Below are positions 1 to 64,000 of a stretch of 64,000 bases of DNA, in pieces. The number at the start of each line of letters is the position of its first letter. Position 1 is the first letter of the stretch. Source of the DNA: Ancylobacter novellus (GTDB lineage: Bacteria > Pseudomonadota > Alphaproteobacteria > Rhizobiales > Xanthobacteraceae); contig QFQD01000003.1 in NCBI GenBank assembly GCA_003241485.1, positions 47,720-111,719 on the forward strand, in the 5' to 3' direction. A program made the position numbers and the translations under genes. The notes under the pieces are model-generated. The model did no database searches, had not been told where the DNA came from, and worked only from the letters and a program-made list of their open reading frames with translations.

Positions 1-2
1 TC

Positions 3-1028
3 GCCGTCAGCACCTCGCTCAGCGCCGGAAACGGACTTCTGATCCGGGACCGCGCAGCTTTTGAACGCGCACGCAATCTGAACGCGGTGGTCTTCGACAA
101 GACCGGAACGCTGACGGAGGGCCGCTTCGGCGTGAGCGACATCGTGCTGCTCGCCGTCGGTGACGAGAATGAGGAACTCGCCTTGGCCGCAGCGGCCGAG
201 AGCCAGTCCGAGCATCCGATCGCCCACGGCATCGTCGCCAAGGCCAGGGATCGCAGCTTGACCGTCCCGAAGGCAAACGAGGTCAGCAACATCACCGGAG
301 AGGGCATCGTCGCAAAGGTCGACGACGCCGATATCCGTATCGTGAGCCCCGGCCACCTTGCAAGGCAGGGCAAGGCGATCGGCCATGAGCGGCTCAAGCA
401 ATTGGAGGCCCAGGGCAAGACGGTGGTCGTCCTCGTCCGCGACGGCGAGCCGCGCGCGCTGTTCGCGCTGGCCGACATCGTCCGGCCGGAATCGAAGGAG
501 GCCATTGCCGAATTGAAGGCGCTCGGGATCAACTCCGTGATGCTCACCGGCGATGCTAACGGGGTTGCGCAAGCGGTGTCGGACGAACTGGGCATAGCTG
601 AATATTTTGCCGAGGTTCTACCGGACCAGAAGTCCGAGAAGATCAAGGAACTGCAGGCGCGCGGACTGCAGGTTGCCATGGTTGGCGACGGCGTAAATGA
701 CGCGCCAGCGCTGGTCGTGGCCGATCTCGGGATCGCCATCGGCGCTGGCACCGACGTCGCCGTGGAATCGGCCGACGTCGTCCTGGTCAGGAGCGATCCG
801 CGCGATGTGGCCGCGATCCTCGGCCTGTCACGCGCCACCTACCGCAAGATGGTGCAGAACCTGATCTGGGCGACCGGTTACAACGCAATTGCCATCCCGA
901 TGGCGGCGGGCATCACCTTCGGAACGGGTTTCCTGATGACCCCGGCCGTCGCCGCCGTGTTCATGTCGGCCAGCACCGTCATCGTCGCCATCAACGCGCA
1001 GTTTCTGCGTTTCTACCGGAAGAAATGA
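3..1028 (+). CDS. Heavy-metal translocating P1B-type ATPase, C-terminal part (5' end lies outside the window; CopB-like C-terminus)
   Basis: The frame is open from base 3. It shows the DKTGTLT phosphorylation motif, [10 protein letters not shown] hinge, VLVRSDPRDV and the final TM helices. Stop is TGA at 1026-1028. Confidence 0.9.
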   Translation, partial: AVSTSLSAGNGLLIRDRAAFERARNLNAVVFDKTGTLTEGRFGVSDIVLLAVGDENEELALAAAAESQSEHPIAHGIVAKARDRSLTVPKANEVSNITGEGIVAKVDDADIRIVSPGHLARQGKAIGHERLKQLEAQGKTVVVLVRDGEPRALFALADIVRPESKEAIAELKALGINSVMLTGDANGVAQAVSDELGIAEYFAEVLPDQKSEKIKELQARGLQVAMVGDGVNDAPALVVADLGIAIGAGTDVAVESADVVLVRSDPRDVAAILGLSRATYRKMVQNLIWATGYNAIAIPMAAGITFGTGFLMTPAVAAVFMSASTVIVAINAQFLRFYRKK

Positions 1029-1040
1029 GGAGCATGTTCT

Positions 1041-2087
1041 ATGCGCCTGATCCTTCCTTTGCCTGGAAGCGAAACCTTCGCCCGCCATCTCACCGAAGCT
1101 GGGGGATGGGAGCTCGGCACCGTCGATACACGGCGATTTCCTGACGGCGAGACCTATGTCCGGATTCTGTCCGATGTCGCGGACCGGCCCGTCGATTTCG
1201 TCTGCACCTTGGCGCGGCCGGACGATGGGTTCCTGCGTCTCGTGTTCGCGGCCGATGCGGCCCGGTCGCTCGGCGCGCGCGAGGTCACGCTCGTTGCGCC
1301 CTATCTCGCCTATATGCGACAAGATCGTTGCTTTCTGCCCGGCGAAGCGGTGACCTCAAAGACCTTTGCCCGCCTCGTGTCCTCGACCTTCAACCGGCTG
1401 GTGACCGTCGACCCCCACCTCCATCGCTATCCCGCTCTTTCTGCGCTCTACTCGATCCCCGCAGAGACGCTTCATGCCGCGCCGCTTCTCGCCGACTGGA
1501 TCGCGGCCGAGGTGGAGAAGCCACTCATCATCGGGCCGGACGAGGAAAGCGAGCAGTGGGTCTCGGCCATTGCAGCGCGCATCGGCGCACCCCATGCCGT
1601 TCTACGCAAGACCAGGCACGGTGACCGCAGCGTCGACGTCGAACTCCCCGACCTCTCGCAATGGAGCGGCCTCCGGCCGGTCCTCGTCGACGACATCGCG
1701 TCGTCCGGCGACACGCTAGTTGAAGCCGCCTGTAAGCTCCCGCTCCAGGGATTCGCGCGGCCCATCTGCGCAGTCATCCATGGCCTCTTCGCCGAGGGTT
1801 CTTACGAACGATTGTTGATCGTCGCCGACAGGATCGTTTCGAGCGATTCTGTCCTACATGCGAGCAACGCCATCCATCTCGCACCTCTGATCGCCGTCAC
1901 CCTCTCGGCCCCCCAGAATGTCCCGCAGGATATCGTCCGCCACAGGCGGCCGCCCGAACCGGTCGACGAAGTCGAGCGCGCAGGCGTCGACTCCTTTCCG
2001 GCCAGCGATCCTCCGCCATGGACAAGCAGCGTCAGTCGGACGCGGACGCCGATCCCACGACAAGGAAAAGGTCATAGTGCAACATGA
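1041..2087 (+). CDS. Ribose-phosphate pyrophosphokinase (PRPP synthetase)-family protein with a C-terminal extension
   Basis: GAGGAG RBS at 1027-1032. N-terminal Prs-like fold motifs (RRFPDGE, VAPYLAYMRQDR) and the PRPP-binding loop VLVDDIASSGDTL. Its stop overlaps the next gene's start (ATGA at 2084-2087). Confidence 0.8.
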   Translation: MRLILPLPGSETFARHLTEAGGWELGTVDTRRFPDGETYVRILSDVADRPVDFVCTLARPDDGFLRLVFAADAARSLGAREVTLVAPYLAYMRQDRCFLPGEAVTSKTFARLVSSTFNRLVTVDPHLHRYPALSALYSIPAETLHAAPLLADWIAAEVEKPLIIGPDEESEQWVSAIAARIGAPHAVLRKTRHGDRSVDVELPDLSQWSGLRPVLVDDIASSGDTLVEAACKLPLQGFARPICAVIHGLFAEGSYERLLIVADRIVSSDSVLHASNAIHLAPLIAVTLSAPQNVPQDIVRHRRPPEPVDEVERAGVDSFPASDPPPWTSSVSRTRTPIPRQGKGHSAT

Positions 2088-4453
2088 GTAAAACGACATT
2101 GGACGCGTTCGCGATCTGGCAGAAGGGCTACGGGCCCATTAAGCACAGCGCCGAGACGGTCGAGCGTGTTGCAGCACTGGCAGAATCGGGACACATGGTA
2201 CCCGACAGGCTCTACCGGCTACTCGCCGCCGCCGACCGTCTGACCTGCGCGGCAATGTGGACCGTTGTCCACATGACCTATGCCCTCCGGGTCGATCTTT
2301 CGGGCGCGCCGCTACCGGCGAATGCGTTCAAGCCGACGCCCGAGGGCCATACCGGTGGCTCGCTCAACATGGTTCCTGCTTTTGTCGGGTATCTCACGGC
2401 CAACACGATCACCGCCAAGACCCGCTCCTGGCTGATGGGGCAAGGTCATTGCGTCGCTGCGATCGAAGCCGTCAACGCACTGACCGGCGACGTCTCGCTG
2501 ACGCAGAAGGCTCGCTACGACCGAACCGAGAAGGGGCTGTCCCAGCTCGCAGCCGACTTCTATTCCTACGCGATCGATGCGGAGGGCCGAGCGGCCGTCC
2601 CGCTCGGCAGCCATGCCGGTCCCCACACCGCCGGGGCGATCTCCGAGGGCGGCTACCTCGGCTTCGCCGAGGTACAATATGTGCACATGCCGCTTCCCGG
2701 GGAGAGCCTCGTCGCTTTCCTGAGCGACGGCGCTTTCGAGGAGCAGCGCGGATCGGACTGGACGCCCCGCTGGTGGCGCGCCGAGGAGTCGGGCCTTGCG
2801 ATCCCCATCATGATCCTCAACGGACGTCGCATCGAGGAGCGCGCGCAGATTGCCCAGCAAGGCGGAACCGACTGGCTCGCGGCCCATCTTCGCCACAACG
2901 GCTTCGATCCCTTCGCGATCGACGGCCGTGATCCGGCCGCGTTCGTCTGGGCGATTCTCACGGCCGAGGAGCGGCTCGGACGTTTCGCCGCCGATGCCGA
3001 CCACAGCTATCCCGCGCCCATCCCCTATGTGATCGCCGAGACGGTCAAGGGGTTCGGCTTTCCAGGCGCCGGCACCAACGCTGCGCACAACCTTCCGATC
3101 GACGGCAATCCGTCGCGCGATGATGCGGCACGAAACGCCTTCAACCAAGCTTCAGCTGCGCTCTTCGTGCCTATCGAAGAGATCGATCACGCGGTCGGCG
3201 CGCTTGCCGTCCATGACTCGCAGAACCGGCCGCTTGAAAGCCGGCATCCGCTCGCACTGCGACGCCCGCTGTCACCCCAACTCCCCGAACCCGAATGGAC
3301 CCGCGCGGGCGATCCGCCGGATTGCGCCATGCATGCGCTTGACCGCTGGTTCGTACGCGTCCTCGATGCCAATCCGGGCCTGCGGCCGCGGGTCGGCAAT
3401 CCCGACGAAATGCGATCCAACCATATGGGCGCCGCGCTCGATCGCCTGCGGCATCGCGTCAACGTCGCCGAGCGCGGGGTAGCCGAAGCCGTAGATGGCG
3501 CCGTCATCACCGCGCTCAACGAGGAAGCAGTTGCAGGTGCGGCGCTCGCCAACAAGGGCGGGCTCAACCTGATCGTCAGCTATGAGGCCTTCGCCATGAA
3601 AATGCTCGGCGGGCTGCGTCAGGAGATCGTCTTCGCCCGGCGCCAGCGCGAGGTTGGCCGGGAGCCCGGGTGGATCTCGGTGCCCCTTGTCCTCACCTCC
3701 CACACCTGGGAGAACTCCAAGAACGAACAATCGCACCAGGATCCGACGATCGGTGAGGCGCTGCTCGGCGAAATGTCGGATACAGCGCGGGTGCTCTTTC
3801 CAGTCGACGGGAACAGCGCCATGGCCGCGCTGCGATCGGTCTACGACGGACGCGGCCAAGTGGCCTGCCTGATCGTATCGAAGCGCGACATGCCACACCG
3901 GCTCGAAGGCGAGGCGGCCAGCCGGTTCGTGACCTTGGGCGCGGCCCATATCGACGGCCATCCCAGCGAAGCCGACCTGCAACTGGTGGCGATTGGAGCC
4001 TATCAGCTCGAGGAGGCGCTCAAAGCCGCCCAGCGATTGAAGGCACATGGCCGCCGTATCGTCGTAACGGCTGTTTGCGAACCCGGCCGCTTCCGTGCGG
4101 CGCGCGACCCGATCGAGGCCGCCTTCACCGCGAGCGATGAGGATCTCGCCGCACTGTTTCCACCGCAGCTGTCCCGCGTGATCGTCAGCCATACGCGGCC
4201 CGAGCCGATGCTCGGCCTGTTGCGCCGGCTGGATGGCGGCCCGACACGGACGGTCGCGCGCGGCTATACCAGCCGTGGCGGTACGCTCGACGTCGCGGGC
4301 ATGCTGTTCGCCAATCGCTGCTCCTGGGCGCATCTGATCGATGCAGCGGTCCCGCTTTCGGGCTGGACGCGCGACGACCTGCTCACGCCCGCCGAGCGCG
4401 CCGCCGTCGACGGTCGGGGCAACCCTGCTGATCTTTTCCAACCCGCGATCTGA
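2084..4453 (+). CDS. Phosphoketolase-family protein (divergent XFP)
   Basis: 789 aa. Motifs: GHTGGSLN, GQGHCVAAIEAV, EGGYLGF (a variant of EGGELGY), NPDEMRSN, HTWENSKNEQSHQDP. Start overlaps the upstream stop. Confidence 0.85.
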   Translation: MSKTTLDAFAIWQKGYGPIKHSAETVERVAALAESGHMVPDRLYRLLAAADRLTCAAMWTVVHMTYALRVDLSGAPLPANAFKPTPEGHTGGSLNMVPAFVGYLTANTITAKTRSWLMGQGHCVAAIEAVNALTGDVSLTQKARYDRTEKGLSQLAADFYSYAIDAEGRAAVPLGSHAGPHTAGAISEGGYLGFAEVQYVHMPLPGESLVAFLSDGAFEEQRGSDWTPRWWRAEESGLAIPIMILNGRRIEERAQIAQQGGTDWLAAHLRHNGFDPFAIDGRDPAAFVWAILTAEERLGRFAADADHSYPAPIPYVIAETVKGFGFPGAGTNAAHNLPIDGNPSRDDAARNAFNQASAALFVPIEEIDHAVGALAVHDSQNRPLESRHPLALRRPLSPQLPEPEWTRAGDPPDCAMHALDRWFVRVLDANPGLRPRVGNPDEMRSNHMGAALDRLRHRVNVAERGVAEAVDGAVITALNEEAVAGAALANKGGLNLIVSYEAFAMKMLGGLRQEIVFARRQREVGREPGWISVPLVLTSHTWENSKNEQSHQDPTIGEALLGEMSDTARVLFPVDGNSAMAALRSVYDGRGQVACLIVSKRDMPHRLEGEAASRFVTLGAAHIDGHPSEADLQLVAIGAYQLEEALKAAQRLKAHGRRIVVTAVCEPGRFRAARDPIEAAFTASDEDLAALFPPQLSRVIVSHTRPEPMLGLLRRLDGGPTRTVARGYTSRGGTLDVAGMLFANRCSWAHLIDAAVPLSGWTRDDLLTPAERAAVDGRGNPADLFQPAI

Positions 4454-4461
4454 AGGCCGCC

Positions 4462-5820
4462 ATGCTCACGCTGACCTCGCTGGGCGGTGCAGGCACCGTC
4501 ACCGGCTCGAAACACCTCCTTGCTCATGATGGAAAGCGCATTCTGATAGACTGCGGTCTGTTCCAAGGCCTGAAGAATTTACGCGAGCTCAATTGGGCGC
4601 CATTGCTGGTCGAACCCTCGATCATTGATGCCGTCGTATTGACCCACGCCCATCTCTACCATTCCGGCTATCTCCCCAAGCTGGTGCGTGACGGCTTTCG
4701 TGGCCGCATCTTCGCCAGCGGCGCCACCCGCGACGTTGCCGAACTGATCCTCAAGGACAGCGGCCACCTTCAGGAGAAGGATGCCGAGTACGCGAACCGC
4801 AAAGGTTTCTCCAAGCACAAGCCCGCCCTGCCGCTCTACGGGATTCGCGATGCGGAACGTGCGCTCGAATTCTTCTCGGCCGTTCCCTTTGGAAGGCCTA
4901 TTCAGCTTCCAGGCGGCGCGACGCTGACTTTTCGTCATGCCGGTCACATCCTGGGTGCGGCAACCGCCGACGTGGAATGGGCCGGCCGCCGCATTGCCTT
5001 CTCCGGCGATCTCGGACGCTACGGCGACCCGGTCATGCCCGATCCCGAACCGATTCCAGAAGCCGACTACATCGTCATCGAGTCCACCTACGGAAATCGC
5101 GTCCACGAGCCGGGTGACACCACCGAACGCCTCGGCGCTGTCATCGAGCGCACGGTCCAGCGCGGCGGCACCGTGGTGATCCCGACCTTCGCGGTCGGCC
5201 GTGCACAGTCGCTGCTCTATCATCTGTGGAAACTGAAGACCGCGGGCCGGCTTCCAAACATTCCGATCTATCTTGACAGCCCCATGTCGATCGACGCCAC
5301 CGACCTGCTTCATGCCCACCGTGCCGATCATCGCCTCGCGCCGGAAGACTGCGGTGCGATCTGCGGGATCGCCACCTATACGAGGGACGTCGAAGGTTCC
5401 AAGGCGATCACCGCGAGCCCCTTTCCGAAGGTAGTGATCTCGGCGAGCGGCATGGCAACCGGCGGTCGCGTGCTCCATCATCTGAAGGCTTTTGCACCTG
5501 AACAAAAAAACACGATCCTGTTTTCCGGTTTCCAAGCCGCCGGTACGCGCGGGCGCGCGATGTTGCAGGATGCTCAGGAAATCAAGATCCATGGCGAATG
5601 GATTCCCGTTCGCGCGGAAGTCGACGATCTGGCGATGCTCTCGGCCCACGCCGACTCCGACGAGCTGATGCGCTGGCTCTCGGGCTTCCGTCACGGCCCA
5701 TCACGTGTCTTCATCGTGCATGGAGAGCCTGAGGCGGCTGAGGCGTTGCGCATACGCATCGACAAGGATCTCGCATGGAGCGCGAGCGTTCCCCGTCAGG
5801 ATCAGGCGTTCGATCTATGA
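4462..5820 (+). CDS. MBL-fold metallo-hydrolase of the beta-CASP / RNA-specificity-domain type
   Basis: 452 aa. HxHxDH-like motif (LTHAHLYHSGYLP) and the beta-CASP C-terminal region (LSAHADSDEL, FIVHGE). It starts 8 nt after the upstream stop. Confidence 0.8.
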   Translation: MLTLTSLGGAGTVTGSKHLLAHDGKRILIDCGLFQGLKNLRELNWAPLLVEPSIIDAVVLTHAHLYHSGYLPKLVRDGFRGRIFASGATRDVAELILKDSGHLQEKDAEYANRKGFSKHKPALPLYGIRDAERALEFFSAVPFGRPIQLPGGATLTFRHAGHILGAATADVEWAGRRIAFSGDLGRYGDPVMPDPEPIPEADYIVIESTYGNRVHEPGDTTERLGAVIERTVQRGGTVVIPTFAVGRAQSLLYHLWKLKTAGRLPNIPIYLDSPMSIDATDLLHAHRADHRLAPEDCGAICGIATYTRDVEGSKAITASPFPKVVISASGMATGGRVLHHLKAFAPEQKNTILFSGFQAAGTRGRAMLQDAQEIKIHGEWIPVRAEVDDLAMLSAHADSDELMRWLSGFRHGPSRVFIVHGEPEAAEALRIRIDKDLAWSASVPRQDQAFDL

Positions 5821-7349
5821 TCGTAGCCTCCGAACGGACTGACGCCCTCGTACAGCCAATGCTCCGCGCCAAGCGGCTCGGCCTCCACACCCAGCATCAG
5901 GCGGTGGTCATCATGCGGACCGATTGCCATGTCTGCCGTTCGGAGGGCCTTGCCGCACGCTCCCAGGTCCTCGTTTCAATTGGCAACCGGCAGGTACAGG
6001 CAATCCTCTTTCAGATAGAGGGCGACGAATTGATCGCGCTCGACGAGGTCGCACTTTCTGAGGCCGCCTGGGCGCTCCTCGGCGTTGCGGATGGCGAGCC
6101 CGTCAAAGTCACGCATGCGCCCGCGATCGAATCGTTGGCTAGCGTCCGCCGACGCATCTACGGCAACCGGCTCGACACATCGGCCCTCGCGGCGATCGTC
6201 AAGGATGTTGTCGCGGGCCGATACACCGACGTGCATCTTGCCGCTTTCCTGACGGCGGGCGCCGCCTTGCCTCTTGACGAGGAGGAGACCGCCAACCTGA
6301 CAGGTGCGATGGTTGAAGTTGGCGACCGCATGCGCTGGGACGCTCCAATCATCGTCGACAAGCACTGCATCGGTGGCCTGCCGGGCAATCGCACCACGCC
6401 GATCATTGTCGCGATCGTTGCGGCGCAGGGCCTCATCATGCCCAAGACCTCTTCACGGGCCATAACCTCGCCGGCAGGCACGGCCGACACAATGGAGACG
6501 CTCGCTCCGGTCGACCTCGACATTGTGATGCTCCGGCGCGTAGTGGAGGCTGAAGGTGGCTGCATCGCCTGGGGTGGCGCGGTGCATCTTAGTCCCGCCG
6601 ACGACATCTTCGTGCGCGTCGAGCGTGAGCTCGATATCGATACCGAAGGCCAACTCATCGCGTCCGTGCTGTCGAAGAAAATTTCCGCTGGCTCAACCCA
6701 TGTAGTGATCGATATTCCTGTCGGCCCGACTGCCAAGGTTCGCAGCGAGGAGGTCGCCGGTCACCTCGCCGAGCGCATGGGGGCGGTCGCCGCGCGCTTC
6801 GGCCTGTCCGCGATATGTCTCCAGACCGATGGCTCACAGCCGGTCGGCAGGGGGATCGGGCCGGCCCTTGAGGCTCTCGATGTCCTGGCTGTCCTTCAAA
6901 ACGCCAGTAGCGCGCCGGACGATCTCAGGAGGCGCGCTATGACGCTTGCGGGCGCAGCACTCGAAATCGGTGGGAAAGCCGAAAAAGGCCAGGGGACGCG
7001 ATTGGCGCTCGAAACGCTCGCCGACGGCCGGGCCTGGAGGAAGTTCGAAGCGATCTGTGAGGCACAGGGTGGAATGCGCACGCCCCCGACTGCGGCCAAC
7101 GTCCATCCGCTTATGGCGCCGCACCCAGGACGCGTCGTTCATGTCGACAATCGAAGGCTCGCCCGACTTGCCAAACTCGCTGGGGCGCCCGAGGCCAAGG
7201 CCGCCGGCGTTCGCATGGACGTGCGGTTGGGCGACGAGGTCGAACAGGGTCAGCCAATGCTTCATGTCCATGCCGAGACGCGTGCCGAACTCTCCTATGC
7301 CCTGGAATACGCCGCCCGGTCCGGCGATATCGTCAAGGTCGAACCATGA
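5817..7349 (+). CDS. Long-form thymidine phosphorylase family protein (AMP-phosphorylase-like branch, with an N-terminal extension)
   Basis: ATG at 5817 overlaps the upstream TGA (ATGA at 5817-5820). About 510 aa with an N-terminal ~80-aa domain (LRAKRLGLHTQH..VVIMRTDC). The glycosyl-transferase family 3 core shows DKHCIGGLPGNRTT and TSSRAITSPAGTADTME. Confidence 0.85.
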   Translation: MIVASERTDALVQPMLRAKRLGLHTQHQAVVIMRTDCHVCRSEGLAARSQVLVSIGNRQVQAILFQIEGDELIALDEVALSEAAWALLGVADGEPVKVTHAPAIESLASVRRRIYGNRLDTSALAAIVKDVVAGRYTDVHLAAFLTAGAALPLDEEETANLTGAMVEVGDRMRWDAPIIVDKHCIGGLPGNRTTPIIVAIVAAQGLIMPKTSSRAITSPAGTADTMETLAPVDLDIVMLRRVVEAEGGCIAWGGAVHLSPADDIFVRVERELDIDTEGQLIASVLSKKISAGSTHVVIDIPVGPTAKVRSEEVAGHLAERMGAVAARFGLSAICLQTDGSQPVGRGIGPALEALDVLAVLQNASSAPDDLRRRAMTLAGAALEIGGKAEKGQGTRLALETLADGRAWRKFEAICEAQGGMRTPPTAANVHPLMAPHPGRVVHVDNRRLARLAKLAGAPEAKAAGVRMDVRLGDEVEQGQPMLHVHAETRAELSYALEYAARSGDIVKVEP

Positions 7350-7444
7350 GGCGGCCGTTGGTTCTCGCCCATGTAGCGACAACGCCTTACGATCAATTCT
7401 ATCGGTGCGACAAGCTACCGCTCAAGATGAACAGGCGGCAATCG

Positions 7445-7463
7445 TGATCAGCTGCGCTGATCA
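7445..7463. promoter_or_regulatory. Perfect 8-3-8 palindrome TGATCAGC-TGC-GCTGATCA, 16 nt upstream of the MgtC-family start
   Basis: Read directly from the sequence. Its position immediately 5' of the ATG at 7479 suggests an operator or leader structure. The binding factor is unknown. Confidence 0.25.
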
Positions 7464-7478
7464 TGTGACTCTACCATC

Positions 7479-8777
7479 ATGGACCAGGCCATGGACGTCT
7501 TGATCTTGCAGCTCGGTCTGTCACTTGCCATCGGGTTGCTCGTCGGCCTGGAGCGTGGGTGGCACGAGCGCGACACTCCGGATGGCGGGCGGGCGGCGGG
7601 TATCCGGACATACGGAATTTCCGGACTGCTCGGCGGGGTTGCGGCGGCTCTCAGCGCCAGCCTCGACGCCCCCTCCATCCTGATCGCAGGCTTCCTCGCC
7701 TTCACTGCGGTCTTCGCCTGGTACAAGGCACGCGAATCTCTCCACGAGGAGGATTACAGCGTGACTGGGATCATCGCCGCTCTGGGCGTGTTCGCTCTGG
7801 GGGCGCTTGCCGTCGTCGGGGATCAACGTGCCGCGGCTGCCGGCGGGGCTGCGCTCGCCGCCGTCCTCGCCAGTCGCGAACTTCTGCACGGGCTTCTCAG
7901 GCGAATTTCCTGGATCGAGCTCCGTTCGGCTCTGGTGCTCGCCGTGATGACGGCGATCATCCTGCCACTGCTGCCCGATCGAGCCATCGATCCATGGGGC
8001 GGGTTCAATCCCCGGCAGGTATGGCTCTTCACCGTGCTGACGGCTGCGATCTCTTTCCTCGGCTACATCGCGGTCCGGGCCCTCGGCACGACCCGGGGTG
8101 TTCTGGTCAGCGGTCTTGCAGGAGCCGTCATCTCGTCCACCGCCGTAACACTCTCGCTGGCGCGGACGGCCAAGACGGGAGGGGATTCCCGGCCATTGGT
8201 GGGTGCCGCGATCCTTGCGGCGGGCGTTTCTGTGATCCGGGTCACCGCCATCATCGCCATCGTCGCGCCGTCCGTGCTGGGCGTCGCGGGGCTGGCCATC
8301 CTGGCCGCAATAGCCAGCTTTGCAATCTGCGGCATTTCCCTCCTGCTGTCGCGCCACACCATTTCGGGCGAAGGTCCGCAACCGCCGGGCAACCCTTTCG
8401 AGGTGGGACCGCTGATCCTGTTTGCGGGGCTCTTCGCGGTCGTCTCCACCTTGAGCGCCGCCCTTTCGGTCGGAAGCAGTGGCGGGATGGTGGCGACCTC
8501 CGCCATCTCGGGACTATTCGACGTAGATGTCGCGGTGCTGAGCGCGTTGCGGCTGCTCGGACAGCCGGCAACCATCGAGGCGGTTGGACACGCCGCGCTT
8601 CTGGCGCTCGCCACGAATGCCATTGGCCGCCTGACAATCGCCGCCGCTGCGGGGCCGGTTCGCTTCTGGCTCCCGCTGGCGGGCGCCACCGTGGTGTCCA
8701 TTGCGCTCGGCTATGCCGCCTTTGCGACGCTGCCGCATTTCGAGTGGCCGAGCCCGTCCGCCGTGACCGGGTCTTGA
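7479..8777 (+). CDS. MgtC/SapB-family N-terminal domain plus DUF4010 membrane protein
   Basis: 432 aa, polytopic. N-terminal LSLAIGLLVGLERGWHER is typical of MgtC/DUF4010 proteins. Confidence 0.75.
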   Translation: MDQAMDVLILQLGLSLAIGLLVGLERGWHERDTPDGGRAAGIRTYGISGLLGGVAAALSASLDAPSILIAGFLAFTAVFAWYKARESLHEEDYSVTGIIAALGVFALGALAVVGDQRAAAAGGAALAAVLASRELLHGLLRRISWIELRSALVLAVMTAIILPLLPDRAIDPWGGFNPRQVWLFTVLTAAISFLGYIAVRALGTTRGVLVSGLAGAVISSTAVTLSLARTAKTGGDSRPLVGAAILAAGVSVIRVTAIIAIVAPSVLGVAGLAILAAIASFAICGISLLLSRHTISGEGPQPPGNPFEVGPLILFAGLFAVVSTLSAALSVGSSGGMVATSAISGLFDVDVAVLSALRLLGQPATIEAVGHAALLALATNAIGRLTIAAAAGPVRFWLPLAGATVVSIALGYAAFATLPHFEWPSPSAVTGS

Positions 8778-9019
8778 ATGGATGACACGGGAGCATATTC
8801 CATCGCCCTGCACCCGGGCAACTTTGCCGAGGAGGGAGCTCGGTGCCTGAAGCCGCGGCAGAATTCTCCTCGTCTGCCCGACCTCATGTTGTTTAGACGG
8901 GATGATCTGAGCACTGTCCGTGAGTTCGGCATTGTTAAACTCGGCGTCACGGCACATCGGGATGGCTCCGGAATGGAGTACAGCTCCCGGCCATCTCCGT
9001 TCCGACAGCGCACCATAGC

Positions 9020-9048
9020 GCCGGTCCGCTGCATGCCAGCGGACCGGC
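9020..9048. terminator. GC-rich hairpin (12-bp perfect stem GCCGGTCCGCTG / CAGCGGACCGGC, 5-nt loop) between the convergent MgtC-family and copZ genes
   Basis: The stem-loop is read directly and lies 30 nt downstream of the copZ stop. No clear U-tract on either strand, so function as an intrinsic terminator is uncertain. Confidence 0.35.
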
Positions 9049-9077
9049 TCCTATCCTTGCCCCGCGAGAAAAATGCC

Positions 9078-9281
9078 TCAGCCGGTTTGAACCTCCGCAG
9101 GATAGCCTGCGGATTTAAGCACCGCGCAGATTTGATCGACGCCCGCCCTGCTCTCCAGTCTCACGATCTTCAGTGCCTGATCGACGTCAATCCTGGCGTC
9201 GGCGTCGATGCTCTTAAGGGCTTTGGTGACGGTTGCAGCGCAGCCGCCGCAGTTCATGTTGGGGATTTTCAAATTGACCAT
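9078..9281 (-). CDS. copZ: Heavy-metal-associated (HMA) domain copper chaperone
   Basis: 67 aa with the MNCGGC metal-binding motif and a ferredoxin-like HMA pattern. AGGAG RBS upstream. Divergent from copA. Confidence 0.9.
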   Translation of the reverse strand: MVNLKIPNMNCGGCAATVTKALKSIDADARIDVDQALKIVRLESRAGVDQICAVLKSAGYPAEVQTG

Positions 9282-9316
9282 GGCACTCTCCTTGATTTGC
9301 CTTTCATGAGTGAAAG

Positions 9317-9343
9317 TGGGGCTTCCAACAATGGGAAGGTCAA
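9317..9343 (-). promoter_or_regulatory. MerR/CueR-type promoter-operator for copZ (TTGACC -35, 19-bp spacer containing the CTTCC-N7-GGAAG dyad)
   Basis: On the minus strand it reads TTGACCTTCCCATTGTTGGAAGCCCCA. This is identical to the 27-mer at 9379-9405 and resembles the E. coli copA promoter TTGACCTTCCCCTTGCTGGAAGG. Confidence 0.7.
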
Positions 9344-9378
9344 TAGGTCTGCCCGCCGAAAAATCGCATCAATCGGCG

Positions 9379-9405
9379 TTGACCTTCCCATTGTTGGAAG
9401 CCCCA
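9379..9405 (+). promoter_or_regulatory. MerR/CueR-type promoter-operator for copA (TTGACC -35, 19-bp spacer, CATGTT -10-like)
   Basis: TTGACCTTCCCATTGTTGGAAGCCCCA is the perfect inverted copy of 9317-9343. It lies 37 nt upstream of the copA ATG. Confidence 0.7.
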
Positions 9406-9441
9406 TGTTTGCGGTTAGCCGTGATTCATGGAGCTGACGAC

Positions 9442-11988
9442 ATGCCGACCTCAACCGCATTCGCCGAGCTTGACGCGCCATCCGCCACACTACGGCTGCG
9501 CGTCGAAGGAATGTCCTGCGCGTCGTGCGTGGGGAGAGTCGAGAACGCCTTGAAGGCACTGCCAGGGGTGACGCGCACTTCGGTCAATCTCGTGACGGAG
9601 CGCGCAGTGGTCGATTTCTCCGTACAACCTGACCCGCTTGCCGTGATCGGAGCGGTCAAGACCGCCGGCTACGAGGTCGTTAGCGAGACGGCGGAACTCC
9701 TCGTCGAAGGAATGAGCTGTGCGTCCTGTGTTGGACGCGTCGAGAAGGTCCTGAAGGCGCTTCCCGGCGTTCTTGATGCTTCGGTCAACCTGGCGACTGA
9801 AAAGGCCCGCATCGACTATCTCGGCGGTTCTGTTTCCACCTCAGACATGATTGCCGCAGTCGCGAGCGCCGGCTATGGCGCGCGCACAGTGACGAAAGGA
9901 GCGGTCGCCAAGGACGAGGAAGCCGCTCGGCGCGAGCGGGAAATGCGTTCCCTGCGCAACGCGCTGCTGCTTGCAGCGGTCCTCACCGTACCGGTGGTGG
10001 TGCTCGAAATGGGCAGTCACCTGGTTTCCGCGATCCATATGTGGGTGATGGAGACCATCGGGCAGAAGGGCAACTGGTATCTGCAGTTTGCCCTGACGAC
10101 GCTGGTGCTGTTCGGTCCCGGCCTGCGTTTTTTCGTCAAGGGCGTCCCGGCGCTGTTGCGCGGCGGCCCCGACATGAACACGCTCGTCAGCCTCGGCACC
10201 GGCGCGGCCTGGGCCTATTCCGTGGTCGCCACCTTCGCGCCTGGGCTGCTGCCGGAAGGCACCCATAGCGTCTACTATGAAGCGGCGGCTGTGATCGTTG
10301 CGCTGATCCTGCTCGGCCGCTGGCTCGAGGCGCGCGCAAAGGGTCGCACAAGCGAGGCGATCAAGCAGTTGGTGGGCCTGCAGGCGAAGACGGCGCAGGT
10401 CCTCCGCGACGGGAAGGTCGTGCAGGTTTCCCCCTCAGAGGTGGTTGCCGGCGACATCGTGCAAGTGCGTCCTGGCGAGCGCGTGCCGGTCGATGGCGAA
10501 GTGCTCGATGGTTCGTCCTTCATCGACGAGTCCATGATCACGGGCGAGCCGATCCCGATCCAAAAGAGCGTGGGCGCGGCAGTCGTCGGTGGCACGATCA
10601 ACAAGACGGGCAGCATCACCTTCCGCGCCGACAAGGTCGGCGGCGACACCGTGCTGGCACAGATCATCCGCATGGTCGAAGAGGCGCAGGGCTCCAAGCT
10701 GCCGATCCAGGCGCTCGTCGACCGCGTGACGGGCGTCTTCGTCCCGATCGTCATGGGTATCGCGGCATTGACCTTCGTTGTCTGGCTGGTGTTTGGTCCC
10801 GATCCGGCGCTTGCGTTCGCGCTGGTCAACGGTGTCTCGGTCCTGATTATCGCCTGCCCATGCGCAATGGGTCTCGCCACGCCGACGTCGATCATGGTCG
10901 GCACCGGGCGAGCCGCAAGGATGGGGGTTCTGTTCCGCAAGGGCGAAGCGCTCCAGACTCTGAGGGGCGCGAAAGCCATCGGCCTCGACAAGACCGGCAC
11001 GCTGACGAAAGGTCGGCCCGAACTGACCGACCTGTCGGTGGTTGGCGGGTTCCAGGAGTCCGATGTGCTGTCCCTGGTTGCGGCCGTTGAAGAACGCTCC
11101 GAGCATCCGATTGCGGAAGCCATTGTTACCGCGACGAAGCAGCGCAATCTTGCCTTCGGTTCCGTTCAGACCTTCGAGTCTGTGCCGGGATTCGGCGTCG
11201 CTGCGACCGTTGATGGTCGCCAGGTCGAGATCGGCGCGGATCGCTACATGAAGAAGCTCGGCTACGACCTCGCGGAGGTTGAGCCGATCGGCCGGCGCTT
11301 GGCGAGCCAAGGCAAGAGCCCGCTCTATGCTGCGATCGACGGCCGGCTCGCCGCGGCGATTGCCGTCGCCGATCCGATCAAGCCGACAACACGCGATTCG
11401 ATCGCGGCGCTGCACCAGCTCGGGATCAAAGTGGCGATGATCACTGGCGACAACGCCGGCACCGCCAACGCCATCGCCACGCAGCTCGGCATCGACGAAG
11501 TGATGGCGGAGGTTCTGCCAGACGGCAAGGTGGAGGCGATCAAGGCGCTGCGCCAACACTTCGGAGCCGTGGCCTTTGTCGGCGATGGCATCAATGATGC
11601 CCCCGCGCTCGCCGAGGCCGATGTAGGCATCGCGATCGGGACCGGCACAGATGTGGCGATCGAGGCTGCCGACGTCGTGTTGATGTCGGGCGATCTGCGC
11701 GGCGTGGTCAACGCCATCGCTCTCAGCAAGGCGACCATCCGCAACATCCAGCAGAACCTGTTCTGGGCCTTCGCCTATAACGCCAGCCTGATCCCGGTGG
11801 CAGCCGGCGTCCTCTATCCGTTCAACGGGACGTTGCTCTCGCCGATCTTCGCGGCTGGCGCGATGGCGGCATCGAGCGTCTTCGTGCTCGGCAATGCGCT
11901 CCGTCTGAAGCGCTTCCAGCCGCCGATGATCGCGGACACAGCTCCCGCGATGCGGGCGCATGAACCAACGCTTGTTCCGGCCGAGTGA
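9442..11988 (+). CDS. copA: Cu(I)-translocating P1B-1-type ATPase with two N-terminal HMA domains
   Basis: Two [12 protein letters not shown] motifs, [10 protein letters not shown] in TM6, DKTGTLT and [11 protein letters not shown] chose the start at ATG 9442 because the upstream ORF extension runs through the operator region. Confidence 0.93.
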
Positions 11989-12021
11989 CCCCAGCGAAGG
12001 CGCAGTAGGAGTATTTGGAGC

Positions 12022-12513
12022 ATGAACATCGGTGAGGCAGCGAAGCGTTCGGGCGTCAACTCCAAGATGATCCGATACTATGAATCTATCGGATTGACGG
12101 AAGCGGCAACCCGGCAGGGATCGGGATATCGCGACTATTCGGACAATGACGTTCATGCATTGCGCTTTATCCGTCGAGCTCGAGACCTCGGCTTCTCTGT
12201 CAAGCAGATCGGCGATCTTCTGGCACTGTGGCGTGATCGGGATCGCAGCAGCGCCGATGTTAAGGCGATCTCCCTCCAGCACGTGCGGGACCTGCAGGAC
12301 AAAAAGCGGGCCATAGAGGACATGATCGCGACACTCAGCAACCTCGCTCAGCATTGCCATGGCGACGGACGACCAGACTGCCCGATCATCGCCAATCTCG
12401 CCGATGCGGACGTCAAAGCGCGTGAGCCTCAAGCCAAGAGCCGTCCAAGCGCAGCTCCTATCGCTCCCCTCGAAAGGGGTCATCCCGGGCGGACGTCCTC
12501 CCGTCGAACTTGA
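12022..12513 (+). CDS. cueR: MerR-family Cu(I)-responsive transcriptional regulator
   Basis: N-terminal HTH MNIGEAAKRSGVNSKMIRYYESIGL and the C-terminal metal loop CHGDGRPDCPI. It sits immediately downstream of copA and has a longer C-terminal tail than typical CueR. Confidence 0.9.
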   Translation: MNIGEAAKRSGVNSKMIRYYESIGLTEAATRQGSGYRDYSDNDVHALRFIRRARDLGFSVKQIGDLLALWRDRDRSSADVKAISLQHVRDLQDKKRAIEDMIATLSNLAQHCHGDGRPDCPIIANLADADVKAREPQAKSRPSAAPIAPLERGHPGRTSSRRT

Positions 12514-12733
12514 CCTTGGAAAAACGAAGAACAAGCTTCTCGCCCTGCCGCATCATCATCGATGGAACTGGATCGCTTCAAGCCTGCCGGCCATGCTGGT
12601 TTCTTCGCCAGATCCTTCGAACTCGATTCTTCAATATCTCCGCGGCCGCCCACCGCGTCGCGGAATCATCCTGAACTAGCAATGGCGCAAGATCTCCGCA
12701 TCTGATCCGGGCAGTGCCCGATCCGGCAGCCCG

Positions 12734-13411
12734 TTAGGCTGTGCCCATCGCCGACTTGGGTCGCGGCTTGCGCAATATCATCGCGACCAGATAGAGCGAC
12801 ATGAGCGCCCCACCGAAGCAGAAGACGGAGATATAGGCGTAGGCAAAGAAAATGTATGTCACCGCAAGAACGCCTACGACCAGCAAGCCGAAGACCTTCA
12901 CGGCGCGGTCACGCGACAACAGGAATGGAACCGTGACGAGCGCCGCGTAAATGACATAGGTTGTTTCCCGCGTCACCACGAAGTCGAGGAGATTGACATC
13001 TTGGTAGCGGACTGCCCTTTCGAGGAACGTTGTCGTCAGCCAGCCTTCATGCGCGAAATACGGCACGTATTGCAGTGCGCCTAGCATGCCCCCGGCGATG
13101 GCGAAGAATAGATAGAGGCTTCGGCGGCGCCCGTCCTCGATGAAGTAGGTCGAGACCGGCGCCCCGACCGGCCAAGCGAGCCAAGTAAAGAACATATAGG
13201 CCAGCGAATACCGCGCCACGAGATCTTGATCAGCCCACTGCCCGGCAGTCCATACGAGCCCTTCCGTCGCTTGTTGGACTCCGAACAGAAAGGGTAGGGC
13301 AGAGATCGCGATGTATCGGCGATCGGTCTGCCAGGCAAGATAGGTGCTCAAGACCCCCGCAGGCATCAGAATGGCAGCGGCTGTGAAGCTCGCTTTTGCA
13401 GATAGGCACAT
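12734..13411 (-). CDS. Polytopic membrane protein of unknown function (possibly DUF6629-like)
   Basis: 225 aa with about 7 hydrophobic segments. The N-terminus MCLSAKASFTAAA resembles DUF6629 proteins from memory. It starts 6 nt after the upstream CBS gene stop. Confidence 0.6.
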   Translation of the reverse strand: MCLSAKASFTAAAILMPAGVLSTYLAWQTDRRYIAISALPFLFGVQQATEGLVWTAGQWADQDLVARYSLAYMFFTWLAWPVGAPVSTYFIEDGRRRSLYLFFAIAGGMLGALQYVPYFAHEGWLTTTFLERAVRYQDVNLLDFVVTRETTYVIYAALVTVPFLLSRDRAVKVFGLLVVGVLAVTYIFFAYAYISVFCFGGALMSLYLVAMILRKPRPKSAMGTA

Positions 13412-13417
13412 CTCAGA

Positions 13418-14092
13418 TCAAAGCCTGACAGGACCTTCTCCCGAGATCCTGAGATCATCCTTGAACCCCGGTCCGGAAACGCTTTCGACAATCATGCGAA
13501 TCGCATCATGCTCGTTCTGGGATCGAATATCGCCTGCGACATGCACGATCCCGCCCTCGACGGTGACAACCGGCTGGGCTGACAGAGCCGAAGCGGCTTC
13601 GGCGAGGCGTGCGACAATGGCGCGCCGCACGGCCTCGTCGCCTCGAATCTCGGCATCAGGCTTGCCGGTCGCTATGACCTTCAAGAGGTCGGCTCGGCTG
13701 ACGATGCCGACCAGTCGCTCCTTTCGCATGACCGGCAGGCGCTTGATGCCATGCTGGTGAATCAGCGCTGCCATCTCGTGTACAGCGGTGTTCTCATCGA
13801 TCGTGATGACATTCGTCGTCATGACATCGCCGACCTTCCAGCTACGGCTCTTCACGTAGGCTCTGGTCACCGCATCGGCGTCTTGCGAGGGGTTGGGAAA
13901 CGCCTCTGCCGTTCCGAGCTCCGTGCGCCGCAGGAGGTCGCCCTCGGTCACGATGCCGGCAAGCACGCCATCATCGGTAAGTACGGGGACCCCGCTCACA
14001 TGTTCAGCCAGCATGATCTGAGCCGCGTGCCATACGCTGTGTTCCGGACACACGGTTGTCGGCACCTCTGTCATCAGATCCTTCGCGTTCAT
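13418..14092 (-). CDS. CBS-pair plus BON domain protein
   Basis: Two CBS repeats (GVPVLTDDGVLAGIVTEGDLLRR; LPVMRKERLVGIVSRADLLK) and a C-terminal BON-like segment (VTVEGGIVHVAGDIRS). Confidence 0.85.
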   Translation of the reverse strand: MNAKDLMTEVPTTVCPEHSVWHAAQIMLAEHVSGVPVLTDDGVLAGIVTEGDLLRRTELGTAEAFPNPSQDADAVTRAYVKSRSWKVGDVMTTNVITIDENTAVHEMAALIHQHGIKRLPVMRKERLVGIVSRADLLKVIATGKPDAEIRGDEAVRRAIVARLAEAASALSAQPVVTVEGGIVHVAGDIRSQNEHDAIRMIVESVSGPGFKDDLRISGEGPVRL

Positions 14093-14233
14093 CGATCAGC
14101 CAACTTCCCTCTGCATTGCAGCATCCAGCATTGAGTATTCTCGGCATCCGACCTACGTTCTCTACTTAGAATCGGTACAAGAAATCGTCGGTCTTTTTCA
14201 CTCTTCGTTTCGACACAACGTGGGCTGCCGCAG

Positions 14234-15925
14234 TCAGCACATGTAGGCTTCCGTCGCGTAGCGGCGCATCATGCGCTGGCTGTTGAAGGTCGCGCCGATC
14301 TTGCTGATCGACTGCTTCATCATCCAGATCCAGCGCGCGCTGTCATTATAGTAGAGCGGAAGAACGACGGACTGCAGCTTGTCGAGAAGCGCCGAGGCGT
14401 CTCCTGCTCCCGGCGGATGTCCTTCGATCGCCCATCCGGTAACTCCCTCGACCCACCCCTCGATCCACCAGCCGTCAAGGACGCTGAAGTTCAACACGCC
14501 GTTCAGCGCCGCCTTCATGCCGCTCGTGCCCGAAGCCTCCAGAGGCGGAAGTGGCGTATTCAGCCATTTGTCGCTGCCCGAAACCATCGCAGCACCAAGT
14601 TTCATGTCGTAGCCGGGCAGGAATGCCACGGGTACGACACCGGCAAGACGCTCGATGTACCGGTGAAAGCTCTCGATCAGCCGATGCCCGGGTTCATCGC
14701 GCGGGTGAGCAAGACCGGCCAGGACGACCTGGAACGGTTGCTCCTGGGCAATTGTCGTCAATCGCTCGAGGTCGCTGAAAAGCAGATCCGGTCGCTTATA
14801 GGCGGTCATTCGGCGCGCAAGCCCGATAAGCGGAACATCCGCATGCATTAACGTGCCGGTTGCATTCCTGACGTGATCGATGAGTTCGGATTTTGCGACT
14901 TGGTGGGCGTTCCACACATCCTCATCAGCCAGTTGATCCGCAAAGGCCAGGATCTCAGGCTCGTGAGCCCAATGCGGGAACCGCGCCACATGGAGTTCCG
15001 CCAGTGCCCGATGCGTCCAAGTGTGTGCATGAACACCATCGGTGATCGAGCGTATTTGATAGCCCGGAAACATCTTACGAGTGGTCTCTGCGTGCCGGCG
15101 CGCCACGCCGTTGACGTAGCCGCTCAGATTGAGGGCAAGCCGTGTCATGTTGAGGTGGTCCAGCCCGGCCAGTTTCTTCAGCTCATCGAGTTCCAGGTTA
15201 TCCCCCAGGATACGGTCGACGAGAGCGTAGTCGAACTTGTCAAAACCCGCCTCGACCGGAGTGTGGGTCGTGAATACGCATCTCTCTCGGACAACGGCGC
15301 GATCGTACAGACTTCCTCCGGGAGCTAGGTCGTCGGACGCTCGCCGTGTTTCCCGAAGCAACTGCAGCGCAAGAAGCGCCGCATGTCCCTCGTTCAAATG
15401 GTAGGTGCGGATTGAGAAGCCGAGCGCGCGCAATGCGAGCAGGCCTCCGATCCCGAGCACGATGTCCTGCTTCAGCCGATAGGCGTCGTCACCGCCGTAG
15501 AGGCGGTCGGTAATTTTCCTGTCCTCGGCAGCGTTCTGGTCAAGGTCGGTGTCCAGCAGCAACACCGGAACGGCATGCCCGACCGGGCATTCCAGGCGGT
15601 AGAGCCTCGGCTGGATCCAGACGCTCCGCCCCTCAATGGAAATGGCCACCATGGCGGGAAGCGAATGTGTGGAGTCCGTTGGCGTCCACGGATTCGGCTT
15701 ATCGATCTGCGCGCCATTGGCGCTCAGCTCTTGGCGAACATAGCCTTCTCGGCTGAGCAAGGTCACGAAGACCATAGGGAGGTTGAGATCAGCCGCTGAG
15801 CGGGCAGTGTCGCCTGCCAGGACGCCAAGCCCGCCGCTATAGGTGCGAATGTCTGGGCGGAGCGCGATCTCCATCGAAAAATACGCAACAGTCGTATGAT
15901 GAAGGAAGGGCTTGAGGGTTTTCAC
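14234..15925 (-). CDS. Alpha-glucan family phosphorylase (short GT35 glycogen/maltodextrin phosphorylase type)
   Basis: 563 aa. N-terminal YFSMEIAL, GGLGVLAGD, and the PLP-lysine region EASGTSGMKAALNG. GTG start. Confidence 0.88.
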   Translation of the reverse strand: MKTLKPFLHHTTVAYFSMEIALRPDIRTYSGGLGVLAGDTARSAADLNLPMVFVTLLSREGYVRQELSANGAQIDKPNPWTPTDSTHSLPAMVAISIEGRSVWIQPRLYRLECPVGHAVPVLLLDTDLDQNAAEDRKITDRLYGGDDAYRLKQDIVLGIGGLLALRALGFSIRTYHLNEGHAALLALQLLRETRRASDDLAPGGSLYDRAVVRERCVFTTHTPVEAGFDKFDYALVDRILGDNLELDELKKLAGLDHLNMTRLALNLSGYVNGVARRHAETTRKMFPGYQIRSITDGVHAHTWTHRALAELHVARFPHWAHEPEILAFADQLADEDVWNAHQVAKSELIDHVRNATGTLMHADVPLIGLARRMTAYKRPDLLFSDLERLTTIAQEQPFQVVLAGLAHPRDEPGHRLIESFHRYIERLAGVVPVAFLPGYDMKLGAAMVSGSDKWLNTPLPPLEASGTSGMKAALNGVLNFSVLDGWWIEGWVEGVTGWAIEGHPPGAGDASALLDKLQSVVLPLYYNDSARWIWMMKQSISKIGATFNSQRMMRRYATEAYMC

Positions 15926-16095
15926 GACGGTCCCCTATTCCCTTTCCTGGCCGGACATCACCGCAGCCCGACATTTCATGCGGGCTCGAACGCGGCCAAA
16001 CCTGCTGCCTGCGATCGCCGGCCAAGGGCAGAGCACCCCGAGATCACGTTTCAGTATGCACTGCCATGGATCTTGCCCGAACCAGCCGATGAGCA

Positions 16096-16299
16096 CTATG
16101 AGGCCTTCTTCGCAGCCGCGGCGCTTTTCGGAACACGTTTGCTCTCGGGTTCTGTCGATGTGACCTCGGCCTCGGCTCGCAGCCAATGCTCCAGATCGCA
16201 GCCATTCGGGCTGCCTTCGTCCACCCAGATCTCATATGCGCGGTGCTCGATCTTCAGCTTGAGAGCGCTGTCGGCAGACGTTTCCGGCTCTGTGCTCAT
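16096..16299 (-). CDS. DUF2934-family small protein
   Basis: The IEHRAYEIWVDEGSPNGCDLEHWLRAE motif. I chose ATG 16299 because AAAGGAGAG lies 8 nt upstream. TAG stop. Confidence 0.7.
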   Translation of the reverse strand: MSTEPETSADSALKLKIEHRAYEIWVDEGSPNGCDLEHWLRAEAEVTSTEPESKRVPKSAAAAKKAS

Positions 16300-16371
16300 C
16301 GTCTCATCTCTCCTTTTCGCGAGACATCGCGCCCGCCCCAATACAGCTCTCCTGCGTTCCGCCGTATGTCA

Positions 16372-16385
16372 TTGATGCAGGTTAA
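16372..16385. promoter_or_regulatory. Fnr/FixK-like dyad variant TTGAT-GCAG-GTTAA (followed by AG)
   Basis: Intergenic. Its centre is about 79 nt upstream of the DUF2934 ATG, which heads a same-strand string DUF2934 / phosphorylase / CBS-BON / membrane protein. Member of the recurrent motif set. Confidence 0.5.
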
Positions 16386-16680
16386 AGATGGGCTCGGGCT
16401 CATCCAGCCGATGGCCTACCAAGCCTGACGCCGGATGCGAGGTCCAGCTTCGATGCTACCCGCTCCGGCGCGATCGGTGAGCCGACGCCGACCCCATGGG
16501 CCGCGTTCGAGGAACGTCGCCGGATCGGCGAACAGCGAATTCTGTACGCCTTGAACTACTTGATGCCGCTCTCGGATTCCGGCACATGGCATCTTGCCAC
16601 CAATATCGCCTGGCCGGCTCCGAAGGCCGCCGGTTCGATGGCGGGATCATGCGAATGACGAACTCGAGGATGAGGCGCTA

Positions 16681-17907
16681 TCAGATCAGAGGCATGATCG
16701 TTCCAGCCGCCGCCAGCAGTACGACCACAATCCAGGGCGGTGCTTTCCAGACGGTGAGCAGAAGAAACCCTGCCAGCGCCGCCACGAAATCGCGCGGTAC
16801 GAAGACCGCGCTCGTCCAGACCGGGCTATATAGCGCCGCGCCGAGAATGCCGACGACCGCGGCGTTCGCCCCTCGCATGGCGGCCTGCGCCGTGGGGCGC
16901 AGGCGCAGGGCATCCCAGAACGGTAGCATGCCATAGACCAGCAGCAGGCCCGGCAGGAACACCGCGACGAGCGCGATCATGGCTCCCACAAGGCCGTTCG
17001 GCGCCGGTCCCATGACGGCGCCGAGATAAGCCGCGAAGGTGAATAGCGGTCCGGGAAGGGCCTGGGCCAGGCCGTATCCGGCGAGGAAGGCCTCGTCGCT
17101 GACCCATCCCGGCGTCACCACCTCCGCCTGAAGTAGCGGCAGGACAACATGGCCGCCGCCGAACACGAGGGCGCCCGCCCGGTAGAAGGCATCGAAAAGC
17201 GCAAGCCCCTGATGGCCTGTCGCGGCCGCCGAGACGGGCAGAAGCACGAAGCATGCCGCAAACAGCGCGAGCATCACCGCCCCCCGGCGACGGGACACCG
17301 GGAAACTCAGGTGACCGGCGAGCGCGGGCGCTTCTGCGCGGCAGAGCCAGAGGCCGGTGGTGGCGCCAAGCGCGATCGCGCCAATCTGGCCGAACGAACC
17401 ACCGATGAATATGACGACAGCAATGGCCGCCAGCGCGATGGCTGTACGCTCGCGATCGGGCGTCAGAGTCTTCGCCATGCCCCAGATTGCCTGGGCGACG
17501 ATGGCGACCGCCACGAGCTTCAGCCCATGCAGGAAGCCCTCGGCCAGCGGTCCGGTGAAAGCGGTCGCACCAAGCGCTAAGGTGAAGAGGATGATCGCGG
17601 ACGGAAGGGTGAAAGCGAGCCAGGCGGCGAGCCCGCCGAGGAGGCCTCCGCCGCGCAGGACGCCGAGCGCGAATCTGACCTGGCTGGAGGCGGGTCCTGG
17701 CAAGAACTGGCAGAGCGCGACAAGATCGGCGTAGCCGGCCTCATCGATCCACTTCCGGCCCAGCACGAGTTCATCGCGGAAATAGCCGAGATGGGCGATC
17801 GGTCCGCCGAAGGAGATGAGGCCCAGCTTGAGAAAGGCGCGGAACACTTCGGATGGCGAACCATGCTTCTGCGCGGGAACCTGCGCGCGATCATCGGGAA
17901 TGCCCAT
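16681..17907 (-). CDS. chrA: Chromate transporter (CHR family)
   Basis: 408 aa. FLKLGLISFGGPIAHLGYFRDELV, with a duplicated CHR domain and a second GGHVVLPLL motif. Its start overlaps the upstream ATPase stop by 17 nt. Confidence 0.88.
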   Translation of the reverse strand: MGIPDDRAQVPAQKHGSPSEVFRAFLKLGLISFGGPIAHLGYFRDELVLGRKWIDEAGYADLVALCQFLPGPASSQVRFALGVLRGGGLLGGLAAWLAFTLPSAIILFTLALGATAFTGPLAEGFLHGLKLVAVAIVAQAIWGMAKTLTPDRERTAIALAAIAVVIFIGGSFGQIGAIALGATTGLWLCRAEAPALAGHLSFPVSRRRGAVMLALFAACFVLLPVSAAATGHQGLALFDAFYRAGALVFGGGHVVLPLLQAEVVTPGWVSDEAFLAGYGLAQALPGPLFTFAAYLGAVMGPAPNGLVGAMIALVAVFLPGLLLVYGMLPFWDALRLRPTAQAAMRGANAAVVGILGAALYSPVWTSAVFVPRDFVAALAGFLLLTVWKAPPWIVVVLLAAAGTIMPLI

Positions 17908-19768
17908 CGGTGCCTCCGGTCGGGATTGGCCTCAGCGCCCTGAGCGCGTTCAGGATGACGGCGACGTCGATCAGCTCTTGCGTCAGCGCGCCTTGCACCG
18001 GCGGAAGGAACCCGAGGGCGGCGACGGCCATCGCCATGACCGACAGGCCGATCCCCGCAATGACGCTCTGTAGTGCGATCCGCTTCGTGCGATGGGCCAG
18101 GAAGAGCGCGTCGGCGAGCCGGTCGAGCTGGTCGACAAGGAGAACAATGTCGGCCGCTTCCGAGGACGCTGCCGAACCCCGGGCGCCCATCGCGACGCCG
18201 ACATCCGCCGCGGCGAGCGCAGGCGAGTCATTGACCCCGTCGCCGACCATCATCACCGGGGCGGTAGCGCGCTCACGAAGGACCATGTCGACCTTGGCGC
18301 CCGGGCCCAACTCGCCCTGCGCGGCGTCCAGTTGCAGCCGTCGTCCGACATCCGCAACGACATCGCTACGATCGCCGGAGGCAAGGACGATGCGCCGGAT
18401 GCCGGATTTGCGGAACGCGGCAAGCACGCCTGCAGCATCGGGGCGGATAGGGTCGGCGAGCGTGATGATGCCCGCCACCGCGCCATCCACGGCGACAGCG
18501 ACCACCACGGTTCCCTGAGCGAGTCCGATCCCCAGTTCGCGCGGATTACCCGCGGCGCTTCGGGAACGGACGAAGTCGCTGCCGCCGACCACGATGCGCC
18601 GGCCCTCGACGATGCCTTCGATGCCGGTTCCTGCCGTCTCCTGAACCTCGGACGGGCTTGACAGAGAAAGCCCGCGCTGATGCGCCGCTGTCGCCAGCGC
18701 CTCCGCTGTGACATGGGCCGAGGCCTGGTCGAGCGAGGCGGCAAGCCGCAGGATCTCGTCCTGGTCCCAGCCGCCCGCGATGCGGATCCCGGTGACGGCG
18801 GCCCGGCCGAGGGTCAGCGTTCCGGTCTTGTCGAGAATGGCCGTGCGCACCCTGGCGAGCGCTTCGAGCGCCCCGCCATTCTTGATGAGGACGCCCCGCG
18901 ACGCTGCGCGCGACATGCCTGAGATGATCGCCACGGGAACGGCCAGGATGAGCGGACAGGGGGTGGCGACGACCAGAACCGCCAGGGCGCGCAGCCGGTC
19001 GCCGCTCAGCCCCCACGCCGCGCCGGCGAGAACGACCGTGAAGAGCAGGAACCAGATCGCGTAGCGGTCCGCCATGCGCACCATCGGCGCCTTACTCTCC
19101 TGCGCCGTCTCGACGAGGCGGACGATGTTGGCGTAGGTGCTTTCCGCCGCCTCGCGGGCCACGACGAGATCGAAGGCGTCGCCCGCGCAGGTGGAACCGC
19201 TCAGGACCTCCTCGTCGGCGAGCCTGCGCACCGGTAGCGCCTCCCCGGTGAGGGCCGCCTCGTCGAGCAGCGCTTCCCCCTCCGCGACCGTCCCGTCGGC
19301 CGGGATCACTTCGCCATGGCGCACCAGAATGCGATCGCCGGGGCGAAGGCTTTCGATCGTCACCTCCTCGAGACGATTGCCGGCATGGCGCATGGCGGTC
19401 CGCGAGACGCGCCCGAGCAGCGCCGTCATCTCCCGCCGTGCCCGGCCCTCGGCGAAACTCTCCAGCTGCTGGCCGCCGGCATACATCAGCGCCACGACAT
19501 TGCCGGCGAGCGGTTCGCCGAAGGCGAGCGCCGTCGACATTGACAGGCCGGCGACGATATCGAGCCCGACCTCGCCGCGGCGGAGGGAAGAGAAGATCTC
19601 GATGACGAGCGCCGCCAGAACGGGGAACGTCCCTGCGAACCAGAGGCGTCCGGCCCAGGCGCCACTATCCGTCAGCAGGGCGATCCCGCCGCCCGCCAGC
19701 CCCAAAAGTGCGATGACGACCAGCAGCAGTCTGGCGCGGGCCTTGGCCAGGCCGGTGAATAGACCCAC
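17891..19768 (-). CDS. P1B-type ATPase with a TPCP transmembrane motif (P1B-5-like), no N-terminal HMA domain and no C-terminal hemerythrin domain
   Basis: 625 aa. VVATPCPLILAVP, DKTGTLT, GDGVNDSPALAAADVG. GTG start. Confidence 0.88.
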   Translation of the reverse strand: MGLFTGLAKARARLLLVVIALLGLAGGGIALLTDSGAWAGRLWFAGTFPVLAALVIEIFSSLRRGEVGLDIVAGLSMSTALAFGEPLAGNVVALMYAGGQQLESFAEGRARREMTALLGRVSRTAMRHAGNRLEEVTIESLRPGDRILVRHGEVIPADGTVAEGEALLDEAALTGEALPVRRLADEEVLSGSTCAGDAFDLVVAREAAESTYANIVRLVETAQESKAPMVRMADRYAIWFLLFTVVLAGAAWGLSGDRLRALAVLVVATPCPLILAVPVAIISGMSRAASRGVLIKNGGALEALARVRTAILDKTGTLTLGRAAVTGIRIAGGWDQDEILRLAASLDQASAHVTAEALATAAHQRGLSLSSPSEVQETAGTGIEGIVEGRRIVVGGSDFVRSRSAAGNPRELGIGLAQGTVVVAVAVDGAVAGIITLADPIRPDAAGVLAAFRKSGIRRIVLASGDRSDVVADVGRRLQLDAAQGELGPGAKVDMVLRERATAPVMMVGDGVNDSPALAAADVGVAMGARGSAASSEAADIVLLVDQLDRLADALFLAHRTKRIALQSVIAGIGLSVMAMAVAALGFLPPVQGALTQELIDVAVILNALRALRPIPTGGTDGHSR

Positions 19769-20007
19769 GTCGAACCTCTGGATGGCTGGTGGCCGACAGC
19801 CATGGTGACGCCGGGCGGATCTTTTTCTTTAGAATGCCTCTAATCCATACACCACTCGAAAATCGCGAACAACAGAGCCGGCGAGACCGGTGATCAACAG
19901 GCTCACGATTCCCTTCTTCATCTTCAAGACAGCCCATACCAAGAAAGTTTTTCAGTCCGCTGTTCGCATAACGTCCAGTCCGTCCAATGCTGCGGTCAGT
20001 AGAGTCT

Positions 20008-20021
20008 TTGATATTGATTAA
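20008..20021. promoter_or_regulatory. Fnr/FixK-like dyad variant TTGAT-ATTG-ATTAA
   Basis: Lies in the divergent intergenic region between the P1B-5-like ATPase (start 19768) and the DASS transporter (ORF start 20046). It is only about 31 nt from the 20046 ATG, so the true DASS start may be further downstream. Confidence 0.45.
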
Positions 20022-20045
20022 GGTCTCCGGTGTTCCCCGCTGCCA

Positions 20046-21623
20046 GTGTCTGGGCAGGCAACGCAAGGGGATGTCGACATCGTGTCCGGAACGATAGATC
20101 GCAATATCAAAGCGCCTTCCGAGTCACGTTCGACGAGCGGGCCTGGCGTTACGGCGCAGGACCCGTCCTGGCTTCGCTCACACTGGGGCCTGCTTATGGC
20201 CCTTGCGGCGCTTGTCCTCGTGATCGTGCTTCCGACCCCGGAGGGGCTGCCCGTCGCGGGTCAGCGTATGCTGGCGGTGCTGGCCTTCGCCGTGATCGTC
20301 TGGATGACGGAAGCGGTCGATTACGCCGTCTCGGCCCTGATCATCGCTGCCCTCATGGCGTTCCTGCTGGGCTTGTCGCCGTCGCTGAAGAATCCCGACG
20401 TGCTAATGGGCTCCAGCGCTGGGCTCGGCCTGGCCTTTGGCGGGTTCGCCAACACCGCGCTGGTTCTGGTCGCGGCGGCGCTGTTCCTCGCCGCCGCGAT
20501 GACGATCACGGGGCTCGACAAGCGCATTGCCCTCGTCATCCTCTCGCGCACCGGCACCCGGAGCCGCGACGTCGTCATCGGCGCCATCGTCGTGGGCATC
20601 GTGATGGCGTTTCTCGTGCCCTCCACCACGGCCCGCGTGGCCAGCATCGTTCCCATCATGCTCGGCATCATCGCAGCGTTCGGCGTGAACAAGAACGGCG
20701 CCTTCGCCGGCATGCTGATGATCACCACGGTGAACACCGCCAGCATCTGGAATATCGGCATCAAGACGGCAGCCGCCCAGAACATGGTGGCCGTCGGCTT
20801 CATCGAGCGGACGCTGAACTATACCGTTACCTGGCTGGAATGGTTCATCGCCGCCGCGCCCTTCGCCATCATCATGACGGTGGTGCTCTATTTCGTCATG
20901 ACAAGGATGATGAAGCCGGAGGTCGACGAAGTGCCGGGCGGGCGGGCGGCGATCCGCAAATCGCTCGCCGAACTCGGCTCTATGAAAACGGCTGAAAAGA
21001 AGCTGCTCACCTTGTCGCTCACCCTGCTCGCCTTCTGGGCGACGGAAGGGGTGCTGCATCCGTTCGACACCTCGTCGACGACGGTCGCCGCGGTGGCGCT
21101 GATGTTCGTGCCCGGCATCGGCATCATGACGTGGAAAGAGGCGCAGCCGAGGATCCCGTGGGGCACGGTCATCCTGTTCGGCGTCGGCATCAGCCTCGGC
21201 ACCGCGCTTCTCCAGACGGGCGGTGCGGTATGGCTCGCCGGCATCGTGGTGGAGCGGTTCGGGCTCGCCGGCGGAACCTCGCTCTTCATCCTCGCCGTGC
21301 TCAGCCTGTTCCTCATCGTGATCCATCTCGGCTTCGCCAGCGCAACGGCACTCGCCTCGGCGATGATCCCCATCGTCATCGCCGTGCTGCAGAGCGTATC
21401 GACCCCCGGCATCAACATCATCGGCATGACCATATTGCTGCAGTTCGTCGTCAGCTTCGGGTTCATCCTCGTGGTAAACGCGCCGCAGAACATGGTGGCA
21501 TACGGAACCGAGACCTTCGAGGCGAAAGACTTCGTGCGCACCGGCCTCGTGCTCACCGTGATTGCCTTCGCGCTCGTCATGCTGCTCGGCGCAACTTACT
21601 GGAAATGGATCGGATATGTCTGA
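20046..21623 (+). CDS. DASS/SLC13-family anion (di/tricarboxylate-type) transporter
   Basis: 525 aa, polytopic, with the typical SLC13 repeat architecture. The start is uncertain (alternatives include GTG 20082 or ATG 20196). Confidence 0.85.
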   Translation: MSGQATQGDVDIVSGTIDRNIKAPSESRSTSGPGVTAQDPSWLRSHWGLLMALAALVLVIVLPTPEGLPVAGQRMLAVLAFAVIVWMTEAVDYAVSALIIAALMAFLLGLSPSLKNPDVLMGSSAGLGLAFGGFANTALVLVAAALFLAAAMTITGLDKRIALVILSRTGTRSRDVVIGAIVVGIVMAFLVPSTTARVASIVPIMLGIIAAFGVNKNGAFAGMLMITTVNTASIWNIGIKTAAAQNMVAVGFIERTLNYTVTWLEWFIAAAPFAIIMTVVLYFVMTRMMKPEVDEVPGGRAAIRKSLAELGSMKTAEKKLLTLSLTLLAFWATEGVLHPFDTSSTTVAAVALMFVPGIGIMTWKEAQPRIPWGTVILFGVGISLGTALLQTGGAVWLAGIVVERFGLAGGTSLFILAVLSLFLIVIHLGFASATALASAMIPIVIAVLQSVSTPGINIIGMTILLQFVVSFGFILVVNAPQNMVAYGTETFEAKDFVRTGLVLTVIAFALVMLLGATYWKWIGYV

Positions 21624-21707
21624 GATCCGGCAGCACTCTGCCTCCAGTCTCTGCGGCGGACCTATGACGTCACGCGTGAAGGCACCTCGGATGCAGGAGA
21701 TGAAGGG

Positions 21708-23498
21708 ATGAAACTGACGGACATTTCCGCACCCGACTATTTTCACAAAGTCGTGGACTGCCAGTGGGCCTGCCCGGCGCATACGCCGGTTCCCGAATAC
21801 ATCCGTCTGATCGCGCAGGGCCGCTATGCCGACGCCTACATGATCAATTGGAGATCCAACGTCTTCCCGGGAATCCTCGGGCGCACCTGCGACCGGCCCT
21901 GCGAGCCGGCCTGCCGGCGCGGCCGGGTCGAAGAGGCGCCGGTGGCGATCTGCCGGCTCAAGCGGGTTGCGGCCGATTTCAAGGACGACATCCGCGACCG
22001 CCTTCCCAGGCCGGCTGCCCGCACGAACGGCAAGCGCGTCGCGCTGGTGGGCGCAGGCCCCGCCTCATTGACGGTCGCGCGCGATCTTGCGCCGCTCGGC
22101 TACGACTGCACCCTCTTCGACGGCAACCCCCAGGCCGGCGGCATGATACGCAGCCAGATCCCGAAATTCCGGCTGCCCGATTCCGTGATCGACGAGGAGT
22201 GCGGCTATATCCTCGATCTCGGCGTCACCTTTCATTCCGACAAGCGCATCGACAGCCTCAAGGCGCTGCTTTCGGAGGGTTATGATGCCATATTCATCGG
22301 CTCGGGCGCCCCGCGCGGCAGGGACCTCGATATCCCTGGCCGGAAAGAGGCTGCCACCGCAATTCACATCGGGCTCGATTGGCTGGCTTCGGTGTCGTTC
22401 GGGCACGTAACGAAGACGGAGCGGCGCGTCGTCGTCATCGGCGGCGGCAACACCGCCATGGATTGCGGCCGCTCTGCCCGGCGCCTTGGCGGTGAGGACG
22501 TCATCGTCGTCGTCCGCGAGGGCTTCGACGACATGCCGGCGGCAAGTTGGGAGAAGGAAGCGCTCCTCTATGAGGGAATCATCATCTCGGCCGGTCTCGC
22601 GCCCAAAGCATTCATCAACGAAGGTGGTCGCCTAACGGGCCTGCTGGTCGAACCGGTCACGACCGTCACCGAAAACGGCCGCTCCACGATCGTACCGACG
22701 GGCGAGCCGCCGTGGCAGATCGACTGCGACGAGGTCGTGATCGCAATCGGTCAGCAGAACGCCTTTCCATGGATCGAACGCGATATCGGAATCGACTTCG
22801 ACAAATGGGACATGCCGGTAGTAGCGGAAAAGACGTTCGCCTCGACCCATCCCAAGGTGTTCTTCGGGGGCGACGCGGCGCGGGGGCCGAAAAACATTAT
22901 CAGCGCCGTCGCCCACGGCCACGACGCGGCGCTATCAATCCACCGCCTGCTGTCCGGCGAGGACATCGGCGAACGCCTGTTACCCCATGTGCAGATCGAG
23001 AGCGAAAAGCTGGGCATCCACGAGTGGGCCTATGACAGCGAGGTCACGCTCGACCGCCGCTTCCCGGTGCCCTCGCGCGACAACAAGACCGCGCTGAAGG
23101 ACATCCGCACGGAGGTGGAACTCGGCTATGACCCGGCCCTGGCGCTCGCCGAGGCGGATCGCTGCCTCAACTGCGATGTCGAAACAGTGTTCAGCGGGCC
23201 GTCCTGCATCGAATGCGATTCCTGCGTCGACATCTGCCCGATGGACTGCATCACCTTCACCGAGAACGGCGAGGAGGAGGAACTGCGCCGGCGGCTACGG
23301 GTGCCCGCGCTGAACCCGCTCCAGGAGCTCTATGTCGCGGACGGGTTGAAGACCGGACGCGTCATGGTGAAGGACGAGGACCTTTGCCTGCATTGCGGCA
23401 TGTGCGCCGAGCGCTGCCCGACTGGCGCCTGGAGCATGCAGAAATACTTCATCGACATGACCCATGCAGGTGATACATGCCCGACACGCTCCCGATAA
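21708..23498 (+). CDS. GltD-like NAD(P)H/FAD oxidoreductase fused to a C-terminal 2x[4Fe-4S] ferredoxin domain
   Basis: N-terminal Cys cluster (CQWACPAHTPVPEY, CDRPCEPAC) and two Rossmann GxGxxG motifs (VGAGPASL, VIGGGNTAMDC). C-terminal CLNCD..CIECDSCVDICP and CLHCGMCAERCP. AGGAG RBS. Confidence 0.85.
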   Translation: MKLTDISAPDYFHKVVDCQWACPAHTPVPEYIRLIAQGRYADAYMINWRSNVFPGILGRTCDRPCEPACRRGRVEEAPVAICRLKRVAADFKDDIRDRLPRPAARTNGKRVALVGAGPASLTVARDLAPLGYDCTLFDGNPQAGGMIRSQIPKFRLPDSVIDEECGYILDLGVTFHSDKRIDSLKALLSEGYDAIFIGSGAPRGRDLDIPGRKEAATAIHIGLDWLASVSFGHVTKTERRVVVIGGGNTAMDCGRSARRLGGEDVIVVVREGFDDMPAASWEKEALLYEGIIISAGLAPKAFINEGGRLTGLLVEPVTTVTENGRSTIVPTGEPPWQIDCDEVVIAIGQQNAFPWIERDIGIDFDKWDMPVVAEKTFASTHPKVFFGGDAARGPKNIISAVAHGHDAALSIHRLLSGEDIGERLLPHVQIESEKLGIHEWAYDSEVTLDRRFPVPSRDNKTALKDIRTEVELGYDPALALAEADRCLNCDVETVFSGPSCIECDSCVDICPMDCITFTENGEEEELRRRLRVPALNPLQELYVADGLKTGRVMVKDEDLCLHCGMCAERCPTGAWSMQKYFIDMTHAGDTCPTRSR

Positions 23499-25321
23499 GT
23501 CGCGTCAACGACTTCGTCGTCCGCTTCGCCAACACCAATGGATCGGGGTCCGCAAGCGCCAACGAGTTGTTCGCGCGGGCGGTGCTGCGAATGGGCGTGC
23601 CTGTCGCGGCGCGCAACATATTCCCATCGAACATCCAGGGCCTTCCGACCTGGTACGAGGTCCGCGTCTGCGAGGCCGGCTATCTCGGCGCACGCGGCGG
23701 AACCGATCTCGTGGTGGCGATGAACCCCCAGACCTTCGCCAAGGACCAGGCCGGGCTCGAACCGGGCGGATACCTGATCTACGATTCGACGCGGCCCATT
23801 CAGAAATCCCAGTTCCGCGAGGATATAACCGTCCTCGGCGCTCCGCTGGGCGCGATCTGCAACAGGGAATACAGCGACCCGCGGGAGCGGCAGCTTTTCA
23901 AGAACGTCATGTATATCGGTGTTCTCGCCGCGGTGCTCGAGATGGATACCGACGAGATCGATACGCTCATCGGCCGGCAATTCGCGGGCAAGGAGCGCCT
24001 CATAGAGGCCAATGTCCGGGCTTTTCATATCGGCCGTGACTGGGCGGTCGACAATCTCCCCTGCCCCATTGGCCTGCGCGTCCGGCGCGCGGACGCCGTC
24101 GGCGGGCGCATCTTCATCGACGGCAATTCCGCGACGGCGCTCGGCGCGGTGTTCGGCGGCGCCACGGTCTGCGCGTGGTATCCGATCACGCCCTCGACCG
24201 GGATCGCCGACGCCTTCTCCGCCTATTGCGCGCGGTTCCGGATCGATCCCGAGACCGGGAGGAAGCGCTACGCCATCATCCAGACCGAGGACGAGCTCGC
24301 CTCCAGCGGCATGGTGATCGGCGCCGCCTGGAACGGCGCGCGGGCTTTTGCACCGACCTCCGGGCCCGGCATCTCGCTGATGCAGGAGTTTCTCGGGCTA
24401 GCCTATTTCGCCGAAATCCCAGCCGTGATCATGGATGTGCAGCGCGGCGGCCCCTCGACGGGCATGCCGACACGTACGCAGCAGTCCGACATCTTGCTCG
24501 CGGCTTATGCCTCGCACGGCGACACCAAACATGTCCTGCTCTTCCCGGAGGGTCCGGCGGAGGCCTTCGAATTCAGCGCCCTCTCCTTCGATCTCGCCGA
24601 CCGGCTGCAGACGCCGGTCCTGCTCATGCTCGATCTCGACATCGGCATGAACCATCGGCTCTGCCCGCCGCTGCGCTGGGATGACGACCGGGTCTACGAC
24701 CGCGGCAAGGTGATGACCGCGGCCGATCTCGACGCCGGCAAGGACTTCGGCCGCTATCTCGACGTCGACGGCGACGGCATTCCCTACCGCACCTACCCTG
24801 GCACTCATCCGCGCAAGGGCTCCTTCTTCACCCGCGGCACGACCCGGGACCGCTATGCACGCTATACCGAGGAGGGCGGTCCTTATGTCGACAACATGGA
24901 ACGGTTGCTGAAGAAGTTCGAGACCGCAAAGGCTCTCGTTCCCGGGCCCGTGGTCACCCTGGCCAGCACCCCCTCGCGCTACGGGGTGATCTATTTCGGC
25001 TCGACGTCGCCCGCCATGGAGGAGGCGGCCGATCTGCTGGAGGCCGAGGGCCATGCCCTCGACCGGATGCGGGTCAGGGCGTTTCCCTTCAACCGTGACG
25101 TCGACGCTTTCCTGCGCTCACACGAGGCGGTGTTCGTGGTCGAGCAGAACCGCGATGCCCAGCTTCGCACGCTGATCATCACCGAATGCGGTGTCGATCC
25201 CGCCAAGGTGACGCCAATTCTGCACTATGACGGAACGCCGATCACCGCCCGATTCATCGCCGCCGCCATCGCCGCCCGTCTCGGCGAAGCCGCGAAACAG
25301 AGTGAGAGGGCGATCGCATGA
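23477..25321 (+). CDS. korA: 2-oxoacid:ferredoxin (acceptor) oxidoreductase, alpha subunit
   Basis: 614 aa with a KorA-like N-terminal gamma-type domain and alpha domain (GNSATALGAVFGGATVCAWYPITPST). It overlaps the upstream gene by 22 nt. Confidence 0.85.
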   Translation: MPDTLPISRVNDFVVRFANTNGSGSASANELFARAVLRMGVPVAARNIFPSNIQGLPTWYEVRVCEAGYLGARGGTDLVVAMNPQTFAKDQAGLEPGGYLIYDSTRPIQKSQFREDITVLGAPLGAICNREYSDPRERQLFKNVMYIGVLAAVLEMDTDEIDTLIGRQFAGKERLIEANVRAFHIGRDWAVDNLPCPIGLRVRRADAVGGRIFIDGNSATALGAVFGGATVCAWYPITPSTGIADAFSAYCARFRIDPETGRKRYAIIQTEDELASSGMVIGAAWNGARAFAPTSGPGISLMQEFLGLAYFAEIPAVIMDVQRGGPSTGMPTRTQQSDILLAAYASHGDTKHVLLFPEGPAEAFEFSALSFDLADRLQTPVLLMLDLDIGMNHRLCPPLRWDDDRVYDRGKVMTAADLDAGKDFGRYLDVDGDGIPYRTYPGTHPRKGSFFTRGTTRDRYARYTEEGGPYVDNMERLLKKFETAKALVPGPVVTLASTPSRYGVIYFGSTSPAMEEAADLLEAEGHALDRMRVRAFPFNRDVDAFLRSHEAVFVVEQNRDAQLRTLIITECGVDPAKVTPILHYDGTPITARFIAAAIAARLGEAAKQSERAIA

Positions 25322-26373
25322 GCTATCTCGCCAAGCCGAAGTTCCATCACCCCGCACTGCCGGAAAACACGCTCGGCTATACGCGGCGCGACTACGAGGG
25401 CGCGATTTCCACGCTCTGCGCCGGCTGCGGCCACGATTCCATCACCGCGACGATCGTCGAGGCATGCTTCGAGCTGTCGATCGCACCGCACCGGGTGGCC
25501 AAGATCTCCGGCATCGGCTGCTCCTCGAAGACGCCGACCTATTTCCTGGGGAATTCCCACGGTTTCAATTCAGTGCACGGGCGCATGCCGTCGGTCCTGA
25601 CTGGAGCCAGCCTCGCTAATCGCGACCTCATCTATCTCGGCGTGTCGGGTGATGGTGATAGCGCCTCGATCGGGCTTGGTCAGTTCGCCCACGCGCTGCG
25701 CCGCGGCGTCAACATGGTCTATATCGTTGAGAACAACGGCGTCTATGGCCTCACCAAGGGCCAGTTCTCCGCAACCGCCGACGACGGATCGAAATCAAAG
25801 CAGGGTGTCGTCAACATCGACAAGCCCATCGAACTCACCGCCCTGGCGCTCCAGCTCGGCGCAAGCTACGTCGCCCGTTCGTTCTCCGGCGACAGGGCAC
25901 AGCTCGTCTCGCTCATCAAGGGTGCGATCGAGCACGAGGGCGCGGCCTTCATCGACGTCATCTCGCCATGTGTCGCCTTCAACAACCATGAGGGCTCCAC
26001 CAAGAGCTATGATTATGTCCGCGAGCACAACATCGCGGTCAATCGGCTGGACGTGATCGTCGGACGCGCACCGATCACGGTCGACTACGAGCCCGGCAAG
26101 CTCGAATTGGTTCAGCAGCACGACGGGTCCTGGCTCCGGCTGAGAAAGCTGAAGGCCGAATACGCCGTGCATGATCGCCGGGCCGCCATAGATTTTCTGC
26201 TCGAGCACGAGGCCAAGTCCGAGATCGTGACGGGCCTGCTCTATGTTGCAAGCGAGAAGGACGAACTGCACGCCGATCTCAACACGACGGATACGGCTCT
26301 CAACGCGCTTTCGGAAAAGGAACTGTGCCCTCGCATGGCACGATTGGAGGAGATCAATGCAAGCCTCGGCTGA
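25318..26373 (+). CDS. korB: 2-oxoacid:ferredoxin oxidoreductase, beta (TPP-binding) subunit
   Basis: CAGCGHDSI, GIGCSS, GDGDSASIG (TPP motif). ATGA overlap with korA at 25318-25321. Confidence 0.88.
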   Translation: MSYLAKPKFHHPALPENTLGYTRRDYEGAISTLCAGCGHDSITATIVEACFELSIAPHRVAKISGIGCSSKTPTYFLGNSHGFNSVHGRMPSVLTGASLANRDLIYLGVSGDGDSASIGLGQFAHALRRGVNMVYIVENNGVYGLTKGQFSATADDGSKSKQGVVNIDKPIELTALALQLGASYVARSFSGDRAQLVSLIKGAIEHEGAAFIDVISPCVAFNNHEGSTKSYDYVREHNIAVNRLDVIVGRAPITVDYEPGKLELVQQHDGSWLRLRKLKAEYAVHDRRAAIDFLLEHEAKSEIVTGLLYVASEKDELHADLNTTDTALNALSEKELCPRMARLEEINASLG

Positions 26374-26419
26374 ATGTCGCCCATCGATGCCGCTGGCGAA
26401 GGCTTGGCGACTGAGCTTC

Positions 26420-26617
26420 GTGTAGCTGGAACAGGTCGGGCCCCATCCTGAGGGCCTGCCCGATCTTGATGAAGGTCACGTCGAGATCATCGAGCGTGTG
26501 GCGCAGGCGCGCCGGCAGGGTCGAGGAGCCAGCGGGGACACCGCGCCGCCGCTCGGCGAGATAGAGCAGGGTCAGCGAGGATGCGGCAGCGACGATCTTG
26601 AAGAACCGGGAGATCAC
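26420..26617 (-). pseudogene. N-terminal remnant of an ABC1/UbiB-family kinase gene
   Basis: LRHTLDDLDVTFIKIGQALRMGPDLF resembles the conserved UbiB LGPTFIKxGQxLSTRPDL segment. The similarity stops about 45 nt before the korB end, so only about 60 codons remain. Confidence 0.4.
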
Positions 26618-26741
26618 CTGGCCGGCCCCGATTTATGACCGACGCGGCCCATCCCCGTCAGAAGAACCGCTGCCGGATGCCGAGGGACGCATTCGTCCGC
26701 GCGATCGAGCCGTCACGGCGAGGGACTTTCCGTACGCAACC

Positions 26742-26755
26742 TTGATTTGAGTTAA
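26742..26755. promoter_or_regulatory. Fnr/FixK-like dyad variant TTGAT-TTGA-GTTAA (followed by AG)
   Basis: Intergenic, centre about 176 nt upstream of the ftsH ATG. Confidence 0.45.
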
Positions 26756-26924
26756 AGTTTGCGCCTTTCCGGACGCGCATCGTCGTCGCCGAGTTAGGCT
26801 CGGACCGCACCATCGTCGGCGAGAGCTGTGTCCGCCCTGACGCTCAAAGAAGCGTCAATCGGTTATATGCCTTGGCTGATGATTTCAACCCGATTGGCCC
26901 GTTACCGACGAGAGAAGTACGGGA

Positions 26925-28808
26925 ATGCGACTGATGGAGAATGAAAACAAGACTCCCGCCAAACGGGTGTTCAAATTCGATATCCTGTACTTCATCGCGG
27001 TTTTCTTCGCCGTTCTGCTTATCCGGGATTTTCTGGTTGGCCAGAACCACGTGAAGGTCATTCCTTACAGCGAGTTTCAGAGCCTGGTTGAAAAAGACGG
27101 CGTCACCGACCTGGTGGTCGGGCCGAACCAGATCACCGGTGCCTTTAAGCAGCCCGTCGACAAAGACGCGCCTCAGCATTTCTCGACGGTTCGCGTCGAT
27201 CCTCAGATCGCCGATGTCCTGATGCGCCGGAGTATTTCCTTCTCCGGGCAACCGGCGCCCGGCCTCTTCGAAAACCTGCTGTCGTGGCTCATGCCGGCGG
27301 CGATGTTCGTGTTGATCTGGATGTTTTTGTTGCGCCCGATGATGGCGGGGCAGCACGGCGGTCTGATGAGCATCGGTCGCAGTCGCGCCAAGGTCTATGC
27401 CGAGAAGGGTGTGAAGGTGACATTTGCGGATGTCGCGGGCGTCGATGAAGCCAAGCAAGAGCTCGCCGAAGTCGTCGGATTTTTGAAAGACCCAGCGACC
27501 TATGGTCGGCTTGGCGCGCGGATCCCCAAGGGTCTGCTCCTCGTCGGACCGCCCGGAACGGGTAAGACGCTTCTGGCGCGTGCCGTCGCCGGGGAATCGG
27601 GTGTTCGCTTCTTCTCGATCACCGGCTCCGAATTCGTCGAGATGTTTGTTGGCGTCGGAGCCTCGCGCGTGCGCGACCTGTTCCAGCAGGCGCGCGAGCA
27701 GGCTCCGGCCATCGTCTTTATCGATGAGCTCGACGCGCTCGGCCGCGCGCGCGGCATCGATGTGCCGGGAGGCGGACACGACGAGAAGGAGCAGACGCTC
27801 AATCAGCTGCTCGCCGAGATGGACGGTTTCGATCCGAGCGTTGGGATCGTCGTCCTGGCGGCGACGAACCGGCCGGAGATCCTCGATCCGGCGCTGCTGC
27901 GGGCCGGCCGCTTTGATCGCCAGGTTCTGGTCGATCGTCCTGATCGTCAGGGCAGAATCGACATTCTGAACGTGCATCTGAAGAAGATCAGCGTGGCACC
28001 CGAGCTCGACGTCGCGGCGATCGCGGCGCTCACACCGGGCTTTACCGGCGCCGATCTGGCCAATCTCGTCAATGAGGCCGCGCTTGTCGCCACGCGCCGC
28101 GGCGCGAGCGCCACCGTCCTCGACGATTTCACACAAGCCGTCGAGCGCATCGTCGCCGGACTTGAGAAGAAAAGCCGGATCCTTATTCCGCGTGAGCGCG
28201 AGATCGTCGCTCATCACGAGATGGGACATGCGCTTGTTGCCATGGCGCTGCCACAGACCGACGTGGTCCAGAAGGTCTCGATCATCCCGCGTGGTATCGC
28301 GGCCCTAGGCTACACATTGCAGCGGCCGACCGAGGATAGGTTCCTCATGAGCCAGTCCGAGCTGCAGGATCGCATGGCGGTTCTGCTGGGCGGTCGGGCT
28401 GCAGAAAGCCTGGTGTTCGACGAGATTTCGACGGGCGCAGCGGATGATCTCGTCAAGGCGACGGACATCGCGCGCAACATGGTGGTTCGGTTCGGCATGT
28501 CGAAGGAGCTTGGGCAGGTCGCCTACGAGCCGGAGACGGGCAGTTTTCTGGTCGGCCAGACCCCGGTTTGGCACCCGCGCACCTACAGCGACGAGACAGC
28601 CGAAGCAATCGATCACATGGTGAAGGACCTGATCGAACGCGCCTTCCAAAAGGCCCACTCGATTCTTGAGCGCAACCGGTCGGTGCTCGACACCAGCGCG
28701 CGCGCGCTTCTTGTCCGCGAGACGCTCGGCCCCGACGATCTCGCCAAGCTGACCGTGGGTCTTGAGCGCGAGGCGCCGCCAAAGCCCGGCCTCGCTCTGG
28801 TCGAGTGA
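26925..28808 (+). CDS. ftsH: ATP-dependent zinc metalloprotease FtsH (island copy)
   Basis: Walker [12 protein letters not shown], second region of homology, and the HEMGH zinc site. 627 aa. Confidence 0.93.
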
Positions 28809-28871
28809 TGCGGATCGGAAATTGCCGGATTGGCCTGCTCGACGGGCGCTCGCTGTTTATGGGAATCTAAG

Positions 28872-29858
28872 GTGCGCAGATCGTCCGTTGTCGTCGTTGC
28901 CGTATTGGTCGCCACCGCTGCGGCAGGCGCCTATGTCTATTGGCTCGGGACGCAAAACCGCGTGCCTGCGGGGTTGGCGCGGGTGAATGGAAGGATCGAG
29001 GTTGAGCGGGTCGACATCACCAGCAAATACGCCGGCCGTCTGGCTGAGGTGATGGTGGACGAGGGGGTCAACGTCAGCAAGGGCGATGTGCTCGCCCGGC
29101 TCGATACGAGCGAGATCCAGGCGCAGTTGACGGCGGCGAGAGCCGCCGTGCACCGCAGCCACCAGAACGTGGCCAGTGCTGAGGCGAGCGTTGCGTTGCG
29201 CGAGGCTGAGCTGAATCTCGCGCAGATTGAGCTCCAGCGTGTCGTCGATCTCATGCGGACGAATACCTCGACGCAGGCCGAGCTCGATCGGCGAACAGCA
29301 CAGCGGGACATCTCAAAAGCCTCGCTGCAGACCGCGAAAACCGCCGTCGAGGATGCCAAAGCCTCGGTTCAGGTCGCCGAGGCGCAGGTTAGCCAAATCG
29401 AAGCCGCCATCGCCGACATGACCTTGAGGGCCCCGGTATCCGGTCGGGTCGAGTACCGTCTGGCACGAGCCGGAGAGGTTGTCGGCGCCGGAGGGCGCGT
29501 CTTGACCGTGTTCGACCTCTCGGATGCGCACATGACGATCTATTTGCCGACGGCATCGGCTGGTCGTGTGGCTGTCGGTTCGCAAGCGCGGCTCGTGCTG
29601 GATGGTCCAGGCGACTATGTCCTGCCGGCGATCGTGTCGTTCGTCTCCGCCGACGCGCAGTTCACGCCGAAATTCGTCGAGACGGCGAACGAACGCGAAA
29701 AGTTGATGTATCGCGTCAAGCTGCATCTCGATCCGGCCCTGGTCGCCTCCGAGCGGGGATATGTGAAGGCAGGCATGACCGGCGACGCCTATGTCCAGGT
29801 CACGGGCGATGCGCGTTGGCCGGACGAGCTTGCGCCGAGGCTGCCCAATGGAGGTTGA
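28872..29858 (+). CDS. HlyD-family membrane fusion protein
   Basis: N-terminal TM helix, coiled-coil region and a beta-barrel C-terminus typical of HlyD/EmrA adaptors. The start is ambiguous (GTG 28872 or TTG 28830). Confidence 0.8.
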   Translation: MRRSSVVVVAVLVATAAAGAYVYWLGTQNRVPAGLARVNGRIEVERVDITSKYAGRLAEVMVDEGVNVSKGDVLARLDTSEIQAQLTAARAAVHRSHQNVASAEASVALREAELNLAQIELQRVVDLMRTNTSTQAELDRRTAQRDISKASLQTAKTAVEDAKASVQVAEAQVSQIEAAIADMTLRAPVSGRVEYRLARAGEVVGAGGRVLTVFDLSDAHMTIYLPTASAGRVAVGSQARLVLDGPGDYVLPAIVSFVSADAQFTPKFVETANEREKLMYRVKLHLDPALVASERGYVKAGMTGDAYVQVTGDARWPDELAPRLPNGG

Positions 29859-32613
29859 GCCCGCAGCAACCGTCAGCCTGTCGGGTGTCCATCATGCCTA
29901 TGGGAAGGTGATCGCGCTTCGCGATCTCGCGCTTTCGATTGGAACTGGCTGCAAGCTTGCCATAGTCGGTCCTGACGGGGTCGGTAAGTCGACGCTGCTC
30001 GGGCTCATCGCGGGCGTGCGGCGCATTCAGCGCGGCTCAGTGAGCGTGCTGGGCGGCGACATGGCGTCGGCCTCGCACCGCAATGAGGCCGCGCCCCGGA
30101 TCGCCTATATGCCGCAAGGCCTCGGACGCAACCTCTACCCGACCCTCTCAGTGATTGAGAACATAGACTTTTTCGCACGGCTCTACGGCCAGCCGGCGGA
30201 ACGGCGGCGGCGGCGCATTGATGACCTCATGCGGGTCACCGGGCTATTCCCCTTTGCCGACCGGCCGGCTGGAAAACTCTCAGGCGGGATGAAGCAGAAG
30301 CTCGGACTGTGCTGTGCGCTGGTGCATGATCCCGATGTTCTCATCCTCGACGAGCCGACCACGGGCATCGATCCGCTGTCGCGCCGCCAGTTCTGGATGC
30401 TGATCGCGCGTATCCAGGCCGAGCGACCGGCCATGACGGTGATCGCGGCGACAGCCTATATGGAGGAGGCTGGCGAATTTGATCGCATCGTCGCAATGGA
30501 TGATGGGGTGATTATCGCCGACGGCAGCCGGGCAGAGCTTCTCGCCCGTACCGGCTCCGCCACGCTTGAGCAGGCTTATATCGAGCTTCAGCGCCCGGAG
30601 CGGCGTGGTGCCCGCGCAGCACCGTCCGTGCCGCGTCTTGAGCCGGATGGCGGGCCGCCGGCCATCGTGGCCGAAGGCCTCACGATGCGCTTCGGCGATT
30701 TCACCGCAGTCGACCATGTGAGCTTCCGGATCGAACGGGGTGAGATCTTCGGCTTCCTTGGCTCCAATGGCTGCGGCAAGACAACGACTATGAAGATGCT
30801 AACCGGGCTGCTGCCGGCGACGGAAGGACATGCCGAGCTCCTGGGAAAGCCGGTCGACGCGCGTGATATTTCTACCAGGACGCGGATCGGCTACGTCTCG
30901 CAATCTTTTTCGTTGTACGAAGAGCTCTCCGTGCGGGGCAATCTCGAGCTGCACGGGCGACTCTGTGGCATCGGCGGCAAGGAGCTTGTCCAACGCGTCG
31001 AGGACGCTCTCTCTCGCTTCGAGCTCACTGATGTCGCGGAAACCTTGCCGGACGCGTTGCCGTTGGGCATGCGCCAGCGGCTTCAGCTGGCGGCGGCGTG
31101 CCTGCATCGGCCGGATGTCCTCATCCTCGATGAGCCAACTTCAGGCGTCGATCCAGCGGCCCGCGACCGCTTCTGGAGCCTTCTGGTGGAGATGTCGCGA
31201 CGCGACGGGGTCACCATCTTCATATCGACGCACTTCATGAACGAGGCCGAACGCTGCGACCGCATCTCTCTCATGCATGCGGGTCGGGTGCTGGCCGTTG
31301 GCGCGCCACACGACCTTCAGGTCGCGCGCGGCGCGGAGAGCCTCGAAGACGCCTTCGTCTCCTACTTGGAGGACGCGGCTGCGACGGGACCTCACACTGA
31401 GGCCGCCAATGGCGCGGCCCGGTTCGTTGAGCCCGCTGCGTCTGCTCTCGAAGACGGCTCCATCATGCCGCAGAGGCTGCGCCTGGCCTCTGTGAGACGG
31501 ATCTGGACGTTTGCGCGACGCGAGGCGCTGGAGCTCAGCCGAGACCGCATCCGGCTGGCCTTCGCGCTGCTCGGGCCGCTCCTGCTCATGGCTGCCTTCG
31601 GCTACGGGATTTCGTTCGACATCGAGGGCTTGCGCTACGCTGTACTCGATCGCGACCAATCGCTGGAAAGCCGCTCGTTTCTCGACCAGTTCTCGAACTC
31701 CCGGTACTTCATAGAGCAAGCAAGGCTTGACGGTGAGTTCGAGATCGATCAGCGCCTGCGCGCCGGCGAGCTGAAATTTGCCGTCGACATCCCGCCCGGC
31801 TTCGGTCGCGATCTGTTGCAAGGTCGCCGTCCTGAAGTCGGTTTCTGGCTCGACGGCGGCAACACGTTCCCCGCCGAAACCGCCCGCGCCTATATCCTGG
31901 GGACGATTCAGACCTACGCCGGCGAGCTTGCACGCGGCTCGCGCAGCGCCAATGGACCGCCAGCGGAGACGCTGCGGGTCGAGCCCCGGTTTCGCTACAA
32001 TCAGGATTTCCGCAGCGTCTTCGCGATCACCCCCGGCTCGATCATGCTGCTGCTAATCATCTTTCCCGCCATGCTGACAGCCCTCAGCGTCGTCCGGGAG
32101 AAGGAGATGGGCTCGATCGCGAACGTCTATGCGTCTCCCGCGACCGTGAGTGAATATCTGCTCGGCAAGCAGCTCCCTTATGTCGCGATCGGGATCTTGA
32201 GCTATCTCAGCCTTCTTGTCTTCGCCGGCGGTGTCCTGGGCGTCGTGCCGAAAGGCTCAGTGCTGGCGCTCTCCGTGGCAGCCCTCGTCTATGTCTTCGC
32301 CGCCACGGCCTTCGGCCTGCTGGTATCGGCATTCGTTTCGACCCAGGTGGCCGCGATTTTCGGGACCGCCATCCTCACGGCGATGACGGGGGCCCACTAC
32401 TCGGGGTTCTGGATCCCGGCATCCTCGCTCGAGGGCCCCGGGCGCATCATGGGCTTGTCGTTCCCTGCGCTCTGGTTCCAGACGATCAGCCTCGGGGTGT
32501 TCGCCAAGGGGCTCGATACGGCAGCCTTCACGCGCGAGCTCACTGTGCTGGTGGGTTTCGCGCTGGCGTTCCTGCTGCTCGCGAGGCTGTTGATCCGCAA
32601 GCAGGGAGCCTGA
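29848..32613 (+). CDS. rbbA: RbbA-type ABC transporter: two ATPase domains fused to an ABC-2 permease domain
   Basis: Two Walker A motifs (GPDGVGKST; GSNGCGKTT), two LSGGM/LPLGMRQRL signatures and C-terminal ABC-2 TM helices. The ATG at 29848 overlaps the HlyD stop. Confidence 0.85.
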   Translation: MEVEPAATVSLSGVHHAYGKVIALRDLALSIGTGCKLAIVGPDGVGKSTLLGLIAGVRRIQRGSVSVLGGDMASASHRNEAAPRIAYMPQGLGRNLYPTLSVIENIDFFARLYGQPAERRRRRIDDLMRVTGLFPFADRPAGKLSGGMKQKLGLCCALVHDPDVLILDEPTTGIDPLSRRQFWMLIARIQAERPAMTVIAATAYMEEAGEFDRIVAMDDGVIIADGSRAELLARTGSATLEQAYIELQRPERRGARAAPSVPRLEPDGGPPAIVAEGLTMRFGDFTAVDHVSFRIERGEIFGFLGSNGCGKTTTMKMLTGLLPATEGHAELLGKPVDARDISTRTRIGYVSQSFSLYEELSVRGNLELHGRLCGIGGKELVQRVEDALSRFELTDVAETLPDALPLGMRQRLQLAAACLHRPDVLILDEPTSGVDPAARDRFWSLLVEMSRRDGVTIFISTHFMNEAERCDRISLMHAGRVLAVGAPHDLQVARGAESLEDAFVSYLEDAAATGPHTEAANGAARFVEPAASALEDGSIMPQRLRLASVRRIWTFARREALELSRDRIRLAFALLGPLLLMAAFGYGISFDIEGLRYAVLDRDQSLESRSFLDQFSNSRYFIEQARLDGEFEIDQRLRAGELKFAVDIPPGFGRDLLQGRRPEVGFWLDGGNTFPAETARAYILGTIQTYAGELARGSRSANGPPAETLRVEPRFRYNQDFRSVFAITPGSIMLLLIIFPAMLTALSVVREKEMGSIANVYASPATVSEYLLGKQLPYVAIGILSYLSLLVFAGGVLGVVPKGSVLALSVAALVYVFAATAFGLLVSAFVSTQVAAIFGTAILTAMTGAHYSGFWIPASSLEGPGRIMGLSFPALWFQTISLGVFAKGLDTAAFTRELTVLVGFALAFLLLARLLIRKQGA

Positions 32614-32615
32614 CG

Positions 32616-33743
32616 ATGCGACGGTGGATGGAGAACGCCTTCCGTCTCGGCATCAAGGAGTTCGCGAGCCTGTCGCGCGACGTCGTGATGGTGGTGCTCA
32701 TCGCTTACGTCTTCACCTTTGCTGTCTATTCCGAGGCGACAGCCATGCGGACGGACGTCAATGATGCGAAGGTGGCCGTCATCGATGGTGATCGCTCGGC
32801 CCTATCGAGTCGGATTAAGGACGCGCTGCGGCCACCCTATTTTCGCCCACCGGCCGACATCGATCGCTCTAGCCTCGATGGCCTGATGGACAAGGGCGCC
32901 TTCGCCTTTATTCTGGATATCCCGCCTGGGTTGGAAGCCGACTTCCTGGCCGGTCGCAGCCCTGTCATCCAGCTCAATGTCGACGCGACCAGCATTTCTC
33001 TGGCCGGGGTCGGCACGGCCTATATTCGGGAGATAGTCGCACAGGAGACAACGAGTTTCCTCAAGCAAGCCCCTGCCGCAACGCTCGCTCCGGTCAACGC
33101 CGTGATCCGCGCCCTGTTCAACCCGAATCTCGAAGCGATCAGCTTCACGGCGAGCATGGGCGTCATCAACAACGTCACCATCCTCGCCATTATTCTGGTC
33201 GGGGCCGCGGTGATGCGCGAAAGAGAGCATGGCACGATTGAGCATCTTCTCGTGATGCCAGTGAGCGCCAGCGAGATCATCGCCGGAAAGATCTGGGCGA
33301 ACGGGCTCGTCATCCTTCTGGCGGCCGCCTTCTCGCTTCATGTCGTGGTCGAAGTCGTTCTAGGTACATCGATCGTCGGCTCGATCGAACTGTTTCTCGC
33401 GGGGGCAGCAATCTATCTCTTCGCCGTGACGTCGCTCGGCATTCTGCTCGCCACGGTCGCGAATTCCATGCCGCAATTTGCGCTCCTTTCCATCCCGGTA
33501 TTTGTCTTGATGTTCCTGCTGTCCGGCTCCTTCACGCCATTCGAGAGCATGCCGCAATCGCTTCAGGTGATCATGGACCTCTCGCCGTCCACGCATTTCG
33601 TGCGCTTTGCGCAAGCGGTGCTCTACCGTGGCGCAGGCATCGATGTGGTTTGGCGCGACCTTCTTATCATGGCCGGCCTCGGCGCGGCCTTCGTTGCGAT
33701 TGCGCTCTATCGCTTCAAGGCCATGCTGACGCGCCAGTCGTGA
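32616..33743 (+). CDS. ABC-2 type transporter permease (YhhJ-like)
   Basis: 375 aa with one N-terminal TM helix, a periplasmic loop and 5 C-terminal TM helices. It starts 2 nt after the rbbA stop. Confidence 0.85.
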   Translation: MRRWMENAFRLGIKEFASLSRDVVMVVLIAYVFTFAVYSEATAMRTDVNDAKVAVIDGDRSALSSRIKDALRPPYFRPPADIDRSSLDGLMDKGAFAFILDIPPGLEADFLAGRSPVIQLNVDATSISLAGVGTAYIREIVAQETTSFLKQAPAATLAPVNAVIRALFNPNLEAISFTASMGVINNVTILAIILVGAAVMREREHGTIEHLLVMPVSASEIIAGKIWANGLVILLAAAFSLHVVVEVVLGTSIVGSIELFLAGAAIYLFAVTSLGILLATVANSMPQFALLSIPVFVLMFLLSGSFTPFESMPQSLQVIMDLSPSTHFVRFAQAVLYRGAGIDVVWRDLLIMAGLGAAFVAIALYRFKAMLTRQS

Positions 33744-34005
33744 AGCATGGCCATAGGTAGCATCGCTGCGTGCCAATGTGAGGCGTCCGCAAAGGCAAGT
33801 CGCGACATCACAGGGATTGGGCTGTTGCCCGCCGCGCAGACATCCCGTCGCTCGAAGCCTTCAATACGCGCGAGCGAAGATCTTCGCTGAGCGCTCGTGT
33901 CATCGTCCACCTCATCAATGTGGACGATGAATCAGTCATCCGGAACACTGAGTCTGGAGGAGGCATCGCGTGTAAAAACGATGCGCGCCCTAAGGATGCC
34001 GGTCC

Positions 34006-34019
34006 TTAATCGAGATTAA
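34006..34019. promoter_or_regulatory. Fnr/FixK-like dyad variant TTAAT-CGAG-ATTAA (followed by AG)
   Basis: Intergenic, centre about 132 nt upstream of the small Cys/His-rich ORF and the CopB-like ATPase. Confidence 0.4.
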
Positions 34020-34144
34020 AGATGCCTGACCAGACCATCGGCTAACTTTAGACAATCACGAAGTGGGAGGGCATGAGCGGCATGAGGCGAAAGCGCCCTG
34101 CATGTAACCCTCTATCGTCATGCCCCCAAGCAGGAGCCATCGGA

Positions 34145-34387
34145 ATGACCACCACCTCTGTCGACCGGACCAAGACGACCCACGAGCATTCGGTTCCGAA
34201 TGCCTCATCCTGTTGCGGGGGCCATGCTGGCGCAGAAGCCACGGAGAAAACGAATGCTCATGGCTCCTGCGGAAATCACGAAAGTGCGGCGGCGCCCGAC
34301 ACGGCCGTGCCCACGAGCGATCAAGACCATTCGGTCTCCAGCGCCGGTCATCATCCGAAGAAGTCCGGCTGCTGCAGCGGCAGCTGA
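34145..34387 (+). CDS. Small (80 aa) His/Cys-rich, probably metal-binding protein with two CC motifs
   Basis: AGGAG lies 8 nt upstream of the ATG and the third-position GC bias looks like coding sequence. The sequence contains SSCCGGH, HGSCGNH and a C-terminal SGCCSGS, with no hydrophobic segment. I recognise no family. Confidence 0.5.
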
Positions 34388-34458
34388 CAGCGCGATCCGT
34401 GAAAGAGTGGATGGTTGTAGGCGGGCATCCGCTCCGACTTCGACAGGAGACGACGATT

Positions 34459-36867
34459 GTGACGACCATAACAGTTGACGTGGGGCAATTTTTCGATGTG
34501 CTCGATCCACTCGTGGTCGAAAAGCACCTGCGTCGGTTGCCAGGTGTCACCTCCGTCGCCGTCAACTTCGCATCCGGCACGGCTACGGTCAGTTTTGACG
34601 AAAGACGCATCAGTCTGGAAGCCATCCAGGCCGAGGTGAGCGCTTGCGGCTTCCATTGCCGCGGCGAGGTGGTTCCAAGGCATCAGTGCGTGCCGAACGA
34701 GACGACCGTGCCACCGGCGCATGCGGCAGCGCCGCATCACCATGATGCTGGTTACCCGGGTCACGGGGCGCATCCGGCCGCCGGGACGCAGGACAAAGCG
34801 ATGCCGATCTCCCACGATGCCATGGCCCATGAGATGGGTCATGGCGCGGGAATGGACATGCAGGGCATGGTCCGGGATATGCGCAATCGGTTCTGGGTCG
34901 CGTTGATTTTTTCGGTTCCGATATTTCTGCTGCAGCCGATGGGCATGGATTTCCTGCGCATCGATCCGCCACTCGGTCTCGATCGTGAAATCCTGCTTTT
35001 CGTTCTCGCGAGTGCCGCGATCCTCTATCCGAGCTGGCCCTTCGTCGTCGCGGCGATCCGCGCGCTACGCAACGGCGTGCTCAACATGGCGGTATTGGTG
35101 CTACTCAGTGTTGGCACGGGCTACCTGTTCAGCGTCGGCTCGACTTTTTTCTTCAAGGGCCAGCAGTTTTACGAGGCTGTTGCTGTTCTGCTGGTATTCA
35201 TCCTCCTCGGACATTGGCTTGAGATGCGTGCACGAGCAGGCGCGTCCGAGGCAATCCGTCAGCTCATGGACCTCGCGCCGCCCAAGGCCACAGTGCTCAG
35301 GGGCGGTGCCGAGATCGAGATCCCAACCGCCGAGGTCCTACTCGGCGATACGGTCATTCTGCGTCCCGGCAACAAGATCCCTGTGGACGGCGAGGTTTTC
35401 GAAGGTCGCTCTGACGTCGATGAATCGATGTTGACGGGCGAGTCGATGCCGGTCTCGAAGAAGCTGGGCGACATGGTTATCGGAGCCACCATCAACAAGA
35501 GTGGCAGCTTGCGCTACAAGGCGACGAAGGTGGGCGCCGACACGGCCCTCGCTCAAATCGTAAAGCTTGTCCAGGAAGCGCAGAATTCCAAAGCGCCGGC
35601 GCAGCTTCTCGCCGATCGGGCCTCACAATGGCTCGTGCTCGCGGCGATCCTGATCGGTCTCGTCACCTTCGCGGTTTGGTATTTCTGGATCGGTCAGACC
35701 CTCCTCTTCGCGCTGACGCTGACCATCACCGTCTTTGTCATCGCCTGTCCCGATGCACTCGGACTCGCCACGCCGATGGCGGTAATGGTGGGAACCGGGC
35801 TCGGCGCTATGAACGGCATCCTGTTCAAGAACGCTTCCGCGCTGGAAGATGCGACCAAGCTCGACGTCATCGTTTTCGACAAGACCGGTACACTGACCAT
35901 GGGCCAGCCGCGCGTGGTCGACGTGATCGCGGCAGGCTACGCGTCGCCGGATGAGGTGCTGCGCATCGCGGCCGCCGTCGAGCACGGTTCGGATCATCCC
36001 CTCGCGCTGGCGATCATCGAACGCGCTGAAGGACTCACGGTGCCGGACGCGCAGTCGTTCCTCAATCTCGAGGGGAAAGGCGCTCGCGCAGAGATCGAGG
36101 GTCAAACGACGTTTCTCGGCAACCGCCGGCTCATGGACGAAGAAAAGATCGGCCTTGACGAACTCGCCGATGCGGCAGAGCAGTTGAAGGGCGCCGGCCG
36201 AACCGTGGTTCACGTGGCCCGTGGTGGCCGCCTTCTGGGCCTCGTCGCGATCGCCGACGCGCCGCGCCCGACCGCCCAGGCGACTGTAGCCAAGCTGCGC
36301 GAGGGTGGCGTGCAGGTCGCCATGTTGACCGGCGACAACGCCGGCACAGCGAAGCGAATTGCCGCAACTCTTGGCATCGACATGGTGCTCGCCGATGTAC
36401 TGCCCGGCCAGAAGGCGGCGAAGATTCAGGAGCTGCAGGCTCAAGGCCACAAAGTCGGCATGGTTGGCGACGGCGTCAACGACGCTCCGGCGCTCACGCA
36501 GGCCGACGTGGGGTTCGCCATCGGTGCGGGAACGGACGTCGCCATCGAGAGCGCCGACGTCGTGTTGATGAAGAGCGATCCATACGACATCGTCGGCGCC
36601 ATCGAGCTCTCCCGCGCGACCCTGCGCAAGATGCATCAGAACCTGTGGTGGGCCGTGGCCTACAATGTCATCGCCTTCCCGCTCGCAGCGGGCGTGCTCT
36701 ACCCAATGCTCCTGAGCCCTGAAATCGCCGCTCTCGCCATGTCTGGCAGCTCGGCTCTGGTGGCGATCAACGCACTGATGCTGAAGCGCACAAGGCTGGC
36801 CGGCATCACGCACGGTACCAGAGTCCAAAGCAGTCCGACGGAAACCGCGGTTGAGGCAGCGGCGTGA
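34459..36867 (+). CDS. CopB-like (P1B-3-like) heavy-metal ATPase with a His/Met-rich N-terminus and CPD in place of the CPH/CPC TM6 motif
   Basis: I chose GTG 34459 because AGGAGA lies upstream (ATG 34411 is an alternative). It has a CxxC-less HMA-like fold, then [29 protein letters not shown]. Other motifs: [39 protein letters not shown]. Confidence 0.88.
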
Positions 36868-38114
36868 TCGCGGTGAACGCCTTCCAACCACTGCGATGGT
36901 GGATGATGTTCTCATTGCTGTTGGCAATGTTTACGATTGCCGTGGGCTATGGGTTCCTTCTGCCGATACTTCCGCTTGCGATTGAACGGATCGCAGGAAC
37001 GACGGAGCCTACTGTCCTATCGCGGCATACCGGCATGCTGACCGGAACCTACACCCTCGCGCTGTTTTTGTTCGCACCACTATGGGGCCGCCTTGCCGAT
37101 CGGCATGGTAGCCGCCCCGTGCTGCTCGCGGGACTGATGGGTTTCTCCTTGACGCTGGCTCTGTTTGCGCTCGCCAATGGCCTCCCGCTGCTCTATCTCG
37201 GCCGCTTCCTGAACGGGTTGTTCGCGGCTTCCATTGTGCCCGCAGCCTATGCCCTTGTCGGCGACTATGCTCGCACGAAGGAATGGCGCGCCCGCCGCTT
37301 TGCTCTGCTCAACATTGCCGGTGCCATCGGCTTCCTAGTCGGGCCGATGCTGGGAAGCTTCACCGTCGTCGTCGCCCGCGAACTCTTCCCAAGCTCAGGC
37401 GAGGCCGCAGTTTCCCTTTCACCCTATTTAGCCACATCAGGTTTTTCGCTCCTGGTGGCGCTGGCAGTATGGTTCTTCGTGCCTGACGCCACGGACCGCG
37501 GCATAGATCAGGAAGGAATTGCAAGCGGACCCGCGGGCCGCGCCGCCCTTCCACGCCTCCTTGTCATTTCGTTCGTAACCGCCGCGGCTGTGGGCGCCTT
37601 CGAAGTTGGCCTCTCGCTTCGCGGATTGCAAGTTCTCGACATGAGTACCTATCAGATCGGGCTCATGTTCAGTGTGTGCAGCCTCGTCATGTTGGTCGCC
37701 CAAACGATCGTCTTCTCACCGTTCGTGAAGCCGGAGACCACACGCTGGTTCCTCATGCCCGCTCTCGCTGTCTTGGCAGCGAGCGTCGCGGCCGTGCCGT
37801 TTGCCTCAGCGACCGCGTCCACTGCCTTCGTCGTAGCCGCTATCGCGGCCAGCGCTGGTATCCTCTCCCCCATTGCGACGTACTGGATTTCGCTCAGTGC
37901 CGGGGAAAGGCAAGGAGCGGCATTGGGCCGGCAGACTGCGGCTGCGAGTCTTGGCCAAGCCGCCGGATCGGCCGCCAGCGGTCTGCTGTTTGGAGTTTCC
38001 TTCGTGCCGAACGCGCCTTTCACGCTCGCGGCCCTCGCCGTGCTGGGAGGCTTCGTCGCAAGTCTGGGTATCCCGGACCTACTGGCACGGGTGAACGGTC
38101 CCACCGCTTTTTGA
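36864..38114 (+). CDS. MFS transporter
   Basis: 416 aa with about 12 TM helices and the MFS loop motif [13 protein letters not shown]. The GTG start overlaps the ATPase stop (GTGA at 36864-36867). Confidence 0.8.
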
Positions 38115-38321
38115 AGCGGCGCGCTGACGGATTTCGGCGACTTGAAATCGCGATTCAGCGAGAGAGTAGAAGTGACGAACTGGAGAACCAAAGATGTCCG
38201 ACTGAATTGGATCGCCCCTCCGCTGAACGCCCGTCTACGTCGGCAGGCGGTTACTCTTTCGTAGCGTAATTGCAACGGTCGATACGTCAGCATGCGACAG
38301 ATCTCATGACAGGAAGTTCAG

Positions 38322-39092
38322 ATGGGCAAGAAAGAAAAACGCGAGGATGCCGGCCAAGTACTTCACGAACTCCAGGTGGATTTGGCACGTCTTCAGAAGC
38401 ACCTCATCAAATCCAGCAAGAAGGTTCTCGTGATCTTCGAAGGACGGGACGCTTCCGGAAAGGATGGAACGATAAAACGAATCGTTGAGCATCTCAGCCC
38501 GCGCGAGACGCGCGTGGTCGCGCTGGGCAAGCCGTCCGACCGCGACCAGAAGTCCTGGTATTTCCAACGTTGGGTACCGCACCTGCCGGCAGGCGGGGAA
38601 ATCGTGCTGTTCAACCGCAGTTGGTACAACCGCGCTGGAGTCGAGCGGGTGATGGGGTTCTGCAGCAACGAGGAATATGACGAGTTCCTCATGACGGCCC
38701 CGCTGTTCGAACAGCTGCTCGCCCATTGTGGCGTCACCATTCTCAAATACTACTTGGATATCTCGCGAACTGAACAAAAACGCCGGCTAAGAGATCGACG
38801 GGACGATCCACTCAAGCAGTGGAAGCTGAGCCCCATCGACGACACAGCGATGAAGCACTGGGACGATTATAGCGCAGCGCGGAACGAGATGCTGGCTCGC
38901 ACGCACACGCCATTTGCGCCCTGGACAGTCGTGCGCGCGGATGACAAGTCAGCGGCACGGCTTAATGTCATCCGAGATCTGCTGACGCGCTTCGACTTCG
39001 ACGGTAAGGACCGTGCTCGCGACCTTCCCGACCCCAATGTCGTGTTCCTGTATGACAAGGCGGCGGTTACGAATGGCCTAATCGCGGAGTAA
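38322..39092 (+). CDS. ppk2: Polyphosphate kinase 2
   Basis: VIFEGRDASGKDGTIKRI (Walker A), WYFQRW and FNRSWYNRAGVERVMGF are typical of PPK2. 256 aa. Confidence 0.9.
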   Translation: MGKKEKREDAGQVLHELQVDLARLQKHLIKSSKKVLVIFEGRDASGKDGTIKRIVEHLSPRETRVVALGKPSDRDQKSWYFQRWVPHLPAGGEIVLFNRSWYNRAGVERVMGFCSNEEYDEFLMTAPLFEQLLAHCGVTILKYYLDISRTEQKRRLRDRRDDPLKQWKLSPIDDTAMKHWDDYSAARNEMLARTHTPFAPWTVVRADDKSAARLNVIRDLLTRFDFDGKDRARDLPDPNVVFLYDKAAVTNGLIAE

Positions 39093-39097
39093 TTGTT

Positions 39098-39298
39098 TCA
39101 AAATGGAGCTGCCACCAGGGCGATGCTGCAATGTCCCGCCGCCTCACCGCGAAGGATCGGCAAGGCGGTCTCGAAGGCGGGAGAGCCCTGTTGGGTGAGT
39201 TCGGCTACGGCTTGCGCCATGCCGCGCATCTCGAGGCTGCGCAACATGATGAAGATGCCCCGCTGGCCGGCTGAATCAGATCGACCAAACCAAATCAA
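39098..39298 (-). pseudogene. Possible N-terminal remnant of an IS21-family IstB helper ATPase gene
   Basis: LRSLEMRGMAQAVAELTQQGSPAFETALPIL resembles the IstB N-terminal LKxLxLxGMAxA...PAF segment. No ATPase domain follows. Called from memory only. Confidence 0.35.
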
Positions 39299-39588
39299 TG
39301 GGTCCTGAGTCTAGCGAGGATTCGGCTATTGTGAAGCCGGTTTCGCCCCCCACTGCTATCTCCGCGACACGCCTGCTAAAGCGTGTACTCCATCAATCTG
39401 GTTCTACGAGCGGGGCTCGTTTAATGTACTGATTATGAAGCTTCTCATCGATGCGACGACGTCGGTTGCCATTTGTCCACAATGGTATTCTTGAGGCGCT
39501 CACAGGACGATTTTTCTAAGCCTATGTAGCGACAAGTCACGCCAGCGGCACGTGTGGACCAACTTGGATCGCCGACAGAAAGAAAAGA

Positions 39589-39993
39589 ATGACCGAACGT
39601 CATCCGTCGTCCTCTCATAATCTACCATGGTTTATCACCGATCCTGGTGAAACAGACACTCTCATGGTTGTAATGGGCGTCATTTTGCTTATTTCCACTC
39701 TGACGTTCGGCATCTTGTATTTTAGATTACACTGCTTACCAGAGCGCATCGCGCATAAATCCCGCAAGGTTCAGTTCGAGATTGTCGCCTTGCTAGGTTT
39801 AATTGCCATGTTCACCCATATGCACATTTTTTGGATAGCGGGCCTGTTGCTTGCGCTGATCGATATTCCAGATTTTGAAGGCCCGCTGCGTAGGATCGCG
39901 GGAGCGGTTGAGAAAATCGCCTACAGAAAGCCGGGCAAAGGCACGGCGGCAATACCGTCAGAAACCAACATCGATTTTACCAACGAAGGCTAG
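39589..39993 (+). CDS. Small membrane protein of unknown function (2-3 TM helices) in a locally lower-GC patch
   Basis: 134 aa with hydrophobic segments LMVVMGVILLISTLTFGILYF and IVALLGLIAMF..IFWIAGLLLALI. TAG stop. I cannot place the family with confidence. Confidence 0.55.
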   Translation: MTERHPSSSHNLPWFITDPGETDTLMVVMGVILLISTLTFGILYFRLHCLPERIAHKSRKVQFEIVALLGLIAMFTHMHIFWIAGLLLALIDIPDFEGPLRRIAGAVEKIAYRKPGKGTAAIPSETNIDFTNEG

Positions 39994-40002
39994 GCTCAGG
40001 GC

Positions 40003-40585
40003 TCATAGCCAGAAGAGCACGGTTGCCGCGAGGGCTATTGCGGACAGGAAGACGGTCGGACATCGGTCGTAACGGGTGGCGACGCGCCGCCAGTCCTTCA
40101 GCATGCCAAACATGATCTCGATGCGGTTTCGGCGTTTGTATCGGCGCTTGTTGTAGCGGATGGGCTCAGTTCGGGATTTCCGCCCCGGGATGCAGGGCTT
40201 GATGCCCTTGGCCTGCAAGGCGTCTCTGAACCAGTCCGCGTCATAACCCCGGTCGCCCAGCAGCCACTGCGCCCTGGGCAGATTGTCCAGCAGGGCTGCA
40301 GCGCCGGTGTAGTCGCTGACCTGGCCTGTCGTCATGAACAGGGTAATCGGGCGTCCATTCGCATCGGTCACGGTGTGAAGCTTGGTGTTCATGCCGCCTT
40401 TGGTGCGCCCGATCAGTCGCCCAATGTCCCCCTTTTTACCCGCAGGCTCGAAGCCGTGCGGTGCGCCTTCAGATAGGTCGCGTCGATCATAACCGTGCGG
40501 TGCTCGGCCTGTGGGTTGGACAGGCCCTCCATCATCCGGACGAAGACGCCTGTACGTCGCCGACATTGAGATATTCAAGCGTCGC
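40003..40585 (-). mobile_element. Truncated and frameshifted IS5-family (IS427/IS1031-like) transposase remnant
   Basis: DDE C-terminal region: LIGRTKGGMNTKLHTVTDANGRP...GQVSDYTGAAALL...LLGDRGYDADWFRDAL...RNRIEIMFGMLKDWRRVATRYDRC. The upstream segment MIDATYLKAHRTASSLRVK is in another frame, with a shift in the A/G homopolymer run near 40428-40440. The first ~60-70 codons of orfA are missing. Confidence 0.75.
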
Positions 40586-40955
40586 AATGCCGCGCCGTTG
40601 ACCCGCGATTACATCCAGAACTGGGAGCGATTGCACAGGGGCGATGCGGCGGATGTCAATGCGCCTGTTCAATCTGTTTCCTATCCAGCGAAATGCGGAG
40701 GCCTTGCACGGTGAGGCTCGCCGTAAGTCGAAATTCATGTTCGTACTGCGTTGGCCGCCGGCGATTTGCTTGATGACCGCCCGGTTCCCGGCGAAGGGGC
40801 ACAGATTTTGAAAGACCCTCCGACAGCACCCTTCGCATTCGGTCTCGCCGTGCTGGTGCTCGTGGTGCTGCGGCTCATCGCGCGGCTGGGCGGGAACGCT
40901 CCTCGGCTCTCTACCCGCGTTGGGACCAAGCCAGACGGTCCGGAACCCTTGCGTC

Positions 40956-41330
40956 CTAGCAGCCATGTCGGTGGCGGTGGGGATGCTCGTCGTCACGCTG
41001 GTTATCGATCGGTTGACCCGAAGCGGCTATCCCGGTCACATACTTTTCGGGAGCGGCCTCGAACACCTCCCGGTTTTCGCGGGACGCGAAATAATAGGCA
41101 CGGTCCCGATACACCGAAGATATCGAGGAGCTGCCGCTGACGGGCTGTCGGCTTACGGGATCAATGACCGATCGCGGACCGGCGCCAACGTCGGATGGTG
41201 GGCCATCTTGCGCGGTTCCGTGGCTGTGGTGTGCCGATCGGCCCATTCCGCGGCCGCCCATGCGGGTCATGAAGAAAAATGCGGCTATCGCAAGTACGAT
41301 CCAGATCCAGTTCTGGAAGCTCCAATCCAT
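40956..41330 (-). CDS. YHS-domain (TRASH-type) protein with an N-terminal TM helix and His-rich segments
   Basis: AGGAGG RBS before the ATG at 41330. TM helix NWIWIVLAIAAFFFM and YHS core VIDPVSRQPV...YRDRAYYFASRENREVFEAAPEKY. C-terminal HPHRHRHGC. TAG stop. Confidence 0.75.
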   Translation of the reverse strand: MDWSFQNWIWIVLAIAAFFFMTRMGGRGMGRSAHHSHGTAQDGPPSDVGAGPRSVIDPVSRQPVSGSSSISSVYRDRAYYFASRENREVFEAAPEKYVTGIAASGQPIDNQRDDEHPHRHRHGC

Positions 41331-41384
41331 GTCTGCCTCCTGTCGATTGAGGCGATGAGGAAAGCTGAAATTGCAGTGAAAGCT

Positions 41385-41398
41385 TTGCGGCAGGTTAA
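41385..41398. promoter_or_regulatory. Fnr/FixK-like dyad variant TTGCG-GCAG-GTTAA (followed by AG; weaker left half)
   Basis: Intergenic, centre about 61 nt upstream of the YHS-protein ATG (minus strand). Confidence 0.35.
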
Positions 41399-41753
41399 AG
41401 ATCGCCACTTGCGCCGCGCGAGGCGCCGAAACAAATCGCAGCGCGCCCTGAGGGATCTTGAATCCGCGGTCTCGCGGTTGTCTCGGCGCTCCCGATCCGT
41501 GATGCGATCTTGCATCATAGGGAGCCTGCAGGCGCGGCCAGCACCGATGCGTCTAGCGCAAATCGGGGATCGGGATCGTCCATATGCGCTGGCATTGAGC
41601 TATTGTGGAGTAGATATTCTTAGTAGTGGAGATGCATCCGTTCCATTTGAACGACACGCTGCGGATTCATCCCCTTGGCCGCATAGTCACAAATGGCAGA
41701 GCCCCGTTCATCGACATGACCGACGCGATCGATCGATCACGTCCAGATCGTGA

Positions 41754-42218
41754 TTACTTGAGTCGCTCTTCAAATTCCGCCTTGATGTCCTGCGTCCGAT
41801 CCCGCAGGCGAATTGTCAGGTTGATCCGAAACGGTCCGCTACCGAGCATTTCAAAGTAGTTGCCATAAGTTTCGGCACCGGCGATCTGCATCGGACTAAG
41901 GGTCTTCTGGCTCCCGGCAAGGCCAATTTCGGAGACGCGAGCCGAGACGTCTGCGCCGGTGAGGCGGAGCCCGGTCCTGACGTCGAAGAGTGCAGCAACG
42001 ATATGGAATTCCCCGCGGGCGGCGGGCCGCCCGCCATGCATGGAATTCTCCGTGTGGCCTGGCGGATGACCGCGGATCAATTCCGCCGGCAGGATTCCCA
42101 TATAGATCTGGACATCGCCGACGACCCTGCTGTCGCCGCTAGGGGCCGCTGCCGCGGTATGGGCCAATCCAGAAAGCAGAAGGAGGCTCAGCGCCACTCC
42201 GACACTCCTTGCTCGCAT
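41754..42218 (-). CDS. Secreted protein of unknown function (possibly a P19/cupredoxin-like periplasmic metal-binding fold)
   Basis: GGGAGGG RBS. Signal peptide MRARSVGVALSLLLLSGLAHTAAA. Beta-rich mature part with HPPGHTENSMHGG and HIVAALFD. The family assignment is tentative. Confidence 0.6.
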   Translation of the reverse strand: MRARSVGVALSLLLLSGLAHTAAAAPSGDSRVVGDVQIYMGILPAELIRGHPPGHTENSMHGGRPAARGEFHIVAALFDVRTGLRLTGADVSARVSEIGLAGSQKTLSPMQIAGAETYGNYFEMLGSGPFRINLTIRLRDRTQDIKAEFEERLK

Positions 42219-42375
42219 GGTCGTAAGCCCTCCCACCTCTGGCCAAAGCCCTACGACGGCGTGCGAAGCACCGACGGGGGGCGCTCCGTTCCGAACCCGC
42301 CGCGATAGCAGCCCGCCGCAGCCAAAAAGGCTGACATCCAAGAGGAATTCATAACGAGGGTCGGCAGAGGAAAGC

Positions 42376-42389
42376 TTGATCTGCGTTAA
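42376..42389. promoter_or_regulatory. Fnr/FixK-like dyad variant TTGAT-CTGC-GTTAA (followed by AG)
   Basis: Lies in the divergent intergenic region between the secreted protein (start 42218) and the ECF sigma factor (start 42488). Confidence 0.5.
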
Positions 42390-42487
42390 AGAACGCGGGT
42401 GGGCGTGGCCGTAACGTCAAATCCTGTCTGGTTCTGGTAGGGACAGTTCAAGAAGACGTCTCAACCATTGAAAGAGTGGGCTGGGCG

Positions 42488-43168
42488 ATGACCGATAGGC
42501 ATGAAGCGGATGCCCGGCATTCGGAAGATGATACGGAAGGACAGGAAGCCGCAAAGCCGGCGGACGCGGCTGTACGACGAGCGCTTGTTGAGGCACGCGA
42601 AGAATTTCTGGTCTTTCTGCATCATCGGGTAGGCAGCCGGGACGAGGCCGAAGAGTTGTTGCAGCAGTTCTCGCTTCGGGCGCTTGAGCGCGCTTGGCAG
42701 TTGCGGGACGTCCGCACGGTTCGCGGTTGGCTCGGGCGCATTCTGGCGACCACCCTCGTCGATCACCAGCGACGCACCATCAGACGCCGTCGCCAGGAGG
42801 TCGAGATGGACCAGCCGGATGTGGAGAGCCTGCCGATCGAGCCGGATCGAGAAACTGACGAGGCCGTCTGCAACTGCTTGCATAAGCTGTTACCGACGCT
42901 CAAGCCCGAGTATGCTGACGTCGTCTGGCGCTCCGACATTCTTGGCGAGCCGCGTGATCGGATCGCCGCCAGCCTCGGCACCACGCTCAACAACATCGCG
43001 GTCAGGCTCCACAGGGGGCGTCAGGCGCTCCGCAAGAGGCTCGAGGAAATGTGCCTGACCTGTCCGGTCCACGGCTTTCTCGATTGCCGATGCGATGAGG
43101 CCGAGCGCATTCGCCAACGAGCTCGCGGTCTCGCCGACGAAACCAAGTCGCCGCCCCGGGACGGATGA
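42488..43168 (+). CDS. ECF-type sigma-70 family factor with a Cys-rich C-terminal extension (CorE-like architecture)
   Basis: The sigma-2 region (EELLQQFSLRALE..WLGRILATTLVDHQRR) and sigma-4 region (YADVVWRSDILGEPRDRIAASLGTTLNNIAVRLHRGRQALRKRL) are followed by CLTCPVHGFLDCRCD. An additional CNC sits before sigma-4. GAAAGAG RBS before ATG 42488. Confidence 0.8.
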   Translation: MTDRHEADARHSEDDTEGQEAAKPADAAVRRALVEAREEFLVFLHHRVGSRDEAEELLQQFSLRALERAWQLRDVRTVRGWLGRILATTLVDHQRRTIRRRRQEVEMDQPDVESLPIEPDRETDEAVCNCLHKLLPTLKPEYADVVWRSDILGEPRDRIAASLGTTLNNIAVRLHRGRQALRKRLEEMCLTCPVHGFLDCRCDEAERIRQRARGLADETKSPPRDG

Positions 43169-43183
43169 ATGCAATGAACACCG

Positions 43184-43393
43184 ATGAATGCTGTCGCGCC
43201 CGGCTGCATCGCAACGGGCACGCTTGATGCCATGTCTGAAGACACTCTTGCAAAGATCGAGGGGCAAATCCCTGTCGGGTGGCAGGGCAATGCCGACGAG
43301 GTCGCACGCATCGTCCAGTTCCTGGTGAGCGGGGAGGCCACGTTCGTCACGGGCTCGAAGGTCACCGCCAATGGCGGCCTGTTGATGGCATAG
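43184..43393 (+). pseudogene. C-terminal remnant of a short-chain dehydrogenase/reductase (acetoacetyl-CoA or 3-oxoacyl-ACP reductase-like)
   Basis: NAVAPGCIATG...IPVGWQGNADEVARIVQFLVSGEATFVTGSKVTANGGLLM matches only the last ~70 residues of SDRs. An in-frame TGA lies 2 codons upstream and there is no Rossmann part. Confidence 0.65.
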
Positions 43394-43421
43394 CGCTCCC
43401 GGAAATAGAAAGGACATTCAC

Positions 43422-44609
43422 ATGGCACAGTCGAACGTCGTGCTCTGCGCCCCGGTGCGGACGGCCATCGGCACGTATGGCGGAACGCTGAAGGACATAG
43501 CGGCACCCGATCTCGGGGCGGTGGTGATCAGGGAAATATTGTCGCGCGCGAAGATCGCAGATGACGCGATCGGCACCGTGGTGATGGGGCAGGTCGTCCA
43601 GGCCGGCGCCAAGATGAACCCCGCGCGGCAGGCGGCCATCAAGGCCGGCATTCCGGTCGGCGTTCCGGCGATGACCATAAACCGGGTGTGTGGCTCGGGT
43701 GCACAAGCGATCGCGACCGCTGCGCAGGAGATCATGCTCGGCCTCGCCGAGAGTGCCATCGCCGGTGGCATGGAGAACATGGACCAATCGCCCTACCTGA
43801 TGTCCGGCGGACGGTGGGGCTACCGCATGGGCGATGCCCAGATCTACGACAGCATGCTGCGCGACGGCCTCAACGACGCCTTTTCCGATCACCATTCGGG
43901 CTTGGTGACCGAGGATCTCGTCAGCAAGTTCCAGGTGACGCGCGAGGCGCAGGACCGCTGGGCGGAGCGGACGCAGCAACGCTTTGGCGCGGCTCAGGCG
44001 GCCGGCAAGTTCAATGCCGAGATCGCGCCGATCGAAATCCCCGGCCGCAAGGGACCGACGATCTTCGACAAAGACGAGCACAACCGCCCGGACGCGACGC
44101 TGGAGTCACTGGCCAAGTTAAGGCCGGCCTTCCGCAAGGATGGGACCATTACCGCCGGCAATGCACCGGGCCTCAACAGTGGCGCCGCGGGGGTGATCGT
44201 CGCGGATGCCCGCTGGGCCGAGAAGCACGGCCTGACGCCGATAGCCCGTCTTGCGGCGTTTGGGGTCGGCGCGGTCGAACCCGGCCTGTTCGGTCTCGGG
44301 CCGGTTCCCGCGGTTCGGCAGGCCCTGGATCGCGCTGGCTGGAAGCTCGGCGACGTCGAGCGCGTGGAGATCAACGAGGCCTTCGCGGCGATTGTCCTGG
44401 CGCTCATCGGGGAGCTCGGTCTCCCGGAGGACATCGTCAATGTCGAGGGCGGCGCCATCGCGCATGGCCATCCGATTGGTGCGACAGGGGCCGTGCTGAC
44501 GACCCGCCTCCTTCACGCGATGCAGCGGGACGGTCTCCGCCGCGGATTGGTGACGCTGTGCATCGGGGGCGGTCAGGGGGTCGCGTTGGCGCTTGAGGCT
44601 CTCCACTGA
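43422..44609 (+). CDS. Acetyl-CoA C-acetyltransferase (thiolase II)
   Basis: 395 aa. NRVCGSGAQAI (active-site Cys), NEAFAA, GGAIAHGHPIGATG, CIGGGQGVA. Confidence 0.92.
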   Translation: MAQSNVVLCAPVRTAIGTYGGTLKDIAAPDLGAVVIREILSRAKIADDAIGTVVMGQVVQAGAKMNPARQAAIKAGIPVGVPAMTINRVCGSGAQAIATAAQEIMLGLAESAIAGGMENMDQSPYLMSGGRWGYRMGDAQIYDSMLRDGLNDAFSDHHSGLVTEDLVSKFQVTREAQDRWAERTQQRFGAAQAAGKFNAEIAPIEIPGRKGPTIFDKDEHNRPDATLESLAKLRPAFRKDGTITAGNAPGLNSGAAGVIVADARWAEKHGLTPIARLAAFGVGAVEPGLFGLGPVPAVRQALDRAGWKLGDVERVEINEAFAAIVLALIGELGLPEDIVNVEGGAIAHGHPIGATGAVLTTRLLHAMQRDGLRRGLVTLCIGGGQGVALALEALH

Positions 44610-44687
44610 CCGCGAGAGCTTAAAAAGCGACCAGTAAATCGAACGCCGCATTCCTGAAACGGAAACCAAACAATGACGGAGAGAGAA

Positions 44688-45125
44688 ATGGCCACGAAGA
44701 ATGAGACGCCAGTTGGTTTCGATCGCGTGAACGCGGTATTCGCATGGTGGGGACTGTCGGGCGCCGACAATACCGGTAAGCTCGACGGTCAGTTCAAACG
44801 GTTCCAGGCATTCACGTCCGATCTGCAGAAGGCCTATGGCGAGACATACAATGCTCAGGTGAGTACTCTCCTTGGCGCCAATGAGCGTATCGGACGCTCG
44901 CTTCTGGAATTCGTTCGCTGCCGGCGGCCGCAGGACGTGGTCGCTGCAGAATCGAGCGTCATGGCGGCGATCCTGGAAGAGACGTCGCTGCAGACGAAGA
45001 CCTGGCTCGAACTCTCGCAGAAGGTCCAGGAATGCTGCGCAAACATGGCGCGAGAGTTCGCAAGCGAGATTCGTCAGCGGGAAAATGAAACCCCTGATGT
45101 CAGAGGCAGCGTCAAGGCTTCTTAG
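44688..45125 (+). CDS. Hypothetical helical protein (possibly phasin-like)
   Basis: GGAGAGAG RBS before ATG 44688. About 145 aa, predicted helical, located between the thiolase and the DUF3141 protein. The family is not firmly recognised. Confidence 0.5.
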   Translation: MATKNETPVGFDRVNAVFAWWGLSGADNTGKLDGQFKRFQAFTSDLQKAYGETYNAQVSTLLGANERIGRSLLEFVRCRRPQDVVAAESSVMAAILEETSLQTKTWLELSQKVQECCANMAREFASEIRQRENETPDVRGSVKAS

Positions 45126-45237
45126 CCGCACATTGGGTTGAAGAGCGGTCCCCGGGGTCTTGTCGAGACCTTGGTGAACAGCTGGCACAGCAGCCTGATT
45201 TCTGACCGCTGTTCAACGTCCTCGCCCTAAAGATCGG

Positions 45238-47073
45238 ATGATGGAGATGGTGATGCCCGAAGCAAGATCGGATTCCGCGCTGATTGACCAGCCGAAGGCG
45301 TCGCCGGGGCGGCAAATTGCTGATCGGCGGGATGTCGTGGCGCCCTCTCTGGTGAAAAGCTTGGAACCGGCCATTGTGGCGAATCCAGCTGAACCGACGA
45401 TCAACATCAATGATCCCTTCGCGTATCAGCGGGATGTCTTCGAACGGTCGATTCTGTTTTGGGATACGCTGCGCCAGCGCGCCAACAACATGATCGCGCA
45501 CGAGCGGGCCGGGAAACCGCCGCTTCTCGACTTCGACTATGAGACGCTGGTCGATGCCCGGCACTTCGAGCGGCCCGTCAACTACGCCCTCCTGCGGATT
45601 ACCCGGATCGGCGACGATTGCATCGAGGATTGTGTCGATCCGGCGAAGCCGCCCGTCGTCATCCTCGACCCCAGAGCCGGCCATGGCCCCGGCATCGGCG
45701 GCTTCAAGCGCGACTCCGAGGTTGGGATTGCCATGCACGAGGGCTATCCGATCTATTTCGTTTCCTTCTTTCCTGAACCCTGCGCGGGTCAGACCCTGGC
45801 CGATGTGCTGCATGCGCTCGGCCGCTTCGTCGAGGACGTGGTGAAACGCCACCCCGACAAGCCTCCTGTACTCTATGGCAATTGTCAGGCCGGCTGGGCT
45901 ATCACCTTGCTCTCGGCGGATTGCGAAGGCCTAGTCGGGCCAGCCGTGCTCAACGGCTCTCCACTCTCCTATTGGGCGGGAGAATCGGGCGTCAATCCGA
46001 TGCGGATCGCCGGCGGGCTGCTCGGAGGCGTCTGGGCCACCCACCTCCTTGCCGATCTCAATGACGGGCGCTTGGACGGAGCGTGGCTCGCCTTCAATTT
46101 CGAGAGCCTTCAGCCCGAAGCCGTCTGGAAGAAATACGCCAACCTGTTCACGCATGTTGACACGGAACGCGAGCGCTTCCTCGAGTTCGAGCGGTGGTGG
46201 AATGGCTTCTACTTCCTCAGCCGGGAAGAGATCGTCGCCATCGTCGAGAACCTCTTCATCGGCAATCGCCTTGAGGAGGGCAAGATGCGGATCTGCGACG
46301 GGTGCGTCGCCGACCTTCGGCGCATTCGTAATCCGCTGGTGATCTTCGCCTCCTATGGCGACAACATCACCCCGCCGCACCAGGCGCTCGGCTGGATTCC
46401 GGTGGTGTACAAGGATACCGACGATCTCAAGGCCGCCGGTCAGCGCATCGTCTACCTGACGAACCCTCATGCCGGCCATCTTGGCATTTTCGTGTCTGCC
46501 AAGGTGGCGAGGTTCGAACATCGCGCGATCCTCGAAAGCCTTGACGAGATCGAGACTCTCGCTCCCGGCCTCTATGAGATGAAGATCGACAATCCGAGCG
46601 GAGATCCAGACTGCCGCAAGTCGGAATACTCGGTCCTGTTCGAAGAGCGGCGTGTCGAAAATCTACAGTTCGAAACGCCCCGCGCGGAGTTCGAGCAGGT
46701 TCGGCACCTATCGGAGGTGAACGAGCAATTCTACAAGACCATGGTCAGCCCGTTCGTTCGCGGGGCCTCCAATCCCTGGACGGCGGCAACGCTCGAATGG
46801 CTCCATCCCATGCGCACGAGCCGCTACCTGCTGTCGGAATCCTTTAGTCCATGGATGCATGGCGTCGCTGCGCTCGCGCGCCTGATCGAGCAGCGCCGCC
46901 AGCCGCTGCCCGAGGACGATGGCAATCTGCGTCGTGAGCGGGAGGCGATTGACCGTGTCTCCGAGGCGATTGAAAACGGCCGCAGACAACGCGACACGGT
47001 GGAAGAGCGGGTCTTTCAGGCGCTTTACGATCGGCCCGCCTCGGCGCGGCCATCGACGCCACCGGCGGTATAG
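45238..47073 (+). CDS. DUF3141-like alpha/beta-hydrolase-fold protein (a family sometimes annotated as PHA-synthase-like)
   Basis: 611 aa. N-terminal YQRDVFERSILFWDTLRQRANNMIAHE and ERPVNYALLRI match my recollection of DUF3141. GNCQAGW is a nucleophile-elbow-like motif. The start is ambiguous among four ATGs at 45238-45253. Confidence 0.7.
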   Translation: MMEMVMPEARSDSALIDQPKASPGRQIADRRDVVAPSLVKSLEPAIVANPAEPTININDPFAYQRDVFERSILFWDTLRQRANNMIAHERAGKPPLLDFDYETLVDARHFERPVNYALLRITRIGDDCIEDCVDPAKPPVVILDPRAGHGPGIGGFKRDSEVGIAMHEGYPIYFVSFFPEPCAGQTLADVLHALGRFVEDVVKRHPDKPPVLYGNCQAGWAITLLSADCEGLVGPAVLNGSPLSYWAGESGVNPMRIAGGLLGGVWATHLLADLNDGRLDGAWLAFNFESLQPEAVWKKYANLFTHVDTERERFLEFERWWNGFYFLSREEIVAIVENLFIGNRLEEGKMRICDGCVADLRRIRNPLVIFASYGDNITPPHQALGWIPVVYKDTDDLKAAGQRIVYLTNPHAGHLGIFVSAKVARFEHRAILESLDEIETLAPGLYEMKIDNPSGDPDCRKSEYSVLFEERRVENLQFETPRAEFEQVRHLSEVNEQFYKTMVSPFVRGASNPWTAATLEWLHPMRTSRYLLSESFSPWMHGVAALARLIEQRRQPLPEDDGNLRREREAIDRVSEAIENGRRQRDTVEERVFQALYDRPASARPSTPPAV

Positions 47074-47469
47074 GCTCGACACCATCGTCGTACGCCAAAG
47101 CAGGTTGGTGCGATTGAGCATTCGGCGAGAGGAGACGGCGCTGGGCTCCGAAAGGGTCACTTTCGCTGACGTCACCAAGAGCAGGACTTGCAGACCGGAG
47201 AGACGGTTCGCGTCGGGATCATGCCGGACAAGTCCGGCAAATTCGGCCGCGCGGTGGGGATGTTCAAGGGGAGCGTCGTCGTGGCGTAAGATCGCATCTT
47301 GGGCGCAAGCGCGACGGGTGAGGCCGCAGCCCAAGGGTCGGTGGCGACGAAAAATCAGCGGTTGTGTTTGCACGACAATGGAGCCGAAGGAGTGGGACGC
47401 GCCAGCACAAAATAGCGCTCGGATCCCCCTCTGCGCGCTCCATTCCGTAGTGTCTCTGCCGATCACCCA

Positions 47470-48231
47470 TCAGCGGATCCAGGACATCACAAGTTGTGGA
47501 TCAAGACCTGCTACGTCGACGAGTTTGTCCGGATCGAGGATTCGGAGCCGTCGATAGTGGAATTCCAAGATTCTATCCCTTCGCAGATCCCTCAGCACCC
47601 GATTGACATGGACGAAGGTCAGACCCGTTGCATCTCCGATATCTTCTTGGGTCAGCGGAAGATGCATTTCCTCAATATGACTGCCCGGCCATTGCGCGCG
47701 GTAGCGGACGAACAGCTTGAGCAGCAGGTGCGCAACGCGCTCGCGCGCTGAATGCCGACCAATGCTGGTAAGGCGATCGTAGGCCAAGGTGCAATCCCGC
47801 GCGACGAGCCGGGCAAGCCGCAAACCGAACTCGGGCTGCTGGTTGACAATCGGCTGTAGGGCCTTATGCGGAATTGTGCTGACGACGATCTCTGTCAGAG
47901 CTTGCGCGCCATATGTCATCATCGCACCGCTGCCCGGATGGAAGCCGAGCACGGCGCCCGGCAATGCGAAGTGCAATATCTGCCGCCGTCCGTCTTCCAA
48001 TAAATTGTAAAGAATGACCCATCCTTCGAGAAGATTGTATATCGTATCGCACGGCTCACCGAGGCTGAAGAGATCCTGGCCAACCTTGTAGTGTCTATCG
48101 GCAGATGTGTAATTTGCGATCACACATGGCGAGTCCGACTGGCAATCCCCGCACAAGCCCCGGCTAAGCCGGGCGAAGCAAGCTTCACAACCCGGTAGCT
48201 GCTTCGATGTGCCACTCCCCGGTATCGGCAT
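47470..48231 (-). CDS. Crp/Fnr-family transcriptional regulator with an N-terminal Cys cluster (FnrN-type candidate O2 sensor)
   Basis: Strong GGAGAGGAA RBS 7 nt before ATG 48231. N-terminal C-x2-C-x9-C-x2-C-x5-C, a cNMP-like beta-roll, and the C-terminal HTH LTQEDIGDATGLTFVHVNRVLRDL. Confidence 0.85.
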   Translation of the reverse strand: MPIPGSGTSKQLPGCEACFARLSRGLCGDCQSDSPCVIANYTSADRHYKVGQDLFSLGEPCDTIYNLLEGWVILYNLLEDGRRQILHFALPGAVLGFHPGSGAMMTYGAQALTEIVVSTIPHKALQPIVNQQPEFGLRLARLVARDCTLAYDRLTSIGRHSARERVAHLLLKLFVRYRAQWPGSHIEEMHLPLTQEDIGDATGLTFVHVNRVLRDLRRDRILEFHYRRLRILDPDKLVDVAGLDPQLVMSWIR

Positions 48232-48572
48232 ACGGGCGTTCCTCTCCGCATCACTGATTGTGTTTGCGGCTCCCCGGGGACCTGGGGACCGGAGCACCCC
48301 GGCTTGCGGACCTTGATATCGGCCATGGGCATGATCCCGCGACGCATGGATAGTGTTCTCCAAATAAGACGCTTGGCTCGGAGTCATATTACAGTCCTCG
48401 ATCCGGTCGGTTTCACCTTGAGGGTTGAATCCATCTGACCAGGTCGCCCGGCTCAGCCGGCCGCGTTGGCGGCACGGCGCCAGCAGGAATTGATCCATCA
48501 AGCCGTGCTCCCGGTGCACGCGAGGCGTGAACCGTTTGCGGCTGGATCGTTACCGCTGGTCCGATTGACCCG

Positions 48573-48938
48573 CTAGGTCGAGCGCCGAGGAACTGGGGGA
48601 TCGAGTCCGGGGATGACTGAGCCTGGGTCGGCTTCTTCGGACGACATCCCCGCTGAGGAGTGCTCGAAGGCATTGGCCGGGAGGCTGTTCGGCAGGGGAG
48701 CCAAGGTCGTTGAGCAGGCCGCAGGGCAGAAGCATGCACTCATCGCACAGCAGGGCTTGTCCGACTTTGGACATTCTGGGCAATCATCGCATGCCACACT
48801 GTGAGGCCGAAGATCCGAAGCGCTCAGGACCACCATGGACGCATCGGCTGTGATCACCGCTGCCTCGGCCATGCTCCGCCCGTTCAGCGTCGCGAAGATC
48901 GCCGTGGCAAAGATGAGCATCGCGAGGAACCGCAGCAT
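48573..48938 (-). CDS. Secreted Cys-rich protein of unknown function (9 Cys in 28 residues)
   Basis: GGAAAGAGG RBS. Signal peptide MLRFLAMLIFATAIFATLNGRSMAEA. Core CDDCPECPKSDKPCCAMSACFCPAAC, then a Pro/Ser-rich tail. TAG stop. I recognise no family. Confidence 0.55.
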   Translation of the reverse strand: MLRFLAMLIFATAIFATLNGRSMAEAAVITADASMVVLSASDLRPHSVACDDCPECPKSDKPCCAMSACFCPAACSTTLAPLPNSLPANAFEHSSAGMSSEEADPGSVIPGLDPPVPRRST

Positions 48939-49036
48939 CCGCCTCTTTCCACGAAGGCCTGAGCCGCTAGATACCACACGGCCCGTAGCTACCAATTAGC
49001 CCGGCGGAAACCTACACGGGGAAAGGCCCGGCGAGA

Positions 49037-49050
49037 TTGATTGAAAACAA
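49037..49050. promoter_or_regulatory. Fnr/FixK-like dyad TTGAT-TGAA-AACAA
   Basis: Lies in the divergent intergenic region, centre about 105 nt upstream of the Cys-rich protein ATG (minus strand). Confidence 0.45.
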
Positions 49051-49159
49051 GTAGCGGGTGGTGCGCATCGACCGCCCGGAATCCTGTGCGCGGGCGGGTT
49101 TCCGGCCGCCCGCCCGACAATTGGCGGAAGATGTGGTGCCGTGCCGCCCGCGCGAAAGT

Positions 49160-49173
49160 TTGATCGAGTTTAA
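49160..49173. promoter_or_regulatory. Fnr/FixK-like dyad variant TTGAT-CGAG-TTTAA (followed by AG)
   Basis: Centre about 69 nt upstream of the NifX-like ATG at 49236. It shares the CGAG spacer with the site at 34006. Confidence 0.5.
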
Positions 49174-49235
49174 AGTCCGATATGTTTGCCGGCCGCATAA
49201 TTCGATGGCGTCGCTGGTGTTCAAACGAGGAACCG

Positions 49236-49583
49236 ATGGCCAGGTCCGCTTGCGTACCGCCTCCGCCGGCAAATCGCATTGCGATCATTGTGATGAAATC
49301 CGACGCGGGCCCTGCACTCTGTCCCTTCTTCGGCAAGTGCGATGGAATATGGATCGTCGATACGCTCACGGGCGCGACCGAGTTCCGCGCCAACCCCCAG
49401 CGCACGTCAACCGCGCTATGCGATCTCATTGTCGCGGCCAGACCGGGTCGCTTGGTTTGCGGTTTTATCGGCGAGCCGGAGAAACAGAAACTTTGTGCTG
49501 CTGGGATCGATGTGAGGCTCGGCTCTTGCGCGAGGACGATTCAGGAGCTTGTGGCCTGTTTTCCCGCTCTCGTTGCCGCATGA
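49236..49583 (+). CDS. NifB/NifX-family (dinitrogenase FeMo-cofactor-binding fold) single-domain protein
   Basis: GAGGAA RBS. RIAIIVMKSDAGPALCPFFGKCDGIWIVD matches the N-terminal pattern of this fold. 115 aa. No nif genes are nearby. Confidence 0.6.
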   Translation: MARSACVPPPPANRIAIIVMKSDAGPALCPFFGKCDGIWIVDTLTGATEFRANPQRTSTALCDLIVAARPGRLVCGFIGEPEKQKLCAAGIDVRLGSCARTIQELVACFPALVAA

Positions 49584-49657
49584 CGTCCGGTTACCGCGGG
49601 CGGGACAGGCGGCGCATTTAATTGATCCTGCTGCGTCGATCCACACCCGGCGGATGT

Positions 49658-49671
49658 TTAACCGGGATCAA
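49658..49671. promoter_or_regulatory. Fnr/FixK-like dyad TTAAC-CGGG-ATCAA (followed by AG)
   Basis: Intergenic, centre about 158 nt upstream of the DUF2933 ATG. Confidence 0.5.
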
Positions 49672-49822
49672 AGATTCAGAACAGATGGCCGGCCATGGTT
49701 CGAGCGCTGTCGTGTCGGTCGAAGGATGGCGCCGGGCCGATGCCAGCGTGCGTCGTCTAGCGAATTCTCGACGGTTCTAGAGCGTGTCGGTGCGTCCCGG
49801 TCTGACGTGGGTGGAGTTTCCA

Positions 49823-50095
49823 ATGGAACACGATGGTCATGGTGGTGAGGGTGGCATCTTTCGCTTCCGCGCGAACTGGGTCCTGATCGGCTTTCTCGCG
49901 ATCGGCGGCTTCTATCTTCTGACCGAGCACCGTGCGCATCTCATCCCTTATCTGGGGTACTTGCCGTTCCTGCTGATTCTCGCCTGCCCGTTGATGCACG
50001 TTTTCATGCATGGCGGCCACGGCGGACATGGGGGCGGAGACGACAGCAGAAGCGGATCGGCGGACGCCCGCAAGAATCAGCCCCACAATCACTGA
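49823..50095 (+). CDS. DUF2933-family small membrane protein with His/Gly-rich termini
   Basis: GGTGGAG RBS. LLTEHRAHLIPYLGYLPFLLILACPLMHVFMHGGHGGHGG matches the DUF2933 pattern. Confidence 0.7.
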   Translation: MEHDGHGGEGGIFRFRANWVLIGFLAIGGFYLLTEHRAHLIPYLGYLPFLLILACPLMHVFMHGGHGGHGGGDDSRSGSADARKNQPHNH

Positions 50096-50123
50096 GCCGC
50101 GATCAACGATCCGGAGGTCGACC

Positions 50124-50786
50124 ATGAACGACGACGTTCCTGCCTATGGCCTCTGGTCACTGGTGATTATCAATTCGGCGATCTTCATCTTCTTCGCCTT
50201 CACTTTCTTCAAGCCGCAGACCAAGCGCGACTGGCGGTCCTTCGGCGCCTTCAGCGCCTTTCTGGTCGCGCTGTTCACCGAGATGTATGGGTTCCCGCTC
50301 ACGATCTATCTGCTCTCAGGCTGGCTGCAGAGCCGCTTTCCGGGCGTCGATTGGTTCTCCCATGACGCCGGACATCTTCTCGAGGAGATGTTCGGCTGGA
50401 GAGCCAATCCGCATTTCGGGCCGTTTCATCTGTTGAGCTTCGTGTTCATCGGCGGCGGCTTTGTCCTCATCTCGGCCGGCTGGAAGGTGCTGTACCAAGC
50501 CCAACGCCATCATGCGCTCGCGACCGGCGGCGTCTACGCCTACGTGCGGCATCCGCAATATGTCGGCTTCGTGCTGGTGATGTTCGGCTTCCTCTTGCAG
50601 TGGCCGACCTTGCTGACACTCGCGATGTTCCCGGTGCTAGTGTTCATGTACGTGCGCCTCGCGCGTGCCGAAGAACGCGAGTCTCTGGCCGAATTCGGCG
50701 CTGACTATGAACGATATATGCAAGAGGTTCCGGGTTTCATTCCACGGCTCGGTGGCCCGAGACGCAGCAGCGCTGGCCAGGGTTGA
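50124..50786 (+). CDS. Isoprenylcysteine carboxyl methyltransferase (ICMT)-family membrane methyltransferase
   Basis: GGAGG RBS at 50113-50117. TM-rich. C-terminal GGVYAYVRHPQYVGFVLVMFG...EERESLAEFGADYERY is typical of the ICMT/PEMT superfamily. Confidence 0.8.
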   Translation: MNDDVPAYGLWSLVIINSAIFIFFAFTFFKPQTKRDWRSFGAFSAFLVALFTEMYGFPLTIYLLSGWLQSRFPGVDWFSHDAGHLLEEMFGWRANPHFGPFHLLSFVFIGGGFVLISAGWKVLYQAQRHHALATGGVYAYVRHPQYVGFVLVMFGFLLQWPTLLTLAMFPVLVFMYVRLARAEERESLAEFGADYERYMQEVPGFIPRLGGPRRSSAGQG

Positions 50787-50861
50787 ACAGCGAGTTTCAG
50801 GCGTCGCCGCAGCAGGCTAGGCCTCGCCGTTACAAGCCACAACGCGAAGGAATTGGCTCCA

Positions 50862-51383
50862 ATGATCAAGACGCCCTCCATTTCCGTCCTTCTATTCAGC
50901 GCCATGCTCCTCGCGGGGACTCCCGCCTCGGCCAACGACGAGCATCATCCCGACGCCGGAGCTGAAGCGCCAAGCGCACCTTCGAGCGCGCCGGGTTCAC
51001 AAATGCCCATGGGCGGCATGATGTCGACGATGGGTGCTGGCGGTATGCCCATGATGGGAATGATGACCGGGCACATTGAGGGCCGGTTGGCATTCCTGAA
51101 GACCGAGCTCAAGATCACCGACGTTCAGGAATCCAAATGGAACGTGTTCGCAGACGCCGTGCGAGCCAACGCGAAGGCGATGATGGGCATGCGCGAGGGT
51201 ATGATGCAGGCGCGCGGCGGCGCTCTCCCGGTGCGCCTTGAGCGGATCGAGAAGGCCATGACTCTATGCCAGGAATCGCTCCGGACAATCAAAGCAGCGG
51301 TGGAGCCGCTCTATGCGAGCTTCAGTGACGAACAAAAGCGCGCTGCCGACCAGTTGATGGTGAGTCCGATGGGTCTATTCTGA
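50862..51383 (+). CDS. Periplasmic Spy/CpxP/ZraP-like helical protein with a Met-rich N-terminal segment
   Basis: Signal peptide. Met-rich stretch QMPMGGMMSTMGAGGMPMMGMMTGH. LTxxQ-like elements (LKITDVQESKW; FSDEQKRAADQL). Confidence 0.7.
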   Translation: MIKTPSISVLLFSAMLLAGTPASANDEHHPDAGAEAPSAPSSAPGSQMPMGGMMSTMGAGGMPMMGMMTGHIEGRLAFLKTELKITDVQESKWNVFADAVRANAKAMMGMREGMMQARGGALPVRLERIEKAMTLCQESLRTIKAAVEPLYASFSDEQKRAADQLMVSPMGLF

Positions 51384-51474
51384 ACGAAAGTATTTGCGGG
51401 TAAGCAGAACCAATCGTCTCGCTGGAAGCTGGTTTGGCGAGCCGCGCGGACCGCGCGGACAACGACTGCGGATT

Positions 51475-52005
51475 TCATGACGCGTTGTCGCCGAACCCAT
51501 CTTGTGGTCCGGTGAGTGTAGTTAGCGCTTGCTGGACGCGCTCTTCCTGACCAACTGCTGCGGTACTTGCAGTCATTGCCTCGAAGTCGCGCCGCAGGCC
51601 GGCGCGCAAAAACCCCATCAACTTTATGAAGGTGTTCGGCGACTGAGGATGCCCTCTACCCTGGAGCGATTTCGAGCGAAGCAGGCGCGTGGTGGCCGAA
51701 CCGCGCGCCTGTTTAGTCGCGTCGGACCGGCCGTCACGCGTGTCATGCAACACGATGTCGTTCGCGCTGGGTGCTTGTCCCTGAAGCGCATACGACGAAT
51801 CGACCAGCGCGCCAGATGGATGTCGGACCGTGCTCAGCAGCGCGCCGCCGCGTGCCTAGGGCACCTTGGTGAACTGCACCCCCAAAGCCTTGGCGATGGC
51901 CACGGCCGGATCTTGACCGAGAGCGCAGCGGCTGCATGGAATAGACCAGCTTCCGGCAGGCGGACTCTGCTTGGCGTCGGCCCATCCGAGGACCGTGCGC
52001 GTCAT
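51475..52005 (-). pseudogene. Unidentified reading frame of about 176 codons with coding-like GC3 bias, interrupted by one in-frame TAG (51856-51858); divergent from the LuxR gene
   Basis: The minus-strand frame is open from ATG 52005 to TGA 51475 apart from the single TAG. Third positions are mostly G/C on both sides of the TAG. There is no recognisable family and only a weak RBS. Confidence 0.25.
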
Positions 52006-52138
52006 CTCTTCGACCCCGGACAATCTTCAGCGAGAAGGAGCGCATAGGCCATTCGACGTGGGTGGTGCGCCAGAAATCCAAGTGTTCCCTGTCCATGTGG
52101 GAGTACGACGGAGCGAATGCGAGAGGAAGGTAGATGCG

Positions 52139-52840
52139 ATGAGAACCTGGTTCCAACGGCTGACCGATGTCTCCTCCCTGGCGCGCACCGAGCAGACACT
52201 TAAGGAGGCACTCGCGGAGCTGGTGCAGGATCTTGGGTTTGATGGCTATGCCTATCTAAACGTCCAGCCGGTGCGCATCTTTGCGGTCTCCAACTACGCC
52301 CCCGAATGGCAGGCCCGATATCTCACACAGAACTACGCCATGATCGATCCGGTCGTCTCCATGGCAAAGGAGCAGATGAAGGCCTTTGCATGGGCCGCCG
52401 CGGCGCCGCGCTCCCTCTCCAAGCCGCTGCGCCGCTTCTATTCCGAGGCGGGTGATTTCGGAATCAGATCCGGAATCTCGATTCCTGTGAGGACGGCTTT
52501 CGGGCACATGTCGATGCTGACGCTGGCATCGCACAAGCCGTCGCTCAACCTTGAGACCGACATCGATCAGATCGCGGCGGTGACGGCGGTCGCCCAGCTC
52601 CACGCGAAGATGGAGCAGCAGGGTGCGGAACCGACGGCCAGCGTGGCGATCGATCTGAAGGCGAAGCAGGCTCTCTGCCTAAAATGGTCCGCCGAAGGGA
52701 AGACGATGAAGGATATCGCTTCCATCGAGGGCATGTCGTTCGCGACGGTGAACTTCCACCTGAACAATGCTCGGAAGGCGCTCGATGCAGGAAGCCTGGC
52801 ACAGGCGACGGCTCTCGCCACGAAGCTCAAGCTGATCTGA
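52139..52840 (+). CDS. LuxR-family autoinducer-binding transcriptional regulator (no luxI in the window)
   Basis: GAGAGGAAGG RBS. AHL-pocket pattern W..RY....Y..IDPV, AFAW and GISIPV. C-terminal HTH LKWSAEGKTMKDIASIEGMSFATVNFHLNNARKAL. Confidence 0.88.
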   Translation: MRTWFQRLTDVSSLARTEQTLKEALAELVQDLGFDGYAYLNVQPVRIFAVSNYAPEWQARYLTQNYAMIDPVVSMAKEQMKAFAWAAAAPRSLSKPLRRFYSEAGDFGIRSGISIPVRTAFGHMSMLTLASHKPSLNLETDIDQIAAVTAVAQLHAKMEQQGAEPTASVAIDLKAKQALCLKWSAEGKTMKDIASIEGMSFATVNFHLNNARKALDAGSLAQATALATKLKLI

Positions 52841-53058
52841 GTGGCCCGCTCCCGCCAGCACTTCGGCACCGGCGGGGCTTGCCCAGCCCGGCGAGGAGCG
52901 TCGAAAGCAGGGCCTGCTAGGCGTCAATATCTGTCATCGGGAGGCATGGGCGATGCGGGTAGAGCCCATAATGTCGCAACCAGGGCCGGGCGGGCCCTTG
53001 CACGATGACGTTGATGGGGTGTGCACAACCTCATCAACGATCTGCATGCAATTGCTGC

Positions 53059-53412
53059 CTATTGCTGCTGCAGCGACCTCAGATACGCGACAATGTCGGC
53101 GCGGTCCTGTGGGTTCGTCATTGCGCCAGCCGTCATCTTTGTGCCGGGTACGACCTAGCTCGGCCTCGGCCGCGTCAGGAAAGCATTGAGCGTTGTCTCG
53201 TCCCACGTTGTGGCGTAGCCGGCCTTTCCCTTTGAATAGTTGTAGCCGCTCGCCGTGCCGGCGACACGTCCATAGCCTGGCAGGAGCGTTCTCCGAAATC
53301 TCAGCCATGTAACTACCCTGTCATTTCGCACCCGCCAGGTCTTTGCCCGGCCCTGCCGATCGGCTGCGGCGCTGCCCTTGGCGATCAGCCGCGAGTTCCG
53401 CTGTCCGCGCAT
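53059..53412 (-). pseudogene. Class I cytochrome c pseudogene (in-frame TAG at 53155-53157; CxxCH region not intact)
   Basis: GRVAGTASGYNYSKGKAGYATTWDETTLNAFL, then TAG, then VVPGTKMTAGAMTNPQDRADIVAYLRSL in the same frame. This matches the C-terminal two-thirds of cytochrome c2/c550. No CxxCH is readable upstream in this frame. Confidence 0.55.
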
Positions 53413-53415
53413 TCG

Positions 53416-54528
53416 TCATGAATCACCGGCCTCGGCATCCGCCGCATTGAGATGATGTTCGAGCGCTTCGATGCTGGCGATCACGTCGGCGAAGGCCGGC
53501 GGCGTGCCGAAGATCATCGCTGTCATACGCGCATAGTCGGCCACGAGCTTTGCTCGCATGTCCGGCGTCGGGACGAGGCGATAGCTACCCGGTACGGCTC
53601 GGTCGTAGCGATGATCCAGCACGCGAAACATCAACTCCTTGTGCTGCCGGCAGGCTTCGGCGAGATCGCGCATCGACGCGGTCGCGACGCCATAGTCGGG
53701 ATGCGTCCAGATCTGATGGACGTCGTAGTAGTGACGCGAGTACCGATTGAGATCGGGCGCGGGCCGTTCCGGATTAGCGTCCTCACGGCGCTTCTCCGTC
53801 ATCTCCGTCATCGCGTGCAGGATCAGCACCTTTTCCCAGAAGGTCCGCTCCGGCTTGACGGTCGTCACGTTGCGAACCGTGAGATCCATCCCCTCCGGCA
53901 TTTCGTCGGCGATGTAGGGGACGATCTTGCGCGGCTCCGCCGGCTCTGGATCGGGGCGCGCGCCGCCCTCGATGCGGACCGCAGCCTGCACATAGCTCTC
54001 CGAGGTATAAAAGACGCTTTTGTAGGCAACCACCAGAATGTCGAGCGCGTCCCTGTTGCGATAATTGTCGAATCCGAAGCCGAGCGTGAAATGTCCTGGC
54101 AGCTCGGCGGCCTCCTCGACTGCCGCGATCTCCTTTGCCAGCAGCTCCTTTAGCGGCCCGGAAATGTATTGACGCGCCGCCTCGTCGACCTTCTCCGCCA
54201 GCGTGCGCTGCTGCTGGTTCACCGAGGGGAGGGCGGCGATCTCAGCTTCAAGCGGGACATGCAGGTCGGCCTTGTAGATGCCGATGTCGATATCCTCGGA
54301 AAAGCGGCGGATCAGTCCATACGCCTTGCTCAGGCTCGTGCCGCCCTTGAAGTAAAGACCGATCGGATCGTCACCGCGACGATTGAACAGGAAGTCGAGC
54401 ACCCAGCAGACATAGAGATCTTTCTCGATGTTCTCCGCTTGTGTCTCAAGATGCGCGGCGACCGTCTCGAACAGCGCGCGGCGTTCGTCGACGCTCGAGC
54501 GCAGGATCTCAACGAACGTCTTCTGCAT
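53416..54528 (-). CDS. abiEii: AbiEii/AbiGii-family nucleotidyltransferase toxin (type IV TA / abortive infection)
   Basis: 370 aa. YFKGGTSLSKAYGLIRRFSEDIDI is typical of DUF1814/AbiEii. It overlaps the upstream abiEi by 20 nt. Confidence 0.88.
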   Translation of the reverse strand: MQKTFVEILRSSVDERRALFETVAAHLETQAENIEKDLYVCWVLDFLFNRRGDDPIGLYFKGGTSLSKAYGLIRRFSEDIDIGIYKADLHVPLEAEIAALPSVNQQQRTLAEKVDEAARQYISGPLKELLAKEIAAVEEAAELPGHFTLGFGFDNYRNRDALDILVVAYKSVFYTSESYVQAAVRIEGGARPDPEPAEPRKIVPYIADEMPEGMDLTVRNVTTVKPERTFWEKVLILHAMTEMTEKRREDANPERPAPDLNRYSRHYYDVHQIWTHPDYGVATASMRDLAEACRQHKELMFRVLDHRYDRAVPGSYRLVPTPDMRAKLVADYARMTAMIFGTPPAFADVIASIEALEHHLNAADAEAGDS

Positions 54529-55261
54529 AATCGCCCTTCGCGCGCTTGGTGGCCGGCGCGCTTCCGCTTTGATCCCCAGCTAGCCGGCGCGTGATCGTCT
54601 CGACCAGCGGATACATCCAGGCCGGCATCGCGTGGATATTGTCGCGCAGATCCTCCACGACCTTCTCCCGGTTCGGATCGCGCTCGAGATGCCGGACGAT
54701 GCCGTTCACCGCGGCGTCGAGGCTCGCCTTCTCATCCCGAAACCATGCGAGCGCCTGGACGACACGCATGGCCGGCCGCCCGGCCCAGAACGCTGTCTTC
54801 GCCGCGATGCGCTTGAAGTCGAGCTTGTAGATGACGGGCTTCGTCACCTTGGGATCGCCGGCGCTCGCCTCGATCTCGATCGTCCGGGGATAGGTATCGG
54901 CATAGATCGTCGAGCGCGCCGGCACGGCTGTCGTCAGGCCGAGATCGTTCGCGGCGGTCATGCCGTCGACGAGGACCCTCAGCTTGTCACGCCGTGCGAT
55001 CGCGTCGATGAACGAGGCGCGCGGCGGAAACACCATCTTGCCGGTCAGCTTGCTGACTCCCGGCTTGTCGTAGAGACCGCGATAGGGCCGGCGGATGTCG
55101 CCGCGCAGGGTCAGCCGCTGCAGTGCTTTCTCGACGGCGTTCGGCGTTCCGATGTCGAGGAAATCGGCGCGCGACCACACGCCGCCCGGCGCCGCCTGGG
55201 CGATCCGGGCATGGATGCGGTCGAGGGTGTCGGACGTCGGGTCGGGCATGGGACCGCTCAT
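54509..55261 (-). CDS. abiEi: AbiEi-family antitoxin / transcriptional regulator (DUF6088-like)
   Basis: 250 aa. N-terminal winged-helix-like region (AVEKALQRLTLRGDIRRPYRGLYDKP). Called from its position and its overlap with abiEii. Confidence 0.8.
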   Translation of the reverse strand: MSGPMPDPTSDTLDRIHARIAQAAPGGVWSRADFLDIGTPNAVEKALQRLTLRGDIRRPYRGLYDKPGVSKLTGKMVFPPRASFIDAIARRDKLRVLVDGMTAANDLGLTTAVPARSTIYADTYPRTIEIEASAGDPKVTKPVIYKLDFKRIAAKTAFWAGRPAMRVVQALAWFRDEKASLDAAVNGIVRHLERDPNREKVVEDLRDNIHAMPAWMYPLVETITRRLAGDQSGSAPATKRAKGDYAEDVR

Positions 55262-55285
55262 TTCTATCCGAAAATTATATACAAA

Positions 55286-55348
55286 AATTGGTCAGTAGCA
55301 ACTTTCGAAATGCGCACTGACCAGAATTTATATCCAAACATTGGTCAG
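55286..55348. promoter_or_regulatory. Candidate AbiEi operator: three copies of ATTGGTCAG (two direct, one inverted and imperfect) in an AT-rich promoter region
   Basis: AATTGGTCAG at 55286-55295, CTGACCAGAATT at 55317-55328 (inverted) and ATTGGTCAG at 55340-55348. All lie within 90 nt upstream of the abiEi ATG. Confidence 0.4.
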
Positions 55349-55534
55349 CCACAGCCCGCCTGCCCCCTTTCCCGCCAGACGATCCCCGATCTGTCGTGTC
55401 CGAGCATCGGACACGGATCGTCCGGCTTGAGGGCCGAACAGCGCAGCAGCGTGCAGTTCTGCCCTTCGGGCTGGTGGCGATCGACCGGATTCTTCCGGGA
55501 CGAGAGTTGATGTGCGGCGCGCAGTGGCTACGTG

Positions 55535-56230
55535 TTACAATGCGCGACGCGCCCAACCCTGTTCGCGTCGGCGCTCGAGATCATCGCGGGCTCGGCGGGG
55601 CGTTCGAACGATGCTGCATTTTTCGGACGCCTTGGCATCCTCCCGCGGCAGGCCTTTATAGGAGCGGGAGCTGAACTTCTCTCTCTCGGCCTGACTAGGC
55701 AATCTGTCCAACGACGAGACCGTCACGCCGATCAATCGGATGCCCTTTGCGACCGGGAATAGCCGCGCAAGCAAGGAGACGGCGAGGGCTTCGATATCCG
55801 CTGATGCTGAAATCGCCACGCCGACCGTCCGGCTGCGCGTGATCTACTGGAAGTCGGCGTATTTCACCTTCATCGCCACGGTCCGGCCCCGAATCTCGTT
55901 CGCCTCGCAGTAGCGCCAGACCTTTGCAATGAGCGGTACGAGCTCAGCCCGCGCGGCAGCGAGCTCGAAGATATCGGCGCCGACCGACTTGCGCGGACGG
56001 TCGGGCTCGACGGGCCTTTCGTCGATTGCCCGCGCGATCCGATAGTACCAGGAGCCGGCTTTCCCGAAATTCTGCTGCAGAAAGGCAAGCGGCCTCGCCT
56101 TCAAATCGGCCCCCGTCTCGATGCCGAGCCTCCGGGGATGCCGCTTGCGAGCGGGCGGCGGCAAGGGGAGCTGCGCCGCGGCTGGCTTGCGAACCGCACT
56201 GCCGAAATCATCAGTTGCCAGCCGCGCCCT
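55535..56230 (-). pseudogene. dinB: DNA polymerase IV (DinB) remnant: C-terminal thumb and little-finger region only, with an in-frame TAG at 55844-55846
   Basis: RLGIETGADLKARPLAFLQQNFGKAGSWYYRIARAIDERPVEPDRPRKSVGA...IRGRTVAMKVKYADFQ, then TAG, then ITRSRTVGVAISASADIEALAVSLLARLFPVAKGIRLIGVTVSSL in the same frame. The catalytic N-terminal half is absent. The upstream boundary is approximate. Confidence 0.7.
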
Positions 56231-56333
56231 TGCCGCCTTCGCTCTTCGCGGCAGCTGGGGGTCGCCTCGCGACATGCGGGGAGGAGACCCCAAGCAGGAA
56301 AGGCCGGACACCGATGGGTGCCGGGAAGAGGCG

Positions 56334-57290
56334 ATGGAAAGGAATGACGTCGAAGAGCTGAAGGAGCGTGTCATGTGCGCCGCCGTGCTGGAAAAGGCCG
56401 GCTTTGCGATCGACCTGAAGGAGAGCACGCGCCGAGCCGTCAAATATCGCCGGGGCGACGACATCGTCATCGTCATCCACGACGGCAGGGGCTGGTTCGA
56501 TCCGCTGTCCGACGCGAAAGGCGACGTCTACGCGCTCGTCGCACATCTCGATCGGGTCGGATTTCCCGAGTGCCTCGAGCATGTGGCGGGCCTCGTGGGG
56601 TTTGCCCCCACGGAGCCCCACTGGACGCGGCCAGCGCGGAAGCGGGAGGCGGACGTCGCCGTCGGCGAGCGCTGGTGCCGCCGCCGCAAACCCTGGCCCG
56701 GATCCTTGACCTGGCGCTACCTCGGCGAGGAGCGGGCACTTTCCGATGCAACGATCCGCGCCGCGATCCGTCATGATCGTTTGAGGGAAGGTCCGCATGG
56801 CAGCATGTGGGCGGCGCACACCGATGACACGGGCCTCGTGACCGGTTGGGAGGAGCGGGGACCCGAGTGGCGCGGATTCGCCACCGGCGGCGCCAAGGTC
56901 CTGTTTCGCTTCGGCCCCGTCGACGCATTCCGGTTCTGCCTCACCGAGGCGGCGATCGACGCCATGAGCTTGGCGGTGATCGAGGACATGCGGCCCGACA
57001 GCCTGTTTCTCAGCACCGGCGGCGGCTGGTCGCCGTCGACGGATGCGGCCATCCGGGCCCTCGTCACCCGGGAGAACGCCTTCCTGGTGGCTGCCACGGA
57101 CAACAACGGGCAGGGTGACGTCTACGCGGAGCGCCTTCGGGCGATTGCGCATGAGGCCTCCTGCCGCTTCGAGCGCCTGCGTCCAACCGCGGAGGACTGG
57201 AACGCGGATCTCCGGATGATGAGGAAGAAGGGAGGAGAGGAGGAAGGCGAGAACCTGCTGCCGCATGCCCGCCGGTCGCGTCAAGGGTGA
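56334..57290 (+). CDS. DUF3991 plus Toprim-domain protein (plasmid/ICE backbone type)
   Basis: GGGAAGAGG RBS. 318 aa with N-terminal DUF3991-like and C-terminal Toprim-like parts (CLTEAAIDAMSLA, VAATDNNGQGDVYAERL). The family is recalled from Rhizobiales conjugative elements. Confidence 0.75.
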   Translation: MERNDVEELKERVMCAAVLEKAGFAIDLKESTRRAVKYRRGDDIVIVIHDGRGWFDPLSDAKGDVYALVAHLDRVGFPECLEHVAGLVGFAPTEPHWTRPARKREADVAVGERWCRRRKPWPGSLTWRYLGEERALSDATIRAAIRHDRLREGPHGSMWAAHTDDTGLVTGWEERGPEWRGFATGGAKVLFRFGPVDAFRFCLTEAAIDAMSLAVIEDMRPDSLFLSTGGGWSPSTDAAIRALVTRENAFLVAATDNNGQGDVYAERLRAIAHEASCRFERLRPTAEDWNADLRMMRKKGGEEEGENLLPHARRSRQG

Positions 57291-57434
57291 AGCTTCGCCC
57301 GGCTGCGCCGGCCCTTGACCCGCCCGGACGGAGAGGCGGCCGCGAGAGAGGGGTCATGAAGGGCTGAAGAGAAGATGGTGATCCCCGGGAAGGGGAGCCG
57401 CGCTCCGGCCCGACGAGGCTGAAAGGAGCCCGCC

Positions 57435-58037
57435 ATGAACCTCCCAACCATCCGCAAGGTCTTCGAGGGCGTCGCCGACCGGCGCGAGATGTTCCGCATG
57501 TTCGACCGCCACGTGCAGCGTCCGGACCGCTGGCAGGGCGACGACAGCGCGCTCTACCGCGGCGAATGGTTCGAGATCGGTCAGGTCGAGCACGACTACA
57601 TGTTCGAGGTGCTGCCGCCGCTCTGGATGCGTGGCGACATGTTCGCCATGCGCGAATTCCTGACCGGAAGCATCACCAGCGTCTTTTTCTCGCTGACGAT
57701 CGACGGCCGGGTTCGCTACTTCCACGGCTATTGCGATCTGTCGGATCCACGTTCTCCCGATTGCCTGAAGGCTGTGGTCACCGAGCGCGAATCCCGGCCG
57801 GCGAAGGCAATGACCCGGGACGAGCGCCTCGAGCACATCTGGAGCGCGACGAACGACGAGTATCGTGGCTATGCCGACTGGCGATTCCCGCTTGCCGCGC
57901 GCGGCAGGCGCATCGTCATCGTCTATGGCCGGGATCGGGGCCGCGACTTCAAGCTGCTCGACCATCTCACGGACGCGGAGATCGGCTCCAAGCTTCCGGT
58001 GCATCTGCGCTACCTGCCCGACGCGATGGCGGCGTAG
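57435..58037 (+). CDS. DUF1419-family protein
   Basis: AAGGAG RBS. RKVFEGVADRREMFRMFDRH...GEWFEIGQVEHDYMFEVLPPLWMRGDMFAMREFLTG matches my recollection of DUF1419. TAG stop. Confidence 0.7.
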   Translation: MNLPTIRKVFEGVADRREMFRMFDRHVQRPDRWQGDDSALYRGEWFEIGQVEHDYMFEVLPPLWMRGDMFAMREFLTGSITSVFFSLTIDGRVRYFHGYCDLSDPRSPDCLKAVVTERESRPAKAMTRDERLEHIWSATNDEYRGYADWRFPLAARGRRIVIVYGRDRGRDFKLLDHLTDAEIGSKLPVHLRYLPDAMAA

Positions 58038-58045
58038 GTGCTGCC

Positions 58046-58444
58046 ATGTTCACCTTCTCCGTGACAGACGTCCATGCGGTCATCACGCGTGGGCGTATCG
58101 ATGCCCTCGCCAATGGCGGCTTTCGCAATCCCTATTACGGACTCCGCCCCGGCAAGGACGAGAAGCCCGGTCTCTGGCTGGTCGGCGACGAGGGAGTCTA
58201 TCTGCTCTCCAACGGCAAGCTCGCCGAGGGGCAGCGAGCCCTCGTCGTCTATGCCGAGGAATGCGATCCGAAGACCAATCCCGACTACTGGCACTACAAG
58301 CGCAAGCATTTCGGCGGCGATGACGGGATCGAGTTTCTCGATGCCGAGATGCTCGTGAAGCAAATCGCCGCGGTTCCTCGAGCCACACATGTACGGATCG
58401 AAATGACCGACACCAGCATGTCGATCACGCCGTTCCGCCGCTGA
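58046..58444 (+). CDS. DUF3085-family protein
   Basis: 132 aa. FSVTDVHAVITRG...GLWLVGDEGVYLLSNG is the typical pattern. It starts 8 nt after the DUF1419 stop. Confidence 0.65.
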   Translation: MFTFSVTDVHAVITRGRIDALANGGFRNPYYGLRPGKDEKPGLWLVGDEGVYLLSNGKLAEGQRALVVYAEECDPKTNPDYWHYKRKHFGGDDGIEFLDAEMLVKQIAAVPRATHVRIEMTDTSMSITPFRR

Positions 58445-58554
58445 CATCCTCGGGCCAGACCGCCCGTTCCCGACCATCACCGCGACCATCGCTCCTTCCG
58501 GCGCACGCTCCGGCGGGCCGATGCCGCGCGCCTTCATCACAGGAGACATTTCCC

Positions 58555-61500
58555 ATGGCGCAGGACGATCCCTTCACGCTTGATCTCTTCGGCAATACCG
58601 CCCTGTCGTCGGGGCTTGGCCTCGGCGTGACGGCCTTTGCCGGCACCGCGGCCTCCGGCCCCGACGATGACGACGATCCCGATCCATCGACTCCGGCTCC
58701 CGCGGCTCCCGCTGCGGGGGCCGCGCCTTCGACACAGCGTGCGGCGCGTGAGCGCGGCGTGAACTTTCACCTCGCCGGCGACCGCGCCTTGGCGAAAGGC
58801 TGGAAGGACCGCGCGCATGACAACATCGCATCGATTCGCCTCGCGGCCGCGATCGAGGCGGCGGAGCGTCCCGCAACGCTCCAGGAGCAGGCGCAGCTGA
58901 TCCGCTTCACCGGATTCGGCGCCTCCGATCTCGCCAATTTCGTGTTCCGGCGCCCCGGCGAAGCTGAGTTCCGCAAAGGCTGGGAGGCGATCGGCGAGGA
59001 TCTGGAGGATGCTGTCGGCGATCTCGACCGAGCGTCGCTCGCGCGCTGCACCCAGTATGCGCACTTCACCCCGGAATTCGTTGTCCGCGCGGTGTGGACG
59101 GGGCTTCAGCAACTCGGCTGGCGCGGCGGGCGGATTCTCGAGCCAGGCGTCGGCACGGGCCTGTTTCCGGCGCTGATGCCTGAGTCTTTTCGCGACGTGT
59201 CGCATGTCACCGGCATCGAGCTCGATCCGGTCACGGCACGCATCGTCCGGCTGCTGCAGCCACGAGCGCGGATCATCGCCGGCGATTTCGCCCGCACCGA
59301 GCTGCCGGCGAATTTCGACCTCGCGATCGGCAACCCGCCCTTCTCCGATCGCACCGTGCGTGCGGATCGCGTCTATCGGTCGATGGGTCTCCGCCTACAC
59401 GACTATTTCATTGCGCGGGCGATCGATCTGCTGAAGCCGGGGGCGCTTGCGGCCTTCGTGACCAGCGCGGGCACGATGGACAAGGCCGACGGCAGCGCGC
59501 GCGAGCACATCGCGAAATCGGCTGATCTCGTCGGCGCGATCCGGCTGCCCGAGGGCAGCTTTCGCGCCAGCGCAGGCACCGACGTGGTGGTCGACCTCCT
59601 CTTCTTCCGCAAGCGCAAGATCGGCGACGCCGAAGGCGATCCGTCATGGCTCGATCTCGACGAGGTGCGACCGGCGACGGAGGACGAAGGCGCCATCCGC
59701 GTGAACCGCTGGTTCGCGATGTATCCCACCTTCGTGCTCGGCACGCATGCGCTCGCCTCCGGACCCTTCGGCGAGACCTATACCTGCCTTCCGCGCGAGG
59801 GCGAGGATCTTGGCGCCGTGCTCCCGGCGGCGATCAAGCGTCTTCCGGAAGCCGTCTATGACGGCGAGCCCGGCATAATCGACCTTGACCTTGAGGATGG
59901 CGCCGACCAAGCCGCTCGCGACCTCCCGGGCGATCGGCATGTCCGCGAAGGCAGCTATGTCTTCGACAAGGCCCGCGGCCTGATGCAGGTCCTCGACGGC
60001 AGCCCCGTCGCGGTCAAGGTTCGCAAGGGGCGCAGCGCCGACGGCGTCCCCGAGAAGCACGTCCGCATCGTCCAGAAGCTCATCCCGATCCGTGACGCCG
60101 TACGCGAGGTGCTCAAATGCCAGGAGCTCGACCGGCCGTGGAAGGATGCGCAGGTCCGCTTGCGCATCGCCTGGTCGAGCTTCGTCCGCGACTTCGGCCC
60201 GATCAATTTCACCACGGTCTCCATGACCGAGGACGAGGAGACGGGCGAGGTGCGCGAGACGCATCGTCGGCCGAACCTCCAGCCCTTCCTCGACGATCCC
60301 GATTGCTGGCTGGTCGCCTCGATCGAGGACTACGACCTCGAGACCAACACGGCGAAGCCCGGGCCGATCTTCACGCAGCGTGTGATCTCGCCGCCGGCGG
60401 CGCCGGTGATCACCAACGCGGCCGACGCACTGGCCGTGGTGCTGAACGAGCGCGGTCGCGTCGATATCGACCACATCGCCGAGCTGCTACATCGCGACCG
60501 CGACGATTTCGTCGCCGAGCTCGGCAGCGCGATCTTCCGCGATCCCGCCAACGGCTCCTGGCAGACCGCCGATGCCTATCTCTCCGGCGCTGTCCGCGAC
60601 AAGCTGAAGGCTGCGGAGGCGGCCGCCGCGCTCGACCCGGAATATAAGCGCAACGTCACGGCGCTGCAGGGCGTGCAGCCGGCCGATCTCAGTCCGTTCG
60701 ACATCACCGCGCGGCTCGGCGCGCCGTGGATTCCGGCGGCGGATGTCGTCGCCTTCGTCAAGGAGACGATGGGCGCGGAGATCAGGATCCACCACATGCC
60801 GGAATTGGCCTCCTGGACCGTGGAGGCCCGGCAGCTCGGCTACATGGCGGCGGGGACGTCGGAATGGGGCACGGACCGCCGGCATGCCGGCGAGCTTCTC
60901 GCCGATGCGCTGAACAGCCGCGTGCCGCAGATCTTCGACACGGTGAAGGACGGCGATAGCGAGCGCCGCGTCCTGAACATCGTCGACACGGAGGCCGCGA
61001 AATCCAAGCTCTCGAGGATCAAGGATGAATTCCAGCGCTGGATCTGGTCCAATCCCGACCGTACCGATCGGCTGGCACGGGTCTATAACGACCGCTTCAA
61101 CAACATCGCGCCGAGATCCTTCGACGGCTCCCATCTGAAACTACCGGGAGCCTCTGGCGCCTTCGTTCTTTATGGTCACCAGAAGCGTGGCATCTGGCGG
61201 ATCATCTCGGCCGGTTCGACTTATCTCGCGCATGCGGTCGGCGCCGGCAAGACCATGACGATGGCGGCGGCCATCATGGAGCAGCGCCGTCTCGGCCTGA
61301 TCGCCAAGGCGATGCTCGTGGTGCCCGGGCACTGTCTGGCGCAGGCCGCGCGCGAGTTCCTGGCGCTCTATCCGAACGCGCGCATCCTCGTCGCCGACGA
61401 GACCAACTTCGTGAAGGAGAGGCGCCACCGCTTCCTCTCGCGCGCGGCGACGTCGACCTGGGATGCGATCATCATCACGCATTCGGCCTTCCGCTTCATC

Positions 61501-63654
61501 TCCGTGCCCTCGGCCTTCGAGCAGCAGATGATCCAGGACGAGCTCGAGCTCTACGAGACGCTGCTGACCAAGGTCGAGAGCGACGACCGCGTCTCGCGCA
61601 AGCGGCTCGAGCGCTTGAAGGAGGGACTGAAAGAGCGCCTGGAATCGCTGGCGACGCGGAAGGACGACCTGCTCACCATCTCCGAGATCGGCGTCGACCA
61701 GATCATCGTCGACTAGGCCCAAGAGTTCAGGAAGCTCTCCTTCGCGACCAACATGTCGACCTTGAAGGGCGTCGATCCGAACGGCTCGCAACGTGCCTGG
61801 GACCTCTATGTGAAGTCCCGCTTCGTCGAGACGAAAAACCCGGGCCGCGCGCTCGTGCTCGCCTCCGGCACGCCGATCACCAATACGCTCGGCGAGATGT
61901 TCTCGGTGCAGCGGTATCTGGGATACGCGGCGCTGCTCGAACGTGGGCTGCATGAGTTCGATGCCTGGGCCTCGACCTTCGGCGACGTGTCGACCGAGCT
62001 CGAGCTGCAGCCGTCGGGCAAATACAAGCCGGTGACGCGGTTCGCCACCTTCGTCAACGTGCCGGAGCTGATCGCCATGTTCCGCTCCTTCGCGGACGTG
62101 GTGATGCCGGCGGACCTCCGGCGTTATGTGAAGGTGCCGGCGATCTCGACCGGCCGGCGGCAGATCGTCACCGCGAAGCCGACCGCTGCGTTCAAGCGCT
62201 ACCAGGTGCTGCTCGACGCGCGCATCAAGGCGATCGAAATGCGCGACCGGCCGCCGGAGCCGGGCGACGACATCCTGCTCTCGGTCATCACCGACGGACG
62301 CCACGCCGCGATCGATCTGCGTCTCGTCGACCCGGACAATGATAACGAGCCGGACAACAAGCTGAACCAGCTCGTCGCCAACGCCTTCCGCATCTGGAAG
62401 GAGACGGCCGAGAACACCTACGTCCGGGCCGACGGCAAGCCGTTCGAGCTCCCCGGTGCCGCGCAGATGATCTTTTCCGACCTCGGCACGATCAGCGTGG
62501 AGAAGACGCGCGGCTTCTCAGCCTATCGCTGGATCCGGGACGAACTTGTCCGCTTGGGCGTGCCGGCCACTGAGATCGCCTTCATGCAGGACTACAAGAA
62601 GTCGGAGGCGAAGCAGCGGCTCTTCGGCGACGTGCGTGCGGGCAGGGTCCGCTTCCTTCTCGGAAGCTCGGAGACGATGGGCACCGGCGTCAATGCGCAG
62701 CTGCGCCTGAAGGCCCTGCATCATCTCGACGTGCCTTGGCTCCCCTCGCACATTGAGCAGCGCGAGGGCAGGATCGAGAGGCAGGGCAATCAGCACGATG
62801 TCGTCGACATCTTCGCCTATGCGACGGAGGGCTCGCTCGACGCGACCATGTGGCAGAACAACGAGCGCAAGGCCCGCTTCATCGCCGCGGCGCTGTCCGG
62901 CGACACCTCGGTCCGGCGTCTCGATGATCTCGGCGAAGGCCAGACCAACCAGTTCGCCATGGCGAAGGCGATCGCATCCGGCGACCAACGGCTGATGCAG
63001 AAGGCCGGGCTCGAAGCGGACATCGCCCGTCTCGAACGGCTCCGTGCCGCCCACCAGGACGATCAGTTCGCCGTTCGTCGTCAGATCCGTGACGCCGAGC
63101 GCGAGATCGAGTTCGCGACGCAGCGCATCGGGGAGATCGAGCAGGATATCGCGCGCCTGGTCCCAACCACCGGCGACGCCTTCGCGATGACCGTGACCGG
63201 CAAAGTTCATGGCGAGCGCAAGGAGGCCGGCCGGGCGCTGATGAAGGAGATCCTGACGCTCGTGCAGCTGCAGCAGGAGGATGAGAGTGTCATCGCCTCG
63301 GTCGGCGGCTTCGATCTCGAATATTCCGGCGAGCGCTTCGGACGGGATGGCTATCGCTACAGCACCCTGCTCCTCCGGACGGGATCTGAATGCGAAATCG
63401 ACCTGCCGGTGACCGTCACGCCCCTCGGCGCGATCTCACGTCTCGAGCACGCCCTCGACGATTTCGATGGCGAGCAGGAGCGATTTCGGCAGCGTCTCAC
63501 TGATGCTCGGCGACGTCTTTCCTCCTACCGGTCCCGCGACGGGGGTGCGTTCGCCTTTGCCGAGGAGCTGGCGGAAAAGCGGCGTCAACTCGCGGCGATC
63601 GAGGCTGATCTCGCCGCTGATACGGAAAATCCGGCCGAGCGGGCTGCCGCCTGA
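58555..63654 (+). pseudogene. Large N6-adenine DNA methyltransferase / SF2 helicase fusion (conjugative-element type): one 1700-codon frame interrupted by a single in-frame TAG at 61714-61716
   Basis: AGGAG RBS. MTase motif I EPGVGTGLF and motif IV GNPPFS. Helicase motif I AHAVGAGKT. Motif II reads IIVD-TAG-AQEF where DEAQ is expected. The downstream ORF (61753..63654) is in the same frame and carries motif III SGTPITN and motif VI-like EQREGRIERQG. Confidence 0.8.
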
Positions 63655-63659
63655 CCGCT

Positions 63660-64000
63660 TCAGCGCGACAGGCGGTTCTCGTCGTCGATCAGCACCAGCC
63701 GGGCCGGCGGCGCGTTGGACCATCGCCACAGGACGAGGTTCAAATCCTCCGCTGTCGAGCCGGCGGCGAAGCTGCGGACCAGCAGGCCGTTGTAGCCGGC
63801 GCCGATCAGGCGCCGGGCGAGAGCCTGGGTCTTCGCCTCGCCGTTGGTCCTCATCTGATCCCGCCAGGTCGTGTCGGCGATCGCCGCCGCATTCATTCCC
63901 TCTGCTGCCAGCGCGGCATCATCGCGGCAATCGAAGATGCCGTCGATCTCCGCCTCATAGGCGACGAGCGTCGTCGGCTGAAGATTGCCGACCTGATTGG
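63660..64000 (-). CDS. RES-domain toxin (NAD+-targeting RES/Xre-type TA toxin), 3' part; the 5' end lies outside the window
   Basis: The frame is open to the window edge. PTTLVAYEAEIDGIFDC...GYNGLLVRSFAAGSTAEDLNLVLWRW is typical of RES toxins. It is convergent with the methylase-helicase, with a 5-nt gap. Confidence 0.7.
   Translation of the reverse strand, partial: NQVGNLQPTTLVAYEAEIDGIFDCRDDAALAAEGMNAAAIADTTWRDQMRTNGEAKTQALARRLIGAGYNGLLVRSFAAGSTAEDLNLVLWRWSNAPPARLVLIDDENRLSR

Follow-up and report, generated by a model that had tools for sequence, protein, structure and literature searches.

The 64,000-nucleotide stretch of Ancylobacter novellus DNA analyzed here (the window) carries an island of metal-handling and energy-reserve genes, between which a first-pass annotation had picked out an AT-rich dyad at nine sites. 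The locus thus raises the question of whether these operons answer to one regulator and, if so, to which.

A repeated dyad between the genes of the island

Our analyses confirmed that the repeated AT-rich element of 14 to 16 bp is real. The pattern TTGATNNNNGTTAA has four exact matches in the window, whereas none of 100 dinucleotide-preserving shuffles contained any match. With up to two mismatches allowed, TTGATNNNNGTTAAAG matched eight sites in the window compared to 0.95 expected, and these correspond to eight of the nine originally proposed; relaxation to three mismatches gave 18 sites versus 12.6 expected, a gain of background only. De novo motif discovery, which had been suggested as a check, placed the same motif first. 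Specifically, it ranked top in an unbiased count of 4-mer dyads in the intergenic DNA of the window, where the eight leading dyads were all facets of this one box and TTAA-N6-TCAA was observed six times versus 0.11 expected. The boxes are AT-rich within GC-rich DNA, and the intergenic regions are AT-richer too.

We scored the window sites with a matrix built from non-window sites only, taking a score of at least 14 as the cut-off for a box (0.15 such sites are expected per simulated window). Seven sites, Boxes 1 to 4, 6, 8, and 9 (Table 1), are strong and far above chance, with scores of 22.6 to 29.7. The other two, Boxes 5 and 7, are weak by the same matrix but are supported by conservation in relatives. 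All seven strong sites are intergenic, as claimed for the element, in a window that is 19% intergenic by our own gene calling (0.188^7 = 8e-6). Box centers lie 61 to 185 nt from the likely start codons, and 246 nt from that of the divergent ATPase, close to the 60 to 180 nt first given. The conserved 3′ AAAG was likewise borne out, with A at position 15 and G at position 16 each present in 70% of 100 nonredundant heterotypic sites.

Table 1. Boxes, candidate −10 elements, predicted target genes, and regulator operon in the window
Feature	Position	Strand	Sequence	Score	Remarks
Box 1	16372..16387	+	TTGATGCAGGTTAAAG	24.4	Exact match; one G-type and one A-type half-site; center ~80 nt from ATG at 16299
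Box 1 target operon: DUF2934-like, alpha-glucan phosphorylase, CBS+BON, DUF6629	16096-16299, 14234-15925, 13418-14092, 12734-13411	-			
Box 2	20008..20023	+	TTGATATTGATTAAGG	22.8	Divergent intergenic region
Box 2 targets: DASS transporter, 2-oxoacid:ferredoxin oxidoreductase genes	20046/20196-21623, 21708-26373	+			Pfam
Box 2 targets: P-type ATPase, chrA	17891-19768, 16681-17907	-			Pfam
Box 3	26742..26757	+	TTGATTTGAGTTAAAG	23.4	
Box 3 candidate −10	26778-26783		CATCGT		
Box 3 targets: ftsH, HlyD, ABC-2 exporter	26925-28808, 28830-29858, 29791-33743				Box upstream; Pfam
Box 4	34006..34021	+	TTAATCGAGATTAAAG	29.7	Best score in window; both half-sites A-type; identical to dehalobox core
Box 4 candidate −10	34043-34048		TAACTT		
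Box 4 targets: HMA P-type ATPase, MFS transporter	34120/34459-36867, 36864-38114				Box upstream; Pfam
Box 5 (weak)	41385..41400	+	TTGCGGCAGGTTAAAG	9.8	Degenerate left half
Box 5 target: YHS-domain gene	40956-41330	-			Box 61 nt upstream
Box 6	42376..42391	+	TTGATCTGCGTTAAAG	22.6	Divergent region
Box 6 candidate −10	42412-42417		TAACGT		
Box 6 targets: ECF sigma factor (then SDR remnant), thiolase, DUF3141	42476-43168, 43422-44609, 45238-47073	+			
Box 6 target: secreted protein	41754-42218	-			
Box 7 (weak)	49037..49050	+	TTGATTGAAAACAA	11.8	105 nt from ATG at 48938
Box 8	49160..49175	+	TTGATCGAGTTTAAAG	25.1	
Box 8 candidate −10	49196-49201		CATAAT		
Box 8 target: NifX-like gene	49236-49583				Box 69 nt upstream; Pfam Nitro_FeMo-Co
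Box 9	49658..49673	+	TTAACCGGGATCAAAG	26.7	
Box 9 targets: DUF2933, ICMT, LTXXQ/CpxP-like	49823-50095, 50124-50786, 50853-51383				Box upstream; Pfam
Crp/Fnr-family regulator	47470..48231	-			253 aa; alternative start 48387 gives 305 aa
Small Cys-rich membrane/secreted protein	48573..48938	-			Directly upstream of regulator; ORF and ribosome-binding site

The island regulator, its orthologues, and promoter geometry

The Crp/Fnr gene with an N-terminal Cys cluster reported in the first-pass annotation is present: Its product contains the Pfam domains cNMP_binding and HTH_Crp_2, and carries cysteines at positions 15, 18, 27, 30, and 36 with a CxxC-x8-C motif. Among solved structures, FNR and FixK2 are the nearest (E about 3e-20), identity to FNR/FixK is only ~25 to 30%, and an NCBIfam equivalog assignment scored below every cut-off. 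In its recognition helix, GLTFVHVNR, the residues corresponding to FNR Glu209, Ser212, and Arg213 are Val, Asn, and Arg. At the Glu209 position, 69 of 70 unique homologues have Val or Ile, and the His, Asn, and Arg of the helix are nearly invariant across the set. Oxygen or redox sensing by this protein is plausible. Sensing through an Fe-S cluster is uncertain because the equivalent of FNR Cys122 is Ser, and in roughly half of the family either both candidates for the fourth ligand or the entire Cys cluster are missing. The regulator's operon probably begins with the Cys-rich protein gene; the product of this gene, for which no Pfam family was found, ranks second in size among the conserved target clusters, with 36 members.

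We compared the window with 94 other loci that harbor orthologues of the regulator. In 1.06 Mb around these orthologues, 334 boxes scored at least 14, a density of ~1 per 3 kb versus ~1 per 430 kb expected (~130 times chance), as given by a matrix trained on the same related loci; the regular-expression and dyad counts are independent of it. Ancylobacter plasmid pC, unused in training, has nine boxes in 30 kb, all nine intergenic by RefSeq annotation. The largest conserved target cluster is the NifX-like gene, with 56 members and a median box distance of 70 nt, and FtsH, the ECF sigma factor, and the secreted protein are also recurrent target clusters in other loci. A nine-locus alignment of the DUF2933 promoter revealed invariant columns only inside the box. 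Box 5 recurs as TTGC[C/G]GCAGGTTAAAG before the YHS gene in loci L004 to L011, whose islands are near-identical to each other. The counterpart of Box 7 in L001 to L011 is the canonical TTGATTGAAATCAA, and most other loci also have canonical (both-G) boxes there, while the window copy has A at position 11, where every other site collected has T. Box 7 belongs to a different class from the others, being the canonical-type FNR box in front of the Cys-rich/regulator operon.

The oriented sites also have a promoter signature. A −10-like TAnnnT lies at positions +37 to +42, with T, A, and T enriched at positions 37, 38, and 42 (35%, 48%, and 46%; both flanks, 99 oriented sites); matches to it are poor at Boxes 1 and 2. 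With this fixed spacing, the box center falls near −41.5, where class II activators bind, and the 5-4-5 dyad with a −10-like element at fixed distance on either side fits class II activation. We therefore regard it as very improbable that the motif is a repressor operator, that the ECF sigma factor of the island uses it as a promoter element, that it is a recombination site or a repeat, or that it arose by accident of composition. The AT-richness that the sites share with their intergenic surroundings and the presence of a sigma factor gene in the island favor such readings, but the expectation of ~0.1 for the six observed dyads was computed from intergenic-only composition, an extended repeat looked for around the boxes was absent, and the geometry is unlike an ECF −35/−10 pair or a recombination site.

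Half-site types and candidate binders

The motif is identical to the alphaproteobacterial FnrN/FixK consensus apart from one half-site, which usually reads (G/A)TTAA rather than ATCAA, in line with the Fnr/FixK-like spacing and left half and the odd right half described initially. Target promoters nearly always have at least one TTAA(C/T) half-site. This odd half-site correlates with the presence of Val instead of FNR Glu209 in the recognition helix of the regulator. In CprK, the residue equivalent to FNR Glu209 is Val192, which imposes the T/C requirement by which dehaloboxes differ from FNR boxes; the Val substitution makes CprK accept T at that half-site position (PMC2610375). We predict, with a probability of roughly 0.7, that the boxes are binding sites of a dimeric Crp/Fnr-family activator, which, from co-location and by analogy with CprK Val192, is most likely the island's own regulator.

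The box types are not evenly distributed. Canonical TTGAT-N4-ATCAA makes up 30 of 39 nonredundant nearest-upstream boxes at the regulator operon versus 12 of 145 elsewhere (Fisher p = 4e-17), which suggests a circuit with two tiers or with autoregulation, and probably not a single flat regulon. The island-wide Crp/Fnr regulon originally proposed agrees with all computational tests, except for its single flat circuit, since the box of the regulator operon is canonical.

This partition also bears on whether a canonical FNR/FixK/FnrN-type or Dnr-type regulator of the host binds the boxes, the island protein being irrelevant or having other targets. Most boxes have a perfect TTGAT as one half, their spacer and flanks agree with the alphaproteobacterial FnrN/FixK consensus TTGANCNNGATCAANG, orthologous Bradyrhizobium operons are under FixK2 control, and Dinoroseobacter shibae FnrL and DnrD use TTAAC-N4-GTCAA and TTGAC-N4-GTTAA boxes (PMC5398030). 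However, ~90% of non-regulator boxes have T in at least one half in place of the C read by Glu209-type proteins, canonical boxes cluster at the operon of the regulator itself, and in many genera the boxes accompany the Val-type regulator on plasmids and islands. Moreover, the DUF2933 promoter has a canonical both-G box under FixK2, whereas all 12 unique cases beside the Val-type family have A-containing boxes. Host binding of this kind is thus unlikely.

A simple homodimer model, which would favor symmetric sites, does not explain one feature of the non-regulator boxes, an excess of mixed boxes that combine a G-type with an A-type half (106 versus 70 expected, p = 2e-9). Such boxes could be read by a heterodimer in which the Val-type regulator contacts TTAA(C/T) and a Glu-type FNR/FixK subunit contacts TTGAT. 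The half facing the gene is conserved per target (9 of 10 ECF sigma factor boxes have the G half distal, and 9 of 12 DUF2933 boxes the A half), and Herbaspirillum provides Fnr3-Fnr1 heterodimers and hybrid half-site motifs (PMC5934665). We nevertheless consider a heterodimer quite unlikely: The low identity to FNR/FixK puts dimer-helix compatibility in doubt, boxes with two A-type halves (24 of 145, including Box 4) would need homodimers, and Val may simply accept either pyrimidine, which has been reported for CprK (PMC2610375).

The proposed circuit and known systems

With the island regulator as binder, the activator appears to turn on almost all operons of this plasmid-borne island. The box, TT(G/A)A(T/C)-N4-(G/A)T(T/C)AA flanked by CT/AG, would be centered ~41.5 bp upstream of the transcription start, so that the bound dimer overlaps −35 and recruits RNA polymerase where the −10 is usable but the −35 is not good; several boxes lie between divergent genes and would serve both directions. 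Val at the Glu209 position would allow T·A to be tolerated or preferred over C·G at half-site position 3, as in CprK and FNR mutants, and the TTAA(C/T) half-site may insulate the targets from the host's canonical Glu-type FNR/FixK. Because the regulator operon has a canonical box, the circuit would probably be switched on by host FNR/FixK, or amplified by autoregulation. The likely signal would be low oxygen, through a Cys-ligated Fe-S cluster at the regulator's N terminus. From there, activation would fan out to the cargo, namely P-type ATPases, chrA, YHS, FtsH with the ABC exporter, DASS with the oxidoreductase genes, the phosphorylase with CBS-BON, the ECF sigma factor with thiolase and DUF3141, the NifX-like gene, and DUF2933-ICMT-LTXXQ.

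This idea is not novel and has close precedents in the lxa locus of Burkholderia and the FixK2 regulon of Bradyrhizobium (PMC3721108, PMC9104804). The former encodes an FNR-like regulator within the locus and has 17 FNR-like motifs between its genes (PMC3721108). The latter shares the DUF2933-ICMT and HlyD-ABC operons with the island: In Bradyrhizobium, microoxic induction of DUF2933-ICMT, HlyD-ABC, CBS, and phaC genes is FixK2-dependent, and B. diazoefficiens bsl7992-bll7990, orthologous to the Box 9 operon, depends on FixK2 (PMC9104804). The form of the box has its precedent in the TTGAC-N4-GTTAA boxes of Dinoroseobacter, which work bidirectionally at −39.5/−41.5 (PMC5398030), and the circuit in the Fnr hierarchy of Herbaspirillum. 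This would be a low-oxygen circuit of a known kind, in which a one-base change in the box matches the change in the island's regulator.

A recurrent intergenic box in the island

The AT-rich dyad that the first-pass annotation had described as recurring between the genes of the island proved to be real, with regular expressions, shuffles, unbiased dyad counts and a matrix trained outside the window all in agreement. The core TTGATNNNNGTTAA has four exact occurrences in the window, and 0 of 100 dinucleotide-preserving shuffles contained a match. With up to two mismatches, the 16-mer TTGATNNNNGTTAAAG finds eight sites where 0.95 are expected, and these are eight of the nine boxes originally listed; a third mismatch adds only background. 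Counting all 4-mer pairs with gaps of 0 to 12 nt in the intergenic DNA of the window, a procedure that made no use of the motif proposed earlier, ranked the same motif first: the top dyads, TTAA-N6-TCAA and TGAT-N5-TTAA, gave 6 observed occurrences versus ∼0.1 expected, and the eight top-ranked dyads are all facets of this single motif. A position matrix trained exclusively on sites outside the window assigned scores of 22.6 to 29.7 to seven window sites, with 0.15 sites expected at 14 or above, and a wide gap separates these seven from 49037 (11.8), a doubtful site at 9177 (10.1) and 41385 (9.8). The intergenic location that had been claimed also held, as all seven strong sites fall outside gene calls, which is 19% of the window (0.188^7 = 8e-6); the calls came from a codon-usage model, with the small genes (DUF2934-like, YHS, Cys-rich and the start of the NifX-like gene) placed by hand. 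A scan for the canonical target TTGATN4ATCAA with up to one mismatch returned two window matches versus 1.04 expected. This is near chance level, and thus a standard FNR search would miss the box regulon.

Pfam and NCBIfam scans upheld the gene list of the first-pass annotation. The island encodes an alpha-glucan phosphorylase and a CBS+BON protein; ChrA and a P-type ATPase; a DASS transporter with a 2-oxoacid:ferredoxin oxidoreductase set; FtsH with HlyD and an ABC-2 exporter; an HMA P-type ATPase with an MFS transporter; PPK2 and a YHS protein; an ECF sigma factor with thiolase and DUF3141; and the Crp/Fnr regulator, the NifX-like protein and DUF2933-ICMT-LTXXQ. At the left end of the window are phosphoketolase, a PRPP-synthetase-like gene, MgtC/DUF4010 and a CopA-like ATPase with a MerR-type regulator, and AbiEii, Toprim/DUF3991, DUF1419, DUF3085 and a helicase-methylase represent a plasmid or ICE backbone at the right end. 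Box centers lie 61 to 185 nt from the likely start codon of the first gene, and 246 nt from that of the divergent ATPase.

Boxes and associated features, in window coordinates
Feature	Position	Strand	Description
Gene string	87-8777	+	HAD-ATPase C-terminus, PRPP-synthetase-like, phosphoketolase, beta-CASP RNase, thymidine-phosphorylase-like, MgtC/DUF4010
Weak box-like site	9177		CTGATCGACGTCAA
CopA-like HMA ATPase	9310-11988		
MerR/CueR-type regulator	12022-12513		
Box	16372		
Box	20008		
Box	26742		
Box	34006		two A-type halves
Candidate -10	34043-34048		TAACTT
Low-GC segment	38000-40600		GC 0.55; between PPK2 and YHS genes
DDE transposase fragment	40003-40587	-	
Box	41385		
Box	42376		
Candidate -10	42412-42417		TAACGT
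SDR-like ORF	43184-43393	+	69 aa; matches only the SDR C-terminal end (adh_short_C2 positions 169-235 of 236)
Crp/Fnr regulator	47470-48231	-	253 aa from ATG 48231, or 305 aa from ATG 48387
Cys-rich membrane peptide	48573-48938	-	no Pfam family
Box	49037-49050		TTGATTGAAAACAA; canonical class
pXAUT01-like segment	49049-52000		97.5% identity
Box	49160		also on pXAUT01
Candidate -10	49196-49201		CATAAT
NifX-like Nitro_FeMo-Co protein	49236-49583	+	
Box	49658		also on pXAUT01
AbiEii nucleotidyltransferase toxin and DUF6088 gene	53416-55261	-	type IV toxin-antitoxin-like pair; backbone part

Several further features of the window were observed. The long gene string at its left end has no box within the window, and its promoter may lie upstream. 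The weak site at 9177, before the CopA-like gene, was left out of the regulon as doubtful because a MerR/CueR-type regulator adjoins that gene. PPK2 lacks a box here; ppk2 on the Ancylobacter plasmid pC has one (L096, the collected pC locus, position 15898). The low-GC segment with its transposase fragment is likely an insertion scar within the island, and the short ORF in front of thiolase is probably a truncated remnant of an acetoacetyl-CoA-reductase-like gene.

The right-hand part of the window closely matches pXAUT01, a conjugative plasmid of Xanthobacter autotrophicus Py2 (CP000782.1; locus L095), and further downstream the plasmid remains syntenic with the right end of the window (DUF2933-ICMT-DUF1520, a LuxR-type regulator, DUF1419, DUF3085 and a helicase). 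Two boxes are retained on pXAUT01 with no adjoining regulator gene, which gives the island a mosaic look and suggests that it is plasmid- or ICE-borne. In a megablast search against the plasmids of PLSDB, only this right-hand part gave a match, on pXAUT01, and the island core had no close plasmid match.

Boxes in related loci and promoter geometry

More than 2000 homologues of the regulator exist. With the regulator as bait, we assembled 14 genomic loci (from Xanthobacter, Prosthecomicrobium, Ancylobacter, Reyranella, Roseomonas, Terripilifer and Aestuariivirga) and 80 metagenomic loci, ∼1.06 Mb including the window. Dyad counting across these loci, after removal of duplicate contexts, again placed the same motif first, with TGATC-N4-TTAAA observed 72 times versus 0.56 expected, and with 50, 35 and 31 occurrences of TTAAC-N4-ATCAA, TTAAT-N4-ATCAA and TTGAT-N4-ATCAA, respectively. 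The 160 nonredundant sites yielded the consensus a-T-(c/g)-(t/c)-TTGATC-(g/t)-A-G-(g/a)-TTAA-A-G-(t/a), which is the published alphaproteobacterial FnrN/FixK consensus TTGANCNNGATCAANG (PMC4999443) save that T replaces C in one half-site; the Fnr/FixK-type match and the conserved 3' A-G flank of the original description were thereby borne out, as the flank is present in both consensuses. Scoring with a matrix trained on these same loci gave 334 boxes at 14 or above, ∼1 per 3 kb; the regular expression and dyad counts are independent of that matrix. Outside the training set, plasmid pC of Ancylobacter polymorphus carries nine boxes in 30 kb around its regulator homologue, all intergenic by RefSeq annotation.

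The targets recur across loci as well. The NifX-like gene was counted 56 times, the Cys-rich peptide with the regulator 36 times and DUF2933 28 times, and further recurrent targets are the ECF sigma factor, the secreted protein, CFA synthase, P-type ATPases, FtsH, YHS and DASS; spurious target ORFs produced by automatic ORF choice (clusters 9, 10 and 12) were disregarded. When the DUF2933 promoters of nine loci are aligned, invariant columns occur within the box only. The Cys-rich and NifX-like genes, which form a divergent pair, adjoin the regulator in most loci and are the two most conserved targets; conceivably, their products might handle a cofactor or metal for the sensor.

In 99 oriented sites, an AT-rich peak is present on each flank. 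With the first base of the box as position 1, T reaches 35% at position 37, A 48% at position 38 and T 46% at position 42, on both sides. Positions 37 to 42 would thus correspond to a TAnnnT -10 hexamer, with the box center at -41.5 in the class II geometry of FNR-type activators. Candidate -10 sequences occur in the window (see table), and the match is poor at boxes 16372 and 20008. Both orientations of the box are used; the gene-facing half is conserved within a target and differs between targets. The plus-strand bias of the window boxes (7/8) mirrors the direction of the genes and on its own lacks significance. Two other descriptions of the element were considered. A fixed orientation, with the A-type half (TTAA…/…TTAA) always gene-proximal, was rejected given that -10-like signals lie on both sides and that orientation varies by target, and an ECF-sigma promoter, a repeat element or an IS end was rejected since there is no extended similarity past ∼20 bp. 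As far as sequence analysis reaches, these data support the island-wide Crp/Fnr-type regulon that had been proposed. That the boxes mediate activation, and which protein binds them, we infer.

The regulator and two classes of box

The regulator combines a cNMP-binding-type beta-roll with a C-terminal Crp-type helix-turn-helix (PF00027, 2.4e-13; PF13545, 6.2e-17; PF00325, 2.5e-6). Full-length alignments place it nearest to the structures of FNR and FixK2 (E about 3e-20), with CprK at E = 4e-8. Its scores fall far under every NCBIfam equivalog cutoff (FnrL 102.9 versus 300, FixK 102.4 versus 300, Fnr 82 versus 228), and thus it belongs to a distinct, unnamed subfamily. Its start is ambiguous; the 305-residue form is the call for many database homologues, and the extension (…QASYLE…ANTI.DAERN…) is conserved as amino acids in two collected loci, L013 and L019.

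An ungapped HMMER alignment of the recognition helix sets GLTFVHVNR of the regulator against GLTVETISR of FNR. Hence the FNR helix Glu209-x-x-Ser212-Arg213 is altered at two positions, with Glu209 replaced by Val (Val207) and Ser212 by Asn, and Arg213 kept. Among 70 unique homologues the Glu209-equivalent residue is Val in 60 and Ile in 9, and the His, Asn and Arg of the helix are almost invariant. Val is also the CprK residue: Val192 of CprK corresponds to FNR Glu209 and touches the T that sets the dehalobox, TTAAT-N4-ATTAA, apart from the FNR box (PMC2610375), and, according to that report, mutagenesis in CprK and FNR ties Val to T specificity and to the avoidance of cross-talk with FNR. Indeed, A-type halves are present in ∼90% of the target boxes. 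Protein and box therefore depart from FNR/FixK at matching positions, which is the best available argument that the island regulator, and not host FNR, reads the boxes.

With respect to sensing, the family splits into proteins with an N-terminal CxxC-x8-C cluster and proteins without a Cys cluster, much as FnrN and FixK do; the split was noted from homologues in the collected loci L042, L046, L049, L061, L079, L082, L090 and L096. The window protein has C15-x2-C18-x8-C27, nearly invariant in the Cys-bearing subgroup, and Cys30 and Cys36 are extra in its clade; the equivalent of FNR Cys122 is Ser118, and is Cys in 30 of the 70 homologues. By analogy with orthologous FixK2-dependent operons, we infer that the island operons respond to low oxygen.

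The boxes fall into two classes. We call halves of the form TTGA…/…TCAA G-type, boxes with two of them canonical, and boxes with one G-type and one A-type half mixed. In the nonredundant set, the nearest box upstream of the regulator, before the Cys-rich peptide gene, has two G-type halves in 30 of 39 cases, as opposed to 12 of 145 for all other boxes (odds ratio 37, p = 4e-17). In the window, only 49037, the box of the Cys-rich/regulator operon, is of the FNR type TTGAT-N4-ATCAA, with one mismatch; every other box has TTAA(C/T/A) in at least one half. The closest relatives (L001-L011) read TTGATTGAAATCAA at 49037-49050, where the window copy has A at T11, a position invariant in all 160 collected sites. 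Thus, the regulator operon of the window may receive a weaker input.

Taking the Cys-rich gene and the regulator to be cotranscribed, which we assume, there are two ways to read the canonical box. The regulator could activate its own operon through its best-affinity site. However, both subgroups keep the Val-type helix, the hybrid boxes and the canonical box upstream of their own operon, and persistence of that box with Cys-less regulators, themselves unable to sense oxygen, favors a cascade in which a host FNR/FixK-type protein switches on the island regulator.

The cargo boxes, those of island operons other than the regulator operon, are mostly not symmetric dehaloboxes of the CprK type, as two A-type halves are found in 1 of 9 boxes in the window and in 24 of 145 elsewhere. 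Rather, nonregulator boxes that pair a single G-type half with a single A-type half are overrepresented (106 versus 70 expected, p = 2e-9), which a simple homodimer model leaves unexplained. The excess may reflect a balance between affinity and specificity, or it may reflect heterodimers of island and host subunits, for which the proposed Herbaspirillum Fnr3-Fnr1 pair is a precedent (PMC5934665).

The most far-reaching reading, which we hold tentatively and with a probability of roughly one in three, is that an insulated oxygen circuit of two tiers travels with plasmid- and ICE-borne cargo islands of Alpha- and Betaproteobacteria. In it, a canonical FNR box would couple the island regulator gene to the FNR/FixK of whichever host; the regulator, having independently gained the CprK-type Glu-to-Val specificity switch, would drive the cargo through hybrid FNR/dehalobox sites unusable by host FNR-type proteins; and the preference for one G-type and one A-type half may stem from island-host heterodimers. 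Natural orthogonal promoter wiring of this kind would let a large regulon move between hosts. If the regulon model holds, one uncharacterised Crp/Fnr subfamily would explain how a mobile gene set of wide distribution is regulated. The set, which includes P-type ATPases, ChrA, FtsH with the ABC exporter, DUF2933-ICMT-LTXXQ, NifX-like, PPK2, phosphorylase and DUF3141/thiolase, occurs in Xanthobacter, Ancylobacter, Rhizobium, Agrobacterium and many metagenomic bacteria, where it is carried by conjugative plasmids and islands. For several domains of unknown function the model would supply a testable context, namely co-induction, probably under low oxygen. The natural single-residue, single-base switch, Glu to Val in the protein and C to T in the box, could shield a regulon acquired by horizontal transfer from the paralogues of its host, a point that bears on regulon function after transfer and on the design of orthogonal FNR-type parts. 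No new principle is involved, as there are documented precedents for FNR-type island regulons, for cascades of paralogues and for the Val determinant.

Comparison with known systems

Our literature search found no description of this regulator subfamily or of a Val-type helix in Proteobacteria, nor of hybrid cargo boxes paired with a canonical regulator-operon box on mobile elements. The closest layout is that of the lxa locus of Burkholderia cenocepacia, which comprises ∼50 genes induced by low oxygen, has FNR-like motifs at 17 intergenic points, encodes an FNR-like regulator (BCAM0287) of its own and serves persistence without oxygen (Sass et al. 2013, PMC3721108). Both are accessory loci in which a recurring FNR/Anr-like inverted repeat stands in front of the operons, and the nine boxes of the island (16.3-49.7 kb) likewise span its regulator; the cargo in common includes an ATP-dependent Zn protease, storage-polymer synthesis, and transport and membrane functions (PMC3721108). 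However, lxa is described there as chromosomal in a betaproteobacterial host, whereas the island is plasmid- or ICE-borne, and the motif is given as TGA-N6-TCA, canonical in both halves unlike the window boxes (PMC3721108). Universal stress proteins, abundant in lxa, are absent from the window, and metal-handling genes dominate the island. The overlap in gene families between lxa and the island may be wider.

In Bradyrhizobium diazoefficiens, bsl7992 (DUF2933)-bll7991 (ICMT)-bll7990, bll7988-7986 (ABC/HlyD), a CBS protein and phaC2 are FixK2-dependent under microoxia; these operons are orthologous to those of the island and have a Crp/Fnr box 59 to 143 nt upstream (PMC9104804). The window boxes share C6, G9 and the 3' A-G flank with the FnrN/FixK consensus (PMC4999443). 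Unlike the island regulator, FixK2 has a Glu-x-x-Ser-Arg helix, no Fe-S cluster and FixLJ control. Its boxes are canonical or near-canonical (PMC9104804), whereas those of the window are mostly mixed, and its regulon genes are chromosomal, whereas those of the window are grouped on a single mobile island that encodes a regulator of its own.

CprK of Desulfitobacterium shares with the island regulator the Val at the FNR Glu209 position, and the dehalobox has T for C at half-site position 3, as does window box 34006 (PMC2610375). Both systems have a 4-bp spacer and class II type activation (PMC2610375), the latter predicted from the boxes for the island. However, CprK is a Firmicute protein that senses chlorophenol and is only distantly similar to the island regulator, and its boxes are symmetric, with two A-type halves.

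Finally, FnrL/Dnr of Dinoroseobacter shibae and Fnr3 to Fnr1 of Herbaspirillum seropedicae are cascades in which one paralogue activates the gene of the next, and hybrid half-site motifs are a feature in common with the island (PMC5398030, PMC5934665); in the D. shibae cascade, TTGAC-N4-GTTAA and TTAAC-N4-GTCAA boxes act bidirectionally at -39.5/-41.5 (PMC5398030). Both are chromosomal respiratory and denitrification regulons, neither being a self-contained mobile cargo island, and the helix of their regulators has, so far as is reported, stayed Glu-type, whereas the island regulator is Val-type. Thus, with the precedents in lxa, FixK2 and D. shibae, every single ingredient of the island system already has a counterpart.
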